NCBI GenBank assembly: GCA_037439485.1
Contig: JBBIVY010000003.1
Coordinates: 1,452-65,451 of the forward strand
Length of the DNA stretch: 64,000 nt
Reading direction: 5' to 3'
Origin: Planctomycetota bacterium
GTDB lineage: Bacteria; Planctomycetota; DG-23; DATKVD01
Part shown: in pieces, positions 1-64,000 of the stretch
How the letters are laid out: each line of letters opens with the position of its first letter
How positions within the stretch are numbered: the stretch's first letter is position 1
Program-made: the position numbers and the translations under genes
The notes under the pieces: model-generated
Told to the model about the DNA's origin: nothing
What the model saw: the letters and a program-made list of their open reading frames with translations, nothing else
Databases searched by the model: none

Positions 1-1
1 A

Positions 2-160
2 AGGTACGCTTCGAAGGGCGGTATCGTGTGGGCCCCTGCCTATGCGATTTTCCTGAAGGATCAGAAGGTCTACGTGACCCGCTGGAAGGATTGGTGGGAA
101 GAGAACAAGGCCAAGTATATTAAGTCCAGCCAAGACAAGGTTCTCGCGCCGAAAGAATGA
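2..160 (+). CDS. 3' end of an unidentified gene (C-terminal fragment cut by window edge)
   Basis: Frame open from position 2 to TGA at 158-160 (translation ...GIVWAPAYAIFLKDQKVYVTRWKDWWEENKAKYIKSSQDKVLAPKE*); protein-like composition; no start codon inside window; family not recognised. Confidence 0.3.
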   Translation, partial: RYASKGGIVWAPAYAIFLKDQKVYVTRWKDWWEENKAKYIKSSQDKVLAPKE

Positions 161-566
161 TGCGCTCGATCAGTGAAGTCTCACACGTCCTCGCGAAGTG
201 ATTGTCGCCCCACCCCACCGGACACTCTTCGAGCGCCCCCCGACCAACACGACACACCGCTTACTTGGCATGAATATACACAGAGGGAGGCCCCGCTTAT
301 TTCTCCTTTCGCCATCCCGTTTGCCGGCCGGAGGGCAGGGCGCGGACGCGATGGCCGATAAGCGTTTCGATCTTGCTGATGAAACGGTCCGAGCCCAGAG
401 GTCGGCCGCGCGAAGTGTGGCGTCTCAGCGAGCCCACCTGCTTCGCGTCCAGTCCCGCCGCAAGCATCTTGCGCCAGTCGGCCGAGGACCATTCCTCTAG
501 TTTAAGATGAAGGCCATGGCCTTCGCGGGTGCGAGCCCTGTGGGGGAGGGCGTGTCCATGAGCAAG

Positions 567-597
567 GCGGGCCGGAAGCTTGTCGCTTCCGGCCCGC
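567..597. terminator. perfect 13-bp-stem hairpin between convergent genes (possible bidirectional terminator)
   Basis: GCGGGCCGGAAGC-ttgtc-GCTTCCGGCCCGC; sits between + strand fragment ending 160 and - strand gene ending 661; no clear U-tract so weak. Confidence 0.25.
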
Positions 598-660
598 ATG
601 GGACATGGTTACGTCAATCGCCCCCGGAGCGCCCTCATGCGCTCCGGGGTGCCAGGAGCA

Positions 661-3600
661 TCAGTTGCCGAGCTTCACATCGGTGACGAGCCCCACGTCG
701 GTGTTGTTGCCGCCGATCTGCACTCGGGGAGCAAGCCTCGTAATCCAATCGCCCGCCACGGGCGCCGACGTGCGGGCTCCGGGCGTCGCCCCGTGGGATG
801 CCCACGGGTAGTTCACGTACGAGGAGTTGGAGAACAGGTCCCACGTGACGGTGGCCGACGAGCCCGCAGCCACCGAAGACGTGGTCCGGGTGACCAACTT
901 GCCGTCCTCATCGCCGCCGGACGTCGCGCTGGAGTAGCGGGGAGAGTAAGTCTGGTTGCTCTGCCCGCCGGGCAGGTCCAGTTGTTCCACCCAGACCTGG
1001 AAGACGTGGGCCGACGTGTCGTTGTTGTACACGGTGATCGACAGGGTCCCACGGGCCGAAGTGATCTGAACGGCGTTATTCAGCCAGGTGGCGTTGTTGC
1101 CGGTGAGGATCGTCTTGCCATAGTAGTCATACAGATACGTCTTGCCACCGACCGTCGTGGTCGAACCGCGTTCGAGGGTCCAGGCGGTGTTGGCCACGTC
1201 ATCGGTCCTGTCCTGCCGGTCCATGAAGGTCTTGCCGCTGCCGTCCTCGCCCGTGGCGAACGCGGCCGTGGTGCCGTTGAAGATGTAGACGCCCGGCGGG
1301 GCCGGAGTCGTGGCGTTGTCCTCGTTGGAATAGGACGAGTTCGTCCCGTCGGAGTTGCGCGCGCGGACGCGGTAGAAGTACGTCGTCGAGCCCGAGCAGG
1401 TGGTGTCGGAATACGTCGTCACGTCGGCGTTGACCGTGCCGATTTCCGAATAGGTGCCGCCGGAGCCGGTCTTGCGCTCGATGCGGAAGGTGCTCTCGTC
1501 GGTGGAGTAATCCAGCCAGGACAGATTGATCTGGTTGTAAGCGGCGGCCGTGGCCTTGAGCTTGGCCGGCGCGGCCGGAGTGCCCAGCTTGCTGACCTTC
1601 ATCATGATCATCGCCTCGGCCTGACGGAGGCTGAAGCTGGTTACGGCATTGCCGGCCGGCATGCCGTTGGAGAACAGTTGCTTCCAGGTTTCGCCGCCGG
1701 GCAGGTTGACGGTCACGGCCGTGCTGTCATCAAAGTACTGAGGAGTGTCCCAGCCCTGGCTGGGGCGATAAAGGACCAGGGCCTTGTCGAAATCGCGGGC
1801 GTAGACGGTGTAGCCACGGCCGCGCGGGTCCGTGCCGGTCTGATACGTGTACCGCGCCGCCTGTGGAGCGCCCACGTTGACTTCGATGGCCTTAATCCAC
1901 TGGGGGGGATCAAACGGAGTATCGATGAAGTAGGTGAACGCCATCTTGGTGCAAGGAGTCGGCACGGCCATGTAGTAGCTGGCCAGTTCGGCCATGCGCA
2001 TGCGGCCGTACTGGTTGATCTCGTTTCCTGCGGGGAAATCGGTCATGCCGACGATGGCCCCATAGGTATAGGGACTCACGGCTTCAACAATGGCTGCCCC
2101 TCCGGCCACGCACCCCTCCTGGAAGGTCCACACTGTGGGTTGGGATGATGCCCAGCGCGGATCGTCCGACAACTCCATATGGGTGCCGCCGGCGGCGAGC
2201 ACGCAACGCTTGTCCAGGTCCGCCGTGTACTGGGAGGTGTTGATCTGGAGTATCTTGCCCAGCGACACGTGCAGGGCGGACAACAGGGACACTTCGTCGT
2301 TTTCCAGATTTGTCAGCACGGGATATTCATCGCTGCCGGCGTAGCTGTCTATTTCGCTCGACCCGTACTCATCGATGAACTCGAAGTCGTCATTGGCGGC
2401 GAAACGCCCGAGACGGTCCTTGTCATAGGCAATCAGGCCCGGATCGCCCGGATTCATGATCCAGCGATCGGAACCCCAGATCGTCTTCGTCATCCGCGCT
2501 CCGCTCTTATGCAGGAAGGCGTTTTCAAGGGTGTACTGCGGATGGGCGGCGTACCACGTCTGCATGTCGGGATAGTACGAGCCCGAGAGATCGTTGCCCG
2601 CCTGTATCACCGTCAGAATCAGGGCGTACTGGGACCACATGATATTCGCATTGCGGGTGTGATACGCGGTCCTGCCGTTTCCGTCAAAGACCCAGTCGTA
2701 ATGGCCGGCGAGCCAGTCATACTCGGCGGACGGCCGGTCATGCGCGTCGTCCACCAGTTCCATGACGATATGATGCGAGTGAGGCACGGTGCCCGTGCTG
2801 TAATCATAGAAGTTGGCCGTCGTCGCCGTATAGGTCGTGGCGTTGGCCTCATTGGAATAAGACGAGTCCCCGCTGGAGTTGCGCGCGCGGACGCGATAGT
2901 AGTACGTCGTCGCGCCCGAGCAGGTGTTGTCGGAATACTCCTGCATATCGGAGCCGGTCGTGCCGATTTCCGAATAGGTGCCGCCGGAGCCGGTCTTGCG
3001 CTCGATGCGGAAGGTGCTCTCGTTATTGGAGTTGTCCTTCCAGCGCAAATTGACCTGAGTGGCGCCGGCAGCCGTGGCCGTGAGGTTGGTCGGCGCCGCC
3101 GGAGTGCCGCTGGTGCTGTTGAGCTGCACATCGGTGATCGGTCCCGCGCCGGTGTTACTGCCGGGGAGATACACTCGGACGCAGAACCTCGACAACCAGT
3201 CGCCCGCAACCGGAACGCGGCGGGTTCCCCCATTATGCGCCGACATAGGCAGAGTCGCCCAGGAGTTGGTGTCGAACAGGTCCCATGTGAATGTTTGAGA
3301 CTCACCAGGATTCAATAGAGCCGACGTCTTCGTGATCAACTGGCCGTCATCGTAAGTCGTGGTAGAGTAGCGAGGGGAGTAGGTCGGGTTGCTTTGCGCA
3401 GCGGGGTAGGCGGTCTGGTTAACGTAGATCAGGAAATTGACCCCCGTCGTGCCGTTGTTATAAACCGTGATGGACAGGCCCCGACGGGCCGAGGTGACCT
3501 GAATGGCGTTCTTGAGCCATGTGCCGGAGACGTCGGCGAGGGTCACGTAGCCGTCGGCGGCATACAGGTACTTCTTGCTTCCGATTGTAATGATCGAGCC

Positions 3601-3795
3601 CTGCGTGACGGTCCAGGTGGTGTTGGCCACGTCATCGGTTATGTCCTGTCTGTCCTGAAAGGTCTTGCCGCTGCCGTCCTCCCCGGTGATCAACGCACCA
3701 CTGGTGCCGTTAAAGATAGAATCCCCCCATCCCGTCGCGCACGCCACGGATACCAGCGCCATAACGGCCACCCGCATCACCCCTGTCGTCCTCAT
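661..3795 (-). CDS. large secreted multidomain protein (1044 aa) with signal peptide, two fibronectin type III repeats, a duplicated ~220-aa beta-sandwich-like module at both termini and a central hydrolase-like domain
   Basis: ORF track; N-terminus MRTTGVMRVAVMALVSVACATG (signal peptide); FN3 signatures NLTATAAGATQVNLRWKDNSNNESTFRIERK...YYYRVRARNSSG and AKLKATAAAYNQINLSWLDYSTDESTFRIERK...YFYRVRARNSDG; terminal blocks share GEDGSGKTF.DRQD.TDDVANT.WT / YSPRYS / TWDLF; SD AAGGGGG 7 nt upstream of ATG. Confidence 0.8.
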   Translation of the reverse strand: MRTTGVMRVAVMALVSVACATGWGDSIFNGTSGALITGEDGSGKTFQDRQDITDDVANTTWTVTQGSIITIGSKKYLYAADGYVTLADVSGTWLKNAIQVTSARRGLSITVYNNGTTGVNFLIYVNQTAYPAAQSNPTYSPRYSTTTYDDGQLITKTSALLNPGESQTFTWDLFDTNSWATLPMSAHNGGTRRVPVAGDWLSRFCVRVYLPGSNTGAGPITDVQLNSTSGTPAAPTNLTATAAGATQVNLRWKDNSNNESTFRIERKTGSGGTYSEIGTTGSDMQEYSDNTCSGATTYYYRVRARNSSGDSSYSNEANATTYTATTANFYDYSTGTVPHSHHIVMELVDDAHDRPSAEYDWLAGHYDWVFDGNGRTAYHTRNANIMWSQYALILTVIQAGNDLSGSYYPDMQTWYAAHPQYTLENAFLHKSGARMTKTIWGSDRWIMNPGDPGLIAYDKDRLGRFAANDDFEFIDEYGSSEIDSYAGSDEYPVLTNLENDEVSLLSALHVSLGKILQINTSQYTADLDKRCVLAAGGTHMELSDDPRWASSQPTVWTFQEGCVAGGAAIVEAVSPYTYGAIVGMTDFPAGNEINQYGRMRMAELASYYMAVPTPCTKMAFTYFIDTPFDPPQWIKAIEVNVGAPQAARYTYQTGTDPRGRGYTVYARDFDKALVLYRPSQGWDTPQYFDDSTAVTVNLPGGETWKQLFSNGMPAGNAVTSFSLRQAEAMIMMKVSKLGTPAAPAKLKATAAAYNQINLSWLDYSTDESTFRIERKTGSGGTYSEIGTVNADVTTYSDTTCSGSTTYFYRVRARNSDGTNSSYSNEDNATTPAPPGVYIFNGTTAAFATGEDGSGKTFMDRQDRTDDVANTAWTLERGSTTTVGGKTYLYDYYGKTILTGNNATWLNNAVQITSARGTLSITVYNNDTSAHVFQVWVEQLDLPGGQSNQTYSPRYSSATSGGDEDGKLVTRTTSSVAAGSSATVTWDLFSNSSYVNYPWASHGATPGARTSAPVAGDWITRLAPRVQIGGNNTDVGLVTDVKLGN

Positions 3796-3966
3796 TACAC
3801 GCCCCCTTAGAAAGGTAGAAAGCCAACAACATGCACGTGGAACATCATTAGCGTATCCCTGACATCGTCTCCAGGCCGGGACCTGCCGGGACCTCGGCCC
3901 CGCTCCAGCGAGTGCAGCATCACATATCGATGCGCCACACTGAGCATGAATGCGCGCTTCACAAAC

Positions 3967-3989
3967 CGGCGCATCTTAAAAAGATGCGC
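3967..3989. promoter_or_regulatory. perfect 10-bp-arm palindrome in divergent AT-richer intergenic region (candidate operator)
   Basis: GGCGCATCTT-aaaa-AGATGCGCC; ATGCGCC motif occurs a third time 25 bp upstream; located between divergently transcribed 661-3795(-) and esterase 4339(+). Confidence 0.3.
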
Positions 3990-4338
3990 CGAAATCAAAA
4001 CTACACTATGTGCAGCAAAACCCGTGCCAATCGGCGGCCCCGGCCGCGTTTTTTCAGGCCCCGTGGCCGTAATCAGTTGTGGGCGGCAGAGTTGCGTCGT
4101 ATGAAGAATATTGTCCATGCGAGTATCCACATCATTCGCGGTGTGCGGATTTCTCAACACGGGGAGGCGAGTCCGGCGTCTGTCGTTCGCAGGGAGTGCG
4201 GCGGGGTTCCGGGGGCGGGAAGTCCGAGGCTGGACGGCGGGCTTTTCTGGTGGCGGGGGCTCGGGGCGCGAGATACAATCTCGGGCGATGTCATCCCCGG
4301 CGCGGGGGAGGGGGAGGAAACAGGATCGGAGGATCGGA

Positions 4339-5079
4339 ATGGCCTTCTGCGAGGTGAGTTTCTGGGGCGGGGCGGTCGGGAAGCAGTGCTCGATGAACGT
4401 CATCCTGCCGGAGTCCGACAAGGTGAAGCCGCCGTACGGGCTCCTGATTCAGCTTCACGGGCTTTCGGACGATCATTCGATCTGGGCCCGGCGCACGAGC
4501 CTCGACCGCTATGTTGCGGGGCGGCCGCTGGTCGTCGTGATGCCCGACGGCGGGCGGAGCTTCTACTGCGACGCGGTGGCCGGGCCGGCCTACGAGCGGC
4601 ACATCATGAAGGACGTGCTGGGCTTCGTGGAGAAGAACTTCCCCGTGCGGCGTGACCGTCGGGCGCGGGCGATCGGCGGGCTTTCGATGGGCGGGTACGG
4701 CGCCATGAAGCTCGCCCTCAAGTTCCCGGGCGTCTTCGCGAGCGTCGCGTGCCATTCGAGCGCGTTCGATTTCGGCCACGCGCCGAAGTGCTGGGACAAC
4801 GAGGAGTGGACGCGCATCCTGGGCGCCGCCGTGCCGGGCGGAAAGGACGATGTCTACGCCGCCGCGGAGAAGATCGACCGGCGCAAGGCCCCCGCGATCC
4901 GCTTCGACTGCGGCACGGACGACGGGCTCCTCGGATCGAGCCGCAGCTTCCACGCGCATCTGAAGAAGCTCGGCATCAAGCACGAGTACCGCGAGTTCCC
5001 CGGCAATCACAACTGGGCCTTCTGGGACGAGCATGTGCAGGAGGCGATCAAGTTCCACATGAAACACCTCGACGTGTGA
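4339..5079 (+). CDS. esterase-D / putative-esterase family alpha/beta hydrolase (S-formylglutathione-hydrolase-like)
   Basis: ORF 4111-5079 trimmed to ATG 4339 (MAFCEVSFWGG...), which aligns with start of paralog at 5156 and has SD GGAGGATCGG upstream; motifs LHGLSDDH, GLSMGGYGA (GxSxG), HEYREFPGNHNWAFW. Confidence 0.85.
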   Translation: MAFCEVSFWGGAVGKQCSMNVILPESDKVKPPYGLLIQLHGLSDDHSIWARRTSLDRYVAGRPLVVVMPDGGRSFYCDAVAGPAYERHIMKDVLGFVEKNFPVRRDRRARAIGGLSMGGYGAMKLALKFPGVFASVACHSSAFDFGHAPKCWDNEEWTRILGAAVPGGKDDVYAAAEKIDRRKAPAIRFDCGTDDGLLGSSRSFHAHLKKLGIKHEYREFPGNHNWAFWDEHVQEAIKFHMKHLDV

Positions 5080-5155
5080 TTGTGCGACGCGCGAGGGCGG
5101 CCTCGTGATGACGCGCTGAGGGACCCGAAAGCACGGAACGAACAGGAGGATTGCC

Positions 5156-5869
5156 ATGGCTTTCTGCACGATGCAGTTCTGGGGCGCCGCGCTCAAGAAG
5201 CAGTGCTCGATGAACGTGATCCTGCCGGAATCGGAGAAGTTCAAGCCGCCTTACTGCCTGCTCATCCAGCTTCACGGAATGAGCGACGACCACACGATCT
5301 GGCTGCGCCGGACGAACATCGAGCGATACGTCTCGGAGCTGCCGCTGGTGGTGGTGATGCCCGACGGCGCCCGGGGCATTTACTGCGACACGGTGCTCGG
5401 GGCGTATGAGAGGCACATCATGGAGGACGTGCTGGGGTTCGCCGAGAAGTATTTCCCCGTGCGCCGGGACCGGATGGGCCGAGCGATCGGCGGGTTGTCG
5501 ATGGGCGGGTACGGGTCGATGAAGCTGGCGCTGAAGTACCCGCAGAAGTTCGCGAGCATCGTCAGCCATTCGGGCGGGTTCCGGGTTCCCGATCCGACGA
5601 AGGTCGGCACGCCCGACCAGCCCGTCATCCACCGGGACGACGTCTACGACATCGCGGCGAAGCTCGACGTGCGCAAGGCCCCCGCGATCCGGCTCGATTG
5701 CGGGAAAGACGACTTCCTCATCGACGCCAACCGCGGCTTCCACCGCCACCTCGTGAAGCTCGGCATCAAGCACGAGTACCGCGAGTACCCCGGCGCCCAC
5801 GAATGGTCCTACTGGGACGAGCACGTGCAGCAGGCGCTCAAGTTCCACATGAAGCACCTGAAGGTCTGA
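5156..5869 (+). CDS. esterase-D / putative-esterase family alpha/beta hydrolase, tandem paralog
   Basis: 237-aa ORF, ~65% identical over its length to upstream gene (MAFCTMQFWGAALKKQCSMNVILPESEKFKPPY..., GLSMGGYGS); SD AGGAGGA before ATG. Confidence 0.85.
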   Translation: MAFCTMQFWGAALKKQCSMNVILPESEKFKPPYCLLIQLHGMSDDHTIWLRRTNIERYVSELPLVVVMPDGARGIYCDTVLGAYERHIMEDVLGFAEKYFPVRRDRMGRAIGGLSMGGYGSMKLALKYPQKFASIVSHSGGFRVPDPTKVGTPDQPVIHRDDVYDIAAKLDVRKAPAIRLDCGKDDFLIDANRGFHRHLVKLGIKHEYREYPGAHEWSYWDEHVQQALKFHMKHLKV

Positions 5870-5895
5870 ACGCGCCGGGAAAGCGTGTCAATGAA

Positions 5896-5929
5896 AAGGG
5901 CCGTCCCGAATGAACCCGGGACGGCCCTT
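5896..5929 (-). terminator. intrinsic terminator downstream of ppdK (13-bp perfect stem), possibly bidirectional
   Basis: AAGGGCCGTCCCG-aatgaac-CGGGACGGCCCTT followed on - strand by TTTTCATT; lies between convergent esterase (+) and ppdK (-). Confidence 0.6.
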
Positions 5930-5958
5930 GGCTTATGGCTGCGCGTTGCGGCAACCGG

Positions 5959-8697
5959 CTACTTCTTCGCCTTCTTCGCGGCCTGTTCGACGACGGCCTG
6001 GGCCGCGGCGAGGCGGGCGATCGGGACGCGGAACGGGGAGCAGCTCACGTAGTTCATGCCGACCTTGTGGCAGAACTTGACGGAGCTCGGCTCGCCGCCG
6101 TGCTCGCCGCAGATGCCGACCTTGAGCTTCGGACGGACTGCGCGGCCGCGTTCGATGCCCATCCGGATCAGCTCGCCGACGCCGAGTTGGTCGAGGATCT
6201 GGAACGGGTCGTCGGGCAGGATCTTCTTCTCGATGTAATCGGGCACGAACGCCCCGATGTCGTCGCGGGAGAACCCGAACGTCATCTGGGTGAGGTCGTT
6301 GGTGCCGAAGGAGAAGAACTCCGCCGGGCCCGCGAAGTCCCCGGCGCGCAGCGCCGCGCGCGGGATCTCGATCATCGTGCCCACCATGTGCGGGATGGCC
6401 TTCATCTTGTATTTCGCGGCCACCTCGTCATGCACCCGCTTGATGATCGCGGCCTGGTGCTCGATCTCCTTCACCTCGCAGGTGACGGGGATCATGATCT
6501 CGGGCGTCATTTTCTTGCCGGCCTGGATGATCTCGGCCGCCGATTCGAAGATCGCCCGCACCCACGTCTCGCTGATTTCCGGATAGGTCACGCCGAGGCG
6601 CACGCCGCGGTGTCCCATCATCGGGTTGGTCTCATGCAGCCCGTCGGCGCGCGCGGCGAAGTCTTCCATCGTGATGCCCAGCGACGCGGCCAGGCGCTGC
6701 CGCTCGTCCTCGCGCTGCGGCACGAACTCGTGCAGCGGCGGGTCCAGCAGGCGGATGGTGACCGGGAACCCGGCCATCGCCTCGAGCGTCGCCTTGATGT
6801 CGCCCTTGATGTGCGGATACAGCTCGTCGAGGGCCTTCTTGCGCTCGCCCAGCGTGGTCGAGAGGATCATCTTGCGCAGCTTGAAGAGGGGCTCCTCCGC
6901 TCCCTTGCCGTAGAACATGTGCTCCGTGCGGAAGAGGCCAATGCCCTCCGCGCCGAACGCCCGCGCCTTCGCCGCGTCCGCCGGCGTGTCCGCGTTCGCC
7001 CGCACGCCCAGCTTCCGCACCGCGTCGCACAGCTTCATGAACGCCGTGAAGTCCGGGTTCTCCTCGCTGCCGACGACCATCGGGAGTTGCCCGGCGTAGA
7101 CCACGCCCTTCGTGCCGTTGAGGGAGATCCAGTCGCCTTCCTTGACGGCGTGCTCGCCCATGATGACGTGCTTGTGCGCGACGTCGACCTCGATGCCGCC
7201 GGCGCCGACGATGCAGCACTTGCCCCAGCCGCGGGCCACGAGCGCCGCATGGCTCGTCATGCCGCCGCGGGCCGTGAGGATGCCCTGCGCCGCGCGCATT
7301 CCTTCCACGTCCTCGGGGTTCGTCTCCTCGCGCACGAGAATCACCTTCTTGCCCGTCTTCGCCCACGCCACCGCGTCCGACGCCGTGAAGACCACCTGGC
7401 CGCAGGCGCCGCCCGGACCGGCCGGCAGGCCCTTGGCGACGACCGTCGTCTTCTTCTCGGCGGCCGGGTCGAGGATCGGGTGTAAGAGCTCGTCGAGCTG
7501 GCTCGGCGTCACGCGCGTGACGGCCTCGTCCTTCGTGATGAGCTTTTCCTTCGTCATCTCCACGGCCATGCGCACGGCGGCGGGGCCGTTGCGCTTGCCG
7601 GAGCGCGTCTGAAGCATCCAGAGGCGGCCTTCCTGGATGGTGAACTCGATGTCCTGCATGTCGTGATAGCTCTTCTCGAGCCGCGCGCGGATGGCGGCGA
7701 GTTCCTTATACGTCGCCGGCATCGCCTTCTCGAGGGAGAGGAGGTGCTCGGTGCCGGAGGGCCGCGTCGCCTCGTTCAGCGGGTTCGGCGTGCGGATGCC
7801 CGCGACGACGTCCTCGCCCTGCGCGTTCGCCAGCCACTCGCCGTAGAACTTGTTCTCGCCCGTCGCCGGGTTGCGCGTGAACGCCACGCCCGTCGCCGAG
7901 GTGTTGCCCATGTTGCCGAACACCATCGCCTGCACGTTGACCGCGGTGCCCCATTCGTCCGGGATGCCCTCGATCCAGCGGTAGGAGATGGCGCGCCGGC
8001 CGTTCCACGACTGGAACACGGCGGCGACGCCGCCCCAGAGCTGCTCCCACGAGTTGTCGGGGAAGGGCTTGCCGAGCACTTCCTGGATCTTGGCCTTGTA
8101 GGCGGCGACGAGGTTCTGCAGGTCCTCGACGGTGAGGTCGGTGTCGGTCTTGTAGCCCTTGGCGGTCTTGATCTTCTGCATCTCGCGCTCGAGCTGCTGG
8201 CGGACGCCTTGGCCCTCGGCGGGCTCGATGCCGGCGGCCTTCTCCATGACGACGTCGGAATACATCTGCATGAGCCGACGGTAGGCGTCGTAGACGAAGC
8301 GCGGGTTCTGTGTCTTGGCGATGAGGCCGGGGATCGTTTTGGAGGTGAGGCCGATGTTGAGGACGGTTTCCATCATGCCGGGCATCGACTTGCGCGCGCC
8401 GGAACGACACGACACGAGCAGGGGATTGGTCGGGTCGTCGAACTTCGCGCCCATGACCTTCTCGACGTGGGTCATCGCCTTGGTGACGTCGGCCTTCAGC
8501 TCGGCGGAGAACTTGCCGCGTTCCTTGAGGTAGAGGTTGCACATCTCGGTGGAGATGGTGAACCCGGCCGGCACCGGGATGCCGAACTTGGCCATGTCGG
8601 CCAGGCCGCATCCCTTGCCGCCCAGGATGTTCCTCATCGACCCGTCGCCCTCGGCCTTGCCGCCGCCGAAGATGAACACGTACTTTTTCTTGGCCAT
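5959..8697 (-). CDS. ppdK: pyruvate, phosphate dikinase
   Basis: ORF 5959-8811 trimmed to ATG 8697 (MAKKKYVFIFGGGKAEGDGSMRNILGGKGCGLADMAKFGIPVPAGFTISTEMC... ) matching canonical PPDK N-terminus; phosphohistidine region GGMTSHAALVARGWGKCCIVG; C-terminal PEP-utilizer domain; ~913 aa. Confidence 0.95.
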   Translation of the reverse strand: MAKKKYVFIFGGGKAEGDGSMRNILGGKGCGLADMAKFGIPVPAGFTISTEMCNLYLKERGKFSAELKADVTKAMTHVEKVMGAKFDDPTNPLLVSCRSGARKSMPGMMETVLNIGLTSKTIPGLIAKTQNPRFVYDAYRRLMQMYSDVVMEKAAGIEPAEGQGVRQQLEREMQKIKTAKGYKTDTDLTVEDLQNLVAAYKAKIQEVLGKPFPDNSWEQLWGGVAAVFQSWNGRRAISYRWIEGIPDEWGTAVNVQAMVFGNMGNTSATGVAFTRNPATGENKFYGEWLANAQGEDVVAGIRTPNPLNEATRPSGTEHLLSLEKAMPATYKELAAIRARLEKSYHDMQDIEFTIQEGRLWMLQTRSGKRNGPAAVRMAVEMTKEKLITKDEAVTRVTPSQLDELLHPILDPAAEKKTTVVAKGLPAGPGGACGQVVFTASDAVAWAKTGKKVILVREETNPEDVEGMRAAQGILTARGGMTSHAALVARGWGKCCIVGAGGIEVDVAHKHVIMGEHAVKEGDWISLNGTKGVVYAGQLPMVVGSEENPDFTAFMKLCDAVRKLGVRANADTPADAAKARAFGAEGIGLFRTEHMFYGKGAEEPLFKLRKMILSTTLGERKKALDELYPHIKGDIKATLEAMAGFPVTIRLLDPPLHEFVPQREDERQRLAASLGITMEDFAARADGLHETNPMMGHRGVRLGVTYPEISETWVRAIFESAAEIIQAGKKMTPEIMIPVTCEVKEIEHQAAIIKRVHDEVAAKYKMKAIPHMVGTMIEIPRAALRAGDFAGPAEFFSFGTNDLTQMTFGFSRDDIGAFVPDYIEKKILPDDPFQILDQLGVGELIRMGIERGRAVRPKLKVGICGEHGGEPSSVKFCHKVGMNYVSCSPFRVPIARLAAAQAVVEQAAKKAKK

Positions 8698-8724
8698 CGG
8701 ATGCCTCCATAATGGGGGGTGTCT

Positions 8725-8750
8725 TGTAGGACAGGCATTCTTGCCTGTCC
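8725..8750. repeat. REP-like element: TGTAGG + imperfect palindrome GACAGGCATTCTTGCCTGTC (family 1)
   Basis: Palindrome recurs at ~61546-61565, ~61574-61593, ~62155-62174, variants at ~62128-62145 and 36770-36789; conserved GTAG tetranucleotide as in RAYT-associated REPs; in 5' leader of ppdK. Confidence 0.6.
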
Positions 8751-9075
8751 GGTCTCTCGGAAGGGTATTCCGAAACATCCCGATTGTATCGACGCTCCGC
8801 CGGAGTGTCAACGCCGTTTTCCGCCGCCCGGCCGCCGTTTTTTCCGCGAATGCCCTTGCCTTCCGCGTGTCCCGCGGGTTGTGTGAAACCTCCCTTTGTC
8901 ACTAAACCTCTCAAGCTGTTGAATGCATTTTTGCGCTGATAATCTCTACAATCACTGAATCCGCGAACTAATGGCTCCCTTGGTGTTTCTTGGGTGGGCA
9001 GTCGAGTGGATGCGGTCCGAGACGGCCTTCGGAGAAGGGACCAAACAGCGGAATCAGGAAATCCCGTAACGTCGG

Positions 9076-9105
9076 CTTGACAGGAGAGGTAGAGGGGCGA
9101 TAGAA
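9076..9105 (+). promoter_or_regulatory. candidate sigma70-type promoter of the pilus operon
   Basis: TTGACA (9076-9081) - 18 nt - TAGAAT (9100-9105), ~135 nt upstream of pilB start. Confidence 0.5.
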
Positions 9106-9138
9106 TACAATGGTTCAGGCGGGACGGATGCTTCGTTC

Positions 9139-9214
9139 GTAGGGGCACGGCATGCCGTGCCCGGTCTTTGTTCCATTGGCAGAGAAACGCGGGCACGGCA
9201 TGCCGTGCCCCTAC
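9139..9214 (+). promoter_or_regulatory. twin perfect 20-bp palindromes in pilB leader (GTAG-palindrome ... palindrome-CTAC)
   Basis: GGGCACGGCATGCCGTGCCC at 9144-9163 and 9191-9210, 27 nt apart, flanked by cGTAGg (9139-9142) and cCTACa (9211-9214); between candidate promoter and pilB ATG; operator, attenuator or REP pair. Confidence 0.5.
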
Positions 9215-9239
9215 AGACGGATCGCAGGGGGAACGCCCG

Positions 9240-10961
9240 ATGACGACCGACCATCGCAAGGGTTTCGCGCAGATCCTCATCGAACAGGGCCTCTGCACCA
9301 AGAGCCAGATCAAGGAGGCCTTGGGCATCCAGAAGGAGAAGGGCGGCAAGCTCGGCGACATCCTCGTCGAGCGCGGCTACCTCTCCGAGACGGACAAGGC
9401 CCAGGTGCTCGGCAAGCAGTTCGGCCTGGAGGTCATCGACCTCGACACCTACACCATCGACCCGATGGTGGTGGACCTTCTGCCCCGGGCGCTGGCCCGC
9501 AAACATCAGGTGCTGCCTCTGACCCGAGAGGGCACCCTCGTCAAGGTGGCGATCACCGACCCCCTGGACTTCGAGGCGCTTGACAACCTGCGGTTCATCC
9601 TCAACAGCGAGGTTCAGCCCGTGATCGCGACCCCCGAGGCGGTTCGGAGGTCGATCGACCGGTTCTACGAGACGGAGGTCTCCACCCTCGACCAGGCCGT
9701 CAGCGACTTCACCGACGTGGGCGATGGGGAGTCCGGCGAGTCGTCGCAGAGCTTCGACCTGGGCGCGGCGGGGGGCGAGGACGACGACGCGCCCGTCATC
9801 CGCCTGGTGCGGCTCATCATCTCCGAGGCGGTGAAGTCGCGCGCGAGCGACATTCACATCGAGCCGCTGGAAAACCGTCTCCGCATCCGCTACCGCGTCG
9901 ACGGCGACTGCATCGAGGTCGATTCCCCGCCGAAGCGCCTGCAGAACTCCATCATTTCCCGCGTCAAGATCATGTCGGGCATGCAGATCGAGGAAAAGCG
10001 TCTGCCGCAGGACGGGCGCATCCGCATCCGCATCCGCGGCAAGGAGATCGACATCCGCGTGTCGACGCTGCCGGCGAGCCACGGCGAGAGCGTGGTGCTG
10101 CGCTTGCTGGACAAGGAAAACGTCATGGTCGGCGTCGAGAAACTCGGCTTCCACGAGACCGACCGGATGCGGTTCGAAAAGATCATCAAGCGGCCGAACG
10201 GCATCTTCCTCGTGACGGGCCCCACGGGCTCGGGCAAGACGACGACGCTCTACTCGGCGCTCCAGGAACTCAACCGGCCCGACCGCAAGATCATCACCGC
10301 CGAGGACCCCGTCGAGTACAACATCTCCGGCATCAACCAGTGCGAGGTGAAGGAGCGCATCGGCATGACGTTCGCGCGAATCCTGCGCGCGATGCTGCGG
10401 CAGGCGCCCAACGTCATCCTCGTCGGCGAGATCCGCGACGGCGAAACGGCCGAGATCGCCATCCAGGCCGCGCTCACCGGGCACCTTGTCTTCTCCACGC
10501 TTCACACCAACGACGCCCCGTCCGCCATCACCCGGCTCATCGACATGAAGATGGCCCCGTTCCTCGTCGCCAGCTCCATCCAGGCGATCATGGCCCAGCG
10601 TCTCGTCCGCGTCATCTGCGCGGAGTGCAAGGAGCCCTGGGAGGCAGACCCCAAGCTCTGCTCCGGCATCGGGCTGGGCTCTCAGCAGCTCGAGGGGCGC
10701 ACGCTCTATCACGGCCGCGGCTGCCGCGCCTGCGTCAGCACCGGCTATCACGGCCGTCTTGGCATCTTCGAACTGATGGAAATGACCCGGCAGATCCGCG
10801 AAATGGCCTTCCGCATGGAGCCGACCAACGTCATCCGCGATCAGGCCCGCCGTTCGGGCATGGTGACGCTGCAGGAGGATGGCGTGCGCAAGGTCCTCGC
10901 GGGCATCACGACCGTCGAAGAGATTCTCACCAACGCGTCGCGCGACACGGTCCTCGCCTGA
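9240..10961 (+). CDS. pilB: type IV pilus assembly / type II secretion ATPase, PilB/GspE family
   Basis: ORF 9168-10961 trimmed to ATG 9240 (SD AGGGGG 8 nt upstream); N-terminal T2SSE_N-type domain, Walker A GPTGSGKTTTLY, Asp box and Walker B, tetracysteine CAECKEP...GRGCRAC; 573 aa. Confidence 0.9.
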   Translation: MTTDHRKGFAQILIEQGLCTKSQIKEALGIQKEKGGKLGDILVERGYLSETDKAQVLGKQFGLEVIDLDTYTIDPMVVDLLPRALARKHQVLPLTREGTLVKVAITDPLDFEALDNLRFILNSEVQPVIATPEAVRRSIDRFYETEVSTLDQAVSDFTDVGDGESGESSQSFDLGAAGGEDDDAPVIRLVRLIISEAVKSRASDIHIEPLENRLRIRYRVDGDCIEVDSPPKRLQNSIISRVKIMSGMQIEEKRLPQDGRIRIRIRGKEIDIRVSTLPASHGESVVLRLLDKENVMVGVEKLGFHETDRMRFEKIIKRPNGIFLVTGPTGSGKTTTLYSALQELNRPDRKIITAEDPVEYNISGINQCEVKERIGMTFARILRAMLRQAPNVILVGEIRDGETAEIAIQAALTGHLVFSTLHTNDAPSAITRLIDMKMAPFLVASSIQAIMAQRLVRVICAECKEPWEADPKLCSGIGLGSQQLEGRTLYHGRGCRACVSTGYHGRLGIFELMEMTRQIREMAFRMEPTNVIRDQARRSGMVTLQEDGVRKVLAGITTVEEILTNASRDTVLA

Positions 10962-11025
10962 TACGGACGGCTGTGCCGGCCCCCCGAAAGGGGGTGTCTG
11001 GAGGGAAGAAAGGAACTGCACGTTC

Positions 11026-12189
11026 ATGTCCGAGCAGCGATCTATCCTGATGGAGAAGCTTCTCCAGACGGTCATCGAGCAGGACTCCAGCGACTTGCAC
11101 CTCGTCGTCGGGCGTCCGCCGACCGTCCGGCTCAACGGCCGCCTGGTCTCGCTGAAGACCCGCATCCTCATGCCCGAGGATACGGTCGCCCTGATGAAGA
11201 GCATCACCCCCGAACGCTCGATGCAGGAGCTTCAGGCGGAGGGGACCTGCGACTTCGGCTTCGCCTTCGGCGACCAGGCCCGGTTCCGAGTCTCGGTCTT
11301 CCGCCAGAAGGGGCGGATCAGCCTGGCCCTCCGACTCATCCCGCACAGACTTTTCACTTTTGAAGAAATCGGCCTGCCACCCATCATCAAGTCGCTGCTC
11401 TATCAGCCCCGAGGACTCTTCCTCGTCACCGGGCCCACCGGGTGCGGCAAGACCACCAGCCTTGCCACCATGATTGACTTCATTAATACCCGCATGGACC
11501 GCCACATCATCACGGTGGAAGACCCTATCGAGTACTACCACACCCACAAGCGCGGGATCATCAACCAGCGCGAATTGGGGGTGGATGTGCCCACTTTCTC
11601 CGAGGCGCTGCGCCGCGGAATGCGCGCCGACCCCGACGTGATGATGGTCGGGGAGATGCGCGATCTCGACACAATTCAGGCCGCTATTACTGCGGCAGAG
11701 ACGGGACACCTGGTATTCGCAACCCTGCACACCACCGGCGCCGAGGGCACCTGCAACCGAATCATTGACGCTTTCCCCGTTGAGCAGCAGGAACAGGTCC
11801 GCGTTCAGCTCTCCGTGTCGATTCTTGGCGTGATTTCGCAGCAACTCCTTCCCAAGGCGAGCGGAAAGGGCAGGGTGGCCGCCTACGAGTTCATGGTAAC
11901 TACTCCTGCCGTAAGAAACTTGATTCGCGAAAACAAGACCTACAACATCGACTCCCACATTCAGACCGGCAAGCGATACGGCATGATTCTGTTGGACACT
12001 CACTTGTTTGATCTGTGGGAGCAAGGGGTGATCAAGGCGGAGGATGCCCTTCTCAAGGCCCGCAAGCCGAGGGAGCTGGAGCAGAAGATGAGGCAGTACG
12101 AGCAGTCGAAGGGCCGGGTATTCACGGCGAACATTGCGGGCGACGAAGAGCACGGGATGGATATGACGGAGTTGCAGACACCGGGTTGA
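11026..12189 (+). CDS. pilT: twitching-motility retraction ATPase PilT
   Basis: ORF 10879-12189 trimmed to ATG 11026 (SD GGAGGGAAGAAAGGA upstream); LHLVVGRPP, GLFLVTGPTGCGKTTSLA Walker A, ITVEDPIEY, GHLVFATLHT; 387 aa. Confidence 0.9.
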   Translation: MSEQRSILMEKLLQTVIEQDSSDLHLVVGRPPTVRLNGRLVSLKTRILMPEDTVALMKSITPERSMQELQAEGTCDFGFAFGDQARFRVSVFRQKGRISLALRLIPHRLFTFEEIGLPPIIKSLLYQPRGLFLVTGPTGCGKTTSLATMIDFINTRMDRHIITVEDPIEYYHTHKRGIINQRELGVDVPTFSEALRRGMRADPDVMMVGEMRDLDTIQAAITAAETGHLVFATLHTTGAEGTCNRIIDAFPVEQQEQVRVQLSVSILGVISQQLLPKASGKGRVAAYEFMVTTPAVRNLIRENKTYNIDSHIQTGKRYGMILLDTHLFDLWEQGVIKAEDALLKARKPRELEQKMRQYEQSKGRVFTANIAGDEEHGMDMTELQTPG

Positions 12190-12223
12190 TGGGGCCCTTT
12201 AGGACTCTATAGCGAGGCGTCCG

Positions 12224-13993
<1,770 letters not shown>

Positions 13994-14012
13994 GCCGCCG
14001 AATACGGCGGAA

Positions 14013-14166
14013 TAGCGAATGACAAAGCCCGAATGACGAAACAATGACGAAGCCTGAATGGCGATCCGGCGAACCGTTGAGATCCTCCCGGGTTCGCCTC
14101 TTGTTCGGTCTTCAGTCATTCGGTTCTTGATTCGTTATTCGGGCTTTGTCATTCGTCATTCGCCAT
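14013..14166. repeat. ~150-bp imperfect inverted repeat with arms built of GAATGAC-type motifs
   Basis: Left arm GCGAATGACAAAGCCCGAATGACGAA (14015-14040) pairs with right arm TTCGTTATTCGGGCTTTGTCATTCGTCATTCG (~14131-14162); apex hairpin GGCGAACCG...CGGGTTCGCC (14068-14098); preceded by CCGCCG-aata-CGGCGG hairpin right after pilB2 stop; between pilB2 and pilC. Confidence 0.55.
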
Positions 14167-14281
14167 TGATACGGATTTCCGCACTTGCCGGTTTTGCCCC
14201 CTTGGGTAGAATTTGAACGGACGATAAGGCCGTTCCGTTTCCCCTAACGGGGCCACAGGGCCCCCCGACGGAGGATGGACG

Positions 14282-15541
14282 ATGGGAACCTTCACGTTTC
14301 AGGCGATGAACAGCAAGGGCGACGAGGTCCGCGACGAGATCGAGGCCGGCAGTCAGGAAGAAGCGGTCAATAAGATCCGCGAGCTGGGCCTCTTCCCGAC
14401 GCAGGTGCGCCAGAAGGCGGCGCGCCGGACGGCGGGGGCCGCCGCGGCGCCGACCGCCGCGCGCAAGAAGGGGGCCATGACCCTGGGCGGGGTGTCGAAC
14501 AAGGAGTTGTGCAACTTCACCCGCCAGCTCTCGACCCTTCAGGACGCCGGGCTGCCCCTCGTGCGCTCGCTCAAGATTCTCGAAGGCCAGATGAAGCCCT
14601 GCAAGCTGAAGGACGTCCTCACCGATGTCGCCGACGACGTGGAAAGCGGAAGCACCTTCTCCGAGGCCCTCGCCAAGCACCCCCGCGCGTTCGACCGGCT
14701 CTACGTCAACATGGTGCGCGCCGGCGAGGCGGGCGGCGTGCTCGACACCATTCTCGATCGTCTTGCCGAGTTCAAGGAAAAGGCCCGCGCGTTGCGCCGG
14801 AAGATCATCGGCGCGATGATCTACCCCGTCGTCGTCATCACCATCGCCACGGCCATCCTCATCCTCATCATGACCATCATCGTGCCCAAGTTCCAGGAGA
14901 TCTTCCGGTCGTTCGGCCAGCAGTTGCCCGTCATGACCAAGCTGCTCATCGGCACCGCCACGTGGCTGCAGAATTACATCCTCTTCATCATCATGATCCC
15001 GTTCATCGTCTACATCGCGTTCAAGCTGATCAAACGGACGCGGGGCGGGCGCTACTTCTTCGACAACGTCAAGCTGCACATGCCGATTTTCGGGCAGATC
15101 GCCAGCAAGTCGACGGTCAGCCAGTTCTGCCGCACGCTCGGGACGCTCATCGCCTCCGGCGTGCCGATCCTCGAGGCGCTCAACATCGTCCGCGACACCA
15201 CCGGCAACGAGGTCATTGCCCGCGCCATCGGCAAGGTCCACGACTCGATCCGCGAGGGCGACACCATCGCCGAGCCGCTCCGGGCCTCCGGCGTCGTCGA
15301 CGAGATCGTCGTCAACATGATCGACGTCGGCGAGGAAACGGGCGAGCTGGACAAGATGCTCATCAAGGTCGCCGACACGTTCGACGACGAGGTCGACACG
15401 CTCGTCGCCAGCATGATGAGCCTCATCGAGCCCCTCATCATCGTCGTCCTGGGCGGCGCGGTCGCGTTCATCGTCATCAGCCTCTTCCTGCCGCTCGTCG
15501 CGCTCATGACCAGCGTCAGCAACTCGGCGCAGAACGGTTGA
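14282..15541 (+). CDS. pilC: type IV pilus / T2SS inner-membrane platform protein PilC/GspF
   Basis: 419-aa ORF; two T2SSF-type repeats, three TM segments, typical N-terminal MGTFTFQAMNSKGDEV... Confidence 0.9.
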   Translation: MGTFTFQAMNSKGDEVRDEIEAGSQEEAVNKIRELGLFPTQVRQKAARRTAGAAAAPTAARKKGAMTLGGVSNKELCNFTRQLSTLQDAGLPLVRSLKILEGQMKPCKLKDVLTDVADDVESGSTFSEALAKHPRAFDRLYVNMVRAGEAGGVLDTILDRLAEFKEKARALRRKIIGAMIYPVVVITIATAILILIMTIIVPKFQEIFRSFGQQLPVMTKLLIGTATWLQNYILFIIMIPFIVYIAFKLIKRTRGGRYFFDNVKLHMPIFGQIASKSTVSQFCRTLGTLIASGVPILEALNIVRDTTGNEVIARAIGKVHDSIREGDTIAEPLRASGVVDEIVVNMIDVGEETGELDKMLIKVADTFDDEVDTLVASMMSLIEPLIIVVLGGAVAFIVISLFLPLVALMTSVSNSAQNG

Positions 15542-15616
15542 CGGAGGCGGCGCGGCGCACGGAAGGTGAAGCTCTTTTGGCCCCCGCGGCGGGGCGGAGC
15601 CGGAAAGGAGATCGTC

Positions 15617-16258
15617 ATGACGGACCGTTCGAAGCCGAAGGCGTTCACCCTCATCGAGCTGCTCGTCGTGATGACCATCATCATGTCCCTGGCGGCGCTC
15701 CTCCTGGTCGCCATCACCGGGGCCCGGCGCTACGTCACCAAGGCCAAGACGTCCGGGGACATCTCCAATATGATGACGGCCCTGACGCAGTACTATAACG
15801 ACTTCGCCGCGTATCCGCCGGGCCCGGTCGACACCGCCAAGGACGCCGGGGCCTCGCTGGACGACAGCTCGTGCGGCGCCGGCGCGATTCCCGCGGACCC
15901 GAACAAGCCGCTCGCCACGGAGCTTCAGCTTCGGACCATCGGCGCCAAGCTGACCATCGAAGGCGGCAACCGCACCGTCGGCCCGTACTACTCCCCCAAT
16001 CCGAACCAGGTCGACAGGAACGGACACCTGATCGACGCCTGGGGCAAGTCGTATCGCTACTTCCCCGACGGCCGTAACACGGTGATCGACCCGTCGACGG
16101 GGATGCGGAAGCCCAGCCGCGTCGAGCGCGGGCCCGTCATCTGGAGCCTCGGACCCGACACCAAGCAGGACCCGCTGAACGACAACGTGGACAACGACAA
16201 CGACGGCCACGTGGACAACGGCGCCGAGCTGGTGGACGACATCTGCAGTTGGAACTGA
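15617..16258 (+). CDS. prepilin-type N-terminal cleavage/methylation domain protein (pilin/pseudopilin, 213 aa) with Asp-rich C-terminal motif
   Basis: ORF 15566-16258 trimmed to ATG 15617 (SD GGAAAGGAG); MTDRSKPKA-FTLIELLVVMTIIMSLAALL with Glu at +5; C-terminus NDNVDNDNDGHVDNGAELVDD. Confidence 0.8.
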   Translation: MTDRSKPKAFTLIELLVVMTIIMSLAALLLVAITGARRYVTKAKTSGDISNMMTALTQYYNDFAAYPPGPVDTAKDAGASLDDSSCGAGAIPADPNKPLATELQLRTIGAKLTIEGGNRTVGPYYSPNPNQVDRNGHLIDAWGKSYRYFPDGRNTVIDPSTGMRKPSRVERGPVIWSLGPDTKQDPLNDNVDNDNDGHVDNGAELVDDICSWN

Positions 16259-16304
16259 CGGCGGGGGCCGGCGGCCTCTCCCGCCGGGCGATCGGAGGAC
16301 GGCC

Positions 16305-16901
16305 ATGAAGTCACGGCGTAGCGCGTTTACGCTCCTGGAGCTGATGATCGTCATCGGGATCATCTGCGTGCTGGCGGGGTTCCTCTTCGCCGCCGCGTCG
16401 ATGGCCCAGCAAGCGGCGAAGAAACAGCGATCCTCGGCCGTCGTTCAGCTCCTCGCCGTGGCCTGCGACAACTACTGGAAGGACTACCACGACTATCCGT
16501 ATCCCAACCCGGACGTCGTGGGCGCCGGGACGAACACGCTGGGCGCCAACGCGGCCTTCCGCGCGGCCTATTACAAGAACGGGTCCTGGACGACCGACGG
16601 CATCAACATCGCGCTGGTGTGGATGCTCAGCATTTCGCGCAACCCCGAGCCGTTCCTCGACCTGAACCAGAAGTGGTTCGTGAAGATCCCGGAGGCGGCC
16701 ACGGGGCCGGACGGGCGGACCCTCTACAAGTGCCAGGACGGCTTCGGCAATACCATTAACATCGACCGGCCGGCGCAGTACTACTACACGAACACCTACG
16801 TGCGCATCACCTCCGCCGGGCCGGACGGGAAGTTCGGCGTGCTCGGCTCGACCACCGACACGAACGCCAAGGACAACATCGAGCAGTACCTGAAGCGGTA
16901 A
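16305..16901 (+). CDS. prepilin-type pilin-like protein (198 aa)
   Basis: MKSRRSA-FTLLELMIVIGIICVLAGF N-terminal class III signal and hydrophobic helix; two Cys in C-terminal half. Confidence 0.8.
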   Translation: MKSRRSAFTLLELMIVIGIICVLAGFLFAAASMAQQAAKKQRSSAVVQLLAVACDNYWKDYHDYPYPNPDVVGAGTNTLGANAAFRAAYYKNGSWTTDGINIALVWMLSISRNPEPFLDLNQKWFVKIPEAATGPDGRTLYKCQDGFGNTINIDRPAQYYYTNTYVRITSAGPDGKFGVLGSTTDTNAKDNIEQYLKR

Positions 16902-16948
16902 TCTGCGCCGGGCGGCGCGACGGCACTCGGGGGACGTGGGCTCGGACG

Positions 16949-17671
16949 ATGATGACACGCGACGGCAAACGAGGCTTCACGATCATCGAGCTGCTGATGG
17001 TCATCGCGATCATGATGGTGATCGCGGCCATGGCCCTGCCTTACTTCGTCGCGATGCAGAAATCGCGCAAGTGGACGACCGCCGTCACCAACATCCAGTC
17101 CATGGTCTGGCGCGCCCGGGCCCTGGCCACCAACGTCCGCCGCGACTTCGCCGTCGAGTTCAATTGCCAGGGCGACTGCGGGACCCAGATGGTCGTCGTC
17201 GCCAAGAGCAACCTCCTCCAGCGCCTGCCCGACCTCAACTGGCTAGAGCACAACCTCGGCGACGGCGGCAATATCGCCTGGATCATCTGGGGGGAGTGGG
17301 AGTACGCCGGGGGGCCCATCAACTGGGATGGGAAGTATTACCAGAACCTCTCCCCGGGCGACATCCATCCCAATCCCACGAACTCGACGTTCATCGGCAA
17401 CTATGGCCACAATTCGTATCAGAGCGAGGTCTTGGCGGTCCACCCCGATCTGACCATCGACCCGTCGACGACCGCCAGCCCGAATTTCATCAACTGGGAC
17501 CAGAACTGCTACTACGGGGCCGACACGACCCCGGACATCCGCATCGGGCCCAACGGCGCGCTGGTTCAGACGCAGGACCCGACGCTGTGCATCAAGCAGA
17601 TCCGCGGCACCGAGATGATACGCGTGGAGGTTATCCGCTGCACCGGGCGGCTCAAGCAACTGCAGCGTTAG
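16949..17671 (+). CDS. minor pseudopilin, GspH/FimT-like
   Basis: MMTRDGKRG-FTIIELLMVIAIMMVIAAMALPYF; canonical Gly at -1; GspH-like N-terminal segment. Confidence 0.7.
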   Translation: MMTRDGKRGFTIIELLMVIAIMMVIAAMALPYFVAMQKSRKWTTAVTNIQSMVWRARALATNVRRDFAVEFNCQGDCGTQMVVVAKSNLLQRLPDLNWLEHNLGDGGNIAWIIWGEWEYAGGPINWDGKYYQNLSPGDIHPNPTNSTFIGNYGHNSYQSEVLAVHPDLTIDPSTTASPNFINWDQNCYYGADTTPDIRIGPNGALVQTQDPTLCIKQIRGTEMIRVEVIRCTGRLKQLQR

Positions 17672-17788
17672 AAGCGGTTTTGGGTTTTAGGTTTTGGCTT
17701 TTGGATTGAAGAGCAAACGGCGCCCGGATGGCGGGCCTTGCCGTGAATCCAAAATCCAAAAGCCAAAACAGGAAAAAAGGAGGTCGCG

Positions 17789-18763
17789 ATGATAAACATG
17801 AGGCGCTCCCATAAGAGCGCGTTCTCCCTGGTCGAGCTCCTGATCGCCTTCTTCGTGCTGCTCATCGGCATCCTGGCGGTGCTGGTGCTCTTCCCGCTGG
17901 GGCTGCGCGAATCGAAGACGATGGTGGACGCCTCGATGGCGGCCATCGAGGCCCGCAACGCGCGGAGCATGATGGAGGTCGAGACGTTCAATTACACGGG
18001 CGACGGGATGACGAAGCTTGGCTACGGCACCGCCTCGATGATCCAGGCGAAGTATGGGCCGAAGGGGTCGAACTCGGGCCTCGCGAACTTCCCGGTGATG
18101 TTCCCCTGGGACGTGCTGGGGGGCAACGACGACTCGATCTTTCCGCTGACTTCGCGCCCCATTGACTGCGCGACGACGCACCGCGACCGCGTCATCGACG
18201 TCAATACCCCGCAGTATTCCTGGGACGCTCGGTTCACCGTCGGCGGCGGCCCCGGTCTCACGCCTCCGCCGGGGTTCCTCTATTCCAACGCCGCCGCCTG
18301 GCAGAACGATTACTTCTGGTGGTTCAGCCAGTACTTCAAGTACTACGCCGTCCAGATCTCGGTCTACCGCAACTTCCAGGCCCTCACCGTAGGGCAGGGG
18401 ACCGTCTGGCTGCGCGCGGCGCAGAAGTCCGGGGGCGGCGACTACGACGTGACCGACCCCAACCGCCCGCTCTGGTCGGAAGTCGTCGTCGCCAACCAGC
18501 CGCCGTCGGAGATCGTCGTCGGCTCGGCCATTCGCATCCGCGACGACAAGAGCGACTGGTACAAGGTGACGGGCGTGTCGTACGACGGCTCCCAGTGGCA
18601 TTTCAAGCTCGACCGGCCGTACGCAGGGTTGAACCTCGGGAGCGCCACGTCCACCAGCGCCTCGAAGACCGACGTCATCGCCACGAACACGCTGATCGAT
18701 TCGTTCACGACGCTGCTCGGCTCGCAGCTCGACGACATCGACTCGAGCACGTCGAATTACTAG
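17789..18763 (+). CDS. minor pseudopilin, PilV/GspI-like
   Basis: MINMRRSHKSA-FSLVELLIAFFVLLIGILAVLVLFPLG, PilV/GspI-style N-terminus; SD AAGGAGG upstream. Confidence 0.7.
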   Translation: MINMRRSHKSAFSLVELLIAFFVLLIGILAVLVLFPLGLRESKTMVDASMAAIEARNARSMMEVETFNYTGDGMTKLGYGTASMIQAKYGPKGSNSGLANFPVMFPWDVLGGNDDSIFPLTSRPIDCATTHRDRVIDVNTPQYSWDARFTVGGGPGLTPPPGFLYSNAAAWQNDYFWWFSQYFKYYAVQISVYRNFQALTVGQGTVWLRAAQKSGGGDYDVTDPNRPLWSEVVVANQPPSEIVVGSAIRIRDDKSDWYKVTGVSYDGSQWHFKLDRPYAGLNLGSATSTSASKTDVIATNTLIDSFTTLLGSQLDDIDSSTSNY

Positions 18764-18796
18764 GCCGAGCGGATCGTGTTGCCGGGGAGCGCAGGC

Positions 18797-19669
18797 ATGA
18801 GGCGATCGGGGAATGCCTTCACGCTGCTGGAACTGCTGGCGGCGATCACGCTGCTGGTGATCCTGGGGACGATGCTTTTCCAGGTGTTCCAGCAGGCGTC
18901 AAGCGTCGTGGAGATCGGCAACGCCCGGCAGGAGGTTTACCAGTATGCGCGGGCGGCGCTGGAGTTCCTGCAGCGCGAGCTGGGCGGCTCGTTCACCGGC
19001 GTCGACTCCGATTCCGCCCTGAGCGCCGGCAACGGTATCCGCGGCATGAGGATCTACGCCTCGGGCACGACGATGGGCGCCAACGTGAAGCGGCGCGCCG
19101 CCAGCCAGGGCGTCTTCTTCACCTCCGGCGTCATGGCGCGCGACACCCGCCAGACCTACCCGGACGGCAGCACGAACCCCTTCTTCGGACGCGACGTCAA
19201 CTGCGCCCGCATCGCCTACTACCTGAACGACTGCACGACGAAGCTGACCGATGCGGCGGTCTGCCGCTCGGAAAGCTACATGCTCAACGTGATCGACCCG
19301 GACTGCGGCGGGCCCTTCCTGCGCAACTGCATGTTCTTCACCATTGAGACCATGAGCCCGTTCCCGAACGAGAGCCCGGCTTTGTTCCGCACCGTCGACT
19401 GGGACAGCGAGGGGTACGCGTCGCCGGGCGGCTTTCAGCGCCGGCGCGGGCTGCCCGAGGCGATCCGCATCACGTTCCGCATGACCGACGAGCGACGCGC
19501 GATGCTCTACCGCTGGGACGCCGCGGATACGGACCCGAACACCGGCGCCGCCGGGCAATGGCGCGTTCCCGGGCCGGACGGCACGCTGACGAAGGACTAT
19601 GCTTCTCAGGAGGATCCGATCGCGCAGACGTTCAGGAATATCGTGTTCTTCGGGCGCCGGTCCGACTGA
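18797..19669 (+). CDS. minor pseudopilin, PilW/GspJ-like
   Basis: ORF 18776-19669 (GTG) trimmed to ATG 18797 (SD GGGGAG); MRRSGNA-FTLLELLAAITLLVILGTMLFQVFQQASSVVEIGNARQEVYQYARAALEFLQREL (GspJ/PilW-like). Confidence 0.7.
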   Translation: MRRSGNAFTLLELLAAITLLVILGTMLFQVFQQASSVVEIGNARQEVYQYARAALEFLQRELGGSFTGVDSDSALSAGNGIRGMRIYASGTTMGANVKRRAASQGVFFTSGVMARDTRQTYPDGSTNPFFGRDVNCARIAYYLNDCTTKLTDAAVCRSESYMLNVIDPDCGGPFLRNCMFFTIETMSPFPNESPALFRTVDWDSEGYASPGGFQRRRGLPEAIRITFRMTDERRAMLYRWDAADTDPNTGAAGQWRVPGPDGTLTKDYASQEDPIAQTFRNIVFFGRRSD

Positions 19670-19717
19670 CGGCGCGCCGCGGGACGAGGTGATCTGGGGG
19701 GAGAAAGGCTGGTCGAC

Positions 19718-22700
19718 GTGGCATTTTCAGCGGACGTGCGCTGCGGGGGCTTCGCGGCGGGATGCGCCCGATTCCCTCGCTCCTCCTCGCGCGGCAGCGC
19801 GCTGGTTCTCGTGCTGTCGATGCTCGCGATGCTCTCCGTGGTCGCCACCACGTTCGTGATGCTGACGCGGCTCGACGTGCGCATCACGCAGAACTACGTC
19901 GACGACCAGCGCTGCGATCTCCTGGCCTATGGCCTCGCCAACTACTTCAAGGCCGTTGTCCGCGACGACCTCGACCACACTTGGCGGCTGCCCTACGCCT
20001 TCAGGCACGCCAACCGCACCACGGGCGTCGGCTTCTACTCCAAGGATTACGGAGATCACTCGGCCCCGCGCCGGCAAATCCCCGGCATCGTCGAGTACGC
20101 CTGGGGCACGCCCGTCTCCAACACCTTCTGGTTCAGCGCCCCGTGGACCACGTGGGGCCAGTCCGGCGGCGGTGGCATCTACGCGGCCGGTATCGCCGGC
20201 GGCTACACCTACAACGACGTCACCCAGCAGTCCTTCGCCTGGAGCGACAAGTTCAACCAGGCCAATGGCTTCATCGGGCGCTACGCCGAGGACGCGAACT
20301 ACGAGTGCGACGTCTGGGTGGGCTTGGCGAACAACGCGCGCGATCAGAACGGCCGGCACTGCGCGACCAACTACGTCAACGGCGGCGCCCTCCAGCCCAT
20401 CGACGACGACGCGGACGGCGTCACCAACCCCGACTACGACGGCGCCGGCTTCTCCGGCGAAAACAGCGTCGTGTACGATTACCTTTACGACTCGGTGCCC
20501 CTGGTCATGCAGTCGGGCAAGACGGGTTTTCAGCCCGGCGCGCGGCTCACCGGCGAGGCGGCGATGCCGGGGGGCACGTACTGGCGCTGGGGTGTCAAGA
20601 TCGGCCCGACGCACTCCACCTACGCCAACCTCAACACCGCCGGCAACATGGACGGCATCGACGCGCAGTGGCTCGCGAATATGGGCGCCGGCACCTCCGG
20701 TGCCGTCGGCGCCCTCCGCGCTCAGGACGAGGCCGCCGACACGACCGTCGACGGCTCGCCCAACGCGCACCTCGGCCGCATCGACTGGAACGGCTTCCCC
20801 CCGTCCTACGACTCCGTCATGTTCCATCCGTCCGCCGTCAATCTCGAACGCCTGCTCCACCGGCCCAATTTCGCCGGCGTGACGGGCGGGTCGCTGACGG
20901 GCGACCTGGGCCTCTCCCGCGATTACGCGCGGAAGCTCATCCGCTACCGCATGACGGGCGATCCGAACTACGCGGGCGTCCCGGTGCCGGGCGGCGGCAA
21001 CTCATATCGCGCCGGGTGGCGTCGCGACGGGGCGAGCTACTTCAAGTTCCCCTCGCCCGAGAACCCCTTGGGTAAGGAGCGATACTACGGCGCCAACGAG
21101 GTCATCGAGCACGGTCATTCGCAGGACAATCCCGCGACCAGCGCCGTGGCGGGCATCCTCGGAGACGATCCGTGGCGCGTCCTTCGGCCCTACGTGACGA
21201 TGTGGTCCACGGATACCATCCTGCGCGGAAAGATATTCCCCGGCGAGGGTGGCCCCGGCATGGGCGGCTACACGGCCACCGTCGGCGACTGGCGCAACAT
21301 CAACATCCTGAAGCGCGTGAACGTGAACATCATCGGGGCCAACGGCCAGCCGATCGGCCTCTCCGGCGAGCAGACGGAGCTCAAGGCCCGGTGGGCGGCC
21401 AAGCGCGGCGCCGAGCAGACGCGGCTCTATTACATGCTCAAGGCCGCGCTGAGCTGGGGGGGCTTCAGCGGCGCTACGCAGGCCTGGGGCGGCCAGACCA
21501 ACGGGCCCATGCTGGCTTGCCAGTTCATCGCGGCGCTGTCCGACATGGTGGACACCGATCAGAATGAGACCTGCTTCATCGCGCCCGACGGCTCCGGCGC
21601 GTGGGGGCTGGGATACGAGAAACACCCCGTCATCAACGAGGTCGCGTTCTTCTCCAACTCCGGGGCCAACACCGCCAACTATGCGCTCTTCCGCTTGCGC
21701 GTGGAACTCTACAACCCGTCCGAGCTCATCCCGTGGTACCCGGCCGCCGACCAGGCCTACGACGTGTCGCAGTACGTCCTCCAGGTCGGGACCCACTACT
21801 TCCGTCTCGGCGCGCTGCGCAGGTTCATCACCGTCGGGAACGGCTGGAGCGACGGCGGGACCATCGATGCGTCGCCTAATATCGGGGCCGACGGGATGTA
21901 CGGCATGCCGGTGGCGGGCTATTACCTGGGCGGCACCATCAACCCGGACCCGTCGTGGAGCCGGTACGTGCAGGTGGGATGGATCGGTTCGGGCGGGACG
22001 AGCGGCGAGTTTCCGAACGGCGTGACCTATGAGGAACTTCAGGGAGGCCCGACGCCGGTCACCGGATCGGCCCAGTTCACGGGCGTCACCATCGCGCTCT
22101 GGAAGCCGGTGAACGTCCCGGGCGCCGTGCCCGACACGGCCTATCTCGTGACCGGCCTGGGCGGCTTCGGCGGACGCTATCTGATGGTCGATACCACCGG
22201 ACCCATCCAGCTTGTCCGTCCGTGGAACGTGACCAACGGCGAGAACGGCCCCGGCCAGGTTGTTGAACCCCCGGTCAACCGCAACAAGACCAACTACACC
22301 GGCGTCTACCGTCGCTGGGACCCGATGAACGGCAAGATCTTCACGGGCACCGGCGGCACTGCCGGCGGCAAGAGCGACGTGGGCAATGTCCTCTGGTGCC
22401 CGGGCTGGACGATGGCCCGGGCGGCGACTCTCGGCCGGCCCAACACCGAGTACTGGCCCAACATGTATTCGACCGACGACCCCGGCACCGTCGGCGCTCC
22501 TCCGACCGCGGGGGCCGGAACGTACCGCCGCTATTACGAGCGCAACGTCAAGGTCGTCGACGGCGACATCCCCAGCATCGGCTGGCTCGGCGAGTTGATG
22601 ATGTGGAATCGCGCCGTCAGCGGCCCGCTCACGCAGATCCACGCGACGGGGCAGGACCCGAGCAAGACCATCGGCACCAACGGCAGCGGCACCCGCAGCG

Positions 22701-23575
22701 TTACGGCCAACCAGCTCGACACGCTGGCAAAGTTCGATCTTTACCGGCCGTTCGCCCCCGCAGGCGCCTATGACCCCGACTCCACCAAAGTCGTCTGCAA
22801 GGGATTGCACATTCTCGACATGTTCACCGTGTGGGACCCCTCGAACGACGGCATCGACAACGACGGCGACGGGGCGGTGGACGACGACGACACCGGCCTG
22901 CAGGCCGGCGATAAGTACGGTCCCGAGGTCCGCGTCCACGGGCTCATCGACCTCAACCAGGTGCCCGACCCGGTGATGGCCTCCGTCTGGCCCGACAACC
23001 CCGTCGTCCGCAACGCCAACAAGCAGGGCTACCCGATCGGCTTTATGGCGAACATGCGGCAGAACTCCCGTCAGTCCTCCTACAGCGACGGCATCGGCCC
23101 CTTCGAGACCGTCGGCGACATCCTGCGCGCCGACGCCATTACGCGCTACCCGGGGATCTGGATGTCCGGGAGCTGGTACGGGCCCGGGCCGGGCGCCATC
23201 GACGAGGGCGGTTTCCTCGCCTCCGGCACCGCCACGCATACCGACGACGACGGCGACGGCATCTACGACGAGCGCGACGAACGCGACATGATGTTCACTT
23301 GGATGGCCAACTACTTCACCACCCGCGACAATGTTTTCGACCTCGACCTCAACGTCCAGATCTGCGACCCGCCTTACTATCCGCAGAAGAACGGCGCCAA
23401 CCTCAAGCTGCCGTGGCCGGCCTACAAGACCAAGCGCGTCTACGCCCACAAGCAGTTCCTGGGCATCCTCGACCGCAGCACCTGCCTGCGCATCCGGACG
23501 AACGGCGCCTGCGACTTCACCGGGCCGGTCGACCTCCGTCTCTTCCGATCGAGCGACGACGTGCCGGCTTTCTGA
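19718..23575 (+). CDS. giant GspK/PilX-like minor pilin / putative tip adhesin (1285 aa) with multiple Asp-rich calcium-loop motifs
   Basis: GTG start with SD GAGAAAGG; N-terminus ...RGSALVLVLSMLAMLSVVATTFVMLTRLDVRITQNY typical of GspK; motifs DDDADGVTNPDYDG, DGIDNDGDGAVDDDDTG, HTDDDGDGIYDERDERD; last gene before terminator. Confidence 0.75.
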   Translation: MAFSADVRCGGFAAGCARFPRSSSRGSALVLVLSMLAMLSVVATTFVMLTRLDVRITQNYVDDQRCDLLAYGLANYFKAVVRDDLDHTWRLPYAFRHANRTTGVGFYSKDYGDHSAPRRQIPGIVEYAWGTPVSNTFWFSAPWTTWGQSGGGGIYAAGIAGGYTYNDVTQQSFAWSDKFNQANGFIGRYAEDANYECDVWVGLANNARDQNGRHCATNYVNGGALQPIDDDADGVTNPDYDGAGFSGENSVVYDYLYDSVPLVMQSGKTGFQPGARLTGEAAMPGGTYWRWGVKIGPTHSTYANLNTAGNMDGIDAQWLANMGAGTSGAVGALRAQDEAADTTVDGSPNAHLGRIDWNGFPPSYDSVMFHPSAVNLERLLHRPNFAGVTGGSLTGDLGLSRDYARKLIRYRMTGDPNYAGVPVPGGGNSYRAGWRRDGASYFKFPSPENPLGKERYYGANEVIEHGHSQDNPATSAVAGILGDDPWRVLRPYVTMWSTDTILRGKIFPGEGGPGMGGYTATVGDWRNINILKRVNVNIIGANGQPIGLSGEQTELKARWAAKRGAEQTRLYYMLKAALSWGGFSGATQAWGGQTNGPMLACQFIAALSDMVDTDQNETCFIAPDGSGAWGLGYEKHPVINEVAFFSNSGANTANYALFRLRVELYNPSELIPWYPAADQAYDVSQYVLQVGTHYFRLGALRRFITVGNGWSDGGTIDASPNIGADGMYGMPVAGYYLGGTINPDPSWSRYVQVGWIGSGGTSGEFPNGVTYEELQGGPTPVTGSAQFTGVTIALWKPVNVPGAVPDTAYLVTGLGGFGGRYLMVDTTGPIQLVRPWNVTNGENGPGQVVEPPVNRNKTNYTGVYRRWDPMNGKIFTGTGGTAGGKSDVGNVLWCPGWTMARAATLGRPNTEYWPNMYSTDDPGTVGAPPTAGAGTYRRYYERNVKVVDGDIPSIGWLGELMMWNRAVSGPLTQIHATGQDPSKTIGTNGSGTRSVTANQLDTLAKFDLYRPFAPAGAYDPDSTKVVCKGLHILDMFTVWDPSNDGIDNDGDGAVDDDDTGLQAGDKYGPEVRVHGLIDLNQVPDPVMASVWPDNPVVRNANKQGYPIGFMANMRQNSRQSSYSDGIGPFETVGDILRADAITRYPGIWMSGSWYGPGPGAIDEGGFLASGTATHTDDDGDGIYDERDERDMMFTWMANYFTTRDNVFDLDLNVQICDPPYYPQKNGANLKLPWPAYKTKRVYAHKQFLGILDRSTCLRIRTNGACDFTGPVDLRLFRSSDDVPAF

Positions 23576-23593
23576 CCCTCTGCTGAACCCCCC

Positions 23594-23633
23594 GCGCCCT
23601 GTTCCGATCCGTTCGGAACGGGGCGCTTCTCTG
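23594..23633 (+). terminator. intrinsic terminator of the pilus operon
   Basis: GCGCCCTGTTCCGA-tccgt-TCGGAACGGGGCGC (14-bp stem incl. one G-U) followed by TTCTCTG and a TTTTTC run. Confidence 0.6.
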
Positions 23634-23676
23634 TACCCCCTTGAATTCCGGGCGTTTTTCTGCTAAGAATAGCGGC

Positions 23677-24255
23677 ATGGAACGGCATACCGTCTTCAAA
23701 GGCCGCCGCATCGAGGTCGTCGTCGACCGCATCCCCGTGGAAAACGGGCGCACGGTCGAGCGCGAGATCGTATTGCATCCCGGCGCCGTGGTCATTGCCG
23801 CGGTCCCTTCGCCGGGCCGCGTGCTCATCCTCCGCCAGCACCGCCACGCCGTCGGCGGCGAACTCATCGAGCTTCCCGCCGGCACCCTTGAGCCGGGCGA
23901 AGCGCCCGAGGCGTGCGCCGCGAGAGAGCTGGAGGAGGAGACCGGTTTCGCCTCGCGGCGGATACGCCTCCTGACGTGCTTCTGGTCCTCGCCGGGGATA
24001 CTGCGCGAGAAGATGCACCTGTATCTCGCCGAGGATCTCGTGAAATCCGAGCAGCACCTCGACGAGGACGAAGTCCTCCGCGTCGAGGAGGTCTCGCTCG
24101 CGGACGCCGTCCAGTGGGTCAAGGACGGCCGCATCGCCGACGCCAAGACCGTGGCCGGGATTCTCTATCTCGCGCAGTTCGGGCCATTTCTCCCTCTCCC
24201 TCCGGGAGAGGGTCAGGGTGAGGGCAGTCGCCGACGGGATCGGACTTCCCCATGA
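23677..24255 (+). CDS. NUDIX hydrolase (ADP-ribose pyrophosphatase-like)
   Basis: ORF 23641-24255, likely start ATG 23677 (MERHTVFKGRRIEVVVD...); NUDIX box GGELIELPAGTLEPGEAPEACAARELEEETG; last ~22 codons are encoded by a REP-like element. Confidence 0.85.
   Translation: MERHTVFKGRRIEVVVDRIPVENGRTVEREIVLHPGAVVIAAVPSPGRVLILRQHRHAVGGELIELPAGTLEPGEAPEACAARELEEETGFASRRIRLLTCFWSSPGILREKMHLYLAEDLVKSEQHLDEDEVLRVEEVSLADAVQWVKDGRIADAKTVAGILYLAQFGPFLPLPPGEGQGEGSRRRDRTSP
24190..24224 (+). repeat. REP-like element family 2 (CTCCCTCTCCC-loop-GGGAGAGGG-TCAGGGTGAGGG), copy inside nudix 3' end
   Basis: ctccctctccctccgggagagggtcagggtgaggg; reverse-complement copies at 30756-30793 and ~60714-60751. Confidence 0.6.
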
Positions 24256-25046
24256 GACCCTACTACAACCACGACGACGAGTCGGATTCCAGGCAGGTCC
24301 GGTTCTCCTTCGGGTCGACGAGCACGGTCAAGGCGCTCATCGCCGTCAATGCGCTGGCTTACCTTGCCACGGTCGTCGCCGCCAAGGGGTATCCGAACGC
24401 CGATCTGTGGGTGGGTTTCTACCCCCCGAATTTCCTGCACCACTACGCCTGGTGGCAGCCGATAAGCTACATGTTCGTACACGGCGGCCTCTGGCACCTG
24501 CTTCTGAACATGTTCGGCCTTTTTATCTTCGCGGGGGCGGTCGAGCGCGAAATCGGGCGCGCACGGTTCCTGGTCATGTACTTCCTCTGCGGCATCGCCG
24601 GGGCGGCGCTCTCGTTTTTCGCGCCAAACACGGCAATCATCGGTGCCTCCGGTGGCGTGCTCGGCGTGACCACCGCTTTCGCCGTGCTCTTCCCGAACGA
24701 GCGGATCTGGATGTTCCTGGTCGTTGCGGTGAGGGCACGCTACTTCGCTATCTTCTATGTGTTCGTCACCGTGGCCGGACTCCTCGGCGCCGGCGGATAC
24801 CAGACCGCCTACTGGGCGCACCTCGGCGGCATCGCGGTCGGCTTCCTCTTCGTCGTCTCGCGTCCATGGTTCGAGCGCCTCGGGGGCTTCCTCCGCTTCC
24901 GCCGCGAGCAGGCCCGCGAAAGACGCTCCGCCTCCGAGGAAGCCGAACTCGACCGTATCCTCGACAAGGTCCATCGCGAAGGCATAACGGCTCTCTCCAA
25001 TTCAGAGCGGGAGTTTCTGAACCTCGTCAGCAAACGAAGACGGTGA
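24252..25046 (+). CDS. rhomboid-family intramembrane serine protease
   Basis: 264 aa; GASGGV (catalytic Ser GxSG), downstream AHLGGI (His), 6-7 TM; ATGA overlap with nudix stop. Confidence 0.85.
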   Translation: MRPYYNHDDESDSRQVRFSFGSTSTVKALIAVNALAYLATVVAAKGYPNADLWVGFYPPNFLHHYAWWQPISYMFVHGGLWHLLLNMFGLFIFAGAVEREIGRARFLVMYFLCGIAGAALSFFAPNTAIIGASGGVLGVTTAFAVLFPNERIWMFLVVAVRARYFAIFYVFVTVAGLLGAGGYQTAYWAHLGGIAVGFLFVVSRPWFERLGGFLRFRREQARERRSASEEAELDRILDKVHREGITALSNSEREFLNLVSKRRR

Positions 25047-25061
25047 CAGGGGAATCATTCC

Positions 25062-26456
25062 ATGACGGACAAAGCCTATCAGCAGTGCATCAACCCCGCG
25101 TGCGGAAAGGCATTCGGCATCACGCAGGTCCTCAGCCATTGCCCGTCGTGCGGCAACCTGGTGGATGTGCGATATGACTGGGACCGCCTGAGCGTGCCGA
25201 AGACGCTCTCCGAATTCGACAAGAAGCTCTCGCGGCGCAACCCGCTCGACCTCAGCGGGGTCTGGCGGTTCCGTGCGCTGATGCCCTTTGCGCCCGAGGA
25301 CAAGATCGCGACCATCGGCGAAGGGCAGACGCTCCTCCTCAATTCACCCGCCGTGGCGAAATACGCCGGGATGAAGCCCGAGAAGCTCTTCCTCCAATAC
25401 GAGGGCCTCAACCCGTCCGGGTCGTTCAAGGACAACGGCATGACCGCGGCGTTCACCCACGGGCGGATGGTCGGGGCCCGCGTGGCGGCGTGCGCTTCCA
25501 CCGGGAACACCTCCGCGTCGCTGGCGCTTTATGCCTCGCAGACGGGCGCGATGCGCGCGGTGGTCTTCGTGGGCGGCGGGAAGATCGCCTACGGCAAGCT
25601 GTCGCAGGCGCTCGAATACGGGGCGCTCACGCTCCAGATCGACGGGGACTTCGACGATGCGATGGCACGCGTGCAGGAGGTCTCGGCCGACCGCGGCATT
25701 TACCTCGTCAACTCGCTCAACCCGTTCCGGCTCGAAGGGCAGAAGGCCGTCATGTTCCGCATCCTCGAGGCGCTCGCGTGGGAGCCGCCCGACTGGATCA
25801 TCTGCCCCGGCGGCAACCTCGGCAATTCCTCCGCGTTCGGCAAGGCCTTCATGGAACTCGCCGCGCTCGGGCTGGTGAAGCGCGTGCCGCGCCTGGCCGT
25901 CATCAACTCGTCCGGCGCCCGCACGCTCTATCGCATCGTCGAGGAGAAGCATCTCCGCTGGAACTCCGGCCGCGTCGACGACGCCGCGATCGAGGCCGAT
26001 TACCGCGGCATGGACGCCCGGTGCGAGCGCGCGCACACCGTCGCCTCAGCTATCGAGATCAATCGGCCCGTGAACCTCAAGAAATGCCTGCGCGCCCTCG
26101 AGGCCATGAATGGCGTCGTCCGCGAAGTTCCCGACGACGACATCCTTGACGCCAAGGCGGCCATCGGCGCCGGGGGTCTCGGCTGCGAGCCGGCGTCCGC
26201 CGCGTCGGTGGCGGGGCTCCGGTTGCTCGTCAAAGAGCAGGTCATCTCGCCCACCGACCGCGTCGCGTGCGTGCTCACCGGGCACGTGCTGAAGGACCCG
26301 GACTTGTCGGTCGATTACCATTCGCTCTCGCTCGACGACTTCCGCGCGAAGTACGGGAAGAAGTTCGAGGTGAAGAAGCTCGCGCGGCAGAACGCGCCCG
26401 TCAAGGTTCCGAACGATCTCGGCGAAATCCTGAAGGTATTGGAGGCCAGGCTATGA
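25062..26456 (+). CDS. thrC: threonine synthase with N-terminal zinc-ribbon
   Basis: 464 aa; CINPACG...CPSCG zinc ribbon; PLP-lysine motif [10 protein letters not shown]; fold-type II PLP enzyme signatures. Confidence 0.9.
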
Positions 26457-27271
26457 CCGCGAAATCGAAATCCGCCGTCCGCGTCGGCGTCACCGGCGCC
26501 TCGGGCCGCATGGGCTTCATCGTCATCCGCCTCGTCGCGGAAGACCCCTCGCTCGCGCTCGCCGCGGCGCTCGAAGCGCCGGGACATCCGAGGCTGGGCG
26601 AGGACGCGGGCGTTGCCGCCGGTCTCGGCAAGCCGCTCGGCGTCAAGATCGCCCCGGCGCTTGCCGCGGACTGCGACGTCGTCGTCGATTTCTCGCTTCC
26701 CGCGGGGACGATGGCCGCGCTGCCGGAGTGCGTGAAGCGAGGCATCCCGATGGTCATCGGCACGACGGGTCTCGGCGAGGAGGACCTGAAGAAGATCGAG
26801 GCCGCGGCGAAGAAGATCCCGATCGTCTTCGCGCCCAACTTCTCCGTCGGCGTCAACTTGCTCTTCTCGATCGTCGGCAAGGTGGCCTCGGCCCTCGGCG
26901 ACGACTACGACTGCGAGATCGTCGAGATGCACCACCGCTTCAAGAAGGACGCGCCGTCGGGCACGGCCGCGAAACTCGCCGAGATTATCGCCACGGCCAC
27001 CGGCCGCGATCTCAAGGCCGACGGCGTCTTCGGTCGCGCCGGGTTGGTGGGGGAGCGGAAGAAGTCCGAGATCGGCATCCACGCCGTCCGCGGCGGCGAC
27101 GTCGTCGGCGATCACACCATCACCTTCGCCGGACTCGGCGAACGCATCGAATTCGCGCACAAGGCCGGTTCCCGCGAGATGTTCGCCCGCGGCGCAATCC
27201 GCGCCGTGAGGTTCCTCCTCGACGGTAAGAAGCCGGGGCTCTATTCGATGCTCGATGTGCTCGGATTGTGA
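26453..27271 (+). CDS. dapB: 4-hydroxy-tetrahydrodipicolinate reductase
   Basis: ORF 26267-27271 trimmed to ATG 26453 (ATGA overlap with thrC stop); [14 protein letters not shown](P) motif, [28 protein letters not shown]. Confidence 0.9.
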
Positions 27272-27338
27272 GAAGTTTCTCTTGCCACAGGGCACAGAGA
27301 GCACAGAGAGGAGAAGCCAATTCAGGGGTACAGCAAAG

Positions 27339-27376
27339 AGAAGCAGGAGTCGTTCCTGCTTCTCTTCTTCTTTAAC
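27339..27376. terminator. hairpin terminator between convergent dapB and tgt, embedded in longer imperfect inverted repeat
   Basis: AGAAGCAGGA-gtcgt-TCCTGCTTCT followed by CTTCTTCTTT; flanked by CCACAGGGCACAGAGAGCACAGAGAGG (~27287-27313) and its imperfect complement CTCTGCGCTCTCTGCGCCCTGCTGTGG (~27391-27417). Confidence 0.55.
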
Positions 27377-27436
27377 CCGGATTGCGCTGTTGTTCTCTGC
27401 GCTCTCTGCGCCCTGCTGTGGTCACAGTCTTCGCTT

Positions 27437-28540
27437 CTACTTCTCAACCTGGGAGGCGAGGAAATCCGAAGCGAACTTCTCGAATCGCTTTTCGATAATG
27501 GCCCGCCTGGCGTCCTTCATGAGCCGGCAGAAGAACGAGATGTTGTGGATGGAGACGAGCGTCAGGCCGAGGATTTCACTCGCGCGGAAGAGGTGGCGGA
27601 GGTAGCCGCGGGAGTAATTGCGGCAGGCGGGGCAGGGGCACGCGGCATCGAGCGGCGCGGCGGCGCGGGCGTGCTTGAGGTTCTTCATGCGGAGGATGCC
27701 CGTTGACGTGAACGCGAAGCCGTTGCGCCCGTTGCGCGTCGGCAGAACGCAGTCGAACATGTCGATCCCGCGCGCGATTCCCGCGAGCAAATCCCTCGGC
27801 GGCCCCACGCCCATGAGATATCGCGGACGGTCCTGCGGCAAGTGGGGCGCCGTGGCTTCAAGCATCTCGTTCATCACCTCCGGCCCCTCGCCGACGCTCA
27901 GTCCGCCGATCGCGTAACCGGGGAAATCCAACTCCATCAGCCTCTGAGCGCACTCCCGGCGCAGGTCCGGATACGTCGCCCCCTGTACGATGCCGAAGAG
28001 GGCCTGTGCCTCGTTCGTCCTGTGCTCTCTCGACCGCGCGGCCCAGGCAATTGTTCGCTCCATCGCCTCTTGCGCATAAGGCTTGTCGGCGGGGAACGCG
28101 GCGCACTCGTCGAGCGGCATGATGACGTCGGCCCCGAGCTTCGATTCGATGTCGACGACCGACTCGGGCGTCAACTCGATGGCGTGGCCGTCGATGTGGC
28201 TCTGGAACTTGACCGAGTGATCCGTGACCTTGCGCAACTCCGCGAGCGAGAAGACCTGGAACCCTCCCGAGTCCGTGAGGATCGGCCGCGACCAGTTCAT
28301 GAACCGGTGTAGTCCCCCCAGTGCCGCCACGGTCTCTTCGCCCGGCCGCAGGTGCAGGTGGTAGGTGTTCGCCAGGATCATCGTCGAGCCGGCCTCGGCA
28401 AGCTGGTCGGTCGTCACCGCCTTCACCGTCGCCTGAGTCCCCACCGGCATGAACACCGGCGTCTCCACGACGCCATGAGGGGTCACGAGCTCTCCCGCCC
28501 GTGCGCTTCCGTCCGTTGCCTTCAGTCGAAACTCGAACAT
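27437..28540 (-). CDS. tgt: queuine tRNA-ribosyltransferase
   Basis: ORF 27437-28570 trimmed to ATG 28540 (MFEFRLKATDGSARAGEL...); LTDSGGFQ, zinc site CPCPAC...H; 367 aa. Confidence 0.9.
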   Translation of the reverse strand: MFEFRLKATDGSARAGELVTPHGVVETPVFMPVGTQATVKAVTTDQLAEAGSTMILANTYHLHLRPGEETVAALGGLHRFMNWSRPILTDSGGFQVFSLAELRKVTDHSVKFQSHIDGHAIELTPESVVDIESKLGADVIMPLDECAAFPADKPYAQEAMERTIAWAARSREHRTNEAQALFGIVQGATYPDLRRECAQRLMELDFPGYAIGGLSVGEGPEVMNEMLEATAPHLPQDRPRYLMGVGPPRDLLAGIARGIDMFDCVLPTRNGRNGFAFTSTGILRMKNLKHARAAAPLDAACPCPACRNYSRGYLRHLFRASEILGLTLVSIHNISFFCRLMKDARRAIIEKRFEKFASDFLASQVEK

Positions 28541-28562
28541 ATCACCTCGCAATTCTGATGTT

Positions 28563-29306
28563 TCAGTCACCGAGATCCAAAGCGAGCGACTCGGAATTCG
28601 TTCGCGAGACGACGCGGGCGTCGCGCTGGAGCGCGGAGACCGCGGAAAGGACTCTCTTCAGCCGCTCCCATTCGCCGGGCTCGGTGATCTCGTAGAAATG
28701 TCCCCAGGCGTGCCAGAGGCCGCCGGTGCGCATCGCGTAGTCAAGGTTGGCGAGGGCGAAGTCGTCCCAGGTTCGTCCCCACAATCCGCGGCGGAGGAAG
28801 AACGCGATATAGGCCGGACTTCCGGCGAGCAGGGCTTCCTTGAGGTAGTGCCTGCGCGAATGCGGGCCCATGTGACAGGTCGTGGGCGCGAGCATCGGTT
28901 CGGGCGCGGCGAATCGGCACTCGCGGATGGTGCGGGCATAGGTGAACCCCAGTTCTCTCGCCGCGCCCGGCGCCCAGGCGGGGATCTTGCCGCCGGGATA
29001 GCAGAACGAGGTCACGGGCTTCGAGAGGATTCGCTCTAGGCGCTCCTTGCCGGCGCGGATTTCCTCGCGGCCGTCGGCGGGGGAGAGGCTGTCGAGGTAG
29101 CGGTGGGTGAATCCGTGGGCGCCGATCTCGAAGCCCATGGAATCGAGTTTGCGGATATCGTCTGGCGAGAGCGTCGGCCGGCCCTCGACGTTGGTGACGG
29201 GCACGTAGAACGTTGCGCGGAGGCCCAACTCCGCAAGCAGCCCCGCGACGTCGAGGTCCTTCGGATGGCCGTCATCGAAGCTGAGCGTCACGACCGTTCG
29301 ACCCAT
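28563..29306 (-). CDS. polysaccharide deacetylase (NodB-homology domain)
   Basis: ORF 28563-29330 (TTG) trimmed to ATG 29306 (SD GGGGAG); TLSFDDGH, His motif GAHGFTHR, FCYPGG. Confidence 0.8.
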   Translation of the reverse strand: MGRTVVTLSFDDGHPKDLDVAGLLAELGLRATFYVPVTNVEGRPTLSPDDIRKLDSMGFEIGAHGFTHRYLDSLSPADGREEIRAGKERLERILSKPVTSFCYPGGKIPAWAPGAARELGFTYARTIRECRFAAPEPMLAPTTCHMGPHSRRHYLKEALLAGSPAYIAFFLRRGLWGRTWDDFALANLDYAMRTGGLWHAWGHFYEITEPGEWERLKRVLSAVSALQRDARVVSRTNSESLALDLGD

Positions 29307-29326
29307 GCGCGGCTCCCCGGCGCTCG

Positions 29327-30676
29327 TCAATAGGCCTTGCGGATCTCGGTCTGCGGGTAGTAGAACTTCACGATCGCGTCATAGGTCCTTCCGAGGTCGG
29401 CGAGGCCCTTCGCTCCGTACTGGCACAGGCCGGCGCCGTGGCCCCAGCCGTGGCCGGTGAATTCCCACGACCTGTCGGAGCGCTTGGCGATGAAGAACAT
29501 GCTCTTGAGCACCCCCGGCCCCACGGCGAGGCGGAAGTCATTGCCCTTCATCGTGACGCTCGCGCGCGTGCCGACGACGGTGACGACGTCCATGTGCCCG
29601 TCGCCGTTGGTGTCGGCGAAGACGAGGTCGCGGAGCGCGCCGACGTTCCGTCCCGTCCGGTGCATCGCAGCCTCGATGTCCGCCGACGCGATCGTCTCGG
29701 TCCACTGGTAATACTTGCTCGCCTTGCAGGTGTCGCACGCGACCCCGGCCAGCGGCGGAATCGTCGGGTAATCGTCCCACACCAGGCCGCACGCCTCGGT
29801 GTGCCCGCCGCAGGTGGAGTGGAAATACGTGCGGAAGACCTTGCCGTTCCACGTGAGGATCTGCCCCGCGGTTGCCTGGACGGCCTCGATGCCGCGCGGG
29901 TGTTCGCCGGCGAGGCCCTGGTATTCCTGGTGCGTGAGGCCGGTGGACTCCATGTCCCACTCCGGCCGAGGCGCCGCCTGCTCGTGCTCGAGGAGCAGGG
30001 CGATGGTGTAGGTGCGCGCAATGACGGCCTGGGCCTTGAGCGCTTCGGCGGGCCAGTAGAAGAACATCTCGGCGGTGACGACGCCTGCGAGGTAGTCCTC
30101 GATGGGCAGGTCGTTGACGAGCGTCATGGAGCCGTCGGCGTTGGGGATGATGTCGAGCGATCCGCGGTAGGCGCGCGTGCCGACGACAAGCGTCTCGGGC
30201 TTTTTGGGGACGATCCGCGCGCGGGCTAGCTTCACGTTGCGCTTGCGCCCGGACTTGTCGACCGTGCTTATGATGACGCCGTCGGCAATGCCCTGGATGA
30301 CCGAGCCGCAGGCCGACTGCATCCACGGGCCCTGGGCCACGATCTCGTGCGTCCGCGCGTCCATCAGCTCCCACGGGCCGTTCACGCGGATGGGCATCGT
30401 CGGCCCGCCGCGGGTCTTTTCGGCCAGGAGCACGCGCACTCGCGGTTGATCGGCGAGGAGCGGCGGCGGAGGGGCCGCCGGAGGGGCCGCCGGAGCGGGA
30501 GCGGGCGCCGGAGCGGCCACTGCGGTCACGGTCCCGTCGCCGCAGCCGCCGGAGAGGATGATGATCGTCGCCGGCGCCGCCACGAGCATAATCGCAGCGG
30601 CGGCGATAACCGTCGCGACCCTTCCCGGCCGCAGCCGCGTAAGGGCAGCGCGGAATCGTTCCTGAAGCGTCGGCAT
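29327..30676 (-). CDS. SpoIID/LytB-domain protein (peptidoglycan amidase-enhancer-like), membrane-anchored
   Basis: ORF 29327-30781 trimmed to ATG 30676 (MPTLQERFRAALTRLRPGRVATVIAAAAIMLVAAP... TM anchor); SpoIID motifs VNDLPIEDYLAGVVTAEM, FHSTCGGHTE, GHGWGHGAGLCQYGA. Confidence 0.8.
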   Translation of the reverse strand: MPTLQERFRAALTRLRPGRVATVIAAAAIMLVAAPATIIILSGGCGDGTVTAVAAPAPAPAPAAPPAAPPPPLLADQPRVRVLLAEKTRGGPTMPIRVNGPWELMDARTHEIVAQGPWMQSACGSVIQGIADGVIISTVDKSGRKRNVKLARARIVPKKPETLVVGTRAYRGSLDIIPNADGSMTLVNDLPIEDYLAGVVTAEMFFYWPAEALKAQAVIARTYTIALLLEHEQAAPRPEWDMESTGLTHQEYQGLAGEHPRGIEAVQATAGQILTWNGKVFRTYFHSTCGGHTEACGLVWDDYPTIPPLAGVACDTCKASKYYQWTETIASADIEAAMHRTGRNVGALRDLVFADTNGDGHMDVVTVVGTRASVTMKGNDFRLAVGPGVLKSMFFIAKRSDRSWEFTGHGWGHGAGLCQYGAKGLADLGRTYDAIVKFYYPQTEIRKAY

Positions 30677-30755
30677 CGTGTTCCCCGTGTGCTTACTCTT
30701 CCCGCGCCGGGCCTTTGGCAGGGACTGTCCCGCCCTGTCGTTCGAAACGGCAAGA

Positions 30756-30793
30756 GCCCTCACCCTGACCCTCTCCCCCAAGGGGAGAGGGAG
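30756..30793. repeat. REP-like element family 2, copy in queH 3' flank
   Basis: gccctcaccctgaccctctcccccaaggggagagggag; ~13 nt beyond queH stop (TAA rc at 30806-30808). Confidence 0.6.
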
Positions 30794-30805
30794 AAGGAGC
30801 GGAAC

Positions 30806-31369
30806 TTACCCCTCCCCGCGCCACATCTCGTCGCGGGTGGCCTTGTAGCGATCATACTCGGAAAAGACGCAACCGCAATACTGCTGGCGGAATATGTTGT
30901 ATTTCTTCGCGAACTCGTCGCCGCGCTCGTGGGCGCGGGAGAGGTCAAAATCCTCGAAAGGCACGCCTGTGCGGGCGGATTCCTCTCGGGCGATGCGCCG
31001 GACGAGCGCGAGATCCTGCTCGGGGCTGGCGAGGAGCGTGGTGGAGAATGCATCGAAACCGAGCGTCTTCGCCCGGTCGGCCGCGCGGCCGAGGCGCATC
31101 CGGTAGCACGTCTCGCATCGCCCCGGCGCCTCGTGCCTCCCGGCAATCGCGGCGAGGTAGTCCTCCAGGCCGTATTCCCCCTCGATCACGAGCGGCATCT
31201 TCAGCCGGTCGCACAGCACCTGCGTTGCCTTGATCCGCCGGCGCCATTCGAGCAGCGGATGCACGTTCGGGTTTTGGAAGCACGCCGTCAGCGCGAGCTT
31301 CTTCCCGGCCAGTTCCAGAGCCGTCCCCGCGAGGCATACCGCGCAGCAGGTGTGGAGGAGGAGTTTCAT
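30806..31369 (-). CDS. queH: epoxyqueuosine reductase QueH (DUF208)
   Basis: 187 aa; N-terminal MKLLLHTCCAVCLAG Cys cluster and C-terminal YCGCVFSE typical of QueH. Confidence 0.8.
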   Translation of the reverse strand: MKLLLHTCCAVCLAGTALELAGKKLALTACFQNPNVHPLLEWRRRIKATQVLCDRLKMPLVIEGEYGLEDYLAAIAGRHEAPGRCETCYRMRLGRAADRAKTLGFDAFSTTLLASPEQDLALVRRIAREESARTGVPFEDFDLSRAHERGDEFAKKYNIFRQQYCGCVFSEYDRYKATRDEMWRGEG

Positions 31370-31378
31370 GGCGGGGAG

Positions 31379-31603
31379 CTACCTGCCCTCAAAGGCGGCG
31401 ACGAACTCCTCCGGTGTCACTCCTGCCTGCCGGAGGGCGCTTCGAAGCGTGCCGATGGCCAGTTCTTTGTGGACGGGGATGACACATCCGCGATCATTGC
31501 GGCGAAGGACAACGTGGCTGCCGCGTTGGCGAGGTTGCCGGAAACCGAGGCGCTCGAAGACGCGGATGGCCTCGGCGCCGGAGACCCGAGGCAGTTTAGG
31601 CAT
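31379..31603 (-). CDS. hicA: HicA-family mRNA-interferase toxin
   Basis: 74 aa; FERLGFRQPRQRGSHVVLRR...PVHKELAIGTLRSALRQAGV matches HicA/YcfA fold signature; 8-bp overlap with upstream hicB. Confidence 0.75.
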   Translation of the reverse strand: MPKLPRVSGAEAIRVFERLGFRQPRQRGSHVVLRRNDRGCVIPVHKELAIGTLRSALRQAGVTPEEFVAAFEGR

Positions 31604-31805
31604 GGACCGCGACCTCGAAGGTCGTGATCATGGGATGGGAGGATCCCTCGGTCGGGAATTCCTCGAGGTAGAGTTCGGTGGCCTCCTTGAGGTTGCTCAG
31701 GGCCTCCTCGACCGTCGCGCCCTGACTGACGGTTCCCACCTCGGGGCAGTCCGCGACGAAGAGCTCTCCCTCCTTGTGGAGCACCGCCGTCAATACGCGT
31801 GTCAT
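31596..31805 (-). CDS. hicB: HicB-family antitoxin (UPF0150)
   Basis: 69 aa; VLHKEGELFVADCPEVGTVSQGATVEEALSNLKEATELYLEE typical HicB N-domain; precedes hicA (reversed order). Confidence 0.7.
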   Translation of the reverse strand: MTRVLTAVLHKEGELFVADCPEVGTVSQGATVEEALSNLKEATELYLEEFPTEGSSHPMITTFEVAVHA

Positions 31806-31923
31806 GCGGCTCTCCTCCCGATATTCCGCGAAGTTTCCGAATGAAGTCTACCGCCGCGAACCTTCCGAGTCAAGCGCCGGTGAGATGCGCGATGCAGGAG
31901 GACTCCGGGTCTCCGGCCGCATG

Positions 31924-32967
31924 TCACTTCTTGAACAGCCCCGGTTCCTCCGTGCCCGCCTTGCCGCCGAGGGCCTCGATGTGGTCGAAGGCGGAGCGGG
32001 TGGCCTGGCGGCCGCGGGGGGTCTTCTTGAGGAAGCCGCGGCGGATGAGGTAGGGCTCGTAGACGTCCTCGATGGTGTCCTCGGTTTCGCCGACGGAGAC
32101 CGCGATGGTCTTGACGCCGAGCGGGCCGCCGCCGTGCTGGATGAGGGCGCGCAGGATGCGGCGGTCCATGCCGTCGAGGCCGGCCTCGTCGATGCCGAGC
32201 ATTCGCAGGCCTTCCTCGGCGACCTTGACGTCGACGCGTCCGCCGGTGGTGAGCTGGGCGAGGTCGCGGATGCGGCGGAGGTAGCGGTTGGCCTCGCGCG
32301 GGGTGCCGCGGGAGCGCCGGGCGATAATATGCGCGGCCTCGACCTCGACCTCGATCTTGAGGATGTCGGCGGAGCGCATGATGACCTCGTACAGCTCCTC
32401 GGGCGGGTAGTAGTCGAGTTTTTCGAGGACGCCGAAGCGCGCGCGGAAGGGCTGGGTGAGAAGCCCCTCGCGGGTCGTGGCGCCGATGAGGGTGAAGGGC
32501 GGCACGTCGATCTTGATCGACCGCGCGTGCGGGCCCTGGTCGATGAGGATGTCGATGGAGTAGTCCTCCATCGCGGAGTAAAGGTACTCCTCGACGGCGA
32601 CGTTGACGCGGTGGATTTCGTCGATGAAGAGGACGTCGAACTTGGCGAGCTTGGTGAGGATGCCGGCGAGGTCGGCGGGCTTTTCGAGGACGGGGCCGGA
32701 GGTGGCGCGGAATTCCGTGCCGATCTCTCGCGCGACGATGTGGCCGAGAGTGGTCTTGCCGAGGCCGGGAGGCCCCGAGAAGAGGATGTGGTCCAGCGCC
32801 TCGCCCCGCTCCCGCGCCGCGCGGATGTAGACGCGCAGGTTCTCGACGATCTTCTTCTGGCCGATGAACTCGCCGAACGACTGCGGACGCAGCTTCGGCT
32901 CGTCCTCGATCAGGATCTCGCCGGGAAGGCCCGGCACGAGCGGATTGCGCGTCGCGTCGTCTGTCAT
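31924..32967 (-). CDS. ruvB: Holliday junction branch-migration ATPase RuvB
   Basis: ORF 31924-33063 trimmed to ATG 32967 (MTDDATRNPL...); GPPGLGKTTLGHIVA Walker A, DEIHR, arginine finger region. Confidence 0.9.
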   Translation of the reverse strand: MTDDATRNPLVPGLPGEILIEDEPKLRPQSFGEFIGQKKIVENLRVYIRAARERGEALDHILFSGPPGLGKTTLGHIVAREIGTEFRATSGPVLEKPADLAGILTKLAKFDVLFIDEIHRVNVAVEEYLYSAMEDYSIDILIDQGPHARSIKIDVPPFTLIGATTREGLLTQPFRARFGVLEKLDYYPPEELYEVIMRSADILKIEVEVEAAHIIARRSRGTPREANRYLRRIRDLAQLTTGGRVDVKVAEEGLRMLGIDEAGLDGMDRRILRALIQHGGGPLGVKTIAVSVGETEDTIEDVYEPYLIRRGFLKKTPRGRQATRSAFDHIEALGGKAGTEEPGLFKK

Positions 32968-32998
32968 GAATCCCCCGTCGCGACACTCCAGTCGCGCA

Positions 32999-33265
32999 CT
33001 ACGCCCGGCAGATGTACGTCTCGTCGATCTCGGCGCCCCTATAGGGGCCGTCGCCGCTGCCATCGTCCTGCGGCCGGTCGAAGACTACGTAACAGAAGAC
33101 CATCATCCGCTCGGAGCCCTGAACGAAACGCCGATGGCCTCTCCCACCGTTCGGCTCCGTGAGTTCCAACATGAACGGCTCCGGCAAGGCGAGGGCGCCG
33201 GATATCCCGTCCCCCAACCTGGGGTCGCCAGCAACTATCACTTTGTCGCCAGGCTCGAACGTCAT
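32999..33265 (-). CDS. small hypothetical protein (88 aa) inserted between ruvA and ruvB
   Basis: ATG overlaps ruvA stop as ATGA (translational coupling); moderate-GC codon usage; MTFEPGDKVIVAGDPRLGDGISGALALPEPF...; family not recognised. Confidence 0.45.
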   Translation of the reverse strand: MTFEPGDKVIVAGDPRLGDGISGALALPEPFMLELTEPNGGRGHRRFVQGSERMMVFCYVVFDRPQDDGSGDGPYRGAEIDETYICRA

Positions 33266-33855
33266 GTCGACTTCAGCGCTTCCCGCACGAGCCCCTCGAC
33301 GCCGGCGTCGGTGCCGAGCTTCTTTCGCGCGGCGGCGACGGCCTCTTCGGCCTTGAGGCGCGGGAAGCCGAGCGAGACGAGCCCGGCGACGGCGTCGAGC
33401 GCGCCCCGATCTCCCGGGGGCAACGCGCCCGTTGCGCTATAGTGCAGGCCGAGGCGCGAGATGGGGCCCTTTAGCTCCAGCACCATCCGCTCGGCGGTCT
33501 TGCCGCCGATGCCGCGGATCTTCTTGAGGAGCGCCGTGTCGCCGGTCATGACGGCCTGCTTCACGGTCTCGACGGACGTCCCCGAGAGCACGGCGGTGGC
33601 GAGCATCGGGCCGATGCCGTTGACGTTGATGAGCATCCGGAAGAGTTCGCGCTCCTCGGAGGTGAGGAAGCCGAAGAGCCGGAACCCGTCCTCGCGGACG
33701 ATGAGGTGCGTGAGGAGGAGGACGTTCGAGCCCTCGGGCGGCAGCTTCTCGAAGGTGCTGAGAGGGCAGGTGACCTCGAAGCCAACGCCCGCGACGTCGA
33801 CGACGGCGAGCGCCGGAGTCTTGTGCGTCAGTCTTCCGCTGAGGTGGTGGTACAT
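33262..33855 (-). CDS. ruvA: Holliday junction DNA helicase RuvA
   Basis: 197 aa; MYHHLSGRL N-terminus, helix-hairpin-helix LINVNGIGPMLA / IRGIGGKTAERMVLEL. Confidence 0.9.
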   Translation of the reverse strand: MYHHLSGRLTHKTPALAVVDVAGVGFEVTCPLSTFEKLPPEGSNVLLLTHLIVREDGFRLFGFLTSEERELFRMLINVNGIGPMLATAVLSGTSVETVKQAVMTGDTALLKKIRGIGGKTAERMVLELKGPISRLGLHYSATGALPPGDRGALDAVAGLVSLGFPRLKAEEAVAAARKKLGTDAGVEGLVREALKST

Positions 33856-33871
33856 GAGAAGCCCGGGAAGA

Positions 33872-33975
33872 GGGTTAAAGGTTGAAGGTTGAATGTTGAA
33901 GGCTGGCGGACGGCCCGACGCGCGCCAAGCGCTTTCATCTTTCCGTCAGCGTTCAACGTTCAACCTTCAACCCGT
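33872..33975. repeat. ~100-bp hairpin element with arms of GGTTGAA heptamer repeats
   Basis: Arm GGTTGAAGGTTGAATGTTGAAGG (33880-33902) vs complement CGTTCAACGTTCAACCTTCAACC (33949-33971), 21/23 bp; ~46-nt loop; between TPR gene stop and ruvA start. Confidence 0.55.
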
Positions 33976-33983
33976 TGCATCCG

Positions 33984-35324
33984 TTACTTATCGTCCTTCA
34001 GCTTGAGTCCCATGCCGGCGAGCTTCGAGCGGATCTCGTTGAGCGAGGTCTGGCCGAAGTTCTTGCACTCGAGCAGTTCGGGCTCGGAGCGGTCGCAGAG
34101 GTCGCCGATGGTGACGAGGGCCAGCTTGGACATGCACTTGCGCGAGCGGACGGAAAGCTCGAGTTCGGCGAGCGGCTTGGCTTTGATGGCGTCGAGTTCG
34201 GACTTGCCGCGGGAGCCGAAGGGCGTCGAGCGGGGCTTCGGGGCGTCCTTCTCCATCGCCTGGCCGAGGCGCAGGCCCTTCGAGGTCATCATGCTCTTGA
34301 TCTCGTTGAGCGAGGTCTCGCCGAAGTTCTTGAAGCTCAGGAGGTCCTGTTCGGTGACGCGCGTCAGGTCGCCCAGCGTGTGGACGCCCATCTTGTCCAG
34401 GCAGTTGCGCGAGCGGACGGAAAGCTCGAAGTCCGTGACCGGGATCTCGAGGACCTTGTTCTGGCGGTCCTGCTTGCGCTCGAGCTCCTCGTCGTAATAC
34501 ATCGTGAGGGAACTCTGGGTGTCGCGGAGGAAGAGCTTGGCGCGCTCGTGGGTCGGCTGCCACTTGATCACGCGCTCGAAGCAGCGGGCCGCCTCCTCAT
34601 AGCGCCCGGCGTCCTCGTAGAGGATGCCCAGGTTGATCAGCGCGTTCACGTGAACCGGCCGCACGCCCGCGCACCGCTCGTAGAGATCCAGCGCCTCTTC
34701 GTCGTCCCCGCGCAGGTCCGCGTTGTAGGCCAGGCGGAAGAGCGAATTCGCGTGCGACGGGTTGATCTCGATCGCTTTCGAGTATTCCTCGATGGCGCCG
34801 TCGTAGTTCTGGGCCACGTCGTGCATCATGCCCATCTGGTAGTGATATTCGGCGTCGCCGTCGTGCTTCTTGCCGAGCGCCAGCAGGGCCTTGTCGGCGT
34901 CCGCATGCTCGCCGCAGCCGCGAAGCGCCGCGACCTTGCCCAACTCGTAGGCGAGCTTCGATTCCTTCTCGGCGAGCTTCGCATAAAGCTTCAGCGCCGA
35001 GCGGAACTGCCCGGCGGCCAGCGCGCACTCGGCCTCCAGCTCGCGCGCGAAGTCGTCGCGCTTCACCTCGGCGAGGCTCTCCGCCGCGCCTTCGAACCGC
35101 GAGAGCACCCACTGAAGCGCCCCGAGCTGGTAGTAGAGGTCGTGCGACTTGTCGGTGTTGCGGGCCTTCTTCGCCTTCTCCGCCAGGTCCGCCACGGCCG
35201 TCGCAATCTGCCGGCGTAGCGGGGCGTCCACCGACGCCTTCATCTTCAGCTCCGCCAGCTTCGCGCCGGCCAGGTCCTCGATCTTGATCTCTCCGAGCCC
35301 TTCGATGGTCAGTGCTTCGCTCAT
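33984..35324 (-). CDS. TPR-repeat protein with two tandem RNA polymerase alpha-subunit C-terminal-domain-like (alpha-CTD) modules
   Basis: 446 aa; N-terminal ~280 aa TPR-like; two copies of alpha-CTD-like motif ELSVRSRNCLDKMGVHTLGDLTRVTEQDLLSFKNFGETSLNEIKSMMTSKGLRLG and ELSVRSRKCMSKLALVTIGDLCDRSEPELLECKNFGQTSLNEIRSKLAGMGLKL. Confidence 0.75.
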   Translation of the reverse strand: MSEALTIEGLGEIKIEDLAGAKLAELKMKASVDAPLRRQIATAVADLAEKAKKARNTDKSHDLYYQLGALQWVLSRFEGAAESLAEVKRDDFARELEAECALAAGQFRSALKLYAKLAEKESKLAYELGKVAALRGCGEHADADKALLALGKKHDGDAEYHYQMGMMHDVAQNYDGAIEEYSKAIEINPSHANSLFRLAYNADLRGDDEEALDLYERCAGVRPVHVNALINLGILYEDAGRYEEAARCFERVIKWQPTHERAKLFLRDTQSSLTMYYDEELERKQDRQNKVLEIPVTDFELSVRSRNCLDKMGVHTLGDLTRVTEQDLLSFKNFGETSLNEIKSMMTSKGLRLGQAMEKDAPKPRSTPFGSRGKSELDAIKAKPLAELELSVRSRKCMSKLALVTIGDLCDRSEPELLECKNFGQTSLNEIRSKLAGMGLKLKDDK

Positions 35325-35417
35325 CCGAGCCTCCGTTGATGGGTCAGTAGAACGCGCCTTAGGCCAAGTATTATATCAGATGCTGCGGGCTTGTCAAGCC
35401 AACCTGATGGGCGACGC

Positions 35418-35536
35418 AAGTGTCACGTAGCCATGAACTTACGACTGACACATGACAACTGACGAGCAAGGGCCTTGAGACGCGCGGGGTGCTTCCGGAG
35501 TCGTTGCCTGTCAGTTGTCACGTGTCAGTTATCAGC
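35418..35536. repeat. ~120-bp inverted-repeat MITE-like element (copy 1) with CACGTG-containing termini
   Basis: left AAGTGTCACGTAGCC...CGACTGACACATGACAACTGACGAG, right CGTTGCCTGTCAGTTGTCACGTGTCAGTTATCAG; second copy 41257-41378 (right arms 31/36 identical); overlaps MFS stop codon. Confidence 0.55.
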
Positions 35537-36712
35537 GCCGGAGGCCCGATCGATGCCCCGTCCCAGGACCCAGCAGGCGACCAGTCCCGCCGCCGCGACG
35601 GCGAGGGCGATGAGGAGTCCCGGGACATAGCTCTTCGTGACGTCGACGAGATGCCCGTTGAGGCTCGGGGCGAAGGACGAGATTCCCTGCGCGGCCATGA
35701 CGAGCGGGTAGACCGTGCCGAGGACGTGCGGGCCGTAGAGTCGCGCGACCGCGGCGGGATAGATCGCGAAGTTGCTCCCGTAGCAGAAGCCGACGCCGCA
35801 GGCCGCGACGAGGAACACGGCCGGGTGCCGCTGTCCCGCGACGACGAGCGCGAGGACGAGCGTCGTGAGCAGCGCCAGGGCGCCCACCAGGGATCGACGG
35901 ATGCCGAAGCGGTCGGTGGCGTGTCCCCAGGCGATTCGTCCCACGGCGTTGCCCGCGGCCATGACTCCGACGCCGATGGCCGCCGCGGCGCCGACGCCGA
36001 AGGCGAGGGCCATGCTCTTGACGGTGCCCATGATGGTGAGGAAGGGGAGGGTGCCGGCGAGCATGCCGACGGCGAGAGCCCAGAAGCGCCGGTCGCGCAA
36101 AAGCCTGCGGCGGTCGAATGCCTCGGCCTCGTCGGCGCCGGCCTCGCCGGGCCTGGCGGGAGGATTGACGAGGCACAACGCGAGCGCGAGGATGACGGGC
36201 GTATAGACGAACCCGACGACGCGGAAGACCTCAAGCACGCGCCAGCCGCGCTGGAAGAGCGCCTCGGCGATGAGCGACAGCACCAGCGGCCCGCAGGCGT
36301 AACCGGCCGCGGCGATTCCGCTGATGAGGCCGCGGCGTTCCGGGAACCATTTCACCGCGACGGCCAGCGGGCAGACGTAGCCGATGGCCGAGCCCGAGCC
36401 GAGGAGCACTCCGACCGCGAGCCAGAGCCACCCATAATGGTAGCCGAGGTACGTCGCCAGAAGCCACCCGCAGCCGACGCACACGGAGCTTGCGAGCGCC
36501 AGCGGCCTCGGGCCCACGCGGTCGTGGATGCGCCCGGCGAAGACGAGCGTGAGGCAGAAGAAGAACGTCAGCGTGTTGAAGACGAGCTGCATCTGGAAGG
36601 AGGTGAAGCCGTATTCCTCGTGGAAGCGCATCGCAAAGACGCTCCACGCCTGCCCGGTGCCCAGGCACACGAGCATCATCACGCACGCGATGAGGATGAG
36701 GTAGCGCTTCAT
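35525..36712 (-). CDS. MFS transporter (oxalate/formate antiporter-like)
   Basis: 395 aa, 12 predicted TM; 6+6 organisation with central hydrophilic loop; MFS-type motifs. Confidence 0.8.
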   Translation of the reverse strand: MKRYLILIACVMMLVCLGTGQAWSVFAMRFHEEYGFTSFQMQLVFNTLTFFFCLTLVFAGRIHDRVGPRPLALASSVCVGCGWLLATYLGYHYGWLWLAVGVLLGSGSAIGYVCPLAVAVKWFPERRGLISGIAAAGYACGPLVLSLIAEALFQRGWRVLEVFRVVGFVYTPVILALALCLVNPPARPGEAGADEAEAFDRRRLLRDRRFWALAVGMLAGTLPFLTIMGTVKSMALAFGVGAAAAIGVGVMAAGNAVGRIAWGHATDRFGIRRSLVGALALLTTLVLALVVAGQRHPAVFLVAACGVGFCYGSNFAIYPAAVARLYGPHVLGTVYPLVMAAQGISSFAPSLNGHLVDVTKSYVPGLLIALAVAAAGLVACWVLGRGIDRASGADN

Positions 36713-36769
36713 GCCGCTTCCGATCCGCTGTGGCAGGCCCCCGATTTATCGCGGGCCTGTCCGAGACGG

Positions 36770-36793
36770 GTCAGACAGGAATGTCTGACCTAC
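36770..36793. repeat. REP-like element family 1 variant whose CTAC provides the stop codon of upstream gene
   Basis: GTCAGACAGGAATGTCTGAC + CTAC; on - strand reads G-TAG-hairpin where TAG is stop of 36790-38469; extra hairpin CAGGCCC...GGGCCTG at 36734-36759. Confidence 0.55.
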
Positions 36794-38469
36794 CCTGCAT
36801 AGTATCGCCGGAGCATCCGCCTGCGGGGCAGGTCGACGGGGAAGCCGGCGCGGTCGGCGTGGTAGATGCGGGCGAGTTCCTCGAAATCCGCGTCGAGGAC
36901 GTCGGTCATCCGGCCGCGGGAGCGGTCGAGTTCGGCGTCGATCTCGGCACGGAGCGCAAGGAGCCGCCAGCGGACGTCCTTCTTCGCGGAGGTCGGCATC
37001 ATCGCCTCGACGGAGCGCGCGGAGGCCAGCGTCTCGGCGGCGCCCGAGAGACTTACGCACTTGAACGCGGCGCTCGCGGGGAAGCCGGGCGGGTTCGATT
37101 TCGCGGCCGCGGGGTCTTCCCTGAGGGCAATGCTCCGCGCGTGCCGTGCTTCCATCCCGGCGACGATGCGCTCGACGGCCTCGACCGACTCCGAGCCGAA
37201 GTAGTTCGAGGCATACTCGCGCACGGTCTCGGCGGCGTCCTGGCCGTCCCAATAATGCCCCAGGCAGATCGCCTTGTTGAGGTCCTCGTAGATCCCCTCG
37301 GAGTAGGGGAACCCGCCGCTGAGCTTCGAGCCCGCCGAGTCCCACAGGCTCTGGATGTGCCGCGGCAGCGGGTTGGCGCCATAACCGCCCCAGGGGAAGC
37401 TCTTATACATGCTGATCTCGGGGAAGTTGAGGAGCTTCGCGCCGCCCGGCGCGCCGTGGGCGAGGGTGTGCGCGGGATAGTTGTCGCCGGAATCGTCGGC
37501 GAGGAGGTACTTCAGCCACTTCGGCGGCGCTTCGTTCGCCGCCTTCGCGAAGCCGTCCCATTCGCCCGAGGTGAAGTGGTCGAAATACCAGGTCGAGAGG
37601 ATGATCTCCGTTCGCGGCATCACCTCGCCAATGACCCCGGCCACGGCGTCCGCGGTGCGCAGGAAGCCGTTTGCCCCCCAGGGCGCACACCGGCCGCACG
37701 TGCATCCGCCCTGGTCGTAGGGCCAGATCCACGTGAAGCGGATGTCGAGGTCGGCGAAGGCCCGGAGCATCTCGCGCCGGGTGCTCGTGATGTAGTCGAG
37801 CCCGCCCGGTTTTGACGGGCAGATTTCATCGTGATAGTGTCCGCCCGGCTCGGAGGTGTAGCCGTCGTGTCCCGCCGTCCAGTCGGCGCGCAACTCCTGG
37901 GGGCTGTCGGCGTAGCCTTCGTTGCCGATCGTGACGAGCGCCCCCGCGATGCCGACCTGTTCCGCGGCGCGCAATATCGAGTGAAGCCGGCGGATCATCT
38001 CCTTTGCGGCGGGGTCGGCGAGGCCGGTGTAATGGTGCATGTCGAACCAGACCGCGAGCGTGTTGCATCCCCAGAGCGCGAGGTCGCGGACGTAGGCGTT
38101 CACTTCGTCGAGGGGGGCATTGTGGTAGAAGTTGTGGAAGTGCGTCGCGAAGTAGATTCCGCGGATAGGCCGCTCCGGGACGGAGGCCCCGCGCCAGCGC
38201 GAGGGATCGAGCCCGGCGTTGGTCCACCGGCTCGTGCGGAGGAACTTCCCCACGCCCGGCATGAGCCCGCCCGGCCTGTGCGCGATGATCTTGATCGGCC
38301 CCCGAGGCGAGCCGTCGATTTCGAACCCGTCGTCCTCGCCGTCCAGGAGGTCCAGCACCACCTCTACCCGCTTCGCCCGCCTCCGCGTCAGTTCCTCCAT
38401 CAACACCTGCGCCGCCGCATCCACCAGCGGCTCGCCTTTCGCTTCCTTCGTCGCGCGGACGCGGATCAT
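36790..38469 (-). CDS. putative TIM-barrel glycoside-hydrolase-like protein (560 aa)
   Basis: ORF 36790-39069 trimmed to ATG 38469 (MIRVRATKEAKGE...) just downstream of SGNH gene stop; segment GIYFATHFHNFYHNAPLDEVNAYVRDLALWGCNTLAVWFDMHHY resembles GH-like TIM barrel; family not resolved. Confidence 0.55.
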   Translation of the reverse strand: MIRVRATKEAKGEPLVDAAAQVLMEELTRRRAKRVEVVLDLLDGEDDGFEIDGSPRGPIKIIAHRPGGLMPGVGKFLRTSRWTNAGLDPSRWRGASVPERPIRGIYFATHFHNFYHNAPLDEVNAYVRDLALWGCNTLAVWFDMHHYTGLADPAAKEMIRRLHSILRAAEQVGIAGALVTIGNEGYADSPQELRADWTAGHDGYTSEPGGHYHDEICPSKPGGLDYITSTRREMLRAFADLDIRFTWIWPYDQGGCTCGRCAPWGANGFLRTADAVAGVIGEVMPRTEIILSTWYFDHFTSGEWDGFAKAANEAPPKWLKYLLADDSGDNYPAHTLAHGAPGGAKLLNFPEISMYKSFPWGGYGANPLPRHIQSLWDSAGSKLSGGFPYSEGIYEDLNKAICLGHYWDGQDAAETVREYASNYFGSESVEAVERIVAGMEARHARSIALREDPAAAKSNPPGFPASAAFKCVSLSGAAETLASARSVEAMMPTSAKKDVRWRLLALRAEIDAELDRSRGRMTDVLDADFEELARIYHADRAGFPVDLPRRRMLRRYYAG

Positions 38470-38495
38470 GATGTTCCTCTTTGGGATCGCGCTCT

Positions 38496-38538
38496 TTGTT
38501 CTTCCCTCTCCGTTGGGGAAGAGGGAAGAGAAGACTAC
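38496..38538. repeat. REP-like hairpin + CTAC overlapping stop codon of SGNH hydrolase gene
   Basis: CTTCCCTCT-ccgttgggg-AAGAGGGAAG then AGAAGACTAC; CTA (38535-38537) is rc TAG stop of 38535-39803. Confidence 0.45.
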
Positions 38539-39803
38539 TTCTTCGCCGCATAGGGCGGCCAGTCGAAGTGGGGCGCGCCGAAGAGGGTTTCGAGTATCTC
38601 GGCCATCATGACGTGGCCCATGATGTCGGGGTGATAGTCGTTGGCGAGATAGGCCCAGGCGTATTTCTCGCCGCGATACATGCTCCAGCGGGTGATGTCG
38701 GCGAAGGCGACCTTCTCCGCCTTGGCGAAGGCGCGGAGTTTCTCGCTGATTTCCTTGGAGAGCTTTGGGATGCTGCCGCCGGTGGTGGGGGACATGACGA
38801 CGATCTGCGAGGTCTTCTTCTTCAGCGTATCGACGAGGACCTTGACGTTCGCGAGCCACTGGTCGGGGGACTTGCCCGCCCAGCCCATGTCGTTGGCGCC
38901 GAACTCGATGAGGACAACATCCTCCGTGCCCGTCTCGGCGAGCACCTCGGGCAGCTTGGACTTCGCCTGTTCCGCCTGCCAGCCGCCCCAGCCCTTCTGC
39001 ACGGGGGTGATGCCCTTGTAGCCGTAGCGCGTTTCCAGACCGCGCGCGAGGTCGGAGAAATAGAGGCACGGCATGATGTCCGCGGGTTTCAGGCCCCAGT
39101 TGCCCCGGTTCGCCTGCGCGCCCGCCGTGACGGAATCGCCGAACCCGATGATCTTGAACGGCTTCTTCTCCTTCAGCCGCGCGACCGTGGGCGCCAGCGC
39201 CTCGGCCCCGCCCACGAGGTCCTTCGTGTTGATCGTCTCATCCGGCCCCGCCGTGGGCGTGATCGCCGGGCTTGAGTCGAACGCCGGGCCTTCGGTGCCG
39301 AGGCGGTCGATGATGAACCACACGTCGTGCTCGGCGGGTTTGGCCAGGCCTATGGCGAACATGTACCCGAGGTCGGGCTTGTCGGCCTTCGTGCCCAACT
39401 GCTCCCACGTGAGGTCAATCTTCTTCCACTCGGGCGTCACCTTAAAGGTCGCCTTGCCCTTGATCGTCATCTCGAGCGGCTCCGACGACTTGGCATAGAG
39501 CGTGATTCCTGCCATGCCGGTCGGCCACGCGTCGTTCTCGTAGGTGAGCGTGCCCTTCTCTCCCGCCTTCACGTCGACGCGAAGGGCGACGCCGTCGGTC
39601 ACGGAGTCTTTCGTCGCGTAGCGCCGCGCCCCGACCGGCAGCACCTTGCCCGGGCCGCCGAGCTGCACGCAGAACCAGAGGCCCGTGCGGTTCTCGGAGG
39701 AGTCTCCGCCCTTCTTGAACGGCTTGAAGTCGCCGCGCGCGAGCGCGGGGGCCAGCATCACCGCGACGGCCGCGGCGAGACACAGGGCTCTTCGCGTCGT
39801 CAT
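38535..39803 (-). CDS. secreted SGNH/GDSL hydrolase
   Basis: ORF 38535-39827, best start ATG 39803 (SD AGGAGG 7 nt upstream; MTTRRALCLAAAVAVMLAPALA signal); GDS motif IIGFGDSVTAG, catalytic DYHPDIMGH. Confidence 0.8.
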   Translation of the reverse strand: MTTRRALCLAAAVAVMLAPALARGDFKPFKKGGDSSENRTGLWFCVQLGGPGKVLPVGARRYATKDSVTDGVALRVDVKAGEKGTLTYENDAWPTGMAGITLYAKSSEPLEMTIKGKATFKVTPEWKKIDLTWEQLGTKADKPDLGYMFAIGLAKPAEHDVWFIIDRLGTEGPAFDSSPAITPTAGPDETINTKDLVGGAEALAPTVARLKEKKPFKIIGFGDSVTAGAQANRGNWGLKPADIMPCLYFSDLARGLETRYGYKGITPVQKGWGGWQAEQAKSKLPEVLAETGTEDVVLIEFGANDMGWAGKSPDQWLANVKVLVDTLKKKTSQIVVMSPTTGGSIPKLSKEISEKLRAFAKAEKVAFADITRWSMYRGEKYAWAYLANDYHPDIMGHVMMAEILETLFGAPHFDWPPYAAKK

Positions 39804-39902
39804 CTTCATTCCTCCTCGTGTGGGCAATGGGGTTTGCGCATATCAGCCTATCCATCCCGCGGCGGCAGTCAAGCACCATCCGCAGGGCCGGGCGGAGAAT
39901 TC

Positions 39903-39931
39903 TTGACAAAACGCCCGAAAATCGCCATAAT
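39903..39931 (+). promoter_or_regulatory. near-consensus sigma70 promoter for gene 39985-40488
   Basis: TTGACA (39903-39908) - 17 nt - CATAAT (39926-39931); SD AAAGGAGAGAGGG precedes ATG 39985. Confidence 0.65.
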
Positions 39932-39984
39932 ATGAGACCTTTACGGGACGGGGTGTCGCATACGTTCTACCAAAGGAGAGAGGG

Positions 39985-40488
39985 ATGAAGACGTTTGCGA
40001 AGTGGCTGCTCGTGGGTTCGTGCGCAGCGATGGTGATGGGTTTCGCCTATTGGGCGAGTGCTGCGGGCGATGCTCCGAAGGCCGTTGAGGGCAAGGCTGC
40101 GGACACCAAGGCCGTGGACTCCAAGGCGGCCGAGGGCAAGGCGGATACGCCCGTTGTCATCGGCAAGTCCGGCAAGAAGTATCACGTCGAGGGATGCAAG
40201 CAACTCAACGACGACGTCACCAAGCTCACGCTGGGCGAGGCGACCGTCAAGGGCTACACCCCGTGCGGCTCGTGCAAGCCGCCGGTGCTCACGGTCTACG
40301 TGACGAAAAGCGGCAAGAGCTATCACAACGACGGCTGTGCGTCGCTCGCCTCCAGCAAGACCGCGATGACCTTCGCCGACGCCATCGCCCAGGGCTATGA
40401 GCCGTGCAAAAAGTGCAACCCGCCCGCGATGCCGAAGGAAGACACGACGGCCACGGACAAGACGGACAAGAAGACCGACAAGAAGTAA
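39985..40488 (+). CDS. small secreted Lys-rich protein with two ~45-aa H/C-containing repeats (putative metal-binding)
   Basis: 167 aa; signal MKTFAKWLLVGSCAAMVMGFAYWASA; repeats GKSGKKYHVEGCKQL...GYTPCGSCKPP and TKSGKSYHNDGCASL...GYEPCKKCNPP (H-x3-C...C-x2-C each); own promoter and terminator. Confidence 0.7.
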   Translation: MKTFAKWLLVGSCAAMVMGFAYWASAAGDAPKAVEGKAADTKAVDSKAAEGKADTPVVIGKSGKKYHVEGCKQLNDDVTKLTLGEATVKGYTPCGSCKPPVLTVYVTKSGKSYHNDGCASLASSKTAMTFADAIAQGYEPCKKCNPPAMPKEDTTATDKTDKKTDKK

Positions 40489-40515
40489 GCGCAAATCTCA
40501 AGGCGTGCCACTCCA

Positions 40516-40558
40516 GGGGCGACGGTGCTGTTTGGCCGTCGCCCCCGTGTTTTTGTGT
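40516..40558 (+). terminator. strong intrinsic terminator
   Basis: GGGGCGACGG-tgctgtttgg-CCGTCGCCCC followed by CGTGTTTTTGTGTGG. Confidence 0.75.
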
Positions 40559-40571
40559 GGCTTATGTGGCA

Positions 40572-40587
40572 TCCCGACGCGTCGGGA
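40572..40587. repeat. small palindrome TCCCGACGCGTCGGGA (family 3)
   Basis: near-identical TCCCGACGTGTCGGGA at 54562-54577 inside composite REP; both intergenic. Confidence 0.4.
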
Positions 40588-40830
40588 CGGATTTCGAGAG
40601 GTTCCACTACTGGAACCTCTGCTTCCCAAAAAGGGGTCAAAAACGGCCGAAATACTCGAGGTTCCGGGGTTCCAGTGATTGTGCCTCCACTGGTGCCCTG
40701 TGGACTGGAAGCTGATTTTTGTGGTTGCTTGTCGAGCCGACCACAATCTGTAGTGGTGGCGTCCGCCGACGGAATAGAGGTCGCGATCTTCAATGATGAT
40801 ACGGTAACGCTCTCTTTGCGTTGAATTGGC

Positions 40831-40858
40831 TTGCGTTAGGGCCGGGGATTGCTATACT
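40831..40858 (+). promoter_or_regulatory. candidate promoter upstream of yajC
   Basis: TTGCGT - 16 nt - TATACT; followed by small hairpin CCGGGTCTAACCCGG; weak -35. Confidence 0.3.
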
Positions 40859-40912
40859 GCCGGGTCTAACCCGGGAAGGCCGGGCGTCACGCTTTGGATA
40901 ACGGAGGCTCAA

Positions 40913-41260
40913 ATGGGGTTTCTGCTTGCTGACGGCGCCGCGCAAGGCAGTAATGGATGGGCGATGGCCCTCCAGTTCCTGCCTTTTGTCGCGATCATCC
41001 TCATCTTCTGGTTCCTGGTCTTCCGGCCCGAGCGCCAGAAGCAGAAGAAGCGACAGGAGCTCATCGAGTCCATCACCAAGAACGACAAGATCATCACCAT
41101 CGGCGGCATGCACGGCGTCGTGAAGTCGATCAACGACACGGAACTGGTGCTGCTGGTGGACGAGAAGACGGGCGCGCAGATCAAGTTCAACCGCTCGGCG
41201 ATCTTCACCAAGGTCACCGGCGACGAGCAGAAGGGCGAGTTGGAGCCGCCTCAGAAGTGA
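40913..41260 (+). CDS. yajC: preprotein translocase subunit YajC
   Basis: ORF 40826-41260 trimmed to ATG 40913 (SD GGAGG 5 nt upstream); single TM LQFLPFVAIILIFWFLVFRPERQKQKKRQE..., 115 aa. Confidence 0.85.
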   Translation: MGFLLADGAAQGSNGWAMALQFLPFVAIILIFWFLVFRPERQKQKKRQELIESITKNDKIITIGGMHGVVKSINDTELVLLVDEKTGAQIKFNRSAIFTKVTGDEQKGELEPPQK

Positions 41261-41378
41261 CACGTGACAACCGAATTCGTGACGACTGGCGACTGACGAC
41301 TGACAAGTGAAAGAGGAGATCCTGCGCCGCGCACTCTTTTTCGTTGTCTGTCAGTAGTCACGTGTCAGTTGTCAGTCC
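41257..41378. repeat. MITE-like inverted-repeat element (copy 2) inserted between yajC and secDF
   Basis: AAGTGACACGTGACAACCGAATTCGTGACGACTGGCGACTGACGACTGACAAG ... CGTTGTCTGTCAGTAGTCACGTGTCAGTTGTCAGTCC; begins at yajC stop codon; homologous to 35418-35536. Confidence 0.55.
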
Positions 41379-41415
41379 GCACGGACCCCAGGAAAAAAGG
41401 CAGAGGAGCTCTCAG

Positions 41416-44400
41416 ATGTCCGACAGCAGCCTTCGCTGGAGAATCCCGTTCATCATCGGCCTGACGCTGGTCGGGGCGTTCGTGGTGTGGTACGGCGCGC
41501 GGCATCCGGAGAACGGGCTGAAGCTGGGGTTCGACCTGAAGGGCGGCGTGGAGTTGACGTACCGCGTCGAGGGCGCGCTGACGCCCGAGATGGCGGCGAA
41601 GATGACGCCCGATCAGATCAAGAAGTACAAGGAATCCGTTGCCGGCCGCACTGAGGAAGTCATCAAGGTCGTATCCAAGCGTCTCGACCCGACCGGCGTG
41701 AAGGCCCCCGACATCCGCAGCGAGTCGACCGGCGAGATCATCATCCGCCTGCCGGGGTTGACGGTGGAGGAGGTGGCCTCGATCCAGCGGCGCGCCGAGC
41801 AGATGGGGCGGCTGGAGTTCCGCATCGTGGTTTCCCCGGACGAATACGCGAAGATGTCGTCCGAGCAGAAGGCCGGCGTCAAGAAGATGCTGATGCCCGA
41901 AAAGCACCGGGGCGGCGCCAATCTCCCCGGCGATTGCGTGACCTACACCCCCGTGTACATCCTGATGCACGACAAGTATGAAGTCACCGGCGAGATGCTG
42001 AACCGGGCCTATCCGACGAGCGACGAGATGGGCATGCCGGCGGTCGGGTTCACGTTCAACTCCGAGGGCGCCCGGCGCTTCGGGGAGATGACCGGCGCGC
42101 TCGCCGGCAAAGGCTCCATCGCCATCATCCTCAACGACACGCTGAAGAGCGCCCCCAACGTCAAGTCCCGCATCACCAGCTCCGGCATCATCGAGGGCAG
42201 CTACACCCAGGACGAAGTCAACGAGATGGTCACCGTCCTGCAGGCCGGTTCGCTGCCGGCGTCGCTGACCCTGCAGAGCAAGACCTTCGTCGGCCCCGAG
42301 CTGGGCGCCGACAGCTATGACCGCGGGTTCCATTCCTGCGAGCTGTCGCTTCTCATCGTCGTCGCCTTCATGCTGTGCTACTACCTCGTCGCCGGGGCCA
42401 TCGCCGACCTGGCGCTCACGCTCAACCTCCTCTTCCTCATCGCCGCCATGATGCTCACCGGCGCCGTGCTCACGCTGCCCGGCATCGCCGGCATCGTGCT
42501 GACGCTGGGCATGGCCGTCGACGCCAACATCCTGATCTACGAGCGCGTCCGCGAGGAGCAGGCCCAGGGGCAAAGCCTGCGCATCGCCGTCAAGAACGGC
42601 TACGCCCGCGCCTTCTGGACCATTTTCGACTCGCACGTCACCACCCTCATCTCCGGCATCGTCCTCTACTGGCTCGGCACCGGCTCCGTCCGCGGCTTCG
42701 CCGTCACGCTGTGCATCGGCATCATCCTGAGCCTGTTCACCGCGCTCTTCGTCACGCGTATCGTCTTCGACGTCCTGATCTCCAAGGGCTGGCTGAAGGA
42801 CCGCGTCGTCATGCTGCACATCTTCCGCAAGCCCCCGAGCGTCCGCTGGATCCGCCTGGCGCCGGTCTTCTTCATCGTCTCCGGCATCGCCATCACGCTG
42901 GGCATGATCGTCTTCTTCTATCGCGGCCGCGAGAACTACGGCATCGACTTCTCCTCCGGCACCGAGATGCACCTGCGGCTGAAGGGCATCGAGGCGAAGC
43001 CCTCCGAGCCGACGGCCGAGGCCGGCGGCAAGTCGCGCTTCACGATGGCGTTCTACCACCGCCAGCCCGGCGGGCTTGTGCCCGTCGAGGCGACCGAAAC
43101 GGTCGTCCGCGAAGGCATCCAGCGCCTGGTCGACTGGAAGGACCCCAAGGACCCGATCCCGCCGATCGCCATCAAGGACGTCTCAAAGGACGTGACGCTG
43201 ACGTGGCCGGCGGGCAAGAAGGACTCCGGCACCGGCGTCACCGTGACTGTTGTCGAGCCCAAGGGCGGCTCGGCCGTCGCCCAGGCCCTCGTCGCGGGCA
43301 TCGAGAAGGCCGGCTTCAAGGTCTTCCGCGACCGCATGGACATCGAGGCGGTGCGGAAGATGGTCACCGCCGCCGGCTACCCGACCGCCAACGTGCAGAC
43401 TTCGTTCGGTAACGAGGCGGCCGTGGGACGCCATGACAGCGACCAGTTCACCTTCCGCATCTCCGGGAAGTCCGACAACGAAACTCAGGAGCAGCGCGAG
43501 GCGGTCCCGACCGATATCGAGAACGGGTTCCGCGACGTCGTCGACTTCAAGAGCGTCAAGACGGACGTCCTCACGGATGACGATGCGGCGAAGAAGATGT
43601 GCCACGTGACGCTGACCTTCCGCGACCCGGTCGACAACGGCCTTCTGGGCCTGCGGCAGGTCCACGTGGAGCGCTCGCTCGAACATCTCAATATCCGCCT
43701 GCCCGACGGGAAATTCCTGCCCGGGGTGAAGGTCGACTTCCCCTCGGAGCGCAAGTACTTCGAGACCATCACCATCGACGTGCCCCTCGACCGCAAGGCC
43801 GACATCGAGAAGAAGCTCGTCGTGAAGGACGCCTTCGCGTTCCCGGACGCGTTCACGGGCTATTACTTCGTCAACCCCGGCCAGGCGCGGTCCATCGCGT
43901 GGTCCGCGGTGTGGGCGGCCCTGTTGAGCTTCCTCGGCATCTGCGTCTACGTGTGGCTCCGGTTCGGCGGGTTCAAGTACGGCCTCGGCGCGGTCGTGTC
44001 GCTCGTCCACGACGTGCTCTACACCCTCGGGTTCCTCGCCTGCATGGCGTGGCTGGCGGAGACGCAGTTCGGCGAGAAGCTGGGCATCGGCGACGTGAGG
44101 CTTTCGCTCGACGTCGTCGCGGGCGTGTTGACCCTCATCGGCTACTCGATCAACGACACGATCGTGGTCTTCGACCGTATCCGCGAGAACCTGCGCAAGC
44201 GCGCCCGCGAGATGCGCGGCAAGCGCCAGATCGGGAACATCCTCACCCCGGAGCTGATCGACCGGTCCATCAACCAGACCATGGCGCGAACGGTGTTGAC
44301 GAGCTTCACGGTCTGGATCGTGTGCGTGACGCTCTACTTTGGCGCCGGCATGACGCTGCGCGGCATGTCGCTGGCCCTTATCTTCGGCGTCGCCGTCGGA

Positions 44401-44544
44401 ACCTTCTCCTCGTTCGCCATCGCGTGCCCGATTCTGGTGATGACGTACATGCGCGAAGAGCGCAAGGCGCACGCGAAGGGAGAACTGACCGCTATCGAAC
44501 AGGAGGTCGCCGAGGAGGCCGAGAAGCCCGAAGAAGAAGCGTGA
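41416..44544 (+). CDS. secDF: fused protein-export membrane protein SecD-SecF
   Basis: ORF 41344-44544 trimmed to ATG 41416 (SD GGCAGAGGAG); 1042 aa; N-terminal SecD with periplasmic domain and 6 TM (GxxxD...), C-terminal SecF half with second 6-TM bundle. Confidence 0.9.
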   Translation: MSDSSLRWRIPFIIGLTLVGAFVVWYGARHPENGLKLGFDLKGGVELTYRVEGALTPEMAAKMTPDQIKKYKESVAGRTEEVIKVVSKRLDPTGVKAPDIRSESTGEIIIRLPGLTVEEVASIQRRAEQMGRLEFRIVVSPDEYAKMSSEQKAGVKKMLMPEKHRGGANLPGDCVTYTPVYILMHDKYEVTGEMLNRAYPTSDEMGMPAVGFTFNSEGARRFGEMTGALAGKGSIAIILNDTLKSAPNVKSRITSSGIIEGSYTQDEVNEMVTVLQAGSLPASLTLQSKTFVGPELGADSYDRGFHSCELSLLIVVAFMLCYYLVAGAIADLALTLNLLFLIAAMMLTGAVLTLPGIAGIVLTLGMAVDANILIYERVREEQAQGQSLRIAVKNGYARAFWTIFDSHVTTLISGIVLYWLGTGSVRGFAVTLCIGIILSLFTALFVTRIVFDVLISKGWLKDRVVMLHIFRKPPSVRWIRLAPVFFIVSGIAITLGMIVFFYRGRENYGIDFSSGTEMHLRLKGIEAKPSEPTAEAGGKSRFTMAFYHRQPGGLVPVEATETVVREGIQRLVDWKDPKDPIPPIAIKDVSKDVTLTWPAGKKDSGTGVTVTVVEPKGGSAVAQALVAGIEKAGFKVFRDRMDIEAVRKMVTAAGYPTANVQTSFGNEAAVGRHDSDQFTFRISGKSDNETQEQREAVPTDIENGFRDVVDFKSVKTDVLTDDDAAKKMCHVTLTFRDPVDNGLLGLRQVHVERSLEHLNIRLPDGKFLPGVKVDFPSERKYFETITIDVPLDRKADIEKKLVVKDAFAFPDAFTGYYFVNPGQARSIAWSAVWAALLSFLGICVYVWLRFGGFKYGLGAVVSLVHDVLYTLGFLACMAWLAETQFGEKLGIGDVRLSLDVVAGVLTLIGYSINDTIVVFDRIRENLRKRAREMRGKRQIGNILTPELIDRSINQTMARTVLTSFTVWIVCVTLYFGAGMTLRGMSLALIFGVAVGTFSSFAIACPILVMTYMREERKAHAKGELTAIEQEVAEEAEKPEEEA

Positions 44545-44827
44545 TACTCGTCACGAAACGCGACGTTCTTTAAAGATTCCGCGCGAATTTGTGAATTTTC
44601 CTTGCAGCACCCTACCCCTCTCGCCGATAACACACATGGGTAAGGGAGGGGTCCCTCCGAAAGAGCAACGCTTCATCCACTGTACGAGTCATCATACGAC
44701 TACGCATCCCAACTCCGACCGATCGGGGACCGCTTGACGGGCGAGGGTGCGCGGGTGAAGCTCCGGTTCGACCCCAGGGGTTAATCACGTCGGGCGCAAG
44801 CGGGCCCATGTTCTGAAGGAGAAGGCG

Positions 44828-46156
44828 ATGAACCGGGATGTGAAGATTGGTCTGGCGATCGGGTTGCTGCTGCTGGTGGGTCTCTTCGTGTGGTTCGCTG
44901 TGAAGGCGAGCCGCAACAACAAGTCGACCGAAACCCCCGTGGCGACCAACACGGGTGCGGACACGACGACCACCGGTGCGGACAAGACAGGCGACGTCCC
45001 GGGCGTCGGCGGCGACTACTTCGCCGGCGACTGTGGCACCACGGGCACCTACAACCTCGGCAAGCCGGGCGACACCACGAAGCCCGGCGACGTCACCCCC
45101 GACGGCATGGGGTACCTCGACGGGCTGAAGAAGCCCGGCGTGACGGCGAAGCCCGGCGACACGACCGGTCCGGTCGCGAAGCCGACGACGAAGCCGACCA
45201 CGAAGCCGGATACCGGCACGGCGTCGAACCCGCCGGCGACCTACGTGGTCAAGGACGGGGACACCCTAAGTACCATCAGCCGCAAGGTTTACGGCTCGGC
45301 GCGCTACTGGGAGAAGATCGCCGACGCCAATAACCTGGGTGACGGCAAGGGCATCCGCAAGGGTCAGACGCTGAAGATCCCGGCACTGGCCGGCGACGAG
45401 CGCGCCCATGTCACCGCGCACCATGTGACCCCGGCGCCGGCCCCCACGGCGGAAGTTTCGCTGCCGGCGGACGGCTTCATCCGGCACAAGGTTGCCAAGG
45501 GCGACACGCTCGAAGGACTTTCCATGAAGTACTTCGGCGACAAGAAGCACATCAAGGCGATCATGGAGGCCAACAAGCTGACGAACGACAAGTTGCGCGT
45601 CGGCAGCACGATCCTCATCCCGAAGAGCTCGTCGACCGTGACGGCCCACGTCGTCACCCCGACGCCGCCGGCGCCGCTGCCGTTGCCCGCGACGGCCTCG
45701 GTGACTCCGGTTGAGCCGCCGAAGAGCGAGTACGTGGTGCAGGAAGGCGACACGCTGGAGAAGATCGCCATCAAGTTCTTCGGAACGCCTCGGCACTACC
45801 TGGCGATCATGCAGGCGAACAACCTCGAGGACCCGCGCTCGCTCCAGATCGGCACCAAGCTCCACATCCCGGCGAAGCCTGATACCGCCGCCGCTTCGGG
45901 TGCGTTCCTGCCCGCCACCACGACGACCGTCTCCATGGACGCCGGGCTTGTGGCCGGCGAGAAGAAGTACACGGTGAAGGAGGGCGAGACGTTCGCCATC
46001 ATCGCCGCCGAGCAGCTCGGCAGCTCGCGCTACGCCGAGGACGTGATGAAGCGCAACAGGATGACCGAGGCCGATACGCTCCGCCCCGGCGACGTCCTCA
46101 TCCTGCCGGCGCATACGAATCTCCACTCGCTCACCGCGGTGACGCGAGGTCGGTAA
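44828..46156 (+). CDS. membrane-anchored protein with four LysM peptidoglycan-binding domains
   Basis: 442 aa; TM anchor IGLAIGLLLLVGLFVWFAV; Thr/Pro-rich linkers; LysM units YVVKDGDTLSTISRKVYG, HKVAKGDTLEGLSMKYFG, YVVQEGDTLEKIAIKFFG, YTVKEGETFAIIAAEQLG. Confidence 0.85.
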   Translation: MNRDVKIGLAIGLLLLVGLFVWFAVKASRNNKSTETPVATNTGADTTTTGADKTGDVPGVGGDYFAGDCGTTGTYNLGKPGDTTKPGDVTPDGMGYLDGLKKPGVTAKPGDTTGPVAKPTTKPTTKPDTGTASNPPATYVVKDGDTLSTISRKVYGSARYWEKIADANNLGDGKGIRKGQTLKIPALAGDERAHVTAHHVTPAPAPTAEVSLPADGFIRHKVAKGDTLEGLSMKYFGDKKHIKAIMEANKLTNDKLRVGSTILIPKSSSTVTAHVVTPTPPAPLPLPATASVTPVEPPKSEYVVQEGDTLEKIAIKFFGTPRHYLAIMQANNLEDPRSLQIGTKLHIPAKPDTAAASGAFLPATTTTVSMDAGLVAGEKKYTVKEGETFAIIAAEQLGSSRYAEDVMKRNRMTEADTLRPGDVLILPAHTNLHSLTAVTRGR

Positions 46157-46183
46157 CCGGCAATTTCTGCCTGCCGCATCCAT

Positions 46184-46229
46184 CGGCCTCCTCTCGATGA
46201 ACTCGGGAGGAGGCCGTTTTCATTTCTCT
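46184..46229 (+). terminator. intrinsic terminator after LysM gene
   Basis: CGGCCTCCTC-13 nt loop-GAGGAGGCCG followed by TTTTCATTTCTCTC. Confidence 0.6.
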
Positions 46230-46330
46230 CGACAGGCTGATGCCAAAGGGATAGCGGGTCGGGCGACGGAAGCCCCAAGGGGTTGTGGTTGCCGACGTGT
46301 GTGCGAGGCCTGTCGCTTCAGGGCGGGCGT

Positions 46331-48346
46331 CTACGGCTTCGGCAGCGGGGCAGGGGTCGAAGGCGTGGTGGGCTCGAGCTCCGGTTTGGGCGGGGTCTTT
46401 TCGGGGCCGAACCACATGAGTTTGTCGTCGAGCTTCCAGTTGATGTCGAAGTAGCCGGCGACCCTGTAATTATTGGTGCCGCCCGCGGCGGCGAACGTGT
46501 CGTCGTAGACGATGTAGTCGGGCAGCAGATCGAGCTTGTGGTTTCTCGAAAGCCCGGCGCCCCACGCCAGGCCGCTGTGGACGACAACCAGCTTCTCGGG
46601 GTTCAGCGGGTTCGGGTAGCAGAGCACCATCCCCAGGTTCTCGCCCTCGAACGTGTTCTTGCCCACGGTGAACTTCCCTTCGCCGATTGTCACGGGCAGC
46701 TTTTCCGCGATGCGTTTCACCACGGAGTTCGTCGCCGGGGTGCCGTAGAGGACGAGGTTATAGAGCTTGATGTCCTCCTCGGTGATCTCCTCGTCCTTCT
46801 TGACGCGCGGGATTCCCGCCGCGAATTCATACCATTCGACGACGCCGGTGGAAATCGCCTTGCGCGAGGCGAGCTTCGTCTCCTCGCTTCCCTGCGAGCC
46901 GTAGACCATCATGAACGGCTGCTGGTAGGCCTCGTAGGCCGGGCCCGAGAGTTCAGCGCGCTTGCGCAGGCCCTCCGCCGGCACCGTGTCGAGCAGGAAG
47001 GTGAGGGCGCCGGCCTTGTTCGCGACGGGCTTGATGAGCTTCCCATCCGGCATCCGCGCCTGGAGCAGCGTCGGCTGGAAGATGGCCTTGGCGCAGTCGA
47101 GCGTGAACTTCGCGACGTTCTCAGCCTTCACCACGACGACCACGGGCGACTCGTAGCGCACGTCGATCTCGGCGGGCTTGCCGTAGGCCGTGAAGTCGTC
47201 GATCGTCACCCAGTAGGCCCGGTTGAAGCGCGGGTGATAGGTGCGGTAGGTGACGCGCAGGGGCGTCCGGTTGAGGCGCTTTGCGGGCGTCCAGCCGTAG
47301 AAGAGGTCGCTTTCGTAGGCGTCAAAGCAGGTCCAGTGGTCGCCCTTGGGGAAGATGTGGAGGATGGCCTCGAAACCCGCCGCCTGAAGGGCCTTGACCA
47401 TCGACTTCGACTGCTCCGGCTGCACCAGCCAGTCGTCCTCGCCGTGGAAGGCAAAGACCGGCAGGTTACGGAAGTTGGGCACGAGGGTGATCGCGAAATC
47501 GCGGTCGATGTTGAGCTGCTTGTACTCGGCCAGCGTCCCGCGCGGCACGTTCTGCCAGAGGTTGTAGTCGGTGCGCCCCGAGGCCGGGATCGCCGCGGCG
47601 AAGCGGTCGGGATAGTGTGAGCCGACCGTCCAGACGCCGCTGGCGCCCATGGAGCACCCGGCGAGCCACACGCGGTCGGGGTCGGCATGGGTTTCGCGGA
47701 TCGCCAGATCGATGGTCTTGAGGACGTCGCGTTCGCCGAGGCCCTGGAAGTCGGTGTTGCTCCGCGCGAACGGCGCCACCAGCACCGCCCCGAGCCGGTC
47801 GGCCGAGCGTTTGCACCCCTCGGGCATCGTCGTCTCCAGCCAGTTCACCTTGTCGAGGCTGCCGACGTAGCCGTGCAGGAAGAGAAGCACCGGCGGCGGC
47901 ACGCCCGGCGGGAGCTTCTCGGGCACATAGAGGTAATACGGCTGCGCGGAGCCGTCGACGTCGGAGAGATAGGCGTGCTCGACGAGTCCGGTCGCCGGCA
48001 GCGCGTATTTCTTTCCGGCCGCAAGCGACGCGAGCACGTCGCGCGCCTCGGCGAGGGTCTTGCGGAAGGCCTCGTCGCGCGCGGGGCCGGGGGTGTAGCG
48101 GCCCGTAAGGAGCGCGCACTTCTCGACCTTCAGCGAGGCGAGGGCGAAGTCGTCGCGGAAGTCGTGGCAGGCGGAGGCGTGCTCCTTGACGACCTTCTGA
48201 TATTCCTGGGCGAGGGCGCCCATCTCCGCGCGGAGTTTGTCCTCGATCGGGTCGGCGCCGGGCGCCTGCTGGGCGGCGAGCGGCGCCGACAGCGCCAAAG
48301 CCGCGGCGAGGGCGGCGGTTATCCACAGAAGGTCAAGTCGTCGCAC
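46331..48346 (-). CDS. secreted alpha/beta hydrolase (S9-peptidase/esterase-like) with long C-terminal extension; last gene of glycolipid-like cluster
   Basis: ORF 46331-48373 (TTG); better start GTG 48346 with SD AAGGAAA; signal peptide RRLDLLWITAALAAALALSAPLAAQ; LLFLHGY, nucleophile elbow GCSMGASG, HGEDD; start overlaps stop of upstream Wzy_C gene. Confidence 0.75.
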   Translation of the reverse strand: MRRLDLLWITAALAAALALSAPLAAQQAPGADPIEDKLRAEMGALAQEYQKVVKEHASACHDFRDDFALASLKVEKCALLTGRYTPGPARDEAFRKTLAEARDVLASLAAGKKYALPATGLVEHAYLSDVDGSAQPYYLYVPEKLPPGVPPPVLLFLHGYVGSLDKVNWLETTMPEGCKRSADRLGAVLVAPFARSNTDFQGLGERDVLKTIDLAIRETHADPDRVWLAGCSMGASGVWTVGSHYPDRFAAAIPASGRTDYNLWQNVPRGTLAEYKQLNIDRDFAITLVPNFRNLPVFAFHGEDDWLVQPEQSKSMVKALQAAGFEAILHIFPKGDHWTCFDAYESDLFYGWTPAKRLNRTPLRVTYRTYHPRFNRAYWVTIDDFTAYGKPAEIDVRYESPVVVVVKAENVAKFTLDCAKAIFQPTLLQARMPDGKLIKPVANKAGALTFLLDTVPAEGLRKRAELSGPAYEAYQQPFMMVYGSQGSEETKLASRKAISTGVVEWYEFAAGIPRVKKDEEITEEDIKLYNLVLYGTPATNSVVKRIAEKLPVTIGEGKFTVGKNTFEGENLGMVLCYPNPLNPEKLVVVHSGLAWGAGLSRNHKLDLLPDYIVYDDTFAAAGGTNNYRVAGYFDINWKLDDKLMWFGPEKTPPKPELEPTTPSTPAPLPKP

Positions 48347-49682
48347 CCGGTTTCCTTTCGGCAATCGTCGCAACGGCCGCGGCGAGCGCGAGGAGCAGGA
48401 CGGTCGCCGGCCCGGTGCCGTGCACGAGCGTGTTGGTGAAGAGGTTGGTCACGATGAGCGAGGCGAGCGCCCCGATGCAGCCGAGGAGCAGCCCCTTGAG
48501 GACCTTGTCGTCGGTCGCCAGGTACCCCTTCGCCGCCCGGCGCAGGTGCGCGACGATGAGCCACAGGAAGACGAGCCCCGCCGGGATTCCCGCCTCCACC
48601 GCCAGCACCAGGTAGAAGTTCTCGGTATTGGGCTCGGTGGTGTTCTTGTTGGGCTTGGGCAGCGTGCCGTAATACTGGTCGATGTTGAGTTGGTAATTGC
48701 CGATGCCGACGCCGATGAGGAGCTGCCGGATGTGCCGGTTTTCGCCGATGCCCAGTTCGCGGAATGCCCCGGGCGTCAGCGGCTTCATCGCCGCCTGCCA
48801 CTGGAGATACCGCGCGTTGGGCCCGGGCTGGGCGGACGCGTCGCTCACGCTGCCTTCGTCGTAGAGCTGGATCGACTGGCGGACGATCTTCGGGTTGTCG
48901 TGCTGGAGCTGCGGCGTTCCCCAGATGAGGAGCCCGACGAGCCCCGCGGCGAAGAGCGCGAAGCCCCAGTGCCAGCGGATCACGAGGATCACCGCGATGC
49001 CGACGAGCGCCCCGAGGAGCGGCCCCCCCGCGAGCATCGTCGCCAGGCCCAGCCCCACGAGCACCGTCCCGTAGGCCACCGCCCGCCAGCCGTTCGGCCA
49101 GACCGTCATCCCGAACGCCAGCGGCAGCACGAGCGCCAGGTAACCGCTGTAGACGTTGCGGTCGGCGAACGGCCCGGAGACCTTCACGGGGTCGTAGTCC
49201 ATCAGGTAATCGACGAGGCCCCAGATGCCGACCGCCGCCGCAACCAGCGTCCAGATCGTCACCGCCGTCTGCACGCGGTCGAGGGAGTTCATCAGCGTCG
49301 TGAAGACGAGGTAGAGGAGGATGAAATACTCGACGTATTGCACACTCTTGGCGACGGCGGTCAACCGGTTTCCGGCGACGAAAGCGGAAGCCACGGCGAG
49401 AGCGGCGAGGAGGATCCCGGGGAGGGTGAGCCGCCGGAGTTGCTTCCAGTCGCCTTCGACGACGACGCGCACCAGGAGCAGCGCGCCCGCGAGCCAGATG
49501 AGGATGTCGGCCAGGGCGAGGTGCGGGGCCTTGGCGACGGTCTTCTCGTCCAGGCGGAGGAGTTTCCCCAGCCAGTCGAGCGGGAGCGCCCAGGAGGTCG
49601 CGTGGACCAGGAGGATGAGCGCGGCGAGAAGCATGACGCTCATTCCCAGCACGTCGCGGCGGGGGGGCTTAGCGTCGCTCAT
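48333..49682 (-). CDS. O-antigen ligase / Wzy_C-family polysaccharide polymerase-ligase-like membrane protein
   Basis: ORF 48333-49847 trimmed to ATG 49682; ~11 TM; large periplasmic loop and Wzy_C-type core (...AHNSYLqvlaE-like VEAGIPAGLVFLWLIVAH...); start overlaps upstream GT4 stop. Confidence 0.7.
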   Translation of the reverse strand: MSDAKPPRRDVLGMSVMLLAALILLVHATSWALPLDWLGKLLRLDEKTVAKAPHLALADILIWLAGALLLVRVVVEGDWKQLRRLTLPGILLAALAVASAFVAGNRLTAVAKSVQYVEYFILLYLVFTTLMNSLDRVQTAVTIWTLVAAAVGIWGLVDYLMDYDPVKVSGPFADRNVYSGYLALVLPLAFGMTVWPNGWRAVAYGTVLVGLGLATMLAGGPLLGALVGIAVILVIRWHWGFALFAAGLVGLLIWGTPQLQHDNPKIVRQSIQLYDEGSVSDASAQPGPNARYLQWQAAMKPLTPGAFRELGIGENRHIRQLLIGVGIGNYQLNIDQYYGTLPKPNKNTTEPNTENFYLVLAVEAGIPAGLVFLWLIVAHLRRAAKGYLATDDKVLKGLLLGCIGALASLIVTNLFTNTLVHGTGPATVLLLALAAAVATIAERKPGATT

Positions 49683-50829
49683 GATGGACCTCGCAATAGA
49701 TGTCCTCGATGCGGCGGATGGACGGGGCCAGGCGATAGTCGCGCGAGACGATTTCGCGCGCGGCGCATCCCATCGCGGCGCGGCGGGCGGGATCCGCCAG
49801 CAGGCGGAGCGTTTCGCGCGCGAGCGCGGGCACGTCCTCGCGCTCAATTATAGCGCCGGCGCGGCCGTTTTCCAGCACGCTTTCGAGTCCGCCGATGCGC
49901 GTCATCACGATCGCCCGGCCCGCGCCCATCGCCTCCAGCAGCGCGTACGGCATCGCCTCCCACCGCGAACTCATGACGAAGACGTCCAGGAGCGCAAAGA
50001 GGTCGAGCACGTCGTCGCGCTCGCCGGCGAAGTGGAAGACGTCGTCGAGCCCCTGCTCATGGGCCAGGGCCTTGAGTTGCCCCTCGTACGAACCCTTGCC
50101 CACGAGCAGGAAGTGTACGCCGGGGGCCGATTCGCGGATGAGCTTCGCCGCGCGGATGAAGACGTCGTATCCCTTCTGTCGCCCCAGCCTCCCGATGCTG
50201 CCGACGATGGGCGCCCCCTCGGGCAGGCCCAGTTCGCGCCGAAGGGACGCGCTGGGCGGGCGCAGGGCGAGTTCGTCGTCGCTGAGCCCGTTTACGATCG
50301 TCACGACCTGGTGCGGAAGCGCGGCGCCGCTCTGAATGGCGACCTCGCGTTCGTGCGGGCTGACGGCGATGAGCCTGTCGGTCACGCGCCCGGCGAGGAA
50401 TTCGAGCGACTTGTAGCACCACCCCGTGAACCTGCCGAACCCCGCGGTGAACGAGAAGCAGTGAGGCGTATAGACGACCCACGGCCGCCCCGTGAAGAAC
50501 GCGGCCATCCGGCCCAGAAAGCCGGCCTTGGAACTGTGGCAGTGGACGACGTCGTAGTTGGCGCGGTGGAAGAGACGGATGAGGCGGATGAGCGCCCGCA
50601 GGTCGGCGACGGGCGAGACCTGGCGCGTCATCGGGATGATGTGGACGACGAACCCCTCCGCGCGCAGTGCGTCCACGTCGCGGTGAAAACCCTTCGGGTC
50701 GCGCAGGTCCGAGGCCACCAGCTCCAGCTCGAACCGCGAGCGGTCGATGCGCCGCATCAGCTCCAGCACGTGTTTTTTCGTGCCGTTCTCGGTTGCCTCC
50801 ACCACCTCCGCGACGCGCAGTCGTTTCAT
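49669..50829 (-). CDS. glycosyltransferase family 4
   Basis: ORF 49669-51273 trimmed to ATG 50829 (MKRLRVAEVVEATENG...; ATGA overlap with upstream gene); GT-B fold, EX7E-type region FAGERDDVLDLFALLDVFVMSSRWEAMPYALLEAMGAGRAIVMT. Confidence 0.85.
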   Translation of the reverse strand: MKRLRVAEVVEATENGTKKHVLELMRRIDRSRFELELVASDLRDPKGFHRDVDALRAEGFVVHIIPMTRQVSPVADLRALIRLIRLFHRANYDVVHCHSSKAGFLGRMAAFFTGRPWVVYTPHCFSFTAGFGRFTGWCYKSLEFLAGRVTDRLIAVSPHEREVAIQSGAALPHQVVTIVNGLSDDELALRPPSASLRRELGLPEGAPIVGSIGRLGRQKGYDVFIRAAKLIRESAPGVHFLLVGKGSYEGQLKALAHEQGLDDVFHFAGERDDVLDLFALLDVFVMSSRWEAMPYALLEAMGAGRAIVMTRIGGLESVLENGRAGAIIEREDVPALARETLRLLADPARRAAMGCAAREIVSRDYRLAPSIRRIEDIYCEVHHERR

Positions 50830-52511
50830 GATCGCTTGAGCTTTCTCCTCGCCCATCCGAGCGCGTCGTGCCATTCCTCGATGTGGAGGAGGTGGACGCC
50901 GAGCGCGAAGACGGCCGCGCCGACGCCGGAGACGATGACGAGCCCGGCGATGCCCTTCATGCTGCGGCCGGCGGGCACGACGAGCATGAGCGCCCGGATC
51001 GCGAGGCCCATGGCCGCGGTGGCGAGCGCGACTTTGCCCACCGTCGGCAGCGCGTGCGCGAGCATCGTCTTCCACAGGCGCGCGTCGCGATAGACCCGCG
51101 CGAGGAGCACGAAGAGCAGCAGCACCTTCAGCGCCTTGGAGGCCGCGTAGGCGAGGTTGAACGCGCCCGCCATGTGCAGCGCTCCGGCGCGGTTGAAGTC
51201 GTCCGCGGGCAGCCAGAGGATGACACACGCGAGGAGCAGCAGGTTGACCAGCGACGCGACGATGCCGGTCCACGTGGGGGTCCAGGTCTCGCGCGCGGCG
51301 TAGAAGAATTGCAGGAGCACGATCTCAAGCCCGAAGAAGACGTAGCCGAGCGCGTACCACCGCACCGCTTCGGCCGTCATCGCCACGTCGGCCGGAGTGA
51401 ACTTGCCGCCGCCGAAGATCACCTCGACGATCGGCCGGGCGAGGAGCGTCATCGCCACGGTAAGCGGGAGGAAGACGAGGAAGATGATGCGCACCGCCTT
51501 GGCGAGGATGTCGAAGAGCGGCTCGATCTGCTTTTTGGCGAAATACTCGCTGAGGAACGGAAAGATGGCGATGGAGAGCGCCACCGGGAAGAGTTGGATG
51601 GGGATGTCGACCGGCGCGCGGGCGTAGGGGACGATGGTCATGGCCTTGCCGCCCAGGACGGCGGAGAGGAGCACGTCCTCGCCGCGGTTGCGCAGGAAGG
51701 AGACGAGCACGCCCGCGACCAGCGGCAGCATCAGGAAGCCCAGCCCTCGCATGGCCGGGGTGTTGAGCTTCATCTCGAAGCGGAAGCGGCGGATTTCGCC
51801 CCGCAGGCCCCACGCGTAGAGGGCGAGCTTCGCCGCGGCCCCGAGGACGATGCCCGCGATGAGTCCCCAGACGATGTACCGGTCGACGTGATCGACCGGC
51901 GCGTGCGTCGCCCGGCCCCAGGCCTTGAACCCCGCCCACGCCACCACGAGCGCGAGGCACGGCACGACCTTCACGAACACCTGGTCGCCGAAGGCGGCGA
52001 GCTGAAAGCGCTTGTACGAGTTGAGAAGCATGTAGCCCGTCACCGCGAGCGTGAGGAACAGGATCGCGGGCGCGAGCGCGATGAGATACTTCGCCGATAA
52101 CGCCTCGTCCTCCGGGCCGAAGCTCGTGAGCGTCGCCACGATGGGCCGCGAGAAGAACATGCACGCCGCGGCGAGGAGCACGAGGAACACGACCTGCACG
52201 TTGATGATCGAGTTGATGAACCGCCACGCGCCGTCCTCGCCCACGCGCTTCTTCTCCGCGGCAAGCTCCGGCAGAAACGTTGGCCGGAGCAGCTTGTCCC
52301 ACGTGCGGAAGATGTCCTGCGTGAGGCGATAGACGTAGTTGAACGCGTTGGCCGTCGCCTCGGTACCGAGGAGGCGCGAGAGGATCATCTTCATGACGAT
52401 GCCGGTGAGATACCCGGCGGCGGTCAGGATGCCTATCCCCGCGGCGGCCTTGGCCATCTTCCGGCCGTCGGAGGCGTTCGTCGCAGGGGCAGGTGCGATG
52501 TCGTCAGCCAT
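50826..52511 (-). CDS. MurJ/MviN-family MOP-superfamily flippase
   Basis: 561 aa, ~14 TM; MviN-like N-terminal region GIGILTAAGYLTGIVMKMILSRLLGTEATANAFNYVYRL; start overlaps upstream GT4 stop. Confidence 0.8.
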   Translation of the reverse strand: MADDIAPAPATNASDGRKMAKAAAGIGILTAAGYLTGIVMKMILSRLLGTEATANAFNYVYRLTQDIFRTWDKLLRPTFLPELAAEKKRVGEDGAWRFINSIINVQVVFLVLLAAACMFFSRPIVATLTSFGPEDEALSAKYLIALAPAILFLTLAVTGYMLLNSYKRFQLAAFGDQVFVKVVPCLALVVAWAGFKAWGRATHAPVDHVDRYIVWGLIAGIVLGAAAKLALYAWGLRGEIRRFRFEMKLNTPAMRGLGFLMLPLVAGVLVSFLRNRGEDVLLSAVLGGKAMTIVPYARAPVDIPIQLFPVALSIAIFPFLSEYFAKKQIEPLFDILAKAVRIIFLVFLPLTVAMTLLARPIVEVIFGGGKFTPADVAMTAEAVRWYALGYVFFGLEIVLLQFFYAARETWTPTWTGIVASLVNLLLLACVILWLPADDFNRAGALHMAGAFNLAYAASKALKVLLLFVLLARVYRDARLWKTMLAHALPTVGKVALATAAMGLAIRALMLVVPAGRSMKGIAGLVIVSGVGAAVFALGVHLLHIEEWHDALGWARRKLKRS

Positions 52512-53712
52512 GGGGCGTCCTCAGGATGCGTTCCAGCGCGCTCAGCGTCGATTCGAGCGCGAATTCCCTGTCTATTAGAGCGCGGGCGCGGGCGGTTATG
52601 TCGTTTGCGCGCGCGGGATTCGCAAGCGTCTCGCGGGCTGCCGAGGCAAGCGCGAGGGCGTCGCCGCTCGGGACGAGCCGGCCCGTCTCGCCGTCTTTGA
52701 CCACCTCGGCGATACTCCCCGCGTCCGACGCGATTACCGGCACGCCCACGGCCATCGCTTCGAGGACGATGTTGGGGATGCCGTCGCGGTCGCCCGCGCG
52801 ATCGACCACGCTCGGCACGACGACAATCTCGGCGCGCGCGAGCAGGTCCATCAGCGCGTCGTGGCGCATCCATCCGCGAAGCTCGACCGGGGCCGCGGTC
52901 TCGGCGATGAGCTGTTCAAGCCGCACGCGCTCGGGGCCTTCGCCCACGATGACGCCTCGGAGGGCGGGCGCGTCCTTCGCAAGCTCGGCGTACGCGCGTA
53001 TAAAGAGATCGAAGCCCTTCTTGCGCTCGAGCCGCCCGGCGGCCAGCAGGAATCCCTTGCTTTGGGCGCGGCGGGGGAGGGTGGCGCGGTCGATGCCGTG
53101 GTGGATGAGCGTCACCTTCGGCGCACGGCACGGGCCCGCGACCTCGCGCAGGCGGTCCGCCGCGGCGCGGTTGCACGTCACCACGGCGTCCGCGAGCGCG
53201 GCCTTTTCCCGGAGCATCCGCCCCTCCACGAATACGTCCCGCGCGTGCGCGGCGAAGGAGAATTCCATGTCGAACGCGCGGGCGATGATCCAGCCGATGG
53301 TCGCCGGAAGGCTGGCCCAGAGGGCGTGGACTCGGCGGACGCCGAGTTTCCGCAGTTCATATCCGACGGCGAGGGCGCGCGGGACGTTCCGCATCGCCTG
53401 GAACGTATCGCGTCCGTGGCGCCCGTGTCCGCGGTAGAGCGTCCAGAGGATGGCGAGCCACTTCAGCGGGTGCGTAAAGGCGAAGCGGACCTCGGCCGAA
53501 AGCGCGCGCCAGGTGAAGTACCCCGGCCGCAGGAGGACGGTCGCGTCGATGCCGGCGGCCTCCGGCGCATCGGGCAGTTTCTTTGTGGCGACGATGACGA
53601 AATCAAGCCCGCGCGCGCGGAGTTCCCGAAGCTCGCGCAGGAGGAACGTCTCGCTCGGTTTCGGGTATTCGCCGGCGATGAACGCTACCCGGACTCGGGG
53701 CTCATCCGCCAT
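52504..53712 (-). CDS. glycosyltransferase family 4
   Basis: 402 aa; GT-B; C-terminal EAMAVGVPVIASDAGSIAEVVKDGETG motif; overlaps neighbours at both ends. Confidence 0.85.
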   Translation of the reverse strand: MADEPRVRVAFIAGEYPKPSETFLLRELRELRARGLDFVIVATKKLPDAPEAAGIDATVLLRPGYFTWRALSAEVRFAFTHPLKWLAILWTLYRGHGRHGRDTFQAMRNVPRALAVGYELRKLGVRRVHALWASLPATIGWIIARAFDMEFSFAAHARDVFVEGRMLREKAALADAVVTCNRAAADRLREVAGPCRAPKVTLIHHGIDRATLPRRAQSKGFLLAAGRLERKKGFDLFIRAYAELAKDAPALRGVIVGEGPERVRLEQLIAETAAPVELRGWMRHDALMDLLARAEIVVVPSVVDRAGDRDGIPNIVLEAMAVGVPVIASDAGSIAEVVKDGETGRLVPSGDALALASAARETLANPARANDITARARALIDREFALESTLSALERILRTPHG

Positions 53713-54538
53713 GGTTCTTCACCCGCTCGACGGTCAGATCGATCGCCCGCCGCTCCCACGCGAGCGAGTAGTAGTCGTGGTTGGCCCCCTCGACGGTGAC
53801 GAACTCCGCGGGAATGCCGTGCTTCGAGGTGAATGCGGAGTAATGTTCGCCCGCGCCCCCGGCCTCCTTGTCGGCGCCGCCATAGACGAAGAGCGCGCGG
53901 CCCTTGAAGCCGCGGAACGCCGCCATCACGTCGCGGGATGAATCCTTCGGATCGCGTTCACCCGCGGCGCGCTTCTCGCCGAAGAGGGCCTTCTTCACCG
54001 CGCGGAAATTCACCGCGCCCGTGACGAGCTTCTTCCACGTCGCCAGGCGGAAGAGCTTGCGCGCGTAGTTCCCGGCCTGGTCCTTCGTCCGCGCGATCTT
54101 CTCGGCGGCCTTCTTCTCGGGGATGAAGGGCAGAGTTGAGAGAAGCACGAGGTCGCGCACGTCGGAGGCGAGCGTCGCGGCGCCGATGGCGACGTTTCCC
54201 CCGGAGCAGAGGCCCCAGAGGACGATGCGGTTCCCCGGCGCGCGCGTCTTCGCCAACTCGACGGCGCGGCAGGCGTCCTCGATCATCGTGTCGAGCGTCG
54301 CGGAGCCTTGCGCCCCGGTCGAGTCGCCTCGCCCGCGGAAGTCAAACCGCAGCGACGCCGCGCCTTCGCGAGCGAGCGAGCGGGCGAGCTTCACCATGAA
54401 CCGATGCGGCCCGATGCGGTACCCGCCCCAGCCGTGCAGCGTGATCACCGTCACCCCGAGAGGCGCTGCTCCCTCCGGCTCGGTCCAGACGCCGAGGAGC
54501 CGGTCGTTGCCGCTTGGGATGTGGACGAATTCTTCCAT
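53702..54538 (-). CDS. alpha/beta hydrolase (first of tandem pair)
   Basis: ORF 53702-54625 trimmed to ATG 54538 (MEEFVHIPSGNDRLLGVW...); HGWGGY, nucleophile elbow GLCSGG, FVYGGADKE, C-terminal His region. Confidence 0.75.
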   Translation of the reverse strand: MEEFVHIPSGNDRLLGVWTEPEGAAPLGVTVITLHGWGGYRIGPHRFMVKLARSLAREGAASLRFDFRGRGDSTGAQGSATLDTMIEDACRAVELAKTRAPGNRIVLWGLCSGGNVAIGAATLASDVRDLVLLSTLPFIPEKKAAEKIARTKDQAGNYARKLFRLATWKKLVTGAVNFRAVKKALFGEKRAAGERDPKDSSRDVMAAFRGFKGRALFVYGGADKEAGGAGEHYSAFTSKHGIPAEFVTVEGANHDYYSLAWERRAIDLTVERVKNHGG

Positions 54539-54552
54539 GGTTTCTCTCTTTT

Positions 54553-54641
54553 GTAGGGGGCTCCCGACGTGTCGGGATGGCCCCGTGCTCCTTCTTCTCG
54601 ACAAAGAAGAAGAGCGGGCGGACACATGGGTCCGCCCCTAC
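54553..54641. repeat. composite REP-like element (GTAG - three hairpins - CTAC) filling the gap between the two hydrolase genes
   Basis: GTAG(54553-54556), TCCCGACGTGTCGGGA, CTTCTTC-tcgacaaa-GAAGAAG, GGGCGGAC-acatgg-GTCCGCCC, CTAC(54638-54641); CTA is rc TAG stop of 54638-55453. Confidence 0.55.
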
Positions 54642-55453
54642 AGAGAATAGATCCAGTCAACAGTCGCCGTGATCAGTTCCTTCGCCTCGACCCGTTCGAC
54701 CCGGTCCCAGATGACCTGTTCCTTGACGCCGACGGCTTCCGCCTTCGCCCCCGCGGCGCGCAGGGTCGCGGCAAGCTCTTCGAGGGCCGGGGAAACCTTG
54801 GCATTGAAGGCGATCTGGACGAGCAGCGCCCGGCCGGCAAACCTTCCGGCGAGCGCCTTCGCGTCGAGCGAGGAAATGCCTTCGATGAGCTTCTTGCCGA
54901 TGGCGAGGCCGTCGAGGTCGAGGAATCCGTCCGCCTGAATCTGCGCGAGGACCGCGTCGCGGCCGGTGGCCTTCTTGCCGGTCGTCATCATCTCCTTGAT
55001 CATCCGTCGGCGGAGGATTTCGTCGACGTATTTCGCGCCGGAGAGAATCGGTTCCCAGAGGACGACGGCCGCGGTAGGTGACTGCGCCACGGAGGCGAGC
55101 GCCAGCGTCGCGCCGAGCCGGAGGCCGAGGAGCGTGAGCGCCGCGGCGGGGAACCGTTTCGCAAGCTCCGCCCGCGCGGCGGCGATATCTTCGAGCCATG
55201 CGTCGAGCGTCGCGTCCTCGGATTCACCCGAGGAGTCGCCTTCGCCTGAAAGGTCGAACCGGAGCGTCGCGATGTCTTTGGAGGCAAGCGCCCGGGCCAG
55301 CTCGACGAGCACGCGGTGGGAGAACTTCTTCTCTTCGGCGAAGGGATGGACGACGAGGACGGCCGAGCGCGGCGACGCCGGGGCGTGCAGGATGCCGGTG
55401 AGTTCCCGCCCGGCGGCTCGAAAGCGGATCGGCTCCTCGGTCGGCATGGTCAT
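54638..55453 (-). CDS. alpha/beta hydrolase (second of tandem pair)
   Basis: 271 aa; VLVVHPFAEE, GLRLGATLAL, C-terminal catalytic region; ATGA overlap with upstream ACP stop. Confidence 0.75.
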   Translation of the reverse strand: MTMPTEEPIRFRAAGRELTGILHAPASPRSAVLVVHPFAEEKKFSHRVLVELARALASKDIATLRFDLSGEGDSSGESEDATLDAWLEDIAAARAELAKRFPAAALTLLGLRLGATLALASVAQSPTAAVVLWEPILSGAKYVDEILRRRMIKEMMTTGKKATGRDAVLAQIQADGFLDLDGLAIGKKLIEGISSLDAKALAGRFAGRALLVQIAFNAKVSPALEELAATLRAAGAKAEAVGVKEQVIWDRVERVEAKELITATVDWIYSL

Positions 55454-55707
55454 TTGCCCAGTTTGCCCCGCACGAGCTCGGCGATGTGCGCGACGGTGTC
55501 GAACCGCGACGGGTCGAAGTCGTCGTCCTCGAACGTGATGCCGAACACCGCCTCCGTTCCGACCACCAGCTCCGACACCTGCACCGAGTCGATCCCGTAG
55601 GCCTCCGCCAGCTTCGCGTTGACGTCGATCTCTTCGGGCTTGAGCTTGAGGAAGAGGCGCTCGACCATCATCTCGCGCAGCGCGTCCTCAATCGATTTCT
55701 CCGTCAT
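55450..55707 (-). CDS. stand-alone acyl carrier protein
   Basis: 85 aa; phosphopantetheine-attachment motif LAEAYGIDSVQVSELV (DS*V), acidic helix II; overlaps neighbours (operon-coupled). Confidence 0.8.
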   Translation of the reverse strand: MTEKSIEDALREMMVERLFLKLKPEEIDVNAKLAEAYGIDSVQVSELVVGTEAVFGITFEDDDFDPSRFDTVAHIAELVRGKLGK

Positions 55708-56552
55708 GGCCGCTCCGTTTCGTTTTTCGCGAACCTGCCGAGGGGTTTCCAGACGATGTCCTTATCGTCGGGGCCGGACTCCTTTTCGAACATCTGCCGC
55801 CAGCGTTCCTTGAACAGCATCCCGTGCTTGATGATCGTGTAGGCGTTCCGGCTCCTGCGGACGCCCGCGGTCGTCGCGCTCTCGTCGTGCAGCATCGTCA
55901 CCGACGGCTCGTAAAGGATCCGCCAGCCCTTCGAGCGCGCCCGGTAGCACCAGTCGATGTCCTCGTACTGCACCGGATTGAACGCCTCGTCCAGCCCGCC
56001 GATCTCGCGGACCACCGCGCGCTTCAGCATCAGGCAGGCCGAGATGCCGAACTGCACCTCGCGCGGCTCGTTATAGCGCGGATCGTTGGCGCGTTCGCCT
56101 CGGCCGATGTACTGCACCCGGCCGGTGCGCGAGATCGCCCCTCCTGCGAATTGTATCATATCGGGATTGCCTGCGAATACCAACTTCGGCGCCACAATTC
56201 CGACGCGATCTCCGCCCTCCAGTGTCCGGCGCAGCTTTCCCAGCCAGTCCGGATCGCCCACCGCGACGTCGTTATCCATGAATACGAGGAACTCGCCCGT
56301 CGTGTTGGCGATTCCCTGGTTCCTTCCGGTCGAGCACCCGACGTTCCGGTCGTTGGCGATCGCCGTCATTCGCCGCCCGGCCTCTCTGTACTGGGTGACC
56401 GAGATGGCGAGAAGCCCCCTCGTTCCGTCCGTCGAGGCGTTATCGATGACGCACAGTTCCCAGTCTGCATCGCGCGATTCGAGCAACGTCGCGAGGCAGT
56501 TCTTCGTCAGCTCCGCGTTGTTGTGCGTCAGCACGATGATGGAGTAAGTCAT
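55704..56552 (-). CDS. glycosyltransferase family 2
   Basis: ORF 55704-56558 (GTG) best start ATG 56552 (SD GGAGG; ATGA overlap with E1-beta stop); GT-A motifs IVLTHNN, DNASTDGT, DNDV, QYEDIDWCYRA. Confidence 0.85.
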   Translation of the reverse strand: MTYSIIVLTHNNAELTKNCLATLLESRDADWELCVIDNASTDGTRGLLAISVTQYREAGRRMTAIANDRNVGCSTGRNQGIANTTGEFLVFMDNDVAVGDPDWLGKLRRTLEGGDRVGIVAPKLVFAGNPDMIQFAGGAISRTGRVQYIGRGERANDPRYNEPREVQFGISACLMLKRAVVREIGGLDEAFNPVQYEDIDWCYRARSKGWRILYEPSVTMLHDESATTAGVRRSRNAYTIIKHGMLFKERWRQMFEKESGPDDKDIVWKPLGRFAKNETERP

Positions 56553-57526
56553 CCGCACAACCTCCGCGCCGCCTCGGCGATGCTCTTGCGCGAGGGCAGC
56601 GCCGCCTGCTCCAGCACCGGCGAGCAGGGGACCGGGATATCGGGCATGGTGACGCGCGTCACGGGGCCGTCGAGGTAATCGATGGCCTCTTCCGCGATGC
56701 GCGCGGCGAGCTCGGCCATGACGCCACAGGTGCGCGGGCCTTCCTCGACGAGCACCGCGCGGCCGGTCCGCTTCACCGATTCCATCACGTGCGGCGAATC
56801 CATGGGCGAAAGCGTCCTCAGATCAATGACCTCCGCCTCGATTCCTTCCGTCGAGAGCGCCTCGGCCGCGGCGAGCGACTCGTGAACCATGCGCGAATAT
56901 CCGACGATCGTGACGTCCTTCCCGGCGCGGACGGTCGCGGCCTTGCCGAGCGGGATGGCCTCGGCGCCCTCGGGCACTTCGCCCTTCTGCGGATAGAGGA
57001 CGCGGTTCTCGATGAAGATCACGGGGTTCGGCTCGCGAATCGCGGCGAGCAGCAGCCCCTTCGCGTCCGCCGGGGTCGAAGGCGCGACGACCTTGATCCC
57101 GGGCGTATGGACGAAATACGCCTCGACCGCCTGCGAGTGCGTGGGCCCATAGGCCCGCCCGGCGCCGCCCACCGCGCGGACGACGAGCGGGACGGTCGAC
57201 TTCTCGCCGTAGACGTAGCGGAACTTGGCCGCGTGGTTGACGAGCTGATCCATCGCGAGCAGGATAAAGTCGCTGAACATGATCTCGACGACGGGCCTGC
57301 GCCCCATGAGAGACGCGCCGACCGCGACGCCCACGAAGCCCGCCTCGCTGATGGGCGTCTCGACGACGCGCTCCGGGCCGAACTTGTCCTGCATCCCGCG
57401 CGTCACGCCGAAGGCGCCGCCATAGAGGCCGATGTCCTCGCCCATGAGGAACACGCGCTCGTCGCGCTCCATCTCTCCGGTGAGCGCCTCGCGGATGGCT
57501 TCGCTGGTCGAGAGGATTCGAGTCAT
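56549..57526 (-). CDS. 2-oxoacid dehydrogenase (pyruvate/acetoin/BCKDH-type) E1 component beta subunit
   Basis: ORF 56549-57817 trimmed to ATG 57526 (MTRILSTSEAIREALTGEMERDERVFLMGEDIGLYGGAFGVTRG...), transketolase-like Pyr and C-terminal domains; ATGA overlap with E1-alpha stop. Confidence 0.85.
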   Translation of the reverse strand: MTRILSTSEAIREALTGEMERDERVFLMGEDIGLYGGAFGVTRGMQDKFGPERVVETPISEAGFVGVAVGASLMGRRPVVEIMFSDFILLAMDQLVNHAAKFRYVYGEKSTVPLVVRAVGGAGRAYGPTHSQAVEAYFVHTPGIKVVAPSTPADAKGLLLAAIREPNPVIFIENRVLYPQKGEVPEGAEAIPLGKAATVRAGKDVTIVGYSRMVHESLAAAEALSTEGIEAEVIDLRTLSPMDSPHVMESVKRTGRAVLVEEGPRTCGVMAELAARIAEEAIDYLDGPVTRVTMPDIPVPCSPVLEQAALPSRKSIAEAARRLCG

Positions 57527-58482
57527 TCGAACACCCCCTCGGTCAGCCGGGCGACGTCGGCCAACGGGGACGACCGGGCGAAGTCCTCGGCCTCTTTCAC
57601 CTCCTTCGCGGCGGTCTCGGCAATCGCGTCGAGTTCGGATTCCGTTGCAGCGCGCTTGTCGAGGAGGACGCCGCGGAGCAACTCGATGGGGCAGCGGGCC
57701 TTCCACGCGGTCTCTTCGTCGCGCGTGCGGTAGAGGCACTGGTCGGAGCGGGAATGCCCGCAGAAGCGATAGGTCATGCACTCGAGGAACGCGGGCCCTC
57801 CGCCCGAACGCGCCCATTCCACCGCGCGACCGGCGGCCTCCGCGACGGCGAGCACGTCGTTGCCGTCGACGGTCTCAACGCCGAGGCCGAACCCGCGCAC
57901 GCGGTCGGAGAGCTTCGACACGGCGCAGCTTTCCTGGAAAGGCGTGCTCATCGCGTAGAGATTATTCTCGCAGACATAGACGACCGGAAGCTTCCAGATC
58001 GCGGCGAGGTTGAGGCATTCGTGAAAGACGCCCTGGTTGGCGGCGCCGTCGCCCATCATGCCGACGACGACGTTGGGAATCTTGCGCTGTTTGAGCGCGA
58101 GCGCCGCGCCGGTGGCGATGGGAAGCCCGCCGCCCGTGATGCCGTTCGAGCCGAGAAAGCCGACGTCGAAACAGGCCATGTGCTGGCTGCCGCCTCGGCC
58201 TTTGGCATAGCCCGTTTCGCGGCCGAAGATCTCGGCCATCATGAGTCTGGGGTCGCCGCCCTTGGCGAGGAAATGCCCGTGTCCGCGGTGGGTGCCGTTC
58301 ATCCAGTCGCCGTCGCGCAATACGGACGCCACGCCGACCGGCACGGCCTCCTGCCCGATGCAGAGGTGACAGGTCCCGGCAACCTCGCCCTTGAGGAAAA
58401 GGTCGCTCAGCCGCTCCTCGAAGCGCCGGATGAGGAGCATGTCGTGGTAGAGTTTCTTCAGGCGGTCGGCGTCGAGGTTCAT
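57523..58482 (-). CDS. 2-oxoacid dehydrogenase E1 component alpha subunit (TPP-binding)
   Basis: ORF 57523-58647 trimmed to ATG 58482 (MNLDADRLKKLYHDMLLIRRFEERL...); TPP motif GDGAANQGVFHECLNLAAIWKLPVVYVCENNLYAMS; 1-nt gap to upstream KS-like stop. Confidence 0.85.
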   Translation of the reverse strand: MNLDADRLKKLYHDMLLIRRFEERLSDLFLKGEVAGTCHLCIGQEAVPVGVASVLRDGDWMNGTHRGHGHFLAKGGDPRLMMAEIFGRETGYAKGRGGSQHMACFDVGFLGSNGITGGGLPIATGAALALKQRKIPNVVVGMMGDGAANQGVFHECLNLAAIWKLPVVYVCENNLYAMSTPFQESCAVSKLSDRVRGFGLGVETVDGNDVLAVAEAAGRAVEWARSGGGPAFLECMTYRFCGHSRSDQCLYRTRDEETAWKARCPIELLRGVLLDKRAATESELDAIAETAAKEVKEAEDFARSSPLADVARLTEGVFE

Positions 58483-58483
58483 G

Positions 58484-59461
58484 TCAACTCGCGATCCTGC
58501 GGAGGACGACAGCGGCGGCCCCGGACTCGTCGGCGCTGACGACGGCGGCGGCGACGGGCGATTCGGCGAGGCCCAGTCGCGCGGGCGGAGTCGTGGCGTC
58601 GAGGACGAGCGCGGCGAGGGCGACGCCCGTGAGCGCGCCCGCGGCACCGCAATCGCCGACCGCCTTGACGAAGTCCACGGCCTTCAGGCCCGCCGAGACG
58701 GCAAGACCGTCCGTCGGGGCGTCGACGAGGAGCCAGTCGAGCTGCGGGCGGCCGAGCGACGCCTGCGCCAGCGCCCGCGAGAGCGCCTCGTCGGCCGTGC
58801 GGGCCAGGCCGCATCCGGCGACCTCCGCCATCCCTCGCGCGCCACGCTTCAGGACGTCAAGTTCGCGCTCCAGCACCAGCGTCGCCGCAGCGTCAAACGC
58901 CTGAGCGGAGGCTCCCCGGCGCGTCGTCTGAGTATACGTATCTCCAGCGCCCGCAAGCATTACGGTCATTTTTCCGGCGCGCAATTCGTCGAACGCCTGC
59001 GCCAGCGCCTCGACCCCGGCGGCCCGTCCCGAGTTGAAGTTGAAGCTCGTCCCCATCAGCTTGAACTCGATCGCCGCGAGACTCAGCGAGGTGTTGGGAT
59101 AGGCGTGGATGAAGAGCAGGGGGCTCGCCAGTTTCGCGCCCTGCTCGCGCAGCATCTTCAGATACGATTCCTGCGTCGCGATGTTGCCGAACTTGGTGCC
59201 GAAGCTCATGCCGACGGCGTCGCGGCTTGCGCTTTCCGGCGTCAGCTTGGCGTCGCGCAGCGCCAGCGAGGTCGCGGCGAGGACCATCGCGCTCGTGGGG
59301 TCGAGGTAGGTCTTGGCCCCGGTGACGAAGTCCTCGATGCGCAGCGCGGGCGCTGCGACGGGCTCAAACCCCTTGGCGAGCGTCGCGGCAAGGCTGTCGC
59401 GCCCGATGCCCAGCGGCCCGACCGTGCCGATTCCCGTGACGAAGATGCGCGAGGCGGTCAT
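58484..59461 (-). CDS. beta-ketoacyl synthase-like protein lacking the active-site Cys (chain-length-factor-like KS partner)
   Basis: ORF 58484-59527 trimmed to ATG 59461 (MTASRIFVTGIGTVGPLG..., ATGA overlap with KS stop); thiolase fold; position of catalytic ACSS occupied by GTSFNFNSGRAAG; no His-His pair. Confidence 0.7.
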   Translation of the reverse strand: MTASRIFVTGIGTVGPLGIGRDSLAATLAKGFEPVAAPALRIEDFVTGAKTYLDPTSAMVLAATSLALRDAKLTPESASRDAVGMSFGTKFGNIATQESYLKMLREQGAKLASPLLFIHAYPNTSLSLAAIEFKLMGTSFNFNSGRAAGVEALAQAFDELRAGKMTVMLAGAGDTYTQTTRRGASAQAFDAAATLVLERELDVLKRGARGMAEVAGCGLARTADEALSRALAQASLGRPQLDWLLVDAPTDGLAVSAGLKAVDFVKAVGDCGAAGALTGVALAALVLDATTPPARLGLAESPVAAAVVSADESGAAAVVLRRIAS

Positions 59462-60678
59462 GGCATTCTCCTCAGCACGACGGCGGAGTTGGATCCGCCC
59501 AGACCGGAGGAGTTGGAGATCGCGCATCGGACGTCATGTTTCTCCGCCCCCGCGGTGCAATAGTGCAGGTCGCAGTCGGGGTCGGGCGTCTGGTAGTTGA
59601 TCGTGGGCGGAACGATGCCCGTCTCGATCGTCCGCGCCGTGACGAGCGTTTCGACGATGGACGCCGCGCCCATGAGGTGGCCGATCATCGACTTGATGCC
59701 GTTGACGGGGATCTCCGAGGCGCGCTTCCCGAGCACGGCCTTGATGGCGGCGGTCTCGGAGGCGTCGTTATACTTTGTGGAGGTCGCGTGGGCGTTGACG
59801 TGGTCCACCTCGCCGGGGCCGACGCGGGCGTCTTCCAGGGCGCGCATCATCGCGCGGACGATGGACGACCCGTCCTTGTCCGGGGCGGTGAGGTGGAACG
59901 CGTTGTTGTTCGTGTGATGCCCGGCCAGCTCGACGCGCGCTTCGCGGCCGCGGGAACGCGCGTGCGACTTCGTCTCCAGCACGATCGCCCCGGCGCCTTC
60001 GCCGAAGATCGTGCCGCTGCGGTTCTTGTCGAACGGTCGTACCTTGTCCGTCGTCATCGTCCGAAGTGCGAGGAGGCCGCTCCAGCAGTATTCGCTGATG
60101 ACGTCGTATCCGCAGACGACGGCCACCTTCGCCCGTCCCGCGCGCACGAGGTCCGTCGCGTAGCCGAGCGCGGCGTTGCCCGAGGCGCACGAAAGCGACA
60201 GCGTCACCCGCGGCCCCGCGATGCCCCAGAGGTTGCCGAGGCAGGCCGTCGCGTGGCCGAGCAGGCTTTCGCGGATGGCCTCCTCGTCCGGCTCGGTGCC
60301 ATAGGCGGCGGAGGCGTACATCTCTTCGCACGCCTCGGCGGGGCCGAAGTTCGTGGCCATGACGAGCGCGGTGTCGGCGGGGGGCAGGTCGCTCTGAGTG
60401 AGTCCGGCGGAAGTCAGCGCCTCGCGGACGGCCCAGGCGCTGAAGCGTAACCCGAGATCGGCGGAGCGGAGCGTCGGGTCCTCGGGGAAGTCCATCGCGG
60501 CGACGGCCGATTCGGGGACCATCCCGGCGACCTTCACCCGGTGCTCGGCGGGGTCGAACCGCTCGATGGGGTGGATGCCGTCCTTGCCCGCGACGAGGCT
60601 CTCCCAGAGGAGATCCACGCCGAGGCCGAAGGGCGACACGCACCCGAGACCCGAGATGACGACCGGCTCGCTGCTCAC
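59458..60678 (-). CDS. beta-ketoacyl-ACP synthase (FabF/KAS II-like), catalytically complete
   Basis: ORF 59458-60684; GTG 60678 preferred (SD GAGGAG 8 nt upstream); active-site LSLSCASGN, His motifs HVNAHATST and IGHLMGAAS. Confidence 0.85.
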   Translation of the reverse strand: MSSEPVVISGLGCVSPFGLGVDLLWESLVAGKDGIHPIERFDPAEHRVKVAGMVPESAVAAMDFPEDPTLRSADLGLRFSAWAVREALTSAGLTQSDLPPADTALVMATNFGPAEACEEMYASAAYGTEPDEEAIRESLLGHATACLGNLWGIAGPRVTLSLSCASGNAALGYATDLVRAGRAKVAVVCGYDVISEYCWSGLLALRTMTTDKVRPFDKNRSGTIFGEGAGAIVLETKSHARSRGREARVELAGHHTNNNAFHLTAPDKDGSSIVRAMMRALEDARVGPGEVDHVNAHATSTKYNDASETAAIKAVLGKRASEIPVNGIKSMIGHLMGAASIVETLVTARTIETGIVPPTINYQTPDPDCDLHYCTAGAEKHDVRCAISNSSGLGGSNSAVVLRRMP

Positions 60679-60713
60679 AATCACCGCTCCTCGTGGCCTG
60701 CGCTATCGCACAG

Positions 60714-60751
60714 CGCCCTCACTCTGACCCTCTCCCCCAAGGGGAGAGGGG
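60714..60751. repeat. REP-like element family 2, copy in fabG-like gene 3' flank
   Basis: gccctcactctgaccctctcccccaaggggagaggggaa; 38-bp near-identical to 30756-30793. Confidence 0.6.
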
Positions 60752-60760
60752 AATGGGGAA

Positions 60761-61522
60761 TTACATCCTCAGCCCCCCGTCGACGACGAACACCTGTCCT
60801 GTAATATAATCGGCCCAGCCGGACGAAAGGAATAAGACGATTCCGGCGACGTCCTCGGGCACGCCGAATCGGCGCATGGGAATGAGGTCGAGGAGGCGTT
60901 CGCGCGTCGAGATCGGGGTGTCCTTGACGAAGTCGGTGTCGATGACGCCCGGGGTGACGGCGTTGACGGTGACGTTGAAGGCGGCCAGGTCGCGGGCGGC
61001 GGCATGGGTGAAGCCGATCATCCCGGCCTTGGCGGCGGCGTAGTTCGCGCGTTTGACGTCGCCGGTGAGCCCCGCGACGCTGGAGATGTTGATGATCCGG
61101 CCGGACTTCCTGTGGGTCATCACCCGCGAGGCGGCCTTCGCGCAGAGGAACGCGCCCTTGAGGCTCACGTCCACCACGTCGTCCCAGTCGGATTCCTTCA
61201 TGAACGGGAGGAACGTGTCGCGCGAGATGCCGGCGTTGTTGACGAGGATGTCGAGGGCGCCGAACGCCTCGGCGGAGGCCTTCATCATGGCCGAGACGGC
61301 CTCGGCGCTGCGGACGTCGCAGCCGTAAGCCAGGGCGGAGCCGCCGAACGCCCGGATCTCCCCGACGACCGCCTCGGCGGCCTCGCGGTGGTTCGTGTAG
61401 TTGACGAGCACCCTGGCCCCGGCCTGCGCGAGCGTCAGGGCGATCCGGCGGCCGATGCCGCGCGACCCTCCCGTGACCACGGCCGACTTGCCCTCCAGCC
61501 ACCTCGGAACCGATGCGCTCAC
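60761..61522 (-). CDS. 3-oxoacyl-ACP reductase (FabG-type SDR ketoreductase)
   Basis: ORF 60761-61555; GTG 61522 preferred (SD AAAGGAGGGGGG upstream; the alternative ATG lies inside a REP palindrome); GKSAVVTGGSRGIG Rossmann motif, NNAG, catalytic Y..K region. Confidence 0.85.
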   Translation of the reverse strand: MSASVPRWLEGKSAVVTGGSRGIGRRIALTLAQAGARVLVNYTNHREAAEAVVGEIRAFGGSALAYGCDVRSAEAVSAMMKASAEAFGALDILVNNAGISRDTFLPFMKESDWDDVVDVSLKGAFLCAKAASRVMTHRKSGRIINISSVAGLTGDVKRANYAAAKAGMIGFTHAAARDLAAFNVTVNAVTPGVIDTDFVKDTPISTRERLLDLIPMRRFGVPEDVAGIVLFLSSGWADYITGQVFVVDGGLRM

Positions 61523-61541
61523 CGCAGGCCCCCCTCCTTTT

Positions 61542-61600
61542 TGTAGCACAGGCATTCCTGCCTGTGATGCTTATGACAGGCAAGAATGCCTGTCCCACAA
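61542..61600. repeat. REP-like element family 1, double-hairpin copy (GTAG + two palindromes + CCACAA)
   Basis: tGTAGcacaggcattcctgcctgtg atgcttat gacaggcaagaatgcctgtc ccacaa; coordinates +/-1; intergenic between fabG-like and lipoyl-protein genes. Confidence 0.6.
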
Positions 61601-61607
61601 TGAGCGC

Positions 61608-62102
61608 TCACGATCGACCCTCCTCGACCTGCTGCTGGACGTGCTCTTCGGTCACGACGTCGACGCCGAGGCGCTTTCCGAGCGCCGCGATGTCGATGCC
61701 GCGTTCCTTCGCCAGCCGCCGGGCGCGGGGCGTTGCCCGGACTCGGTCTTCCGCCGGCATCGCCGGGGCTGCGGGTTTCGAGGGCGCCGCCGCGCGGCCG
61801 GTCGCGGTTGCGAGATACTCCGCCATCATCCGCGCGTTCTCCTCCGACACGTCGAGGAGCGGCTCGTCCGGTTCGCCCACGAGCGCCACGACGTAGCCGA
61901 GCGGCACTTCGCTCTTCTCGGGGGCGAGGATATGCCGGAGCGTCCCGGCCGCCTCGGCTTCGAGTTCGAAATTCGCCTTGTCGGTGATGACGTCGACAAG
62001 GACGTCGCCCTTTTCGACGCGGTCGCCGACGCTCTTGTGCCAGGGGCCGAGCGTGGCTTCGAGCGTGTTCGCGTCGAATTTGGGCAGCGCGACCTTGAAC
62101 AC
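61608..62102 (-). CDS. lipoyl-domain + E3-binding (peripheral subunit-binding) domain protein lacking the E2 acyltransferase catalytic domain
   Basis: ORF 61608-62180; preferred start GTG 62102 (SD GGAGA, gives M-FKVALPKF...), alternative ATG 62135 lies in a REP hairpin; lipoyl-lysine motif VDVITDKANFELEA; PSBD motif ATPRARRLAKERGIDIAAL; ends after linker (no catalytic DHRxxDG domain). Confidence 0.75.
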   Translation of the reverse strand: MFKVALPKFDANTLEATLGPWHKSVGDRVEKGDVLVDVITDKANFELEAEAAGTLRHILAPEKSEVPLGYVVALVGEPDEPLLDVSEENARMMAEYLATATGRAAAPSKPAAPAMPAEDRVRATPRARRLAKERGIDIAALGKRLGVDVVTEEHVQQQVEEGRS

Positions 62103-62127
62103 GGTGTTTCTCCGTGGCTTTGGTGGG

Positions 62128-62180
62128 GCAGACATTCCTGTCTGCCCCCCGAATGACAGGCAGGAATGCCTGTCCCACAA
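62128..62180. repeat. REP-like element family 1, second double-hairpin copy
   Basis: gcagacattcctgtctgc cccccgaat gacaggcaggaatgcctgtc ccacaa; same architecture as 61542-61600; lies between lipoyl-protein start and GT4 stop. Confidence 0.6.
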
Positions 62181-62188
62181 ACTTCATA

Positions 62189-63388
62189 CTAACGTCCGCG
62201 CGCGCGCTCCGCAAGCACCTCGTCGTAGACGCGCTCGATTCCTTCGGCGGTGAGCCCGGCGTCGAACCTCGATGCGGCCGCCGCGGCCCGCGAGCCCATC
62301 GACGCGCGAAGGGCGCTTGAGCCGAGCAGGTCCGAAAGCGCCCCGGCCAGGGCCGGCACGTCGCCGAACGGCACCAGGAGGCCCGTTTCGCCGTGCTCGA
62401 TGATCTCCGGCAATCCCCCGGCGCGCGTGCCGACGACGGGCTTGCCCATCGTCATGGCCTCCACCGCCGCGCGGCCGAACGGCTCGTTACGCGAGGGGAG
62501 TACCACGACGGTGCTGTCGATCAGGCATGAGGCGACGTCGTTCCGCCGGCCGGCGAAGATCACGACGCCCTCGAGGCCGAGCGTGCAAACGAGCTTGCGC
62601 AGGTGCGCCAGGTGCGCGGCGTCGTCGGGCGACATCGCTTCGCCGACGAAGAGCACTCGCAGCGAGGGGAACTTCTGGCGCGCCGCGCCCAGGGCGGCGA
62701 TGAGAAATTCGTGCCCCTTCCAGGGCGTCATCTGCCCGACGAGCGTGACAAGCGGAGCCTCGGGCGGAATGCCGAACTCGAACCTCACGCGGTCGGGCCG
62801 GGCGGAGGCGAGAAGCGATGCGCGGTCGATGCCGTTCATGACGAGGCGCACTTTCCCGGCGCCGGCGCGGCCGGCCCGAGCGAGCACGCTCTTCTCGACG
62901 GCGCCGCTGATGCAGATGACTCGGTCGGCAAACCGGAGCAGCGTTCGAGCGCCCGCGCCGAGATCGACGAGGTCCCGCACGTGCCACACCGAGCCCGTGC
63001 GCCGGAGCGCCGCGGCGGGTCCGGCCGAGAGGAACGCCGTGGTCGTGTTCGCGTGGACGATGTCGATCCTGCGTTCGGCGATGATGCGCGAAAGGCTGAG
63101 CGTGGAGAGCCCGACGTCGGCGAGCCCGGCCGCGACGGCGGGGATGGCCCTCGCGCGGCGGATGCGGCGGAGGCGGACGGTGATCTGCTCGATGCCGGCG
63201 ACGCGCACGGCGTCGGCGAAGGGGCCTTCGGGGCAGGCGACGACGGGACGGAACCGCCGGCGGTCGATGCGCGCGAGGACCTCCAGCAGGCTTATCTCGG
63301 CGCCCGAGATTCTTGCCGAGTGATCCACGCAGAGCACATTGGCCGGGCCTTCCCGTCCCGATGCATCGGGACCCGCAGGCGGGTTCAT
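62189..63388 (-). CDS. glycosyltransferase family 4
   Basis: 399 aa; GT-B; EAMTMGKPVVGTRAGGLPEIIEHGETG; ATGA-type overlap with upstream lipoprotein gene. Confidence 0.85.
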   Translation of the reverse strand: MNPPAGPDASGREGPANVLCVDHSARISGAEISLLEVLARIDRRRFRPVVACPEGPFADAVRVAGIEQITVRLRRIRRARAIPAVAAGLADVGLSTLSLSRIIAERRIDIVHANTTTAFLSAGPAAALRRTGSVWHVRDLVDLGAGARTLLRFADRVICISGAVEKSVLARAGRAGAGKVRLVMNGIDRASLLASARPDRVRFEFGIPPEAPLVTLVGQMTPWKGHEFLIAALGAARQKFPSLRVLFVGEAMSPDDAAHLAHLRKLVCTLGLEGVVIFAGRRNDVASCLIDSTVVVLPSRNEPFGRAAVEAMTMGKPVVGTRAGGLPEIIEHGETGLLVPFGDVPALAGALSDLLGSSALRASMGSRAAAAASRFDAGLTAEGIERVYDEVLAERARGR

Positions 63389-63975
63389 TCCATGCCTTGG
63401 GGGGTATAATCCATGTCGCGCGTGACGATCAATTTATCCAGCTTCACGCCCGCCTCGCGGTTGAGCACTTCGAGCATGTTCTCGCCCTTCTTGAGGTCGT
63501 AGAGCGCCGGGGCGGCCTTCCAGTCCCATCGGTCGTAGGTGCCGTCTCCGCCGAACTGCACGGGGGCGCCGCCGTTGACGACGAAGGTCCACGAGTTGCC
63601 GCAGCCGTCGCGCCAGAACTTCCGTCCCCAGATGCGGTACTGGCCGTCCTCGGGAACATTGAACTTGTAGATCGCCGCGCCCCAGCGCGCCGGATACTTC
63701 TTGCCGTTCTCGCCCGCGACTTCCCCGTTGGGCTTGCCGGCGTCGCCTTCCACCTTGATGCACCTGCCGCCCGACGCCGTGGCGTCGTTGTCGACCTCCA
63801 CGGGTTTCTCGAACATGCCGGCGCTTTCCGCCTCGATGACGATGCGCGCGGTCGCGGCCGTCTCGTGCTCGTGCACCTTCGGGACCGCGGGGGCCGGAGT
63901 GTCGTTATTGCCGCCGCCACAGCCGGCGAGGGCGAGGGCGAAGACGGCGGCGAAGGCTGATTGGGTGCGCGTCAT
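63385..63975 (-). CDS. lipoprotein with beta-sandwich (carbohydrate-binding-module-like) domain; first gene of cluster in window
   Basis: 196 aa; lipobox ALALAGC; IVIEAESAGM...GGRCIKVEGDAGKPNG...WGRKFWRDGCGNSWTFVV region resembles CBM-like folds (family unresolved). Confidence 0.6.
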   Translation of the reverse strand: MTRTQSAFAAVFALALAGCGGGNNDTPAPAVPKVHEHETAATARIVIEAESAGMFEKPVEVDNDATASGGRCIKVEGDAGKPNGEVAGENGKKYPARWGAAIYKFNVPEDGQYRIWGRKFWRDGCGNSWTFVVNGGAPVQFGGDGTYDRWDWKAAPALYDLKKGENMLEVLNREAGVKLDKLIVTRDMDYTPQGME

Positions 63976-64000
63976 GGGGTTTCTCTCCTTCGGGTCACTT

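Follow-up and report, generated by a model that had tools for sequence, protein, structure and literature searches.

Our reading, which we hold with about even confidence, is that 17 minus-strand genes of an uncultured Planctomycetota bacterium, at positions 46331-63975 of the window (the whole 64,000-nt stretch of DNA that was analysed), constitute one conserved cell-surface glycan or glycoconjugate locus. Its glycan genes are interleaved with those of an acylation module that depends on a carrier protein and probably also produces the acyl group to be transferred, a chemistry that we infer from the genes. The glycan would receive a short acyl group, probably a 3-hydroxyacyl, for which pyruvate and malonyl-ACP would be the building blocks and a dedicated ACP the carrier, and the predicted product is either a glycolipid or an acylated polysaccharide. 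The original prediction, an acyl pathway with ketosynthase (KS) and E1 genes joined to glycan assembly, held up in its gene content, its single unit and its dedicated acyl genes; the role that it gave to the hydrolases and the place of the KS and E1 genes in the system call for revision.

Each of the 17 consecutive genes claimed was recovered (Table 1) and 15 of their 17 domain calls, checked against Pfam and NCBIfam, were upheld; the exceptions are the Wzy_C match, which is sub-threshold, and the proposed CBM-like domain of the lipoprotein, for which no database match was found. At two places the longest open reading frame (61519-62214 and 60681-61598) was rejected as off-frame and without a Pfam match, the real genes there being those for the lipoyl protein and the FabG-type reductase, respectively. 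The claim that almost all stop and start codons overlap was too strong in part: at 12 of the 16 junctions the genes overlap or are no more than 1 nt apart (spacing -41 to +1 nt, including the junctions that run from E1 beta through GT2 and ACP to hydr2), and at the remaining four they are separated by 86, 85, 76 and 99 nt, with palindromic hairpins in these gaps. Among the overlaps are the 4 nt that the 399-aa GT4 gene shares with the lipoprotein stop codon, and ATGA overlaps between the KS and KS-partner genes and between the 386-aa GT4 gene and the MurJ stop codon. Internal terminators are not in excess (8 found versus 11 expected by chance), and the only strong, convergent terminator (n=1) lies at the 3′ end of the cluster. 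With the conserved synteny described below, these features indicate that the genes behave as one interleaved, translationally coupled unit, as the single-operon claim had it. The end of the window cuts this unit; the same-strand run goes on for ~5 kb beyond it, and on contig L001 of the same organism three further same-strand genes precede the cluster. The host is uncultured and its sequence comes from metagenomes only.

Table 1. Features of the cluster in order of transcription, with window coordinates; the last three rows are genes upstream of it on contig L001.
Feature	Position	Strand	Characteristics
Lipoprotein, 196 aa	63385..63975	-	lipobox LAGC; beta-rich
GT4 glycosyltransferase, 399 aa	62189..63388	-	Glycos_transf_1 119 bits, Glyco_transf_4 59 bits
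86-nt intergenic gap	62103..62188	-	palindromic repeat, GACAGGCATTCCTGCCTGTC type
E2-less acyl carrier, 164 aa	61608..62102	-	lipoyl domain (lysine in TDKA) + E3/E1-binding domain
85-nt intergenic gap	61523..61607	-	two copies of GACAGGCATTCCTGCCTGTC-type palindromic repeat
FabG-type 3-ketoacyl reductase, 253 aa	60761..61522	-	adh_short_C2 212 bits; TGGSRGIG and YAAAK motifs
76-nt intergenic gap	60685..60760	-	different GC-rich palindrome, cccctctcccc..ggggagaggg
Ketosynthase (KS), 408 aa	59458..60684	-	ketoacyl-synt N and C domains, intact Cys/His/His triad
KS-like partner (CLF-like), 325 aa	58484..59461	-	Pfam ketoacyl-synt, only N-terminal domain detected
TPP-dependent E1 alpha, pyruvate-dehydrogenase type, 319 aa	57523..58482	-	E1_dh 276 bits
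E1 beta, 325 aa	56549..57526	-	Transket_pyr + Transketolase_C
Soluble GT2 glycosyltransferase, 282 aa	55704..56552	-	Glycos_transf_2 79.6 bits; first core-cassette gene
Stand-alone ACP, 85 aa	55450..55707	-	PP-binding 35.4 bits; DSV serine motif
hydr2, alpha/beta-hydrolase fold, 271 aa	54638..55453	-	Arg at nucleophile position (GLRLG)
99-nt intergenic gap, hydr2/hydr1	54539..54637	-	8-bp GC hairpin immediately past hydr2 stop codon
hydr1, alpha/beta-hydrolase-fold enzyme, 278 aa	53702..54538	-	Cys-Asp-His triad (GLCSGG)
GT4 glycosyltransferase, 402 aa	52504..53712	-	Glyco_trans_1_4 116.6 bits
MurJ/MOP-family flippase, 561 aa	50826..52511	-	MurJ 183.5 bits; ~14 hydrophobic segments
GT4 glycosyltransferase, 386 aa from ATG at 50829	49669..50829	-	Glycos_transf_1 122 bits
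Polytopic membrane protein, 449 aa, Wzy_C-like	48333..49682	-	~10 hydrophobic segments; polymerase or ligase candidate
Secreted esterase, 680 aa	46331..48373	-	signal peptide, GCSMG serine motif, Ser-hydrolase domain ~140-350
Terminator-like hairpin, 14-bp stem	46184..46216	.	between convergent LysM gene and cluster end
Upstream gene 1		same strand	coiled-coil protein
Upstream gene 2		same strand	957-aa protein, 3-keto-disaccharide-hydrolase/LamG-like domain
Upstream gene 3		same strand	PEGA+TPR protein

A synteny search recovered the same gene order in four or more further contigs from Planctomycetota (L002/L003, L004/L005, L009 and L010/L013), with protein identities of 35-79%, and this recurrence argues that the arrangement is not due to chance. 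The lipoprotein keeps its position in L004, L009, L010 and L013 (40-51% identity), and L013 also has the Wzy-like gene (33% identity) and, as far as the contig end, the 5′ portion of the esterase gene, with the N-terminal ~330 aa of the protein conserved (46% identity). In L012 the four genes GT2-ACP-hydr2-hydr1 are present alone, without KS and E1 genes. Because this cassette can stand by itself it is best taken as the core, to which the E1, lipoyl, KS and ketoreductase (KR) genes are an acyl-supply add-on; the KS/E1 part is thus a lineage-specific acyl supply and not the heart of the system.

Within the core cassette the GT2 and ACP assignments were borne out by their Glycos_transf_2 and PP-binding matches. 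The GT2 has no transmembrane segment, and no close characterised homologue of it was found. The alpha/beta-hydrolase fold of both hydr1 and hydr2 was likewise verified, and the question is what the pair does. The earlier suggestion of release or remodelling fits less well than an ACP-coupled acyl-transfer pair, given the Cys-Asp-His triad of hydr1, the Arg of its partner, the frequent fusion of the two and the ACP gene that always adjoins them. In hydr1, C111, D223 and H254 are invariant across 37 sequences and the predicted model (pLDDT 90.6) is a small lidded esterase fold. In hydr2 the nucleophile site is taken by an Arg that a PDB alignment places on the template Ser; the same residue is there in 149 of 150 representatives and is invariant among 114 aligned sequences. 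Fusions of hydr2 to hydr1 occur in 50 of the 150 representatives, one of them directly after an ACP gene. We propose that hydr1 is an acyl-ACP acyltransferase and that hydr2 is probably a non-catalytic or substrate-binding partner, although in structure hydr1 comes closest to ordinary esterases and lipases of the hydrolytic kind and not to acyltransferases, and this counts against the acyl-transfer reading.

Are the acyl-supply genes dedicated to the cluster or are they housekeeping genes? We favour the former, in agreement with the original prediction, because the KS, ACP and FabG-type reductase all score below the cut-offs of their FabF, AcpP and FabG equivalogs (324.8 bits versus 493.75 for the fabF model, 30.7 versus 70.45 for the housekeeping ACP model and 282 versus 297.75 for TIGR01830) and because the lipoyl protein lacks an E2 core. 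No FAS or PDH genes were found elsewhere in the window. The lipoyl protein, whose Biotin_lipoyl (44 bits) and E3_binding (26.4 bits) domains were confirmed in Pfam, has no 2-oxoacid_dh catalytic domain, as predicted, and aligns only with the N-terminal parts of E2 models; it belongs to a family of its own of E2-less carriers, with 94 clusters, nearly all of 150-200 aa. The reductase is confirmed as an SDR by its TGxxxGxG and YxxxK motifs, and the KS triad by alignment to solved FabF-type KS. In alignments of the KS partner, for which just 16 close clusters exist among 5.8 billion sequences, an invariant Arg takes the catalytic Cys position, in line with the predicted loss of that Cys, and Asp both His positions. 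Since the best solved matches of the KS and its partner are chains B and C of one structure (9s5h_B and 9s5h_C), the two appear to behave as a heterodimer pair. Pfam and NCBIfam matches support both E1 subunits, which by their scores are of PDH type: E1 beta reaches 395 bits against NF006667 (PDH E1 beta; cut-off 321), and E1 alpha, with an intact thiamine motif (GDG...NN), reaches 364 bits against TIGR03182 (below the 393.85 cut-off) and 211 bits to human PDH E1 alpha versus 132 bits to BCKDH.

The E1/lipoyl/KR trio may instead act independently of the KS, since E2-less lipoyl carriers occur without any KS beside an E1 in L018 and, without E1 as well, beside a reductase in L017. If the trio does serve the KS, as in our preferred reading, E1 would decarboxylate pyruvate, or else a closely related 2-oxo acid, and load the acyl group on the lipoyl arm, and the acyl-lipoyl thioester would prime the KS, either directly, with the lipoyl arm as priming carrier, or via ACP. 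No catalyst was identified for this transfer to ACP or KS, which counts against the scheme. In its favour, the cluster has no KSIII, AT or ligase as an alternative priming enzyme. The KS heterodimer would then condense the primer with malonyl-ACP, for which the cell's FabD would load the malonyl group as it does in type II systems elsewhere, and the reductase would yield a short (R)-3-hydroxyacyl-ACP. With a pyruvate-derived primer and a single round of extension, this acyl group would be 3-hydroxybutyryl. A Pfam/NCBIfam domain search found no dehydratase, enoyl reductase, acyltransferase, AMP-ligase, E2 core or E3 in the cluster, extending the absences already noted; longer chains could be made if the cellular dehydratase and enoyl reductase acted in trans. 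With hydr2 holding or guiding hydr1, the acyl group would next form a thioester on the hydr1 Cys and from there reach a hydroxyl or amino group on the sugar from the adjacent GT2.

The glycan, borne by a lipid carrier, would be lengthened by the remaining GT4 enzymes, flipped by the MurJ-like protein and then polymerised or ligated by the Wzy_C-like protein. The three GT4 calls and that of the MurJ/MOP flippase (192.6 bits against TIGR01695, below the 235.55 cut-off) were corroborated by Pfam and NCBIfam. For the protein described as Wzy_C/O-antigen-ligase-like, its polytopic nature stands and its score does not reach the Pfam cut-off (28.4 versus 31.7 bits), so the call is plausible and unproven. 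Outside the cell, the secreted esterase and the lipoprotein would act on the product. The former, a secreted alpha/beta hydrolase as foreseen, matches Peptidase_S9, Esterase and DLH in Pfam, is nearest in solved structure to LC-Est1C and 3doh, and is weakly linked to PHB-depolymerase-family models (70.7 bits, below 150); its C-terminal half (~300 aa) has no Pfam match. The lipoprotein has no Pfam, NCBIfam or PDB match and a single-sequence model of pLDDT 33.5. That the cluster lacks a priming phosphoglycosyl transferase, a chain-length regulator and an outer export protein counts against this explanation.

Neither cluster-directed full-text searches of the literature nor the curated NCBIfam models yielded a characterised equivalent of this enzyme combination, in keeping with the view that it is not a described pathway, although the hydrolase pair, taken as part of that unrecognised combination, does have catalogued kin: hydr1 and hydr2 are distantly related, with scores below threshold, to the uncharacterised exosortase-A-associated hydrolases 1 and 2 (112.5 bits versus 168.45 for TIGR03100 and 134.3 versus 202.75 for TIGR03101, respectively). 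The glycan genes resemble a Wzx/Wzy-style locus, with the sub-threshold Wzy_C match. Finally, the KS, its partner and the ACP are similar to the AmcF/AmcG/AmcB type II PKS-like set, below the cut-offs for AmcF (224.9 versus 325 bits) and AmcB (66.2 versus 80 bits), a set that performs a single C2 extension with malonyl supplied by FabD (PMC10698177).

The 17 consecutive minus-strand genes picked out in the original prediction are present, Pfam and NCBIfam searches upheld 15 of the 17 domain calls made for them, and the evidence suggests that they form one functional unit. Genes of acyl chemistry are sandwiched between glycosyltransferase genes; those for E1 beta, the GT2 glycosyltransferase, the ACP and hydrolase 2 are joined by ATGA-type overlaps, and the gene for the ketosynthase (KS)-like partner overlaps the KS gene by 4 nt and ends 1 nt before that for E1 alpha. 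Terminator-like sites within the cluster number 8 vs 11 expected from shuffled sequence, and the sole strong hairpin, with a 14-bp stem, lies between the last cluster gene and a convergent LysM gene. The proposal of a single operon therefore stands on interleaved genes, overlaps, conserved order and the lack of any excess of internal terminators, but the near-universal overlap of stop and start codons that had been claimed does not hold throughout: 12 of 16 junctions overlap or lie no more than 1 nt apart and four have gaps of 76-99 nt, each with palindromic hairpins.

The gene order is shared by independent metagenomic and MAG contigs labelled Planctomycetota, one of which, L013, carries the complete series from lipoprotein gene to esterase gene (the first and last being cut by the contig ends) plus one extra GT4. 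The unit also runs past the end of the window, as three more same-strand genes precede the cluster on L001, the same organism's contig.

The remaining window is housekeeping in character (pyruvate phosphate dikinase, a type II secretion/type IV pilus-like operon, DapB, Tgt, QueH, RuvAB and YajC-SecDF); genes for a fatty-acid synthase, a pyruvate dehydrogenase or an exosortase were not found elsewhere in it, and no structured RNAs or tRNAs were detected in the window. In addition to its ATPases, the secretion operon encodes a PilC/GspF-like protein, four proteins with N-terminal methylation motifs and a 1285-aa protein without a Pfam match. A tandem pair of 'putative esterase' (PF00756) genes lies beside the dikinase gene, a 446-aa protein has an unusual architecture of two RNA-polymerase alpha C-terminal-domain stretches with TPR repeats, and a polysaccharide deacetylase gene overlapping the end of a SpoIID-domain gene is probably concerned with peptidoglycan remodelling, unrelated to the cluster. 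Four copies of a 20-nt palindrome (GACAGGCATTCCTGCCTGTC, with at most 2 mismatches) occur in the window, vs 0 expected. These copies, three of which fall in two intergenic gaps of the cluster, resemble REP-type hairpins and generate misleading long off-frame ORFs reading '...GQAFLPVI...'. The two longest ORFs listed in the table were rejected as genes, being off-frame and without a Pfam match, and were replaced by the true frames of the lipoyl carrier and the FabG-type reductase. The gap between the FabG-type reductase and KS genes is taken up by another, different palindrome, also rich in GC (cccctctcccc ttg ggggagaggg); no T-run follows it, and it is therefore unlikely to be a terminator.

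Features of the window and of related loci (L numbers are contigs of relatives, except L001, which is from the same organism)
Feature	Location	Coordinates	Strand	Details
17-gene cluster	window	46331-63975	-	lipoprotein to secreted esterase
Hydrolase 1	window	53702-54538	-
Hydrolase 2	window	54638-55453	-
KS-like partner	window	58484-59461	-
KS	window	59458-60684	-
FabG-type reductase	window	60761-61522	-	true frame
Lipoyl carrier	window	61608-62102	-	true frame
Rejected ORFs	window	61519-62214; 60681-61598
Strong hairpin	window	46184-46216
GACAGGCATTCCTGCCTGTC copies	window	8730-8749; 61547-61566; 61575-61594; 62155-62174
GC-rich palindrome	window	60700-60745
Tandem esterase pair	window	4111-5869	+
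Pyruvate phosphate dikinase	window	5959-8811	-
Secretion/pilus-like operon	window	9168-23575	+
T2SSE-family ATPases (three)	window	9168-10961; 10879-12189; 12224-13993	+
Deacetylase and SpoIID genes	window	28563-30781	-
446-aa protein	window	33984-35324	-
Genes preceding the cluster	L001		same as cluster	coiled-coil protein; 957-aa protein with 3-keto-disaccharide-hydrolase/LamG-like domain; PEGA+TPR protein
Syntenic contigs	L002/L003 and L004/L005			52-79% identity
Syntenic contig	L009			50-78% identity
Syntenic contigs	L010/L013			35-62% identity
KS/radical-SAM cluster	L008	265-16882
GT2-ACP-hydrolase 2-hydrolase 1	L012	8013-10837		Planctomycetota MAG GCA_040755855.1
Locus with fused hydrolase 2-hydrolase 1	L015	1336-3345		581 aa
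E1 and E2-less carrier	L018	8066-14930		1.65-Mb contig

Much of what can be said about the acyl genes is a matter of parts, residues and conserved arrangement, all of which are directly visible. The motifs SCASG, NAHATST and GHLMG of the KS line up with the catalytic residues in KS II enzymes of known structure, as expected of the intact Cys/His/His triad that had been read in it. Pfam detects only an N-terminal KS domain in its partner, which does lack the catalytic Cys, as predicted: Arg146 stands at that position, invariant in 16 sequences, and both His are replaced by Asp. The solved structures that match the two proteins best are chains B and C of a single heterodimer, 9s5h. These chains are named merely as 3-oxoacyl-ACP synthases, and a full-text literature search on the PDB code 9S5H gave no relevant paper. 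The distant partner relatives in L007 and L008 were rejected as guides to the cluster because they sit in unrelated polyene-like or radical-SAM clusters. The L008 cluster is unusual in its own right, with two KS/KS-like pairs interleaved with four B12-binding or SPASM radical-SAM enzymes, and with an ATP-grasp enzyme, an AMP-ligase, a methyltransferase and a DUF3473 polysaccharide deacetylase. The ACP has 85 aa, the FabG-type reductase carries TGxxxGxG and YxxxK motifs, and E1 beta is accompanied by an E1 alpha with an intact GDG...NN thiamine motif. Judged by its scores, this E1 is of the pyruvate-dehydrogenase type: E1 beta exceeds the pyruvate dehydrogenase E1-beta subfamily cut-off, and E1 alpha gives 211 bits against human pyruvate dehydrogenase E1 alpha vs 132 bits against branched-chain E1 alpha. 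The lipoyl protein, which has its lysine in TDKA, proved to lack an E2 catalytic domain, as had been read; it is 164 aa long and stops about 20 aa past the E3/E1-binding domain, with nothing further. It belongs to a family of its own, of 94 homologue clusters that are nearly all 150-200 aa long with the same two domains. Domain searches bore out the absence of a dehydratase, enoyl reductase, acyltransferase and E3 from the cluster, and Pfam and NCBIfam detected neither an adenylating enzyme nor an E2 core among its 17 proteins.

Could these genes be a housekeeping fatty-acid and pyruvate-dehydrogenase set that has come to lie by chance inside a polysaccharide locus? The E1 beta score would fit, as would those of E1 alpha and the reductase, which come near their equivalog cut-offs (282.2 vs 297.75 for the reductase against the FabG model). 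The KS and ACP, however, are far under the FabF and AcpP cut-offs (324.8 vs 493.75 and 30.7 vs 70.45), the lipoyl protein has no catalytic core, and E3, FabD, FabZ and FabI are absent from the cluster. Moreover, the acyl genes are interleaved and translationally coupled with glycosyltransferases in an arrangement kept across divergent genomes, and the KS partner family is extremely rare, with 16 close clusters among 5.8 billion sequences and three loci when one genome of each of 185,579 species was searched. We give such an accident almost no credence and rejected it because the KS and ACP score below cut-off, the lipoyl protein lacks an E2 core and the synteny is conserved; the KS, ACP and E1 genes appear to be dedicated to this locus, as the original prediction had supposed.

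In the route that we propose, E1 would decarboxylate pyruvate and acylate the lipoyl arm of the free carrier, which would dock through its binding domain and be re-oxidised by the cell's E3, and the acyl-lipoyl thioester would prime the KS either directly or through the ACP. Lipoyl priming is suggested because the cluster holds no other priming enzyme and because the KS partner is without the Gln of decarboxylative priming. One condensation with malonyl-ACP and a FabG-type reduction would then yield a short (R)-3-hydroxyacyl-ACP, presumably 3-hydroxybutyryl if there is a single extension round from acetyl. It counts against this mechanism that we identified no catalyst for the hand-off from the lipoyl arm to the KS or ACP, and a weak point is that E2-less carriers are also found without a KS. 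Among the loci of more distant carriers, L018 has genes for E1 beta, E1 alpha and an E2-less carrier, without a KS, followed by those for a cupin, a xylose-isomerase-like TIM-barrel protein, an SDR, an enolase-superfamily protein and an aminotransferase, apparently a second, different use of the carrier; L017 has the carrier and reductase with a gene of unknown kind, without E1 or KS. Both loci would suit a reading in which E1 and the lipoyl protein, perhaps with the reductase, modify a sugar or another small substrate (C2 addition or cleavage on a keto-sugar, or an acetoin-type C-C cleavage), and the KS pair is primed by malonyl-ACP decarboxylation. E1-like pairs of antibiotic sugar pathways are reported to add C2 branches, and of the NCBIfam models that for acetoin-dehydrogenase E2 matches the lipoyl protein best. 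Yet the KS and its partner lie between the lipoyl-reductase and E1 alpha-E1 beta gene pairs, an order kept in every syntenic contig, the partner has Arg and not the Gln with which classical chain-length factors allow decarboxylative priming, and a 4-keto-sugar-forming dehydratase is absent from the cluster. We consider modification of a sugar by E1 decidedly unlikely.

What would become of the hydroxyacyl group is a question for the two alpha/beta hydrolases, which, from their residues and gene neighbourhoods, are a specialised pair. The best NCBIfam matches of hydrolases 1 and 2 are TIGR03100 and TIGR03101 (exosortase-A-associated hydrolases 1 and 2), at 112.5 and 134.3 bits vs cut-offs of 168.45 and 202.75. 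Hydrolase 1 has the nucleophile elbow G-L-C-S-G-G, and all of 37 homologues, the most distant at 44% identity, keep its Cys111, Asp223 and His254. In the equivalent elbow of hydrolase 2, G-L-R-L-G, an Arg replaces the nucleophile; an exhaustive search showed this Arg in 149 of its 150 best representatives, and it is without exception in an alignment of 114 sequences that takes in members at the TIGR03101 cut-off level. Only three of these 114 relatives reach the canonical exosortase-associated family level, so that what has been catalogued as a family is a small part of a broader module linked to ACPs. Proteins of 560-650 aa in which hydrolase 2 is fused to hydrolase 1 account for 50 of the best 150 representatives, with the Cys in the second half in 43 of the 50. 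The ACP, hydrolase 2 and hydrolase 1 genes are consecutive in the cluster, in L012 and in L013, and a fused version lies beside an ACP in L015, directly downstream of the ACP gene and a HAD-family hydrolase gene, which supports the pair acting as one enzyme with the ACP. In L012 the GT2, ACP, hydrolase 2 and hydrolase 1 genes stand by themselves without KS or E1 genes, adjoining a UDP-glucose dehydrogenase gene on the opposite strand, and these four genes are therefore the core; on gene content, the six genes for the lipoyl carrier, reductase, KS, KS-like partner, E1 alpha and E1 beta are a lineage-specific acyl supply. Both inactive partners, the KS-like protein and hydrolase 2, carry an invariant Arg where the active paralogue has its Cys nucleophile, which may be coincidence or a common way to hold a substrate carboxylate or phosphate, and they make a tidy case of pseudo-enzymes kept as obligate partners.

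We propose that the Cys of hydrolase 1 accepts the acyl group, with hydrolase 2 as its Arg-bearing partner, and that hydrolase 1 would then transfer it to the sugar on which the co-translated GT2 acts, an enzyme for which NCBIfam and homologue searches found no characterised homologue. A weak point of an acyltransferase role is that the AlphaFold model of hydrolase 1 (pLDDT 90.6) is predicted to have the fold of hydrolases, namely that of small lidded esterases, lipases and thioesterases. Hydrolase 1 might instead act like a polyester synthase, converting (R)-3-hydroxyacyl thioesters into a short oligo(3-hydroxyalkanoate) on the glycan, a chain which the secreted serine esterase (680 aa), as a member of the PHB-depolymerase family, would trim or release. 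PHA synthases have a Cys-Asp-His triad in a G-x-C-x-G-G elbow, and hydrolase 1 shares this triad in its lipase-box elbow; a FabG-type reductase yields (R)-3-hydroxy stereochemistry, and PHB-depolymerase-family models are the best NCBIfam matches of the esterase. Nevertheless, a PhaC-like fold was rejected for hydrolase 1, as the 50 best structural matches listed for it all belong to small esterases, lipases or thioesterases, with no PhaC among them, and neither Pfam nor NCBIfam gave a PhaC match. The esterase is far under the family cut-offs (70.7 vs 150 and 38.3 vs 107.85) with generic esterases as its closest solved relatives, its identity as a PHB depolymerase being only weakly suggested, and elsewhere the hydrolase pair accompanies quite different acyl-supply genes. 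A polyester synthase is, in our judgement, highly unlikely.

The other genes of the cluster bear on whether the product is a glycan or, as first proposed, a glycolipid. There are three GT4 and one GT2 glycosyltransferases (Pfam and NCBIfam). The flippase, with about 14 hydrophobic segments, scores 183.5 bits against Pfam MurJ but 192.6 vs a cut-off of 235.55 against the MurJ equivalog, and is therefore probably not the peptidoglycan flippase itself. A polytopic protein of about 10 hydrophobic segments matches Wzy_C at 28.4 bits vs the Pfam cut-off of 31.7 and is a candidate polymerase or ligase. The first gene encodes a lipoprotein with a visible lipobox, no sequence match to any known domain and a single-sequence model with a pLDDT of 33.5; the CBM-like domain that had been read in it is a candidate only. 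We suggest that the GT4s, the MurJ-like flippase and the Wzy_C-like protein would assemble and export the glycan, and that the secreted esterase and the lipoprotein would act on it outside the cell. In the case of a free glycolipid or biosurfactant, RhlA-like hydrolases 1 and 2 would join 3-hydroxyacyl units from the KS, reductase and ACP module, the glycosyltransferases would glycosylate the lipid and the MurJ-like protein would export it. The RhlA/RhlB/RhlC parts list matches an alpha/beta-hydrolase-fold enzyme beside an ACP and a ketoreductase, a Cys nucleophile would favour transfer over hydrolysis, and the cluster ends with a secreted esterase. It also counts for a glycolipid, and is a weak point of our reading, that neither the cluster, the rest of the window nor the upstream genes of L001 hold a priming phosphoglycosyl transferase, chain-length regulator or Wza-type exporter; these may lie elsewhere, however, and priming transferases are often encoded outside glycan clusters. 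Furthermore, the Wzy_C-like protein and the MurJ-family flippase indicate a lipid-carrier-linked oligosaccharide, four glycosyltransferases exceed the needs of typical small glycolipids, and the minimal cassette of L012 occurs without any lipid-making genes. We therefore regard a free glycolipid as unlikely.

In its general form, as a glycan locus that brings its own ACP-dependent module for acylation, our reading is probable. The best explanation taken as a whole is evenly balanced between right and wrong, and the specific chemical route is more doubtful and is put forward tentatively, the product and every chemical step being predictions. Bolder, and improbable, is the idea of a new chain-starting mode, in which a pyruvate-dehydrogenase-type E1 loads a free lipoyl carrier and the acyl group passes directly to a type II KS without an E2 core, the 3-hydroxyacyl-ACP being used by an unrecognised two-protein acyltransferase (a Cys-triad hydrolase and an Arg pseudo-hydrolase), the same enzyme that has stood unexplained in exosortase-linked polysaccharide loci since 2006, to give an acylated or oligo-hydroxyalkanoate-bearing surface glycan. 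The features of greatest interest are the E2-less lipoyl carrier beside a ketosynthase, the ACP-tied Cys/Arg alpha/beta-hydrolase pair and its link to the long-unexplained exosortase-associated hydrolases 1 and 2. If our model holds, carrier-protein-dependent acylation of surface glycans would be assigned as the function of the ACP-hydrolase 1-hydrolase 2 module, which is widespread (193 representatives of the hydrolase 2 family at E<=1e-30) and has been catalogued in exosortase-linked loci without a known role. A lipoyl arm that feeds a ketosynthase without an E2 core would likewise be a new link from central 2-oxoacid metabolism to type II PKS-like chemistry, and the locus would for the first time make acylated envelope glycans accessible to genetics in Planctomycetota, a group with a poorly known surface chemistry.

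How does this locus compare with known systems? Full-text literature searches directed at the cluster gave no description of this gene combination, in line with the original prediction, which did not recognise it as a described pathway, and searches on exosortase with ACP gave tangential papers only. Every equivalog cut-off tested was missed, and the cluster falls in none of the curated families tested. Like the XrtA/EpsH PEP-CTERM type-1 exopolysaccharide loci, it has two unlike alpha/beta hydrolases side by side in a polysaccharide locus, and its GT4s match XrtA-system sugar-transferase models best or second best. The canonical exosortase-A cassette includes, besides hydrolases 1 and 2, an ACP, an AMP-forming ligase and a PLP decarboxylase, whereas here the acyl supply consists of E1, lipoyl carrier, KS and reductase; AMP-binding and Orn/DAP-decarboxylase domains are absent from all 17 cluster proteins, and no exosortase domain was found in 47 selected high-GC3 ORFs (>=100 aa) of the 64-kb window. 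With no exosortase in the window and the family cut-offs missed, we rejected membership of an exosortase system.

An active KS with an inactive partner, overlapping genes and a discrete ACP are shared with type II PKS-like pairs such as AmcF-AmcG-AmcB of cispentacin, Iga11/12 of ishigamide and the aryl-polyene KS pairs, and the AmcF, AmcG and AmcB models (NCBIfam equivalogs) all match cluster proteins, each below its cut-off (224.9, 23.5 and 66.2 vs 325, 80 and 80). A single C2 extension on an ACP has been shown for AmcF-AmcG, with FabD proposed by the authors as malonyl supplier (PMC10698177). Unlike such KS-partner systems, the cluster has no adenylating starter-loading (AmcH-type) enzyme, dehydratase or cyclisation chemistry, its partner is 325 aa long with Arg at the Cys position, and the set is embedded in glycan genes. 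The predicted difference from aryl-polyene clusters was likewise borne out, FabA/ApeI-type dehydratases and LolA/MMPL export genes being absent from the cluster; L007, the locus of a distant relative of the KS partner, does have such dehydratases and export genes.

The nearest parallels to the proposed chain start differ in their enzymes. In the quinocarcin and naphthyridinomycin pathways, QncN/QncL/QncM form an E1/E2/ACP route to glycolyl-ACP, in which a transketolase-like E1 acts on ketose phosphates and the E2 has a catalytic acyltransferase domain. There, as is proposed here, a lipoyl arm receives a C2 unit from a TPP-dependent E1-type enzyme, and a dedicated ACP finally carries that unit into an assembly line, but the E1 of the cluster is of the pyruvate-dehydrogenase type and its lipoyl protein lacks a catalytic domain. 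Pyruvate and acetoin dehydrogenase complexes share with the cluster E1 alpha and beta with an intact TPP motif and lipoyl and peripheral subunit-binding domains; the E2 catalytic core (PF00198) and E3 (any Pyr_redox protein) of those complexes are missing from the cluster, and its carrier, unlike their E2s, comes from a separate family of short E2-less proteins.

On the glycan side, the Nod-factor genes NodC (GT2), NodF (ACP), NodE (KS) and NodA (acyltransferase) offer a comparable set, in that a dedicated ACP and KS occur with a GT2 and a transferase puts an ACP-borne acyl chain on an oligosaccharide. The cluster, in contrast, has no NodA, NodB or NodC homology, its candidate transferase is the Cys alpha/beta-hydrolase pair, and it adds a flippase, a Wzy-like protein and the E1/lipoyl supply, with a probably much shorter acyl chain. 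Wzx/Wzy O-antigen and exopolysaccharide loci also combine GT4 and GT2 genes, a MOP-superfamily flippase and a Wzy_C-like polytopic protein in one operon-like block, but the flippase of the cluster is of the MurJ family and not a classical Wzx, a priming transferase, Wzz and Wza are absent, and its acyl-synthesis module has no counterpart there. We conclude that the locus is real and conserved and that, compared with each of these systems, it brings together known kinds of parts in a new arrangement.

Follow-up and report, generated by a model that had tools for sequence, protein, structure and literature searches.

The window analysed here, a 64,000-nucleotide stretch of a Planctomycetota contig, contains a glycan operon of which at least ~15.6 kb (48333-63975) lies inside the window and which continues ~5 kb past the window's end with homologous upstream genes. 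Within it, positions 56549-62102 encode both subunits of an E1-type enzyme, a CLF-like protein, KS, KR and a lipoyl carrier (LipPSBD), with glycosyltransferases, an ACP, a pair of alpha/beta-hydrolase-fold proteins (Hyd1 and Hyd2) and membrane proteins around them (Table 1). All genes of the module share the minus strand and a coding-type GC3 of 0.83-0.92. From KS through Hyd2 consecutive genes overlap or abut, which indicates translational coupling; four-nucleotide overlaps occur at five junctions (KS/CLF, E1 alpha/E1 beta, E1 beta/GT2, GT2/ACP and ACP/Hyd2), the first of them an ATGA joining the KS stop codon to the CLF-like gene. Neither the genes of the window nor the 8.8 kb past its end (locus L001; L-numbers designate related loci) yielded an E2 core, E3, dehydratase, enoyl reductase, malonyl transferase, PPTase or lipoate ligase, so that the absence of an E3 noted in the preliminary description extends to that flank.

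Table 1. Genes of the acyl-supply region and its surroundings (window positions).
Feature	Position	Strand	Matches and remarks
Wzy_C / O-antigen-ligase-like membrane protein	48333..49682	-	Wzy_C 1.6e-06, 28.4 bits, below Pfam cut-off 31.7; multi-pass hydrophobic
GT4c glycosyltransferase	49669..50829	-	Glycos_transf_1 9.5e-36; escapes simple ORF filters
MurJ/Wzx-type flippase	50826..52511	-	MurJ 7.5e-54 and Polysacc_synt_3
GT4b glycosyltransferase	52504..53712	-	Glyco_trans_1_4 1.3e-33
Hyd1, alpha/beta-hydrolase-fold enzyme	53702..54538	-	TIGR03100-like, 112.5 bits, below cut-off 168.45
Hyd2, alpha/beta-hydrolase-fold	54638..55453	-	TIGR03101-like, 134.3 bits, below cut-off 202.75
ACP	55450..55707	-	85 aa; PP-binding 1.3e-08; Ser in GIDSV
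GT2 glycosyltransferase, between E1 beta and ACP	55704..56552	-	Glycos_transf_2 3.4e-22
E1 beta	56549..57526	-	325 aa; Transket_pyr 6.5e-44, Transketolase_C 3.4e-41
E1 alpha, ThDP-binding, PDH/acetoin ('y') type	57523..58482	-	319 aa; E1_dh 2e-82
CLF-like KS partner, shortened	58484..59461	-	325 aa; N-terminal KS domain match only
KS, FabF-like ketosynthase	59458..60684	-	408 aa; ketoacyl-synt N and C domains; Cys-His-His triad read from sequence
KR, FabG-type 3-oxoacyl-ACP reductase	60761..61555	-	264 aa; adh_short_C2 1e-62; TIGR01830 282 bits; Ser...YxxxK present
LipPSBD, lipoyl domain + peripheral-subunit-binding domain (PSBD), no E2 catalytic core	61608..62102	-	164 aa; Pfam Biotin_lipoyl and E3_binding only
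GT4a glycosyltransferase, immediately upstream of LipPSBD	62189..63388	-	Glycos_transf_1 2.1e-34; conserved upstream neighbour
Putative lipoprotein, conserved upstream locus member	63385..63975	-	196 aa; no Pfam match

The only E2-like gene encodes a lipoyl domain and a PSBD with no acyltransferase core, as had been described beforehand, and both the Pfam domain check and an AlphaFold2 model bear this out. Biotin_lipoyl (1.4e-11) covers residues 19-73, with Lys42 in the motif TDKA as the predicted lipoyl-attachment site, and E3_binding (6.3e-06) covers residues 121-141, with no further match. The model (pLDDT 84) comprises a lipoyl barrel (1-77), a helix (86-102), a disordered linker (103-117) and PSBD helices (125-163), after which the protein ends; in Foldseek it matches E2 lipoyl domains best. 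A gene this short could suggest an assembly or sequencing artefact, i.e., a frameshifted or truncated E2 gene, but the probability of this is negligible and the candidate was ruled out. An identical protein is encoded on an independent Logan contig, the same architecture at 150-195 aa occurs in >90 sequence clusters from many samples, and 28/28 aligned family members stop after the PSBD. Gaps of only 52 nt from the LipPSBD stop codon to the KR gene and 86 nt from its start to the upstream GT4 gene are too short to conceal a catalytic domain, and the E2 core in another downstream frame that the preliminary description had allowed for is not there. Across the family the lipoyl Lys is invariant, as is the PSBD core A-x-P-x-A-R-R-x-A (RATPRARRLA in the window's subfamily). 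On these alignments, the core-less lipoyl-PSBD protein is a real family.

E1 alpha and E1 beta proved intact, with the expected domain matches and, in E1 alpha, a conserved ThDP motif. The E1 alpha motif GDGAANQG...CENN and GHS loop align with human PDH E1 alpha, to which the subunit scores 211 bits, vs 131-144 bits to BCKDH-type E1 alpha; the His of the GHS loop takes part in lipoyl acylation. E1 beta aligns full-length with the PSBD-binding E1 beta of G. stearothermophilus. We infer a small 2-oxo acid as substrate, with pyruvate the likeliest, but E1 alpha is about equally far (47-49% identity) from E1 alphas named pdhA by PGAP and from those called only generic ThDP-dependent E1 subunits, and an acetyl primer is metabolically cheap, so that a dedicated E1 is puzzling and hints at another substrate. 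The heterotetramer-type E1, DKA-lysine lipoyl domain and canonical PSBD helix are shared with PDH and acetoin dehydrogenase (including AcoC and E3BP), whereas the 2-oxoacid_dh catalytic core, operon E3 and CoA-directed step of those complexes are absent here, and at 164 aa the carrier is monomer-sized, not an arm on a 24- or 60-mer core. It is nevertheless conceivable, if very improbable, that these genes belong to a standard housekeeping dehydrogenase for pyruvate or acetoin, with the genes of its E2 core and E3 at other sites, and lie in a glycan operon by chance. The likeness to human and bacterial PDH E1 would fit, as would scores near or above PDH family thresholds (E1 alpha 365 bits to TIGR03182, slightly below the cut-off of 393.85; E1 beta 396.6 bits to the NCBIfam PDH E1-beta subfamily, above the cut-off of 321). 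However, E1 alpha orthologues with 64-85% identity stand apart as a group, the next tier (54-59%) is again glycan-linked where examined, none of the named NCBI-annotated homologues is called PDH E1 by PGAP, and the carrier family never occurs with a core domain.

Synteny further argues against a housekeeping role. The order LipPSBD-KR-KS-CLF-E1 alpha-E1 beta is found in seven independent loci of Planctomycetota and Lentisphaerota (the window, L007, L019, L023, L035, L008/L028 and L009), and in three of these (the window, L008/L028 and L009) it extends to GT2-ACP-Hyd2-Hyd1. The block is always flanked by GT4, DUF6250-like and PEGA/TPR genes and always lies within a glycan locus with GT4s, GT2, a MurJ/Wzx-like flippase and a Wzy_C-like protein. 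KR directly follows LipPSBD in all window-type loci whose contig extends beyond the carrier gene, the P0052-type loci L010-L012 being the exception; GT2 keeps its place between E1 beta and ACP in L008, L009, L028, L034 and L036; and orthologues of the 196-aa lipoprotein (44-57% identity) hold the same position in L002, L007 and L018-L023. Co-inheritance as one block across PVC phyla thus makes a dedicated acyl supply far likelier than a housekeeping PDH, and the module lies among polysaccharide or glycoconjugate genes rather than in a natural-product cluster.

The stand-alone ACP and the KS, CLF-like and KR genes announced by the preliminary description are real, with the ACP just outside 56549-62102 and the other three inside. 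In the CLF-like protein, alignment with KS and orthologues places Arg at the active-site Cys (Trp in Lentisphaerota), unlike the Gln of canonical CLF; only 7 representatives reach E<=1e-30 among 1.84 billion. KS scores 324.8 bits to fabF and 224.9 bits to AmcF, both below cut-off. The ACP, whose Ser is kept in orthologues, has the cispentacin ACP AmcB as its top NCBIfam match (66.2 bits vs a cut-off of 80). For ACP, KS and CLF alike, cispentacin-type models are the best or near-best curated matches, all three below family cut-offs. The cispentacin proteins AmcF, AmcG and AmcB comprise a KS with a small partner, which perform a single extension on an ACP of their own and borrow FabD (PMC10698177), and this set, like that of coronafacic acid, resembles the present one in its FabF-like KS, shortened non-catalytic partner, dedicated ACP and reliance on FabD. 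However, the AmcH-type adenylating loader, hot-dog and aminotransferase genes are absent here, and the starter, 2-oxoglutaryl-AMP in the cispentacin system, is proposed to come from E1 and the lipoyl arm.

Hyd1 has a Cys-His-Asp triad (G-L-C-S-G) invariant in 118/118 homologues and is proposed to be an acyl-thioester transferase. Hyd2 has Arg at the nucleophile position (G-L-R-L-G), conserved in L008, L009, L036 and L040, and lacks the catalytic His; judged by these residues, it is probably a non-catalytic (pseudo-enzyme) partner. Their best curated matches, exosortase A system-associated hydrolases 1 and 2 (TIGR03100 and TIGR03101), are likewise adjacent paralogous alpha/beta-fold proteins beside an ACP in polysaccharide loci. 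In that system an AMP-forming ligase loads the ACP and a PLP decarboxylase is included, with no E1 or lipoyl component; no exosortase gene was seen among the window's genes. Elsewhere the pair again lies after an ACP or NRPS gene, in or beside polysaccharide genes, and in Variovorax an Arg/Cys pair directly follows two NRPS genes and a PPTase and precedes Wza/Wzc/GT genes. A lone Hyd1 homologue occurs in an unrelated context in L039.

Taken as a whole, these data allow a tentative explanation, to which we give slightly less than an even chance, in which 56549-62102 supplies the acyl group within a conserved operon that builds a glycan (exopolysaccharide or O-antigen-like); the most likely role of the E1, lipoyl carrier and mini fatty-acid/polyketide set is short acyl decoration of the polymer, bypassing coenzyme A. 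The model proposes that a PDH-type E1 alpha2beta2 would decarboxylate the 2-oxo acid and reductively acylate the lipoyl-lysine of free-standing LipPSBD, whose PSBD may dock it on E1 beta and/or recruit a housekeeping E3 for re-oxidation. As the E2 core is absent, the acyl-dihydrolipoyl thioester would not be passed to CoA but could be received within the cassette by the active-site Cys of KS or by the thiol of holo-ACP. Against this scheme, no E2 acyltransferase homologue is present, and acceptance of an acyl group from dihydrolipoamide by KS or by an alpha/beta-fold Cys enzyme is hypothetical. KS and its non-catalytic CLF-like partner may then condense it with malonyl-ACP, the malonyl being loaded by housekeeping FabD, and KR would reduce the product to a short 3-hydroxyacyl-ACP. 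Since no dehydratase or enoyl reductase is present, this could be 3-hydroxybutyryl or, with repeated rounds, a polyhydroxy chain. Hyd1, assisted by Hyd2, would accept the acyl group from ACP as a thioester and pass it to one of the sugars in the repeat unit made by GT2 and the GT4 enzymes, which the MurJ/Wzx-like protein may flip and the Wzy_C-like protein polymerise or ligate. Dlt-type acylation follows a similar logic, with a glycopolymer receiving its acyl or aminoacyl group from a thioester on a small carrier protein, and the ACP has a weak DltC match, but the Dlt loading and transfer enzymes have no homology to those here and the likeness is one of logic only.

The QncN/QncL/QncM system (NapB/D and SclQ1-4; glycolicacyl-ACP in tetrahydroisoquinoline and scleric acid pathways) also delivers from E1 to lipoyl to ACP: a ThDP E1-type enzyme places a two-carbon acyl group on a lipoyl arm, and it ends on a dedicated small ACP without CoA (PMC6335953). 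The preliminary description had named the quinocarcin/naphthyridinomycin pathway as a comparable arrangement, but QncL/SclQ4 carries an acyltransferase catalytic domain beside its lipoyl domain (PMC6335953), absent in LipPSBD; the present cassette is therefore a different solution. In addition, the Qnc E1 is transketolase-like with a ketose phosphate substrate, whereas that here is PDH-type, and the Qnc ACP feeds an NRPS, whereas that here belongs to a glycan locus and has KS/CLF/KR, GT2 and the Hyd pair for neighbours. The two systems are analogous in function alone, with no homologous hand-over catalyst here.

Acyl-ACP priming as first suggested stands in so far as a dedicated acyl supply, co-inherited as a block, is concerned, but supply of the KS/CLF starter is one of several possible routes. 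In related loci E1 alpha/beta is linked to GT2-ACP-Hyd2-Hyd1 at least as tightly as to KS/CLF: L034, L036 and L037 have the order E1 alpha/beta-GT2-ACP-Hyd2-Hyd1-GT4-MurJ without KS or CLF, and in L036 KS, CLF, KR and lipoyl genes are all absent within 10 kb. Kiritimatiellia loci, in turn, have LipPSBD-KR with no E1 nearby. The parts are thus separable, and the order of transfer could differ from that proposed. One such scenario, which we consider unlikely, is a split AcoC-like route in which Hyd1 and Hyd2 replace the missing E2 core, the acyl group moving from the dihydrolipoyl arm to the Hyd1 Cys and on to holo-ACP or straight to the glycan, with KS/CLF/KR as an optional elaboration of PVC versions only. 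The loci without KS or CLF are consistent with this, as is the Cys nucleophile, which is well fitted to moving an acyl group from one thioester to another. LipPSBD matches positions 5-108, and Hyd2 positions 131-222, of PRK14875, the E2 model for acetoin dehydrogenase; the combination of a lipoyl domain with an alpha/beta-hydrolase-like region is therefore already known from an E2. However, the Hyd2 match is weak (16 bits, E 0.004) and amounts to generic fold similarity, and the pair also occurs with NRPS and PPTase genes without an E1 or lipoyl gene, and is found in the setting of the exosortase A family as well. What Hyd1 and Hyd2 are consistently associated with is therefore a phosphopantetheinyl carrier rather than a lipoyl arm.

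PDH-E1-like enzymes reportedly add two-carbon branches in branched-sugar pathways of the avilamycin and paulomycin type. For the paulomycin cluster a pyruvate-dehydrogenase-like system has been mentioned (PMC4425429), and some members of the E1 alpha/beta clade in glycan loci lack a nearby lipoyl gene. E1 alpha/beta could thus act as a non-oxidative carboligase, with hydroxyethyl-ThDP from pyruvate supplying a two-carbon branch for a keto-sugar or acyl-ACP, with another or accessory role for the lipoyl protein. This is improbable given the invariant lipoyl Lys and PSBD, the synteny of the carrier with E1 alpha/beta in seven loci and the conserved GHS loop. Further, L038 encodes a PIG-L deacetylase, E1 alpha/beta of the same clade and a 550-aa lipoyl-PSBD protein fused to a WcaF-family polysaccharide acetyltransferase domain (71.5 bits). 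Beside E1 such an arrangement is only sensible if an acyl-lipoyl thioester forms, and the naturally fused protein shows a sugar acyltransferase supplied by an acylated lipoyl arm.

The cassette lies within a single tightly packed gene series that runs on the minus strand from 63975 down to 48333, in a window whose G+C content is 60-69% and whose genuine genes are marked by a third-position G+C of 0.83-0.93; domain calls for the series were taken from Pfam and NCBIfam. At five junctions (KS/CLF, E1 alpha/E1 beta, E1 beta/GT2, GT2/ACP and ACP/Hyd2) neighbouring genes share 4 nt, which usually points to translational coupling. A third GT4 gene, GT4c, flanked by the genes for the flippase and the Wzy_C-like protein, is easily overlooked in an ORF list, where it is hidden because its frame stays open upstream, with no stop codon, through the flippase gene. 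Palindromic repeats of the TGTGGGACAGGCATTCYTGCCTGTCA...GACAGGAATGYCTG and CCCCTCTCCCCTTGGGGGAGAGGGTCAGAGTGAGGGC type occur in the intergenic gaps at 61556-61607, 62103-62188 and 60685-60760 and produce spurious ORF extensions, such as the mechanically listed ORFs of 190 aa and 305 aa. In the 8.8 kb past the window end, reached by the independent contig L001, AAT-family, coiled-coil, 957-aa DUF6250/3-keto-disaccharide-hydrolase-like and PEGA/TPR proteins are encoded.

Genes of the minus-strand series, in order of transcription
Gene or product	Position	Strand	Domains
Putative lipoprotein, 196 aa	63385-63975	minus	
GT4a, GT4 glycosyltransferase	62189-63388	minus	
LipPSBD, lipoyl-PSBD protein	61608-62102	minus	Biotin_lipoyl + E3_binding (Pfam)
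KR, FabG-type ketoreductase	60761-61555	minus	
KS, ketosynthase	59458-60684	minus	
CLF-like partner	58484-59461	minus	
E1 alpha	57523-58482	minus	
E1 beta	56549-57526	minus	
GT2 glycosyltransferase	55704-56552	minus	
ACP	55450-55707	minus	
Hyd2, alpha/beta-fold protein	54638-55453	minus	
Hyd1, alpha/beta-fold protein	53702-54538	minus	
GT4b, GT4 glycosyltransferase	52504-53712	minus	
MurJ/Wzx-type flippase	50826-52511	minus	
GT4c, GT4 glycosyltransferase	49669-50829	minus	
Wzy_C-like membrane protein	48333-49682	minus	

The preliminary description had proposed that intact E1 subunits stand here beside an E2-like gene devoid of an acyltransferase core, and this was confirmed. In LipPSBD (164 aa), Pfam matched only Biotin_lipoyl, with the lysine in TDKA, and the first helix of E3_binding, part of the PSBD (peripheral-subunit-binding domain). 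Its AlphaFold2 model (28 homologues, pLDDT 84) passes from a lipoyl barrel through a linker helix and a disordered stretch to three short PSBD helices, where the chain ends, and the top structural matches of this model (Foldseek) are E2 lipoyl domains. Between the stop codon and KR lie only 52 nt, taken up by a palindromic repeat, which leaves no space for a hidden catalytic domain. An identical protein is encoded on L001, and 95 relatives were recovered from 5.8 billion protein clusters, nearly all of 150-195 aa and composed of lipoyl domain and PSBD only. The lipoyl Lys is invariant across the 28 aligned members of the family, as is the PSBD core A-x-P-x-A-R-R-x-A (RATPRARRLA in the window's subfamily); all 28 terminate just past the PSBD, with a 2-oxoacid_dh core in none. 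The few annotated carriers, from Planctomycetota and Kiritimatiellia, are named ‘biotin/lipoyl-containing protein’ or ‘E3 binding domain-containing protein’. A frameshift hiding an E2 core downstream, and more generally an assembly or sequencing artefact, is thus refuted by the identical protein on an independent contig, the family-wide architecture and the lack of coding space. A 2-oxoacid_dh core was found neither in LipPSBD nor in the other window genes nor in the 8.8 kb upstream of the cassette past the window end, and E3, described earlier as absent, is likewise encoded neither in the window nor on L001. Dehydratase, enoyl reductase, malonyl transferase, PPTase and lipoate ligase genes were also not found in the window or the 8.8 kb beyond.

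Both E1 subunits are full length, with the expected cofactor and catalytic motifs intact: in alignment, E1 alpha corresponds to human PDH E1 alpha over the ThDP-binding GDGAANQG...CENN and the GHS loop, and the match of E1 beta to the PSBD-binding E1 beta of G. stearothermophilus spans the whole length. The locus contains the ThDP-dependent E1 alpha/beta pair and the lipoyl domain with PSBD of a 2-oxoacid dehydrogenase complex, but lacks the acyltransferase core scaffold (E2 core) by which such complexes are defined. The substrate had been expected to emerge from the clade of E1 alpha, and here the comparison carries only part of the way: bit scores in the PDB (211 to human PDH E1 alpha versus 131-144 to BCKDH-like proteins) favour a PDH-like enzyme, whereas annotated plasmid genes do not discriminate the substrate, because E1 alphas named pdhA and those named only generically are similarly close (46-49% identity). 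Pyruvate is accordingly no more than a default guess.

When the window proteins were mapped by tblastn onto 40 fetched loci, carriers of the window type (41-77% identity) were found in the order LipPSBD-KR-KS-CLF-E1 alpha-E1 beta wherever the contig was long enough, namely in Planctomycetota-type loci (L007, L019, L023), a Planctomycetota MAG (L035), Lentisphaerae (L008/L028) and Victivallales (L009). In L035, where the series reads GT4-GT4-LipPSBD-KR-x-KS-CLF-E1 alpha/beta, the carrier is present although uncalled as a gene. The continuation GT2-ACP-Hyd2-Hyd1 is shared by the window, L008/L028 and L009, and the upstream neighbours (DUF6250-like, PEGA/TPR, lipoprotein, GT4) are conserved as well. 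An additional conserved gene between KR and KS was considered and rejected, as the inserts at this point are mutually unrelated (an ankyrin-repeat protein, a HEAT-like repeat protein, a protein of 433 aa without Pfam domains, or no ORF at all). That E1 alpha/beta might simply be the housekeeping PDH of the organism is very improbable, given this conserved synteny and the lack of an E2 core. The parts of the cassette are nevertheless separable, for in Kiritimatiellia loci a giant protein of about 1,950 aa is followed by LipPSBD-KR only. This protein (1,940-1,976 aa, no Pfam domain; L004:1365-8448, L013:174-7344, L016:2351-9524) is homologous in its N-terminal half to the 957-aa protein upstream of the window cassette, and in L013 and L004, the latter being the one of these three placed in Kiritimatiellia, by cluster names, the operon ends right after KR. 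Carriers of a remoter type, at 29-40% identity, follow E1 alpha/beta in unrelated contexts, with the orders E1 beta-E1 alpha-LipPSBD-cupin at L006:8081-10901 and E1 alpha...E1 beta-LipPSBD at L031:5706-10477. At L010:10001-11367, a LipPSBD-type protein precedes an AP_endonuc_2 (sugar isomerase-like) gene. Core-less lipoyl carriers may be a broader phenomenon. A scan of genome contigs with strict peptide patterns returned only 3 loci, so that the range of taxa given here is a minimum estimate.

The E1 alpha clade itself points toward glycans. Beyond the cassette orthologues (64-85% identity) lies a large tier at 54-61% identity, for which PGAP gives only the name ‘thiamine pyrophosphate-dependent dehydrogenase E1 component subunit alpha’. 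Of the four members examined, P0171 is glycan-linked in L034 and has a second fetched locus, L033, with E1 alpha and a truncated E1 beta only, beside unrelated genes; the other three are glycan-linked in all fetched loci (L035, L036/L037, L038). In L034 (put in Armatimonadota by cluster names only), L036 (10001-20945) and L037 the order is E1 alpha-E1 beta-GT2-ACP-Hyd2-Hyd1-GT4-GT4-MurJ, and no lipoyl, KS, CLF or KR gene was found within 10 kb. As the KS block is missing from these loci, the link of E1 alpha/beta to the ACP/Hyd block appears closer than its link to the KS block. These loci also favour an arrangement resembling a split AcoC, in which the lipoyl arm would be unloaded by the Hyd pair and not by KS; this we regard as unlikely, in view of the Variovorax and exosortase contexts in which the pair occurs (below). 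At L038:9345-13621, in a Binatia MAG (GCA_044450645.1), a PIG-L deacetylase and E1 alpha and E1 beta of the cassette clade are encoded with a 550-aa fusion of lipoyl domain, PSBD and a left-handed-beta-helix domain that matches WcaF-family, NeuD/PglB-type and HpsU polysaccharide acetyltransferases. In effect, a sugar acetyltransferase seems to occupy the place of the E2 catalytic core, and the strongest single clue is that here a lipoyl arm acylated by this E1 clade would be wired straight to a sugar acyltransferase other than an E2 core. A non-oxidative carboligase making branched sugars, another conceivable role for E1 alpha/beta, is improbable, since the lipoyl Lys is invariant in the carrier family and the L038 protein joins lipoyl domain and PSBD to an acetyltransferase. 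In a Planctomycetota-type variant (L002:8196-9641 and L003), a PIG-L family deacetylase of 481-518 aa lies between GT4a and LipPSBD; its presence there, as beside the Binatia fusion, hints that the acyl acceptor may be a de-N-acetylated amino sugar.

The two adjacent alpha/beta-hydrolase-fold proteins form an unequal pair. Hyd1 bears G-x-C-S-G, His and Asp, the triad being unchanged in 118 of 118 homologues. In Hyd2 the nucleophile position is taken by Arg and the catalytic His is missing, a feature kept in five loci across Planctomycetota, Lentisphaerota, the L036 lineage and a Variovorax megaplasmid (Betaproteobacterium). Hyd2 is probably a conserved pseudo-enzyme, always with the Cys enzyme Hyd1 as its partner. 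The Variovorax locus, the sole match of the Hyd2 search in plasmids, lies on the 2.48-Mb replicon of V. paradoxus VAI-C (CP063167.1; L040:1-17965), where the pair (G-A-R-L-G in the Hyd2-like and G-M-C-S-G in the Hyd1-like protein) directly follows two NRPS genes and a PPTase gene and directly precedes Wza, Wzc, sugar transferase and GT genes; the Arg/Cys pair would here stand behind a different carrier-protein loading system. Among curated families, the pair comes nearest to the exosortase A-associated hydrolases 1 and 2, with both scores below cut-off (TIGR03100, 112.5 versus 168.45; TIGR03101, 134.3 versus 202.75). The exosortase A-associated set also includes ligase and decarboxylase members. 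In the loci examined, the recurring partner of the pair is a phosphopantetheinyl carrier beside polysaccharide genes, and the most economical reading is that carrier thioesters are off-loaded onto glycan. The Hyd1 family must be broader than such a role, because in L039 a Hyd1 homologue stands alone, outside the context of the pair. A special tie between the Hyd proteins and the hydrolase-like region of AcoC was tried and dropped, the match being a generic one of 16 bits. AcoC (PRK14875) unites lipoyl domain and alpha/beta-hydrolase-like region in one polypeptide, whereas here the Hyd proteins have their own genes, 6 kb distant, and LipPSBD reaches 67.2 bits against a cut-off of 307, over profile positions 5-108 only.

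On the synthase side, sequence inspection and Pfam place a Cys-His-His triad in KS, and the stand-alone ACP, co-syntenic with the E1 and lipoyl genes, has the conserved Ser. Canonical CLFs have at the position of the KS Cys a Gln that is used for decarboxylative priming. The shortened CLF-like partner differs from them in having Arg (window, L007) or Trp (Lentisphaerota: L008, L009) there, so that a minimal type II PKS/FAS set is present but for the CLF Gln. This CLF-like family is rare and fast-diverging: among 1.84 billion, only 7 representatives reach E<=1e-30. In the Lentisphaerae KS orthologue (L008:10950-11290), the N-terminal domain contains an insert of four tandem 21-aa units (GVPPVAERQARGLSYTEEHGA), and a shorter insert occupies this position in the orthologue from Victivallales. 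In the cispentacin Amc system, one C2 extension takes place on a dedicated ACP, with FabD borrowed (PMC10698177). KS, the CLF-like partner and the ACP match the respective Amc models in NCBIfam below their cut-offs (AmcF 224.9/325, AmcG 23.7/80, AmcB 66.2/80), just as the cassette proteins stay below those of the exosortase-hydrolase and AcoC families, and no adenylating enzyme that might serve as an AmcH-type loader was found among the genes of the locus.

Taken together, these observations allow a relay to be proposed, of which substrate, acceptor and product are predictions. E1 alpha/beta would decarboxylate a small 2-oxo acid and reductively acylate LipPSBD, a step suggested by the intact motifs and the established chemistry of 2-oxoacid dehydrogenases, while the PSBD may dock the carrier on E1 beta, recruit a housekeeping E3, or both. 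The acyl group could then pass to a thiol of the cassette, the candidates being the KS Cys, the ACP and the Hyd1 Cys. From the gene content, KS/CLF and KR would yield a 3-hydroxyacyl-ACP, because neither dehydratase nor enoyl reductase is present; by association, Hyd1/Hyd2 may pass the acyl group on to a repeat unit built by GT2 and GT4 enzymes, which would then be flipped and polymerised. Such a product would not be exotic, as short hydroxyacyl decorations such as 3-hydroxybutanoyl and 3,5-dihydroxyhexanoyl are known on bacterial O-antigens. The quinocarcin-type precedent invoked in the preliminary description applies in outline: QncN/L/M deliver a C2 unit from ThDP via a lipoyl domain to an ACP, and a dedicated stand-alone ACP is co-encoded here too, but the parallel fails at the acyltransferase catalytic domain that is joined to the lipoyl domain in QncL/SclQ4 and defines that system, LipPSBD being lipoyl and PSBD only (PMC6335953). 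The cassette is best described as an E1 that, together with its lipoyl carrier, has been re-wired within glycan biosynthesis to acceptors other than E2. More generally, and tentatively, the lipoyl arm may serve as a CoA-independent acyl donor for cell-surface glycans, a PDH-like E1 clade (Planctomycetota, Lentisphaerota, Armatimonadota, Binatia) having been detached from the E2 core and re-wired to non-homologous acceptors: a KS/CLF-ACP mini-synthase, a Cys-His-Asp transferase with its pseudo-enzyme, or a fused left-handed-beta-helix sugar acetyltransferase. KS (or Hyd1) would in that case be primed directly by an acyl-dihydrolipoyl protein, and no description of such a hand-over to a KS or an alpha/beta-fold enzyme was found in the literature searched. 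The open-access literature likewise yielded no description of such a cassette or of core-less lipoyl-PSBD proteins, which is not proof of novelty; nothing relevant to the functions of the exosortase-associated ACP and hydrolases was found in the literature searched, and the 2006 PEP-CTERM paper mentions neither.

If the relay is right, E1 and lipoyl carrier of a 2-oxoacid dehydrogenase can be uncoupled from both E2 core and CoA, and lipoate would be put to a new use, in a private acyl source for envelope polysaccharides. For the exosortase-type hydrolase 1/2 pair, widespread but uncharacterised, the relay would suggest a function open to testing, the off-loading of carrier-protein thioesters onto glycans, and short 3-hydroxyacyl (or similar) groups would be predicted on surface glycans of Planctomycetota, Lentisphaerota and Armatimonadota, where they could be checked chemically. 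The natural lipoyl-PSBD-WcaF-type fusion offers a simple system of two or three proteins that is amenable to biochemistry. Elsewhere in the window, and unrelated to the cassette, the plus strand encodes a type IV pilus/type II secretion-like cluster (9093-19669) with three T2SSE ATPases, one T2SSF platform protein and four N-methyl pilin-like genes, followed at 19670-23575 by a gene whose 1,301-aa product matches nothing in Pfam.
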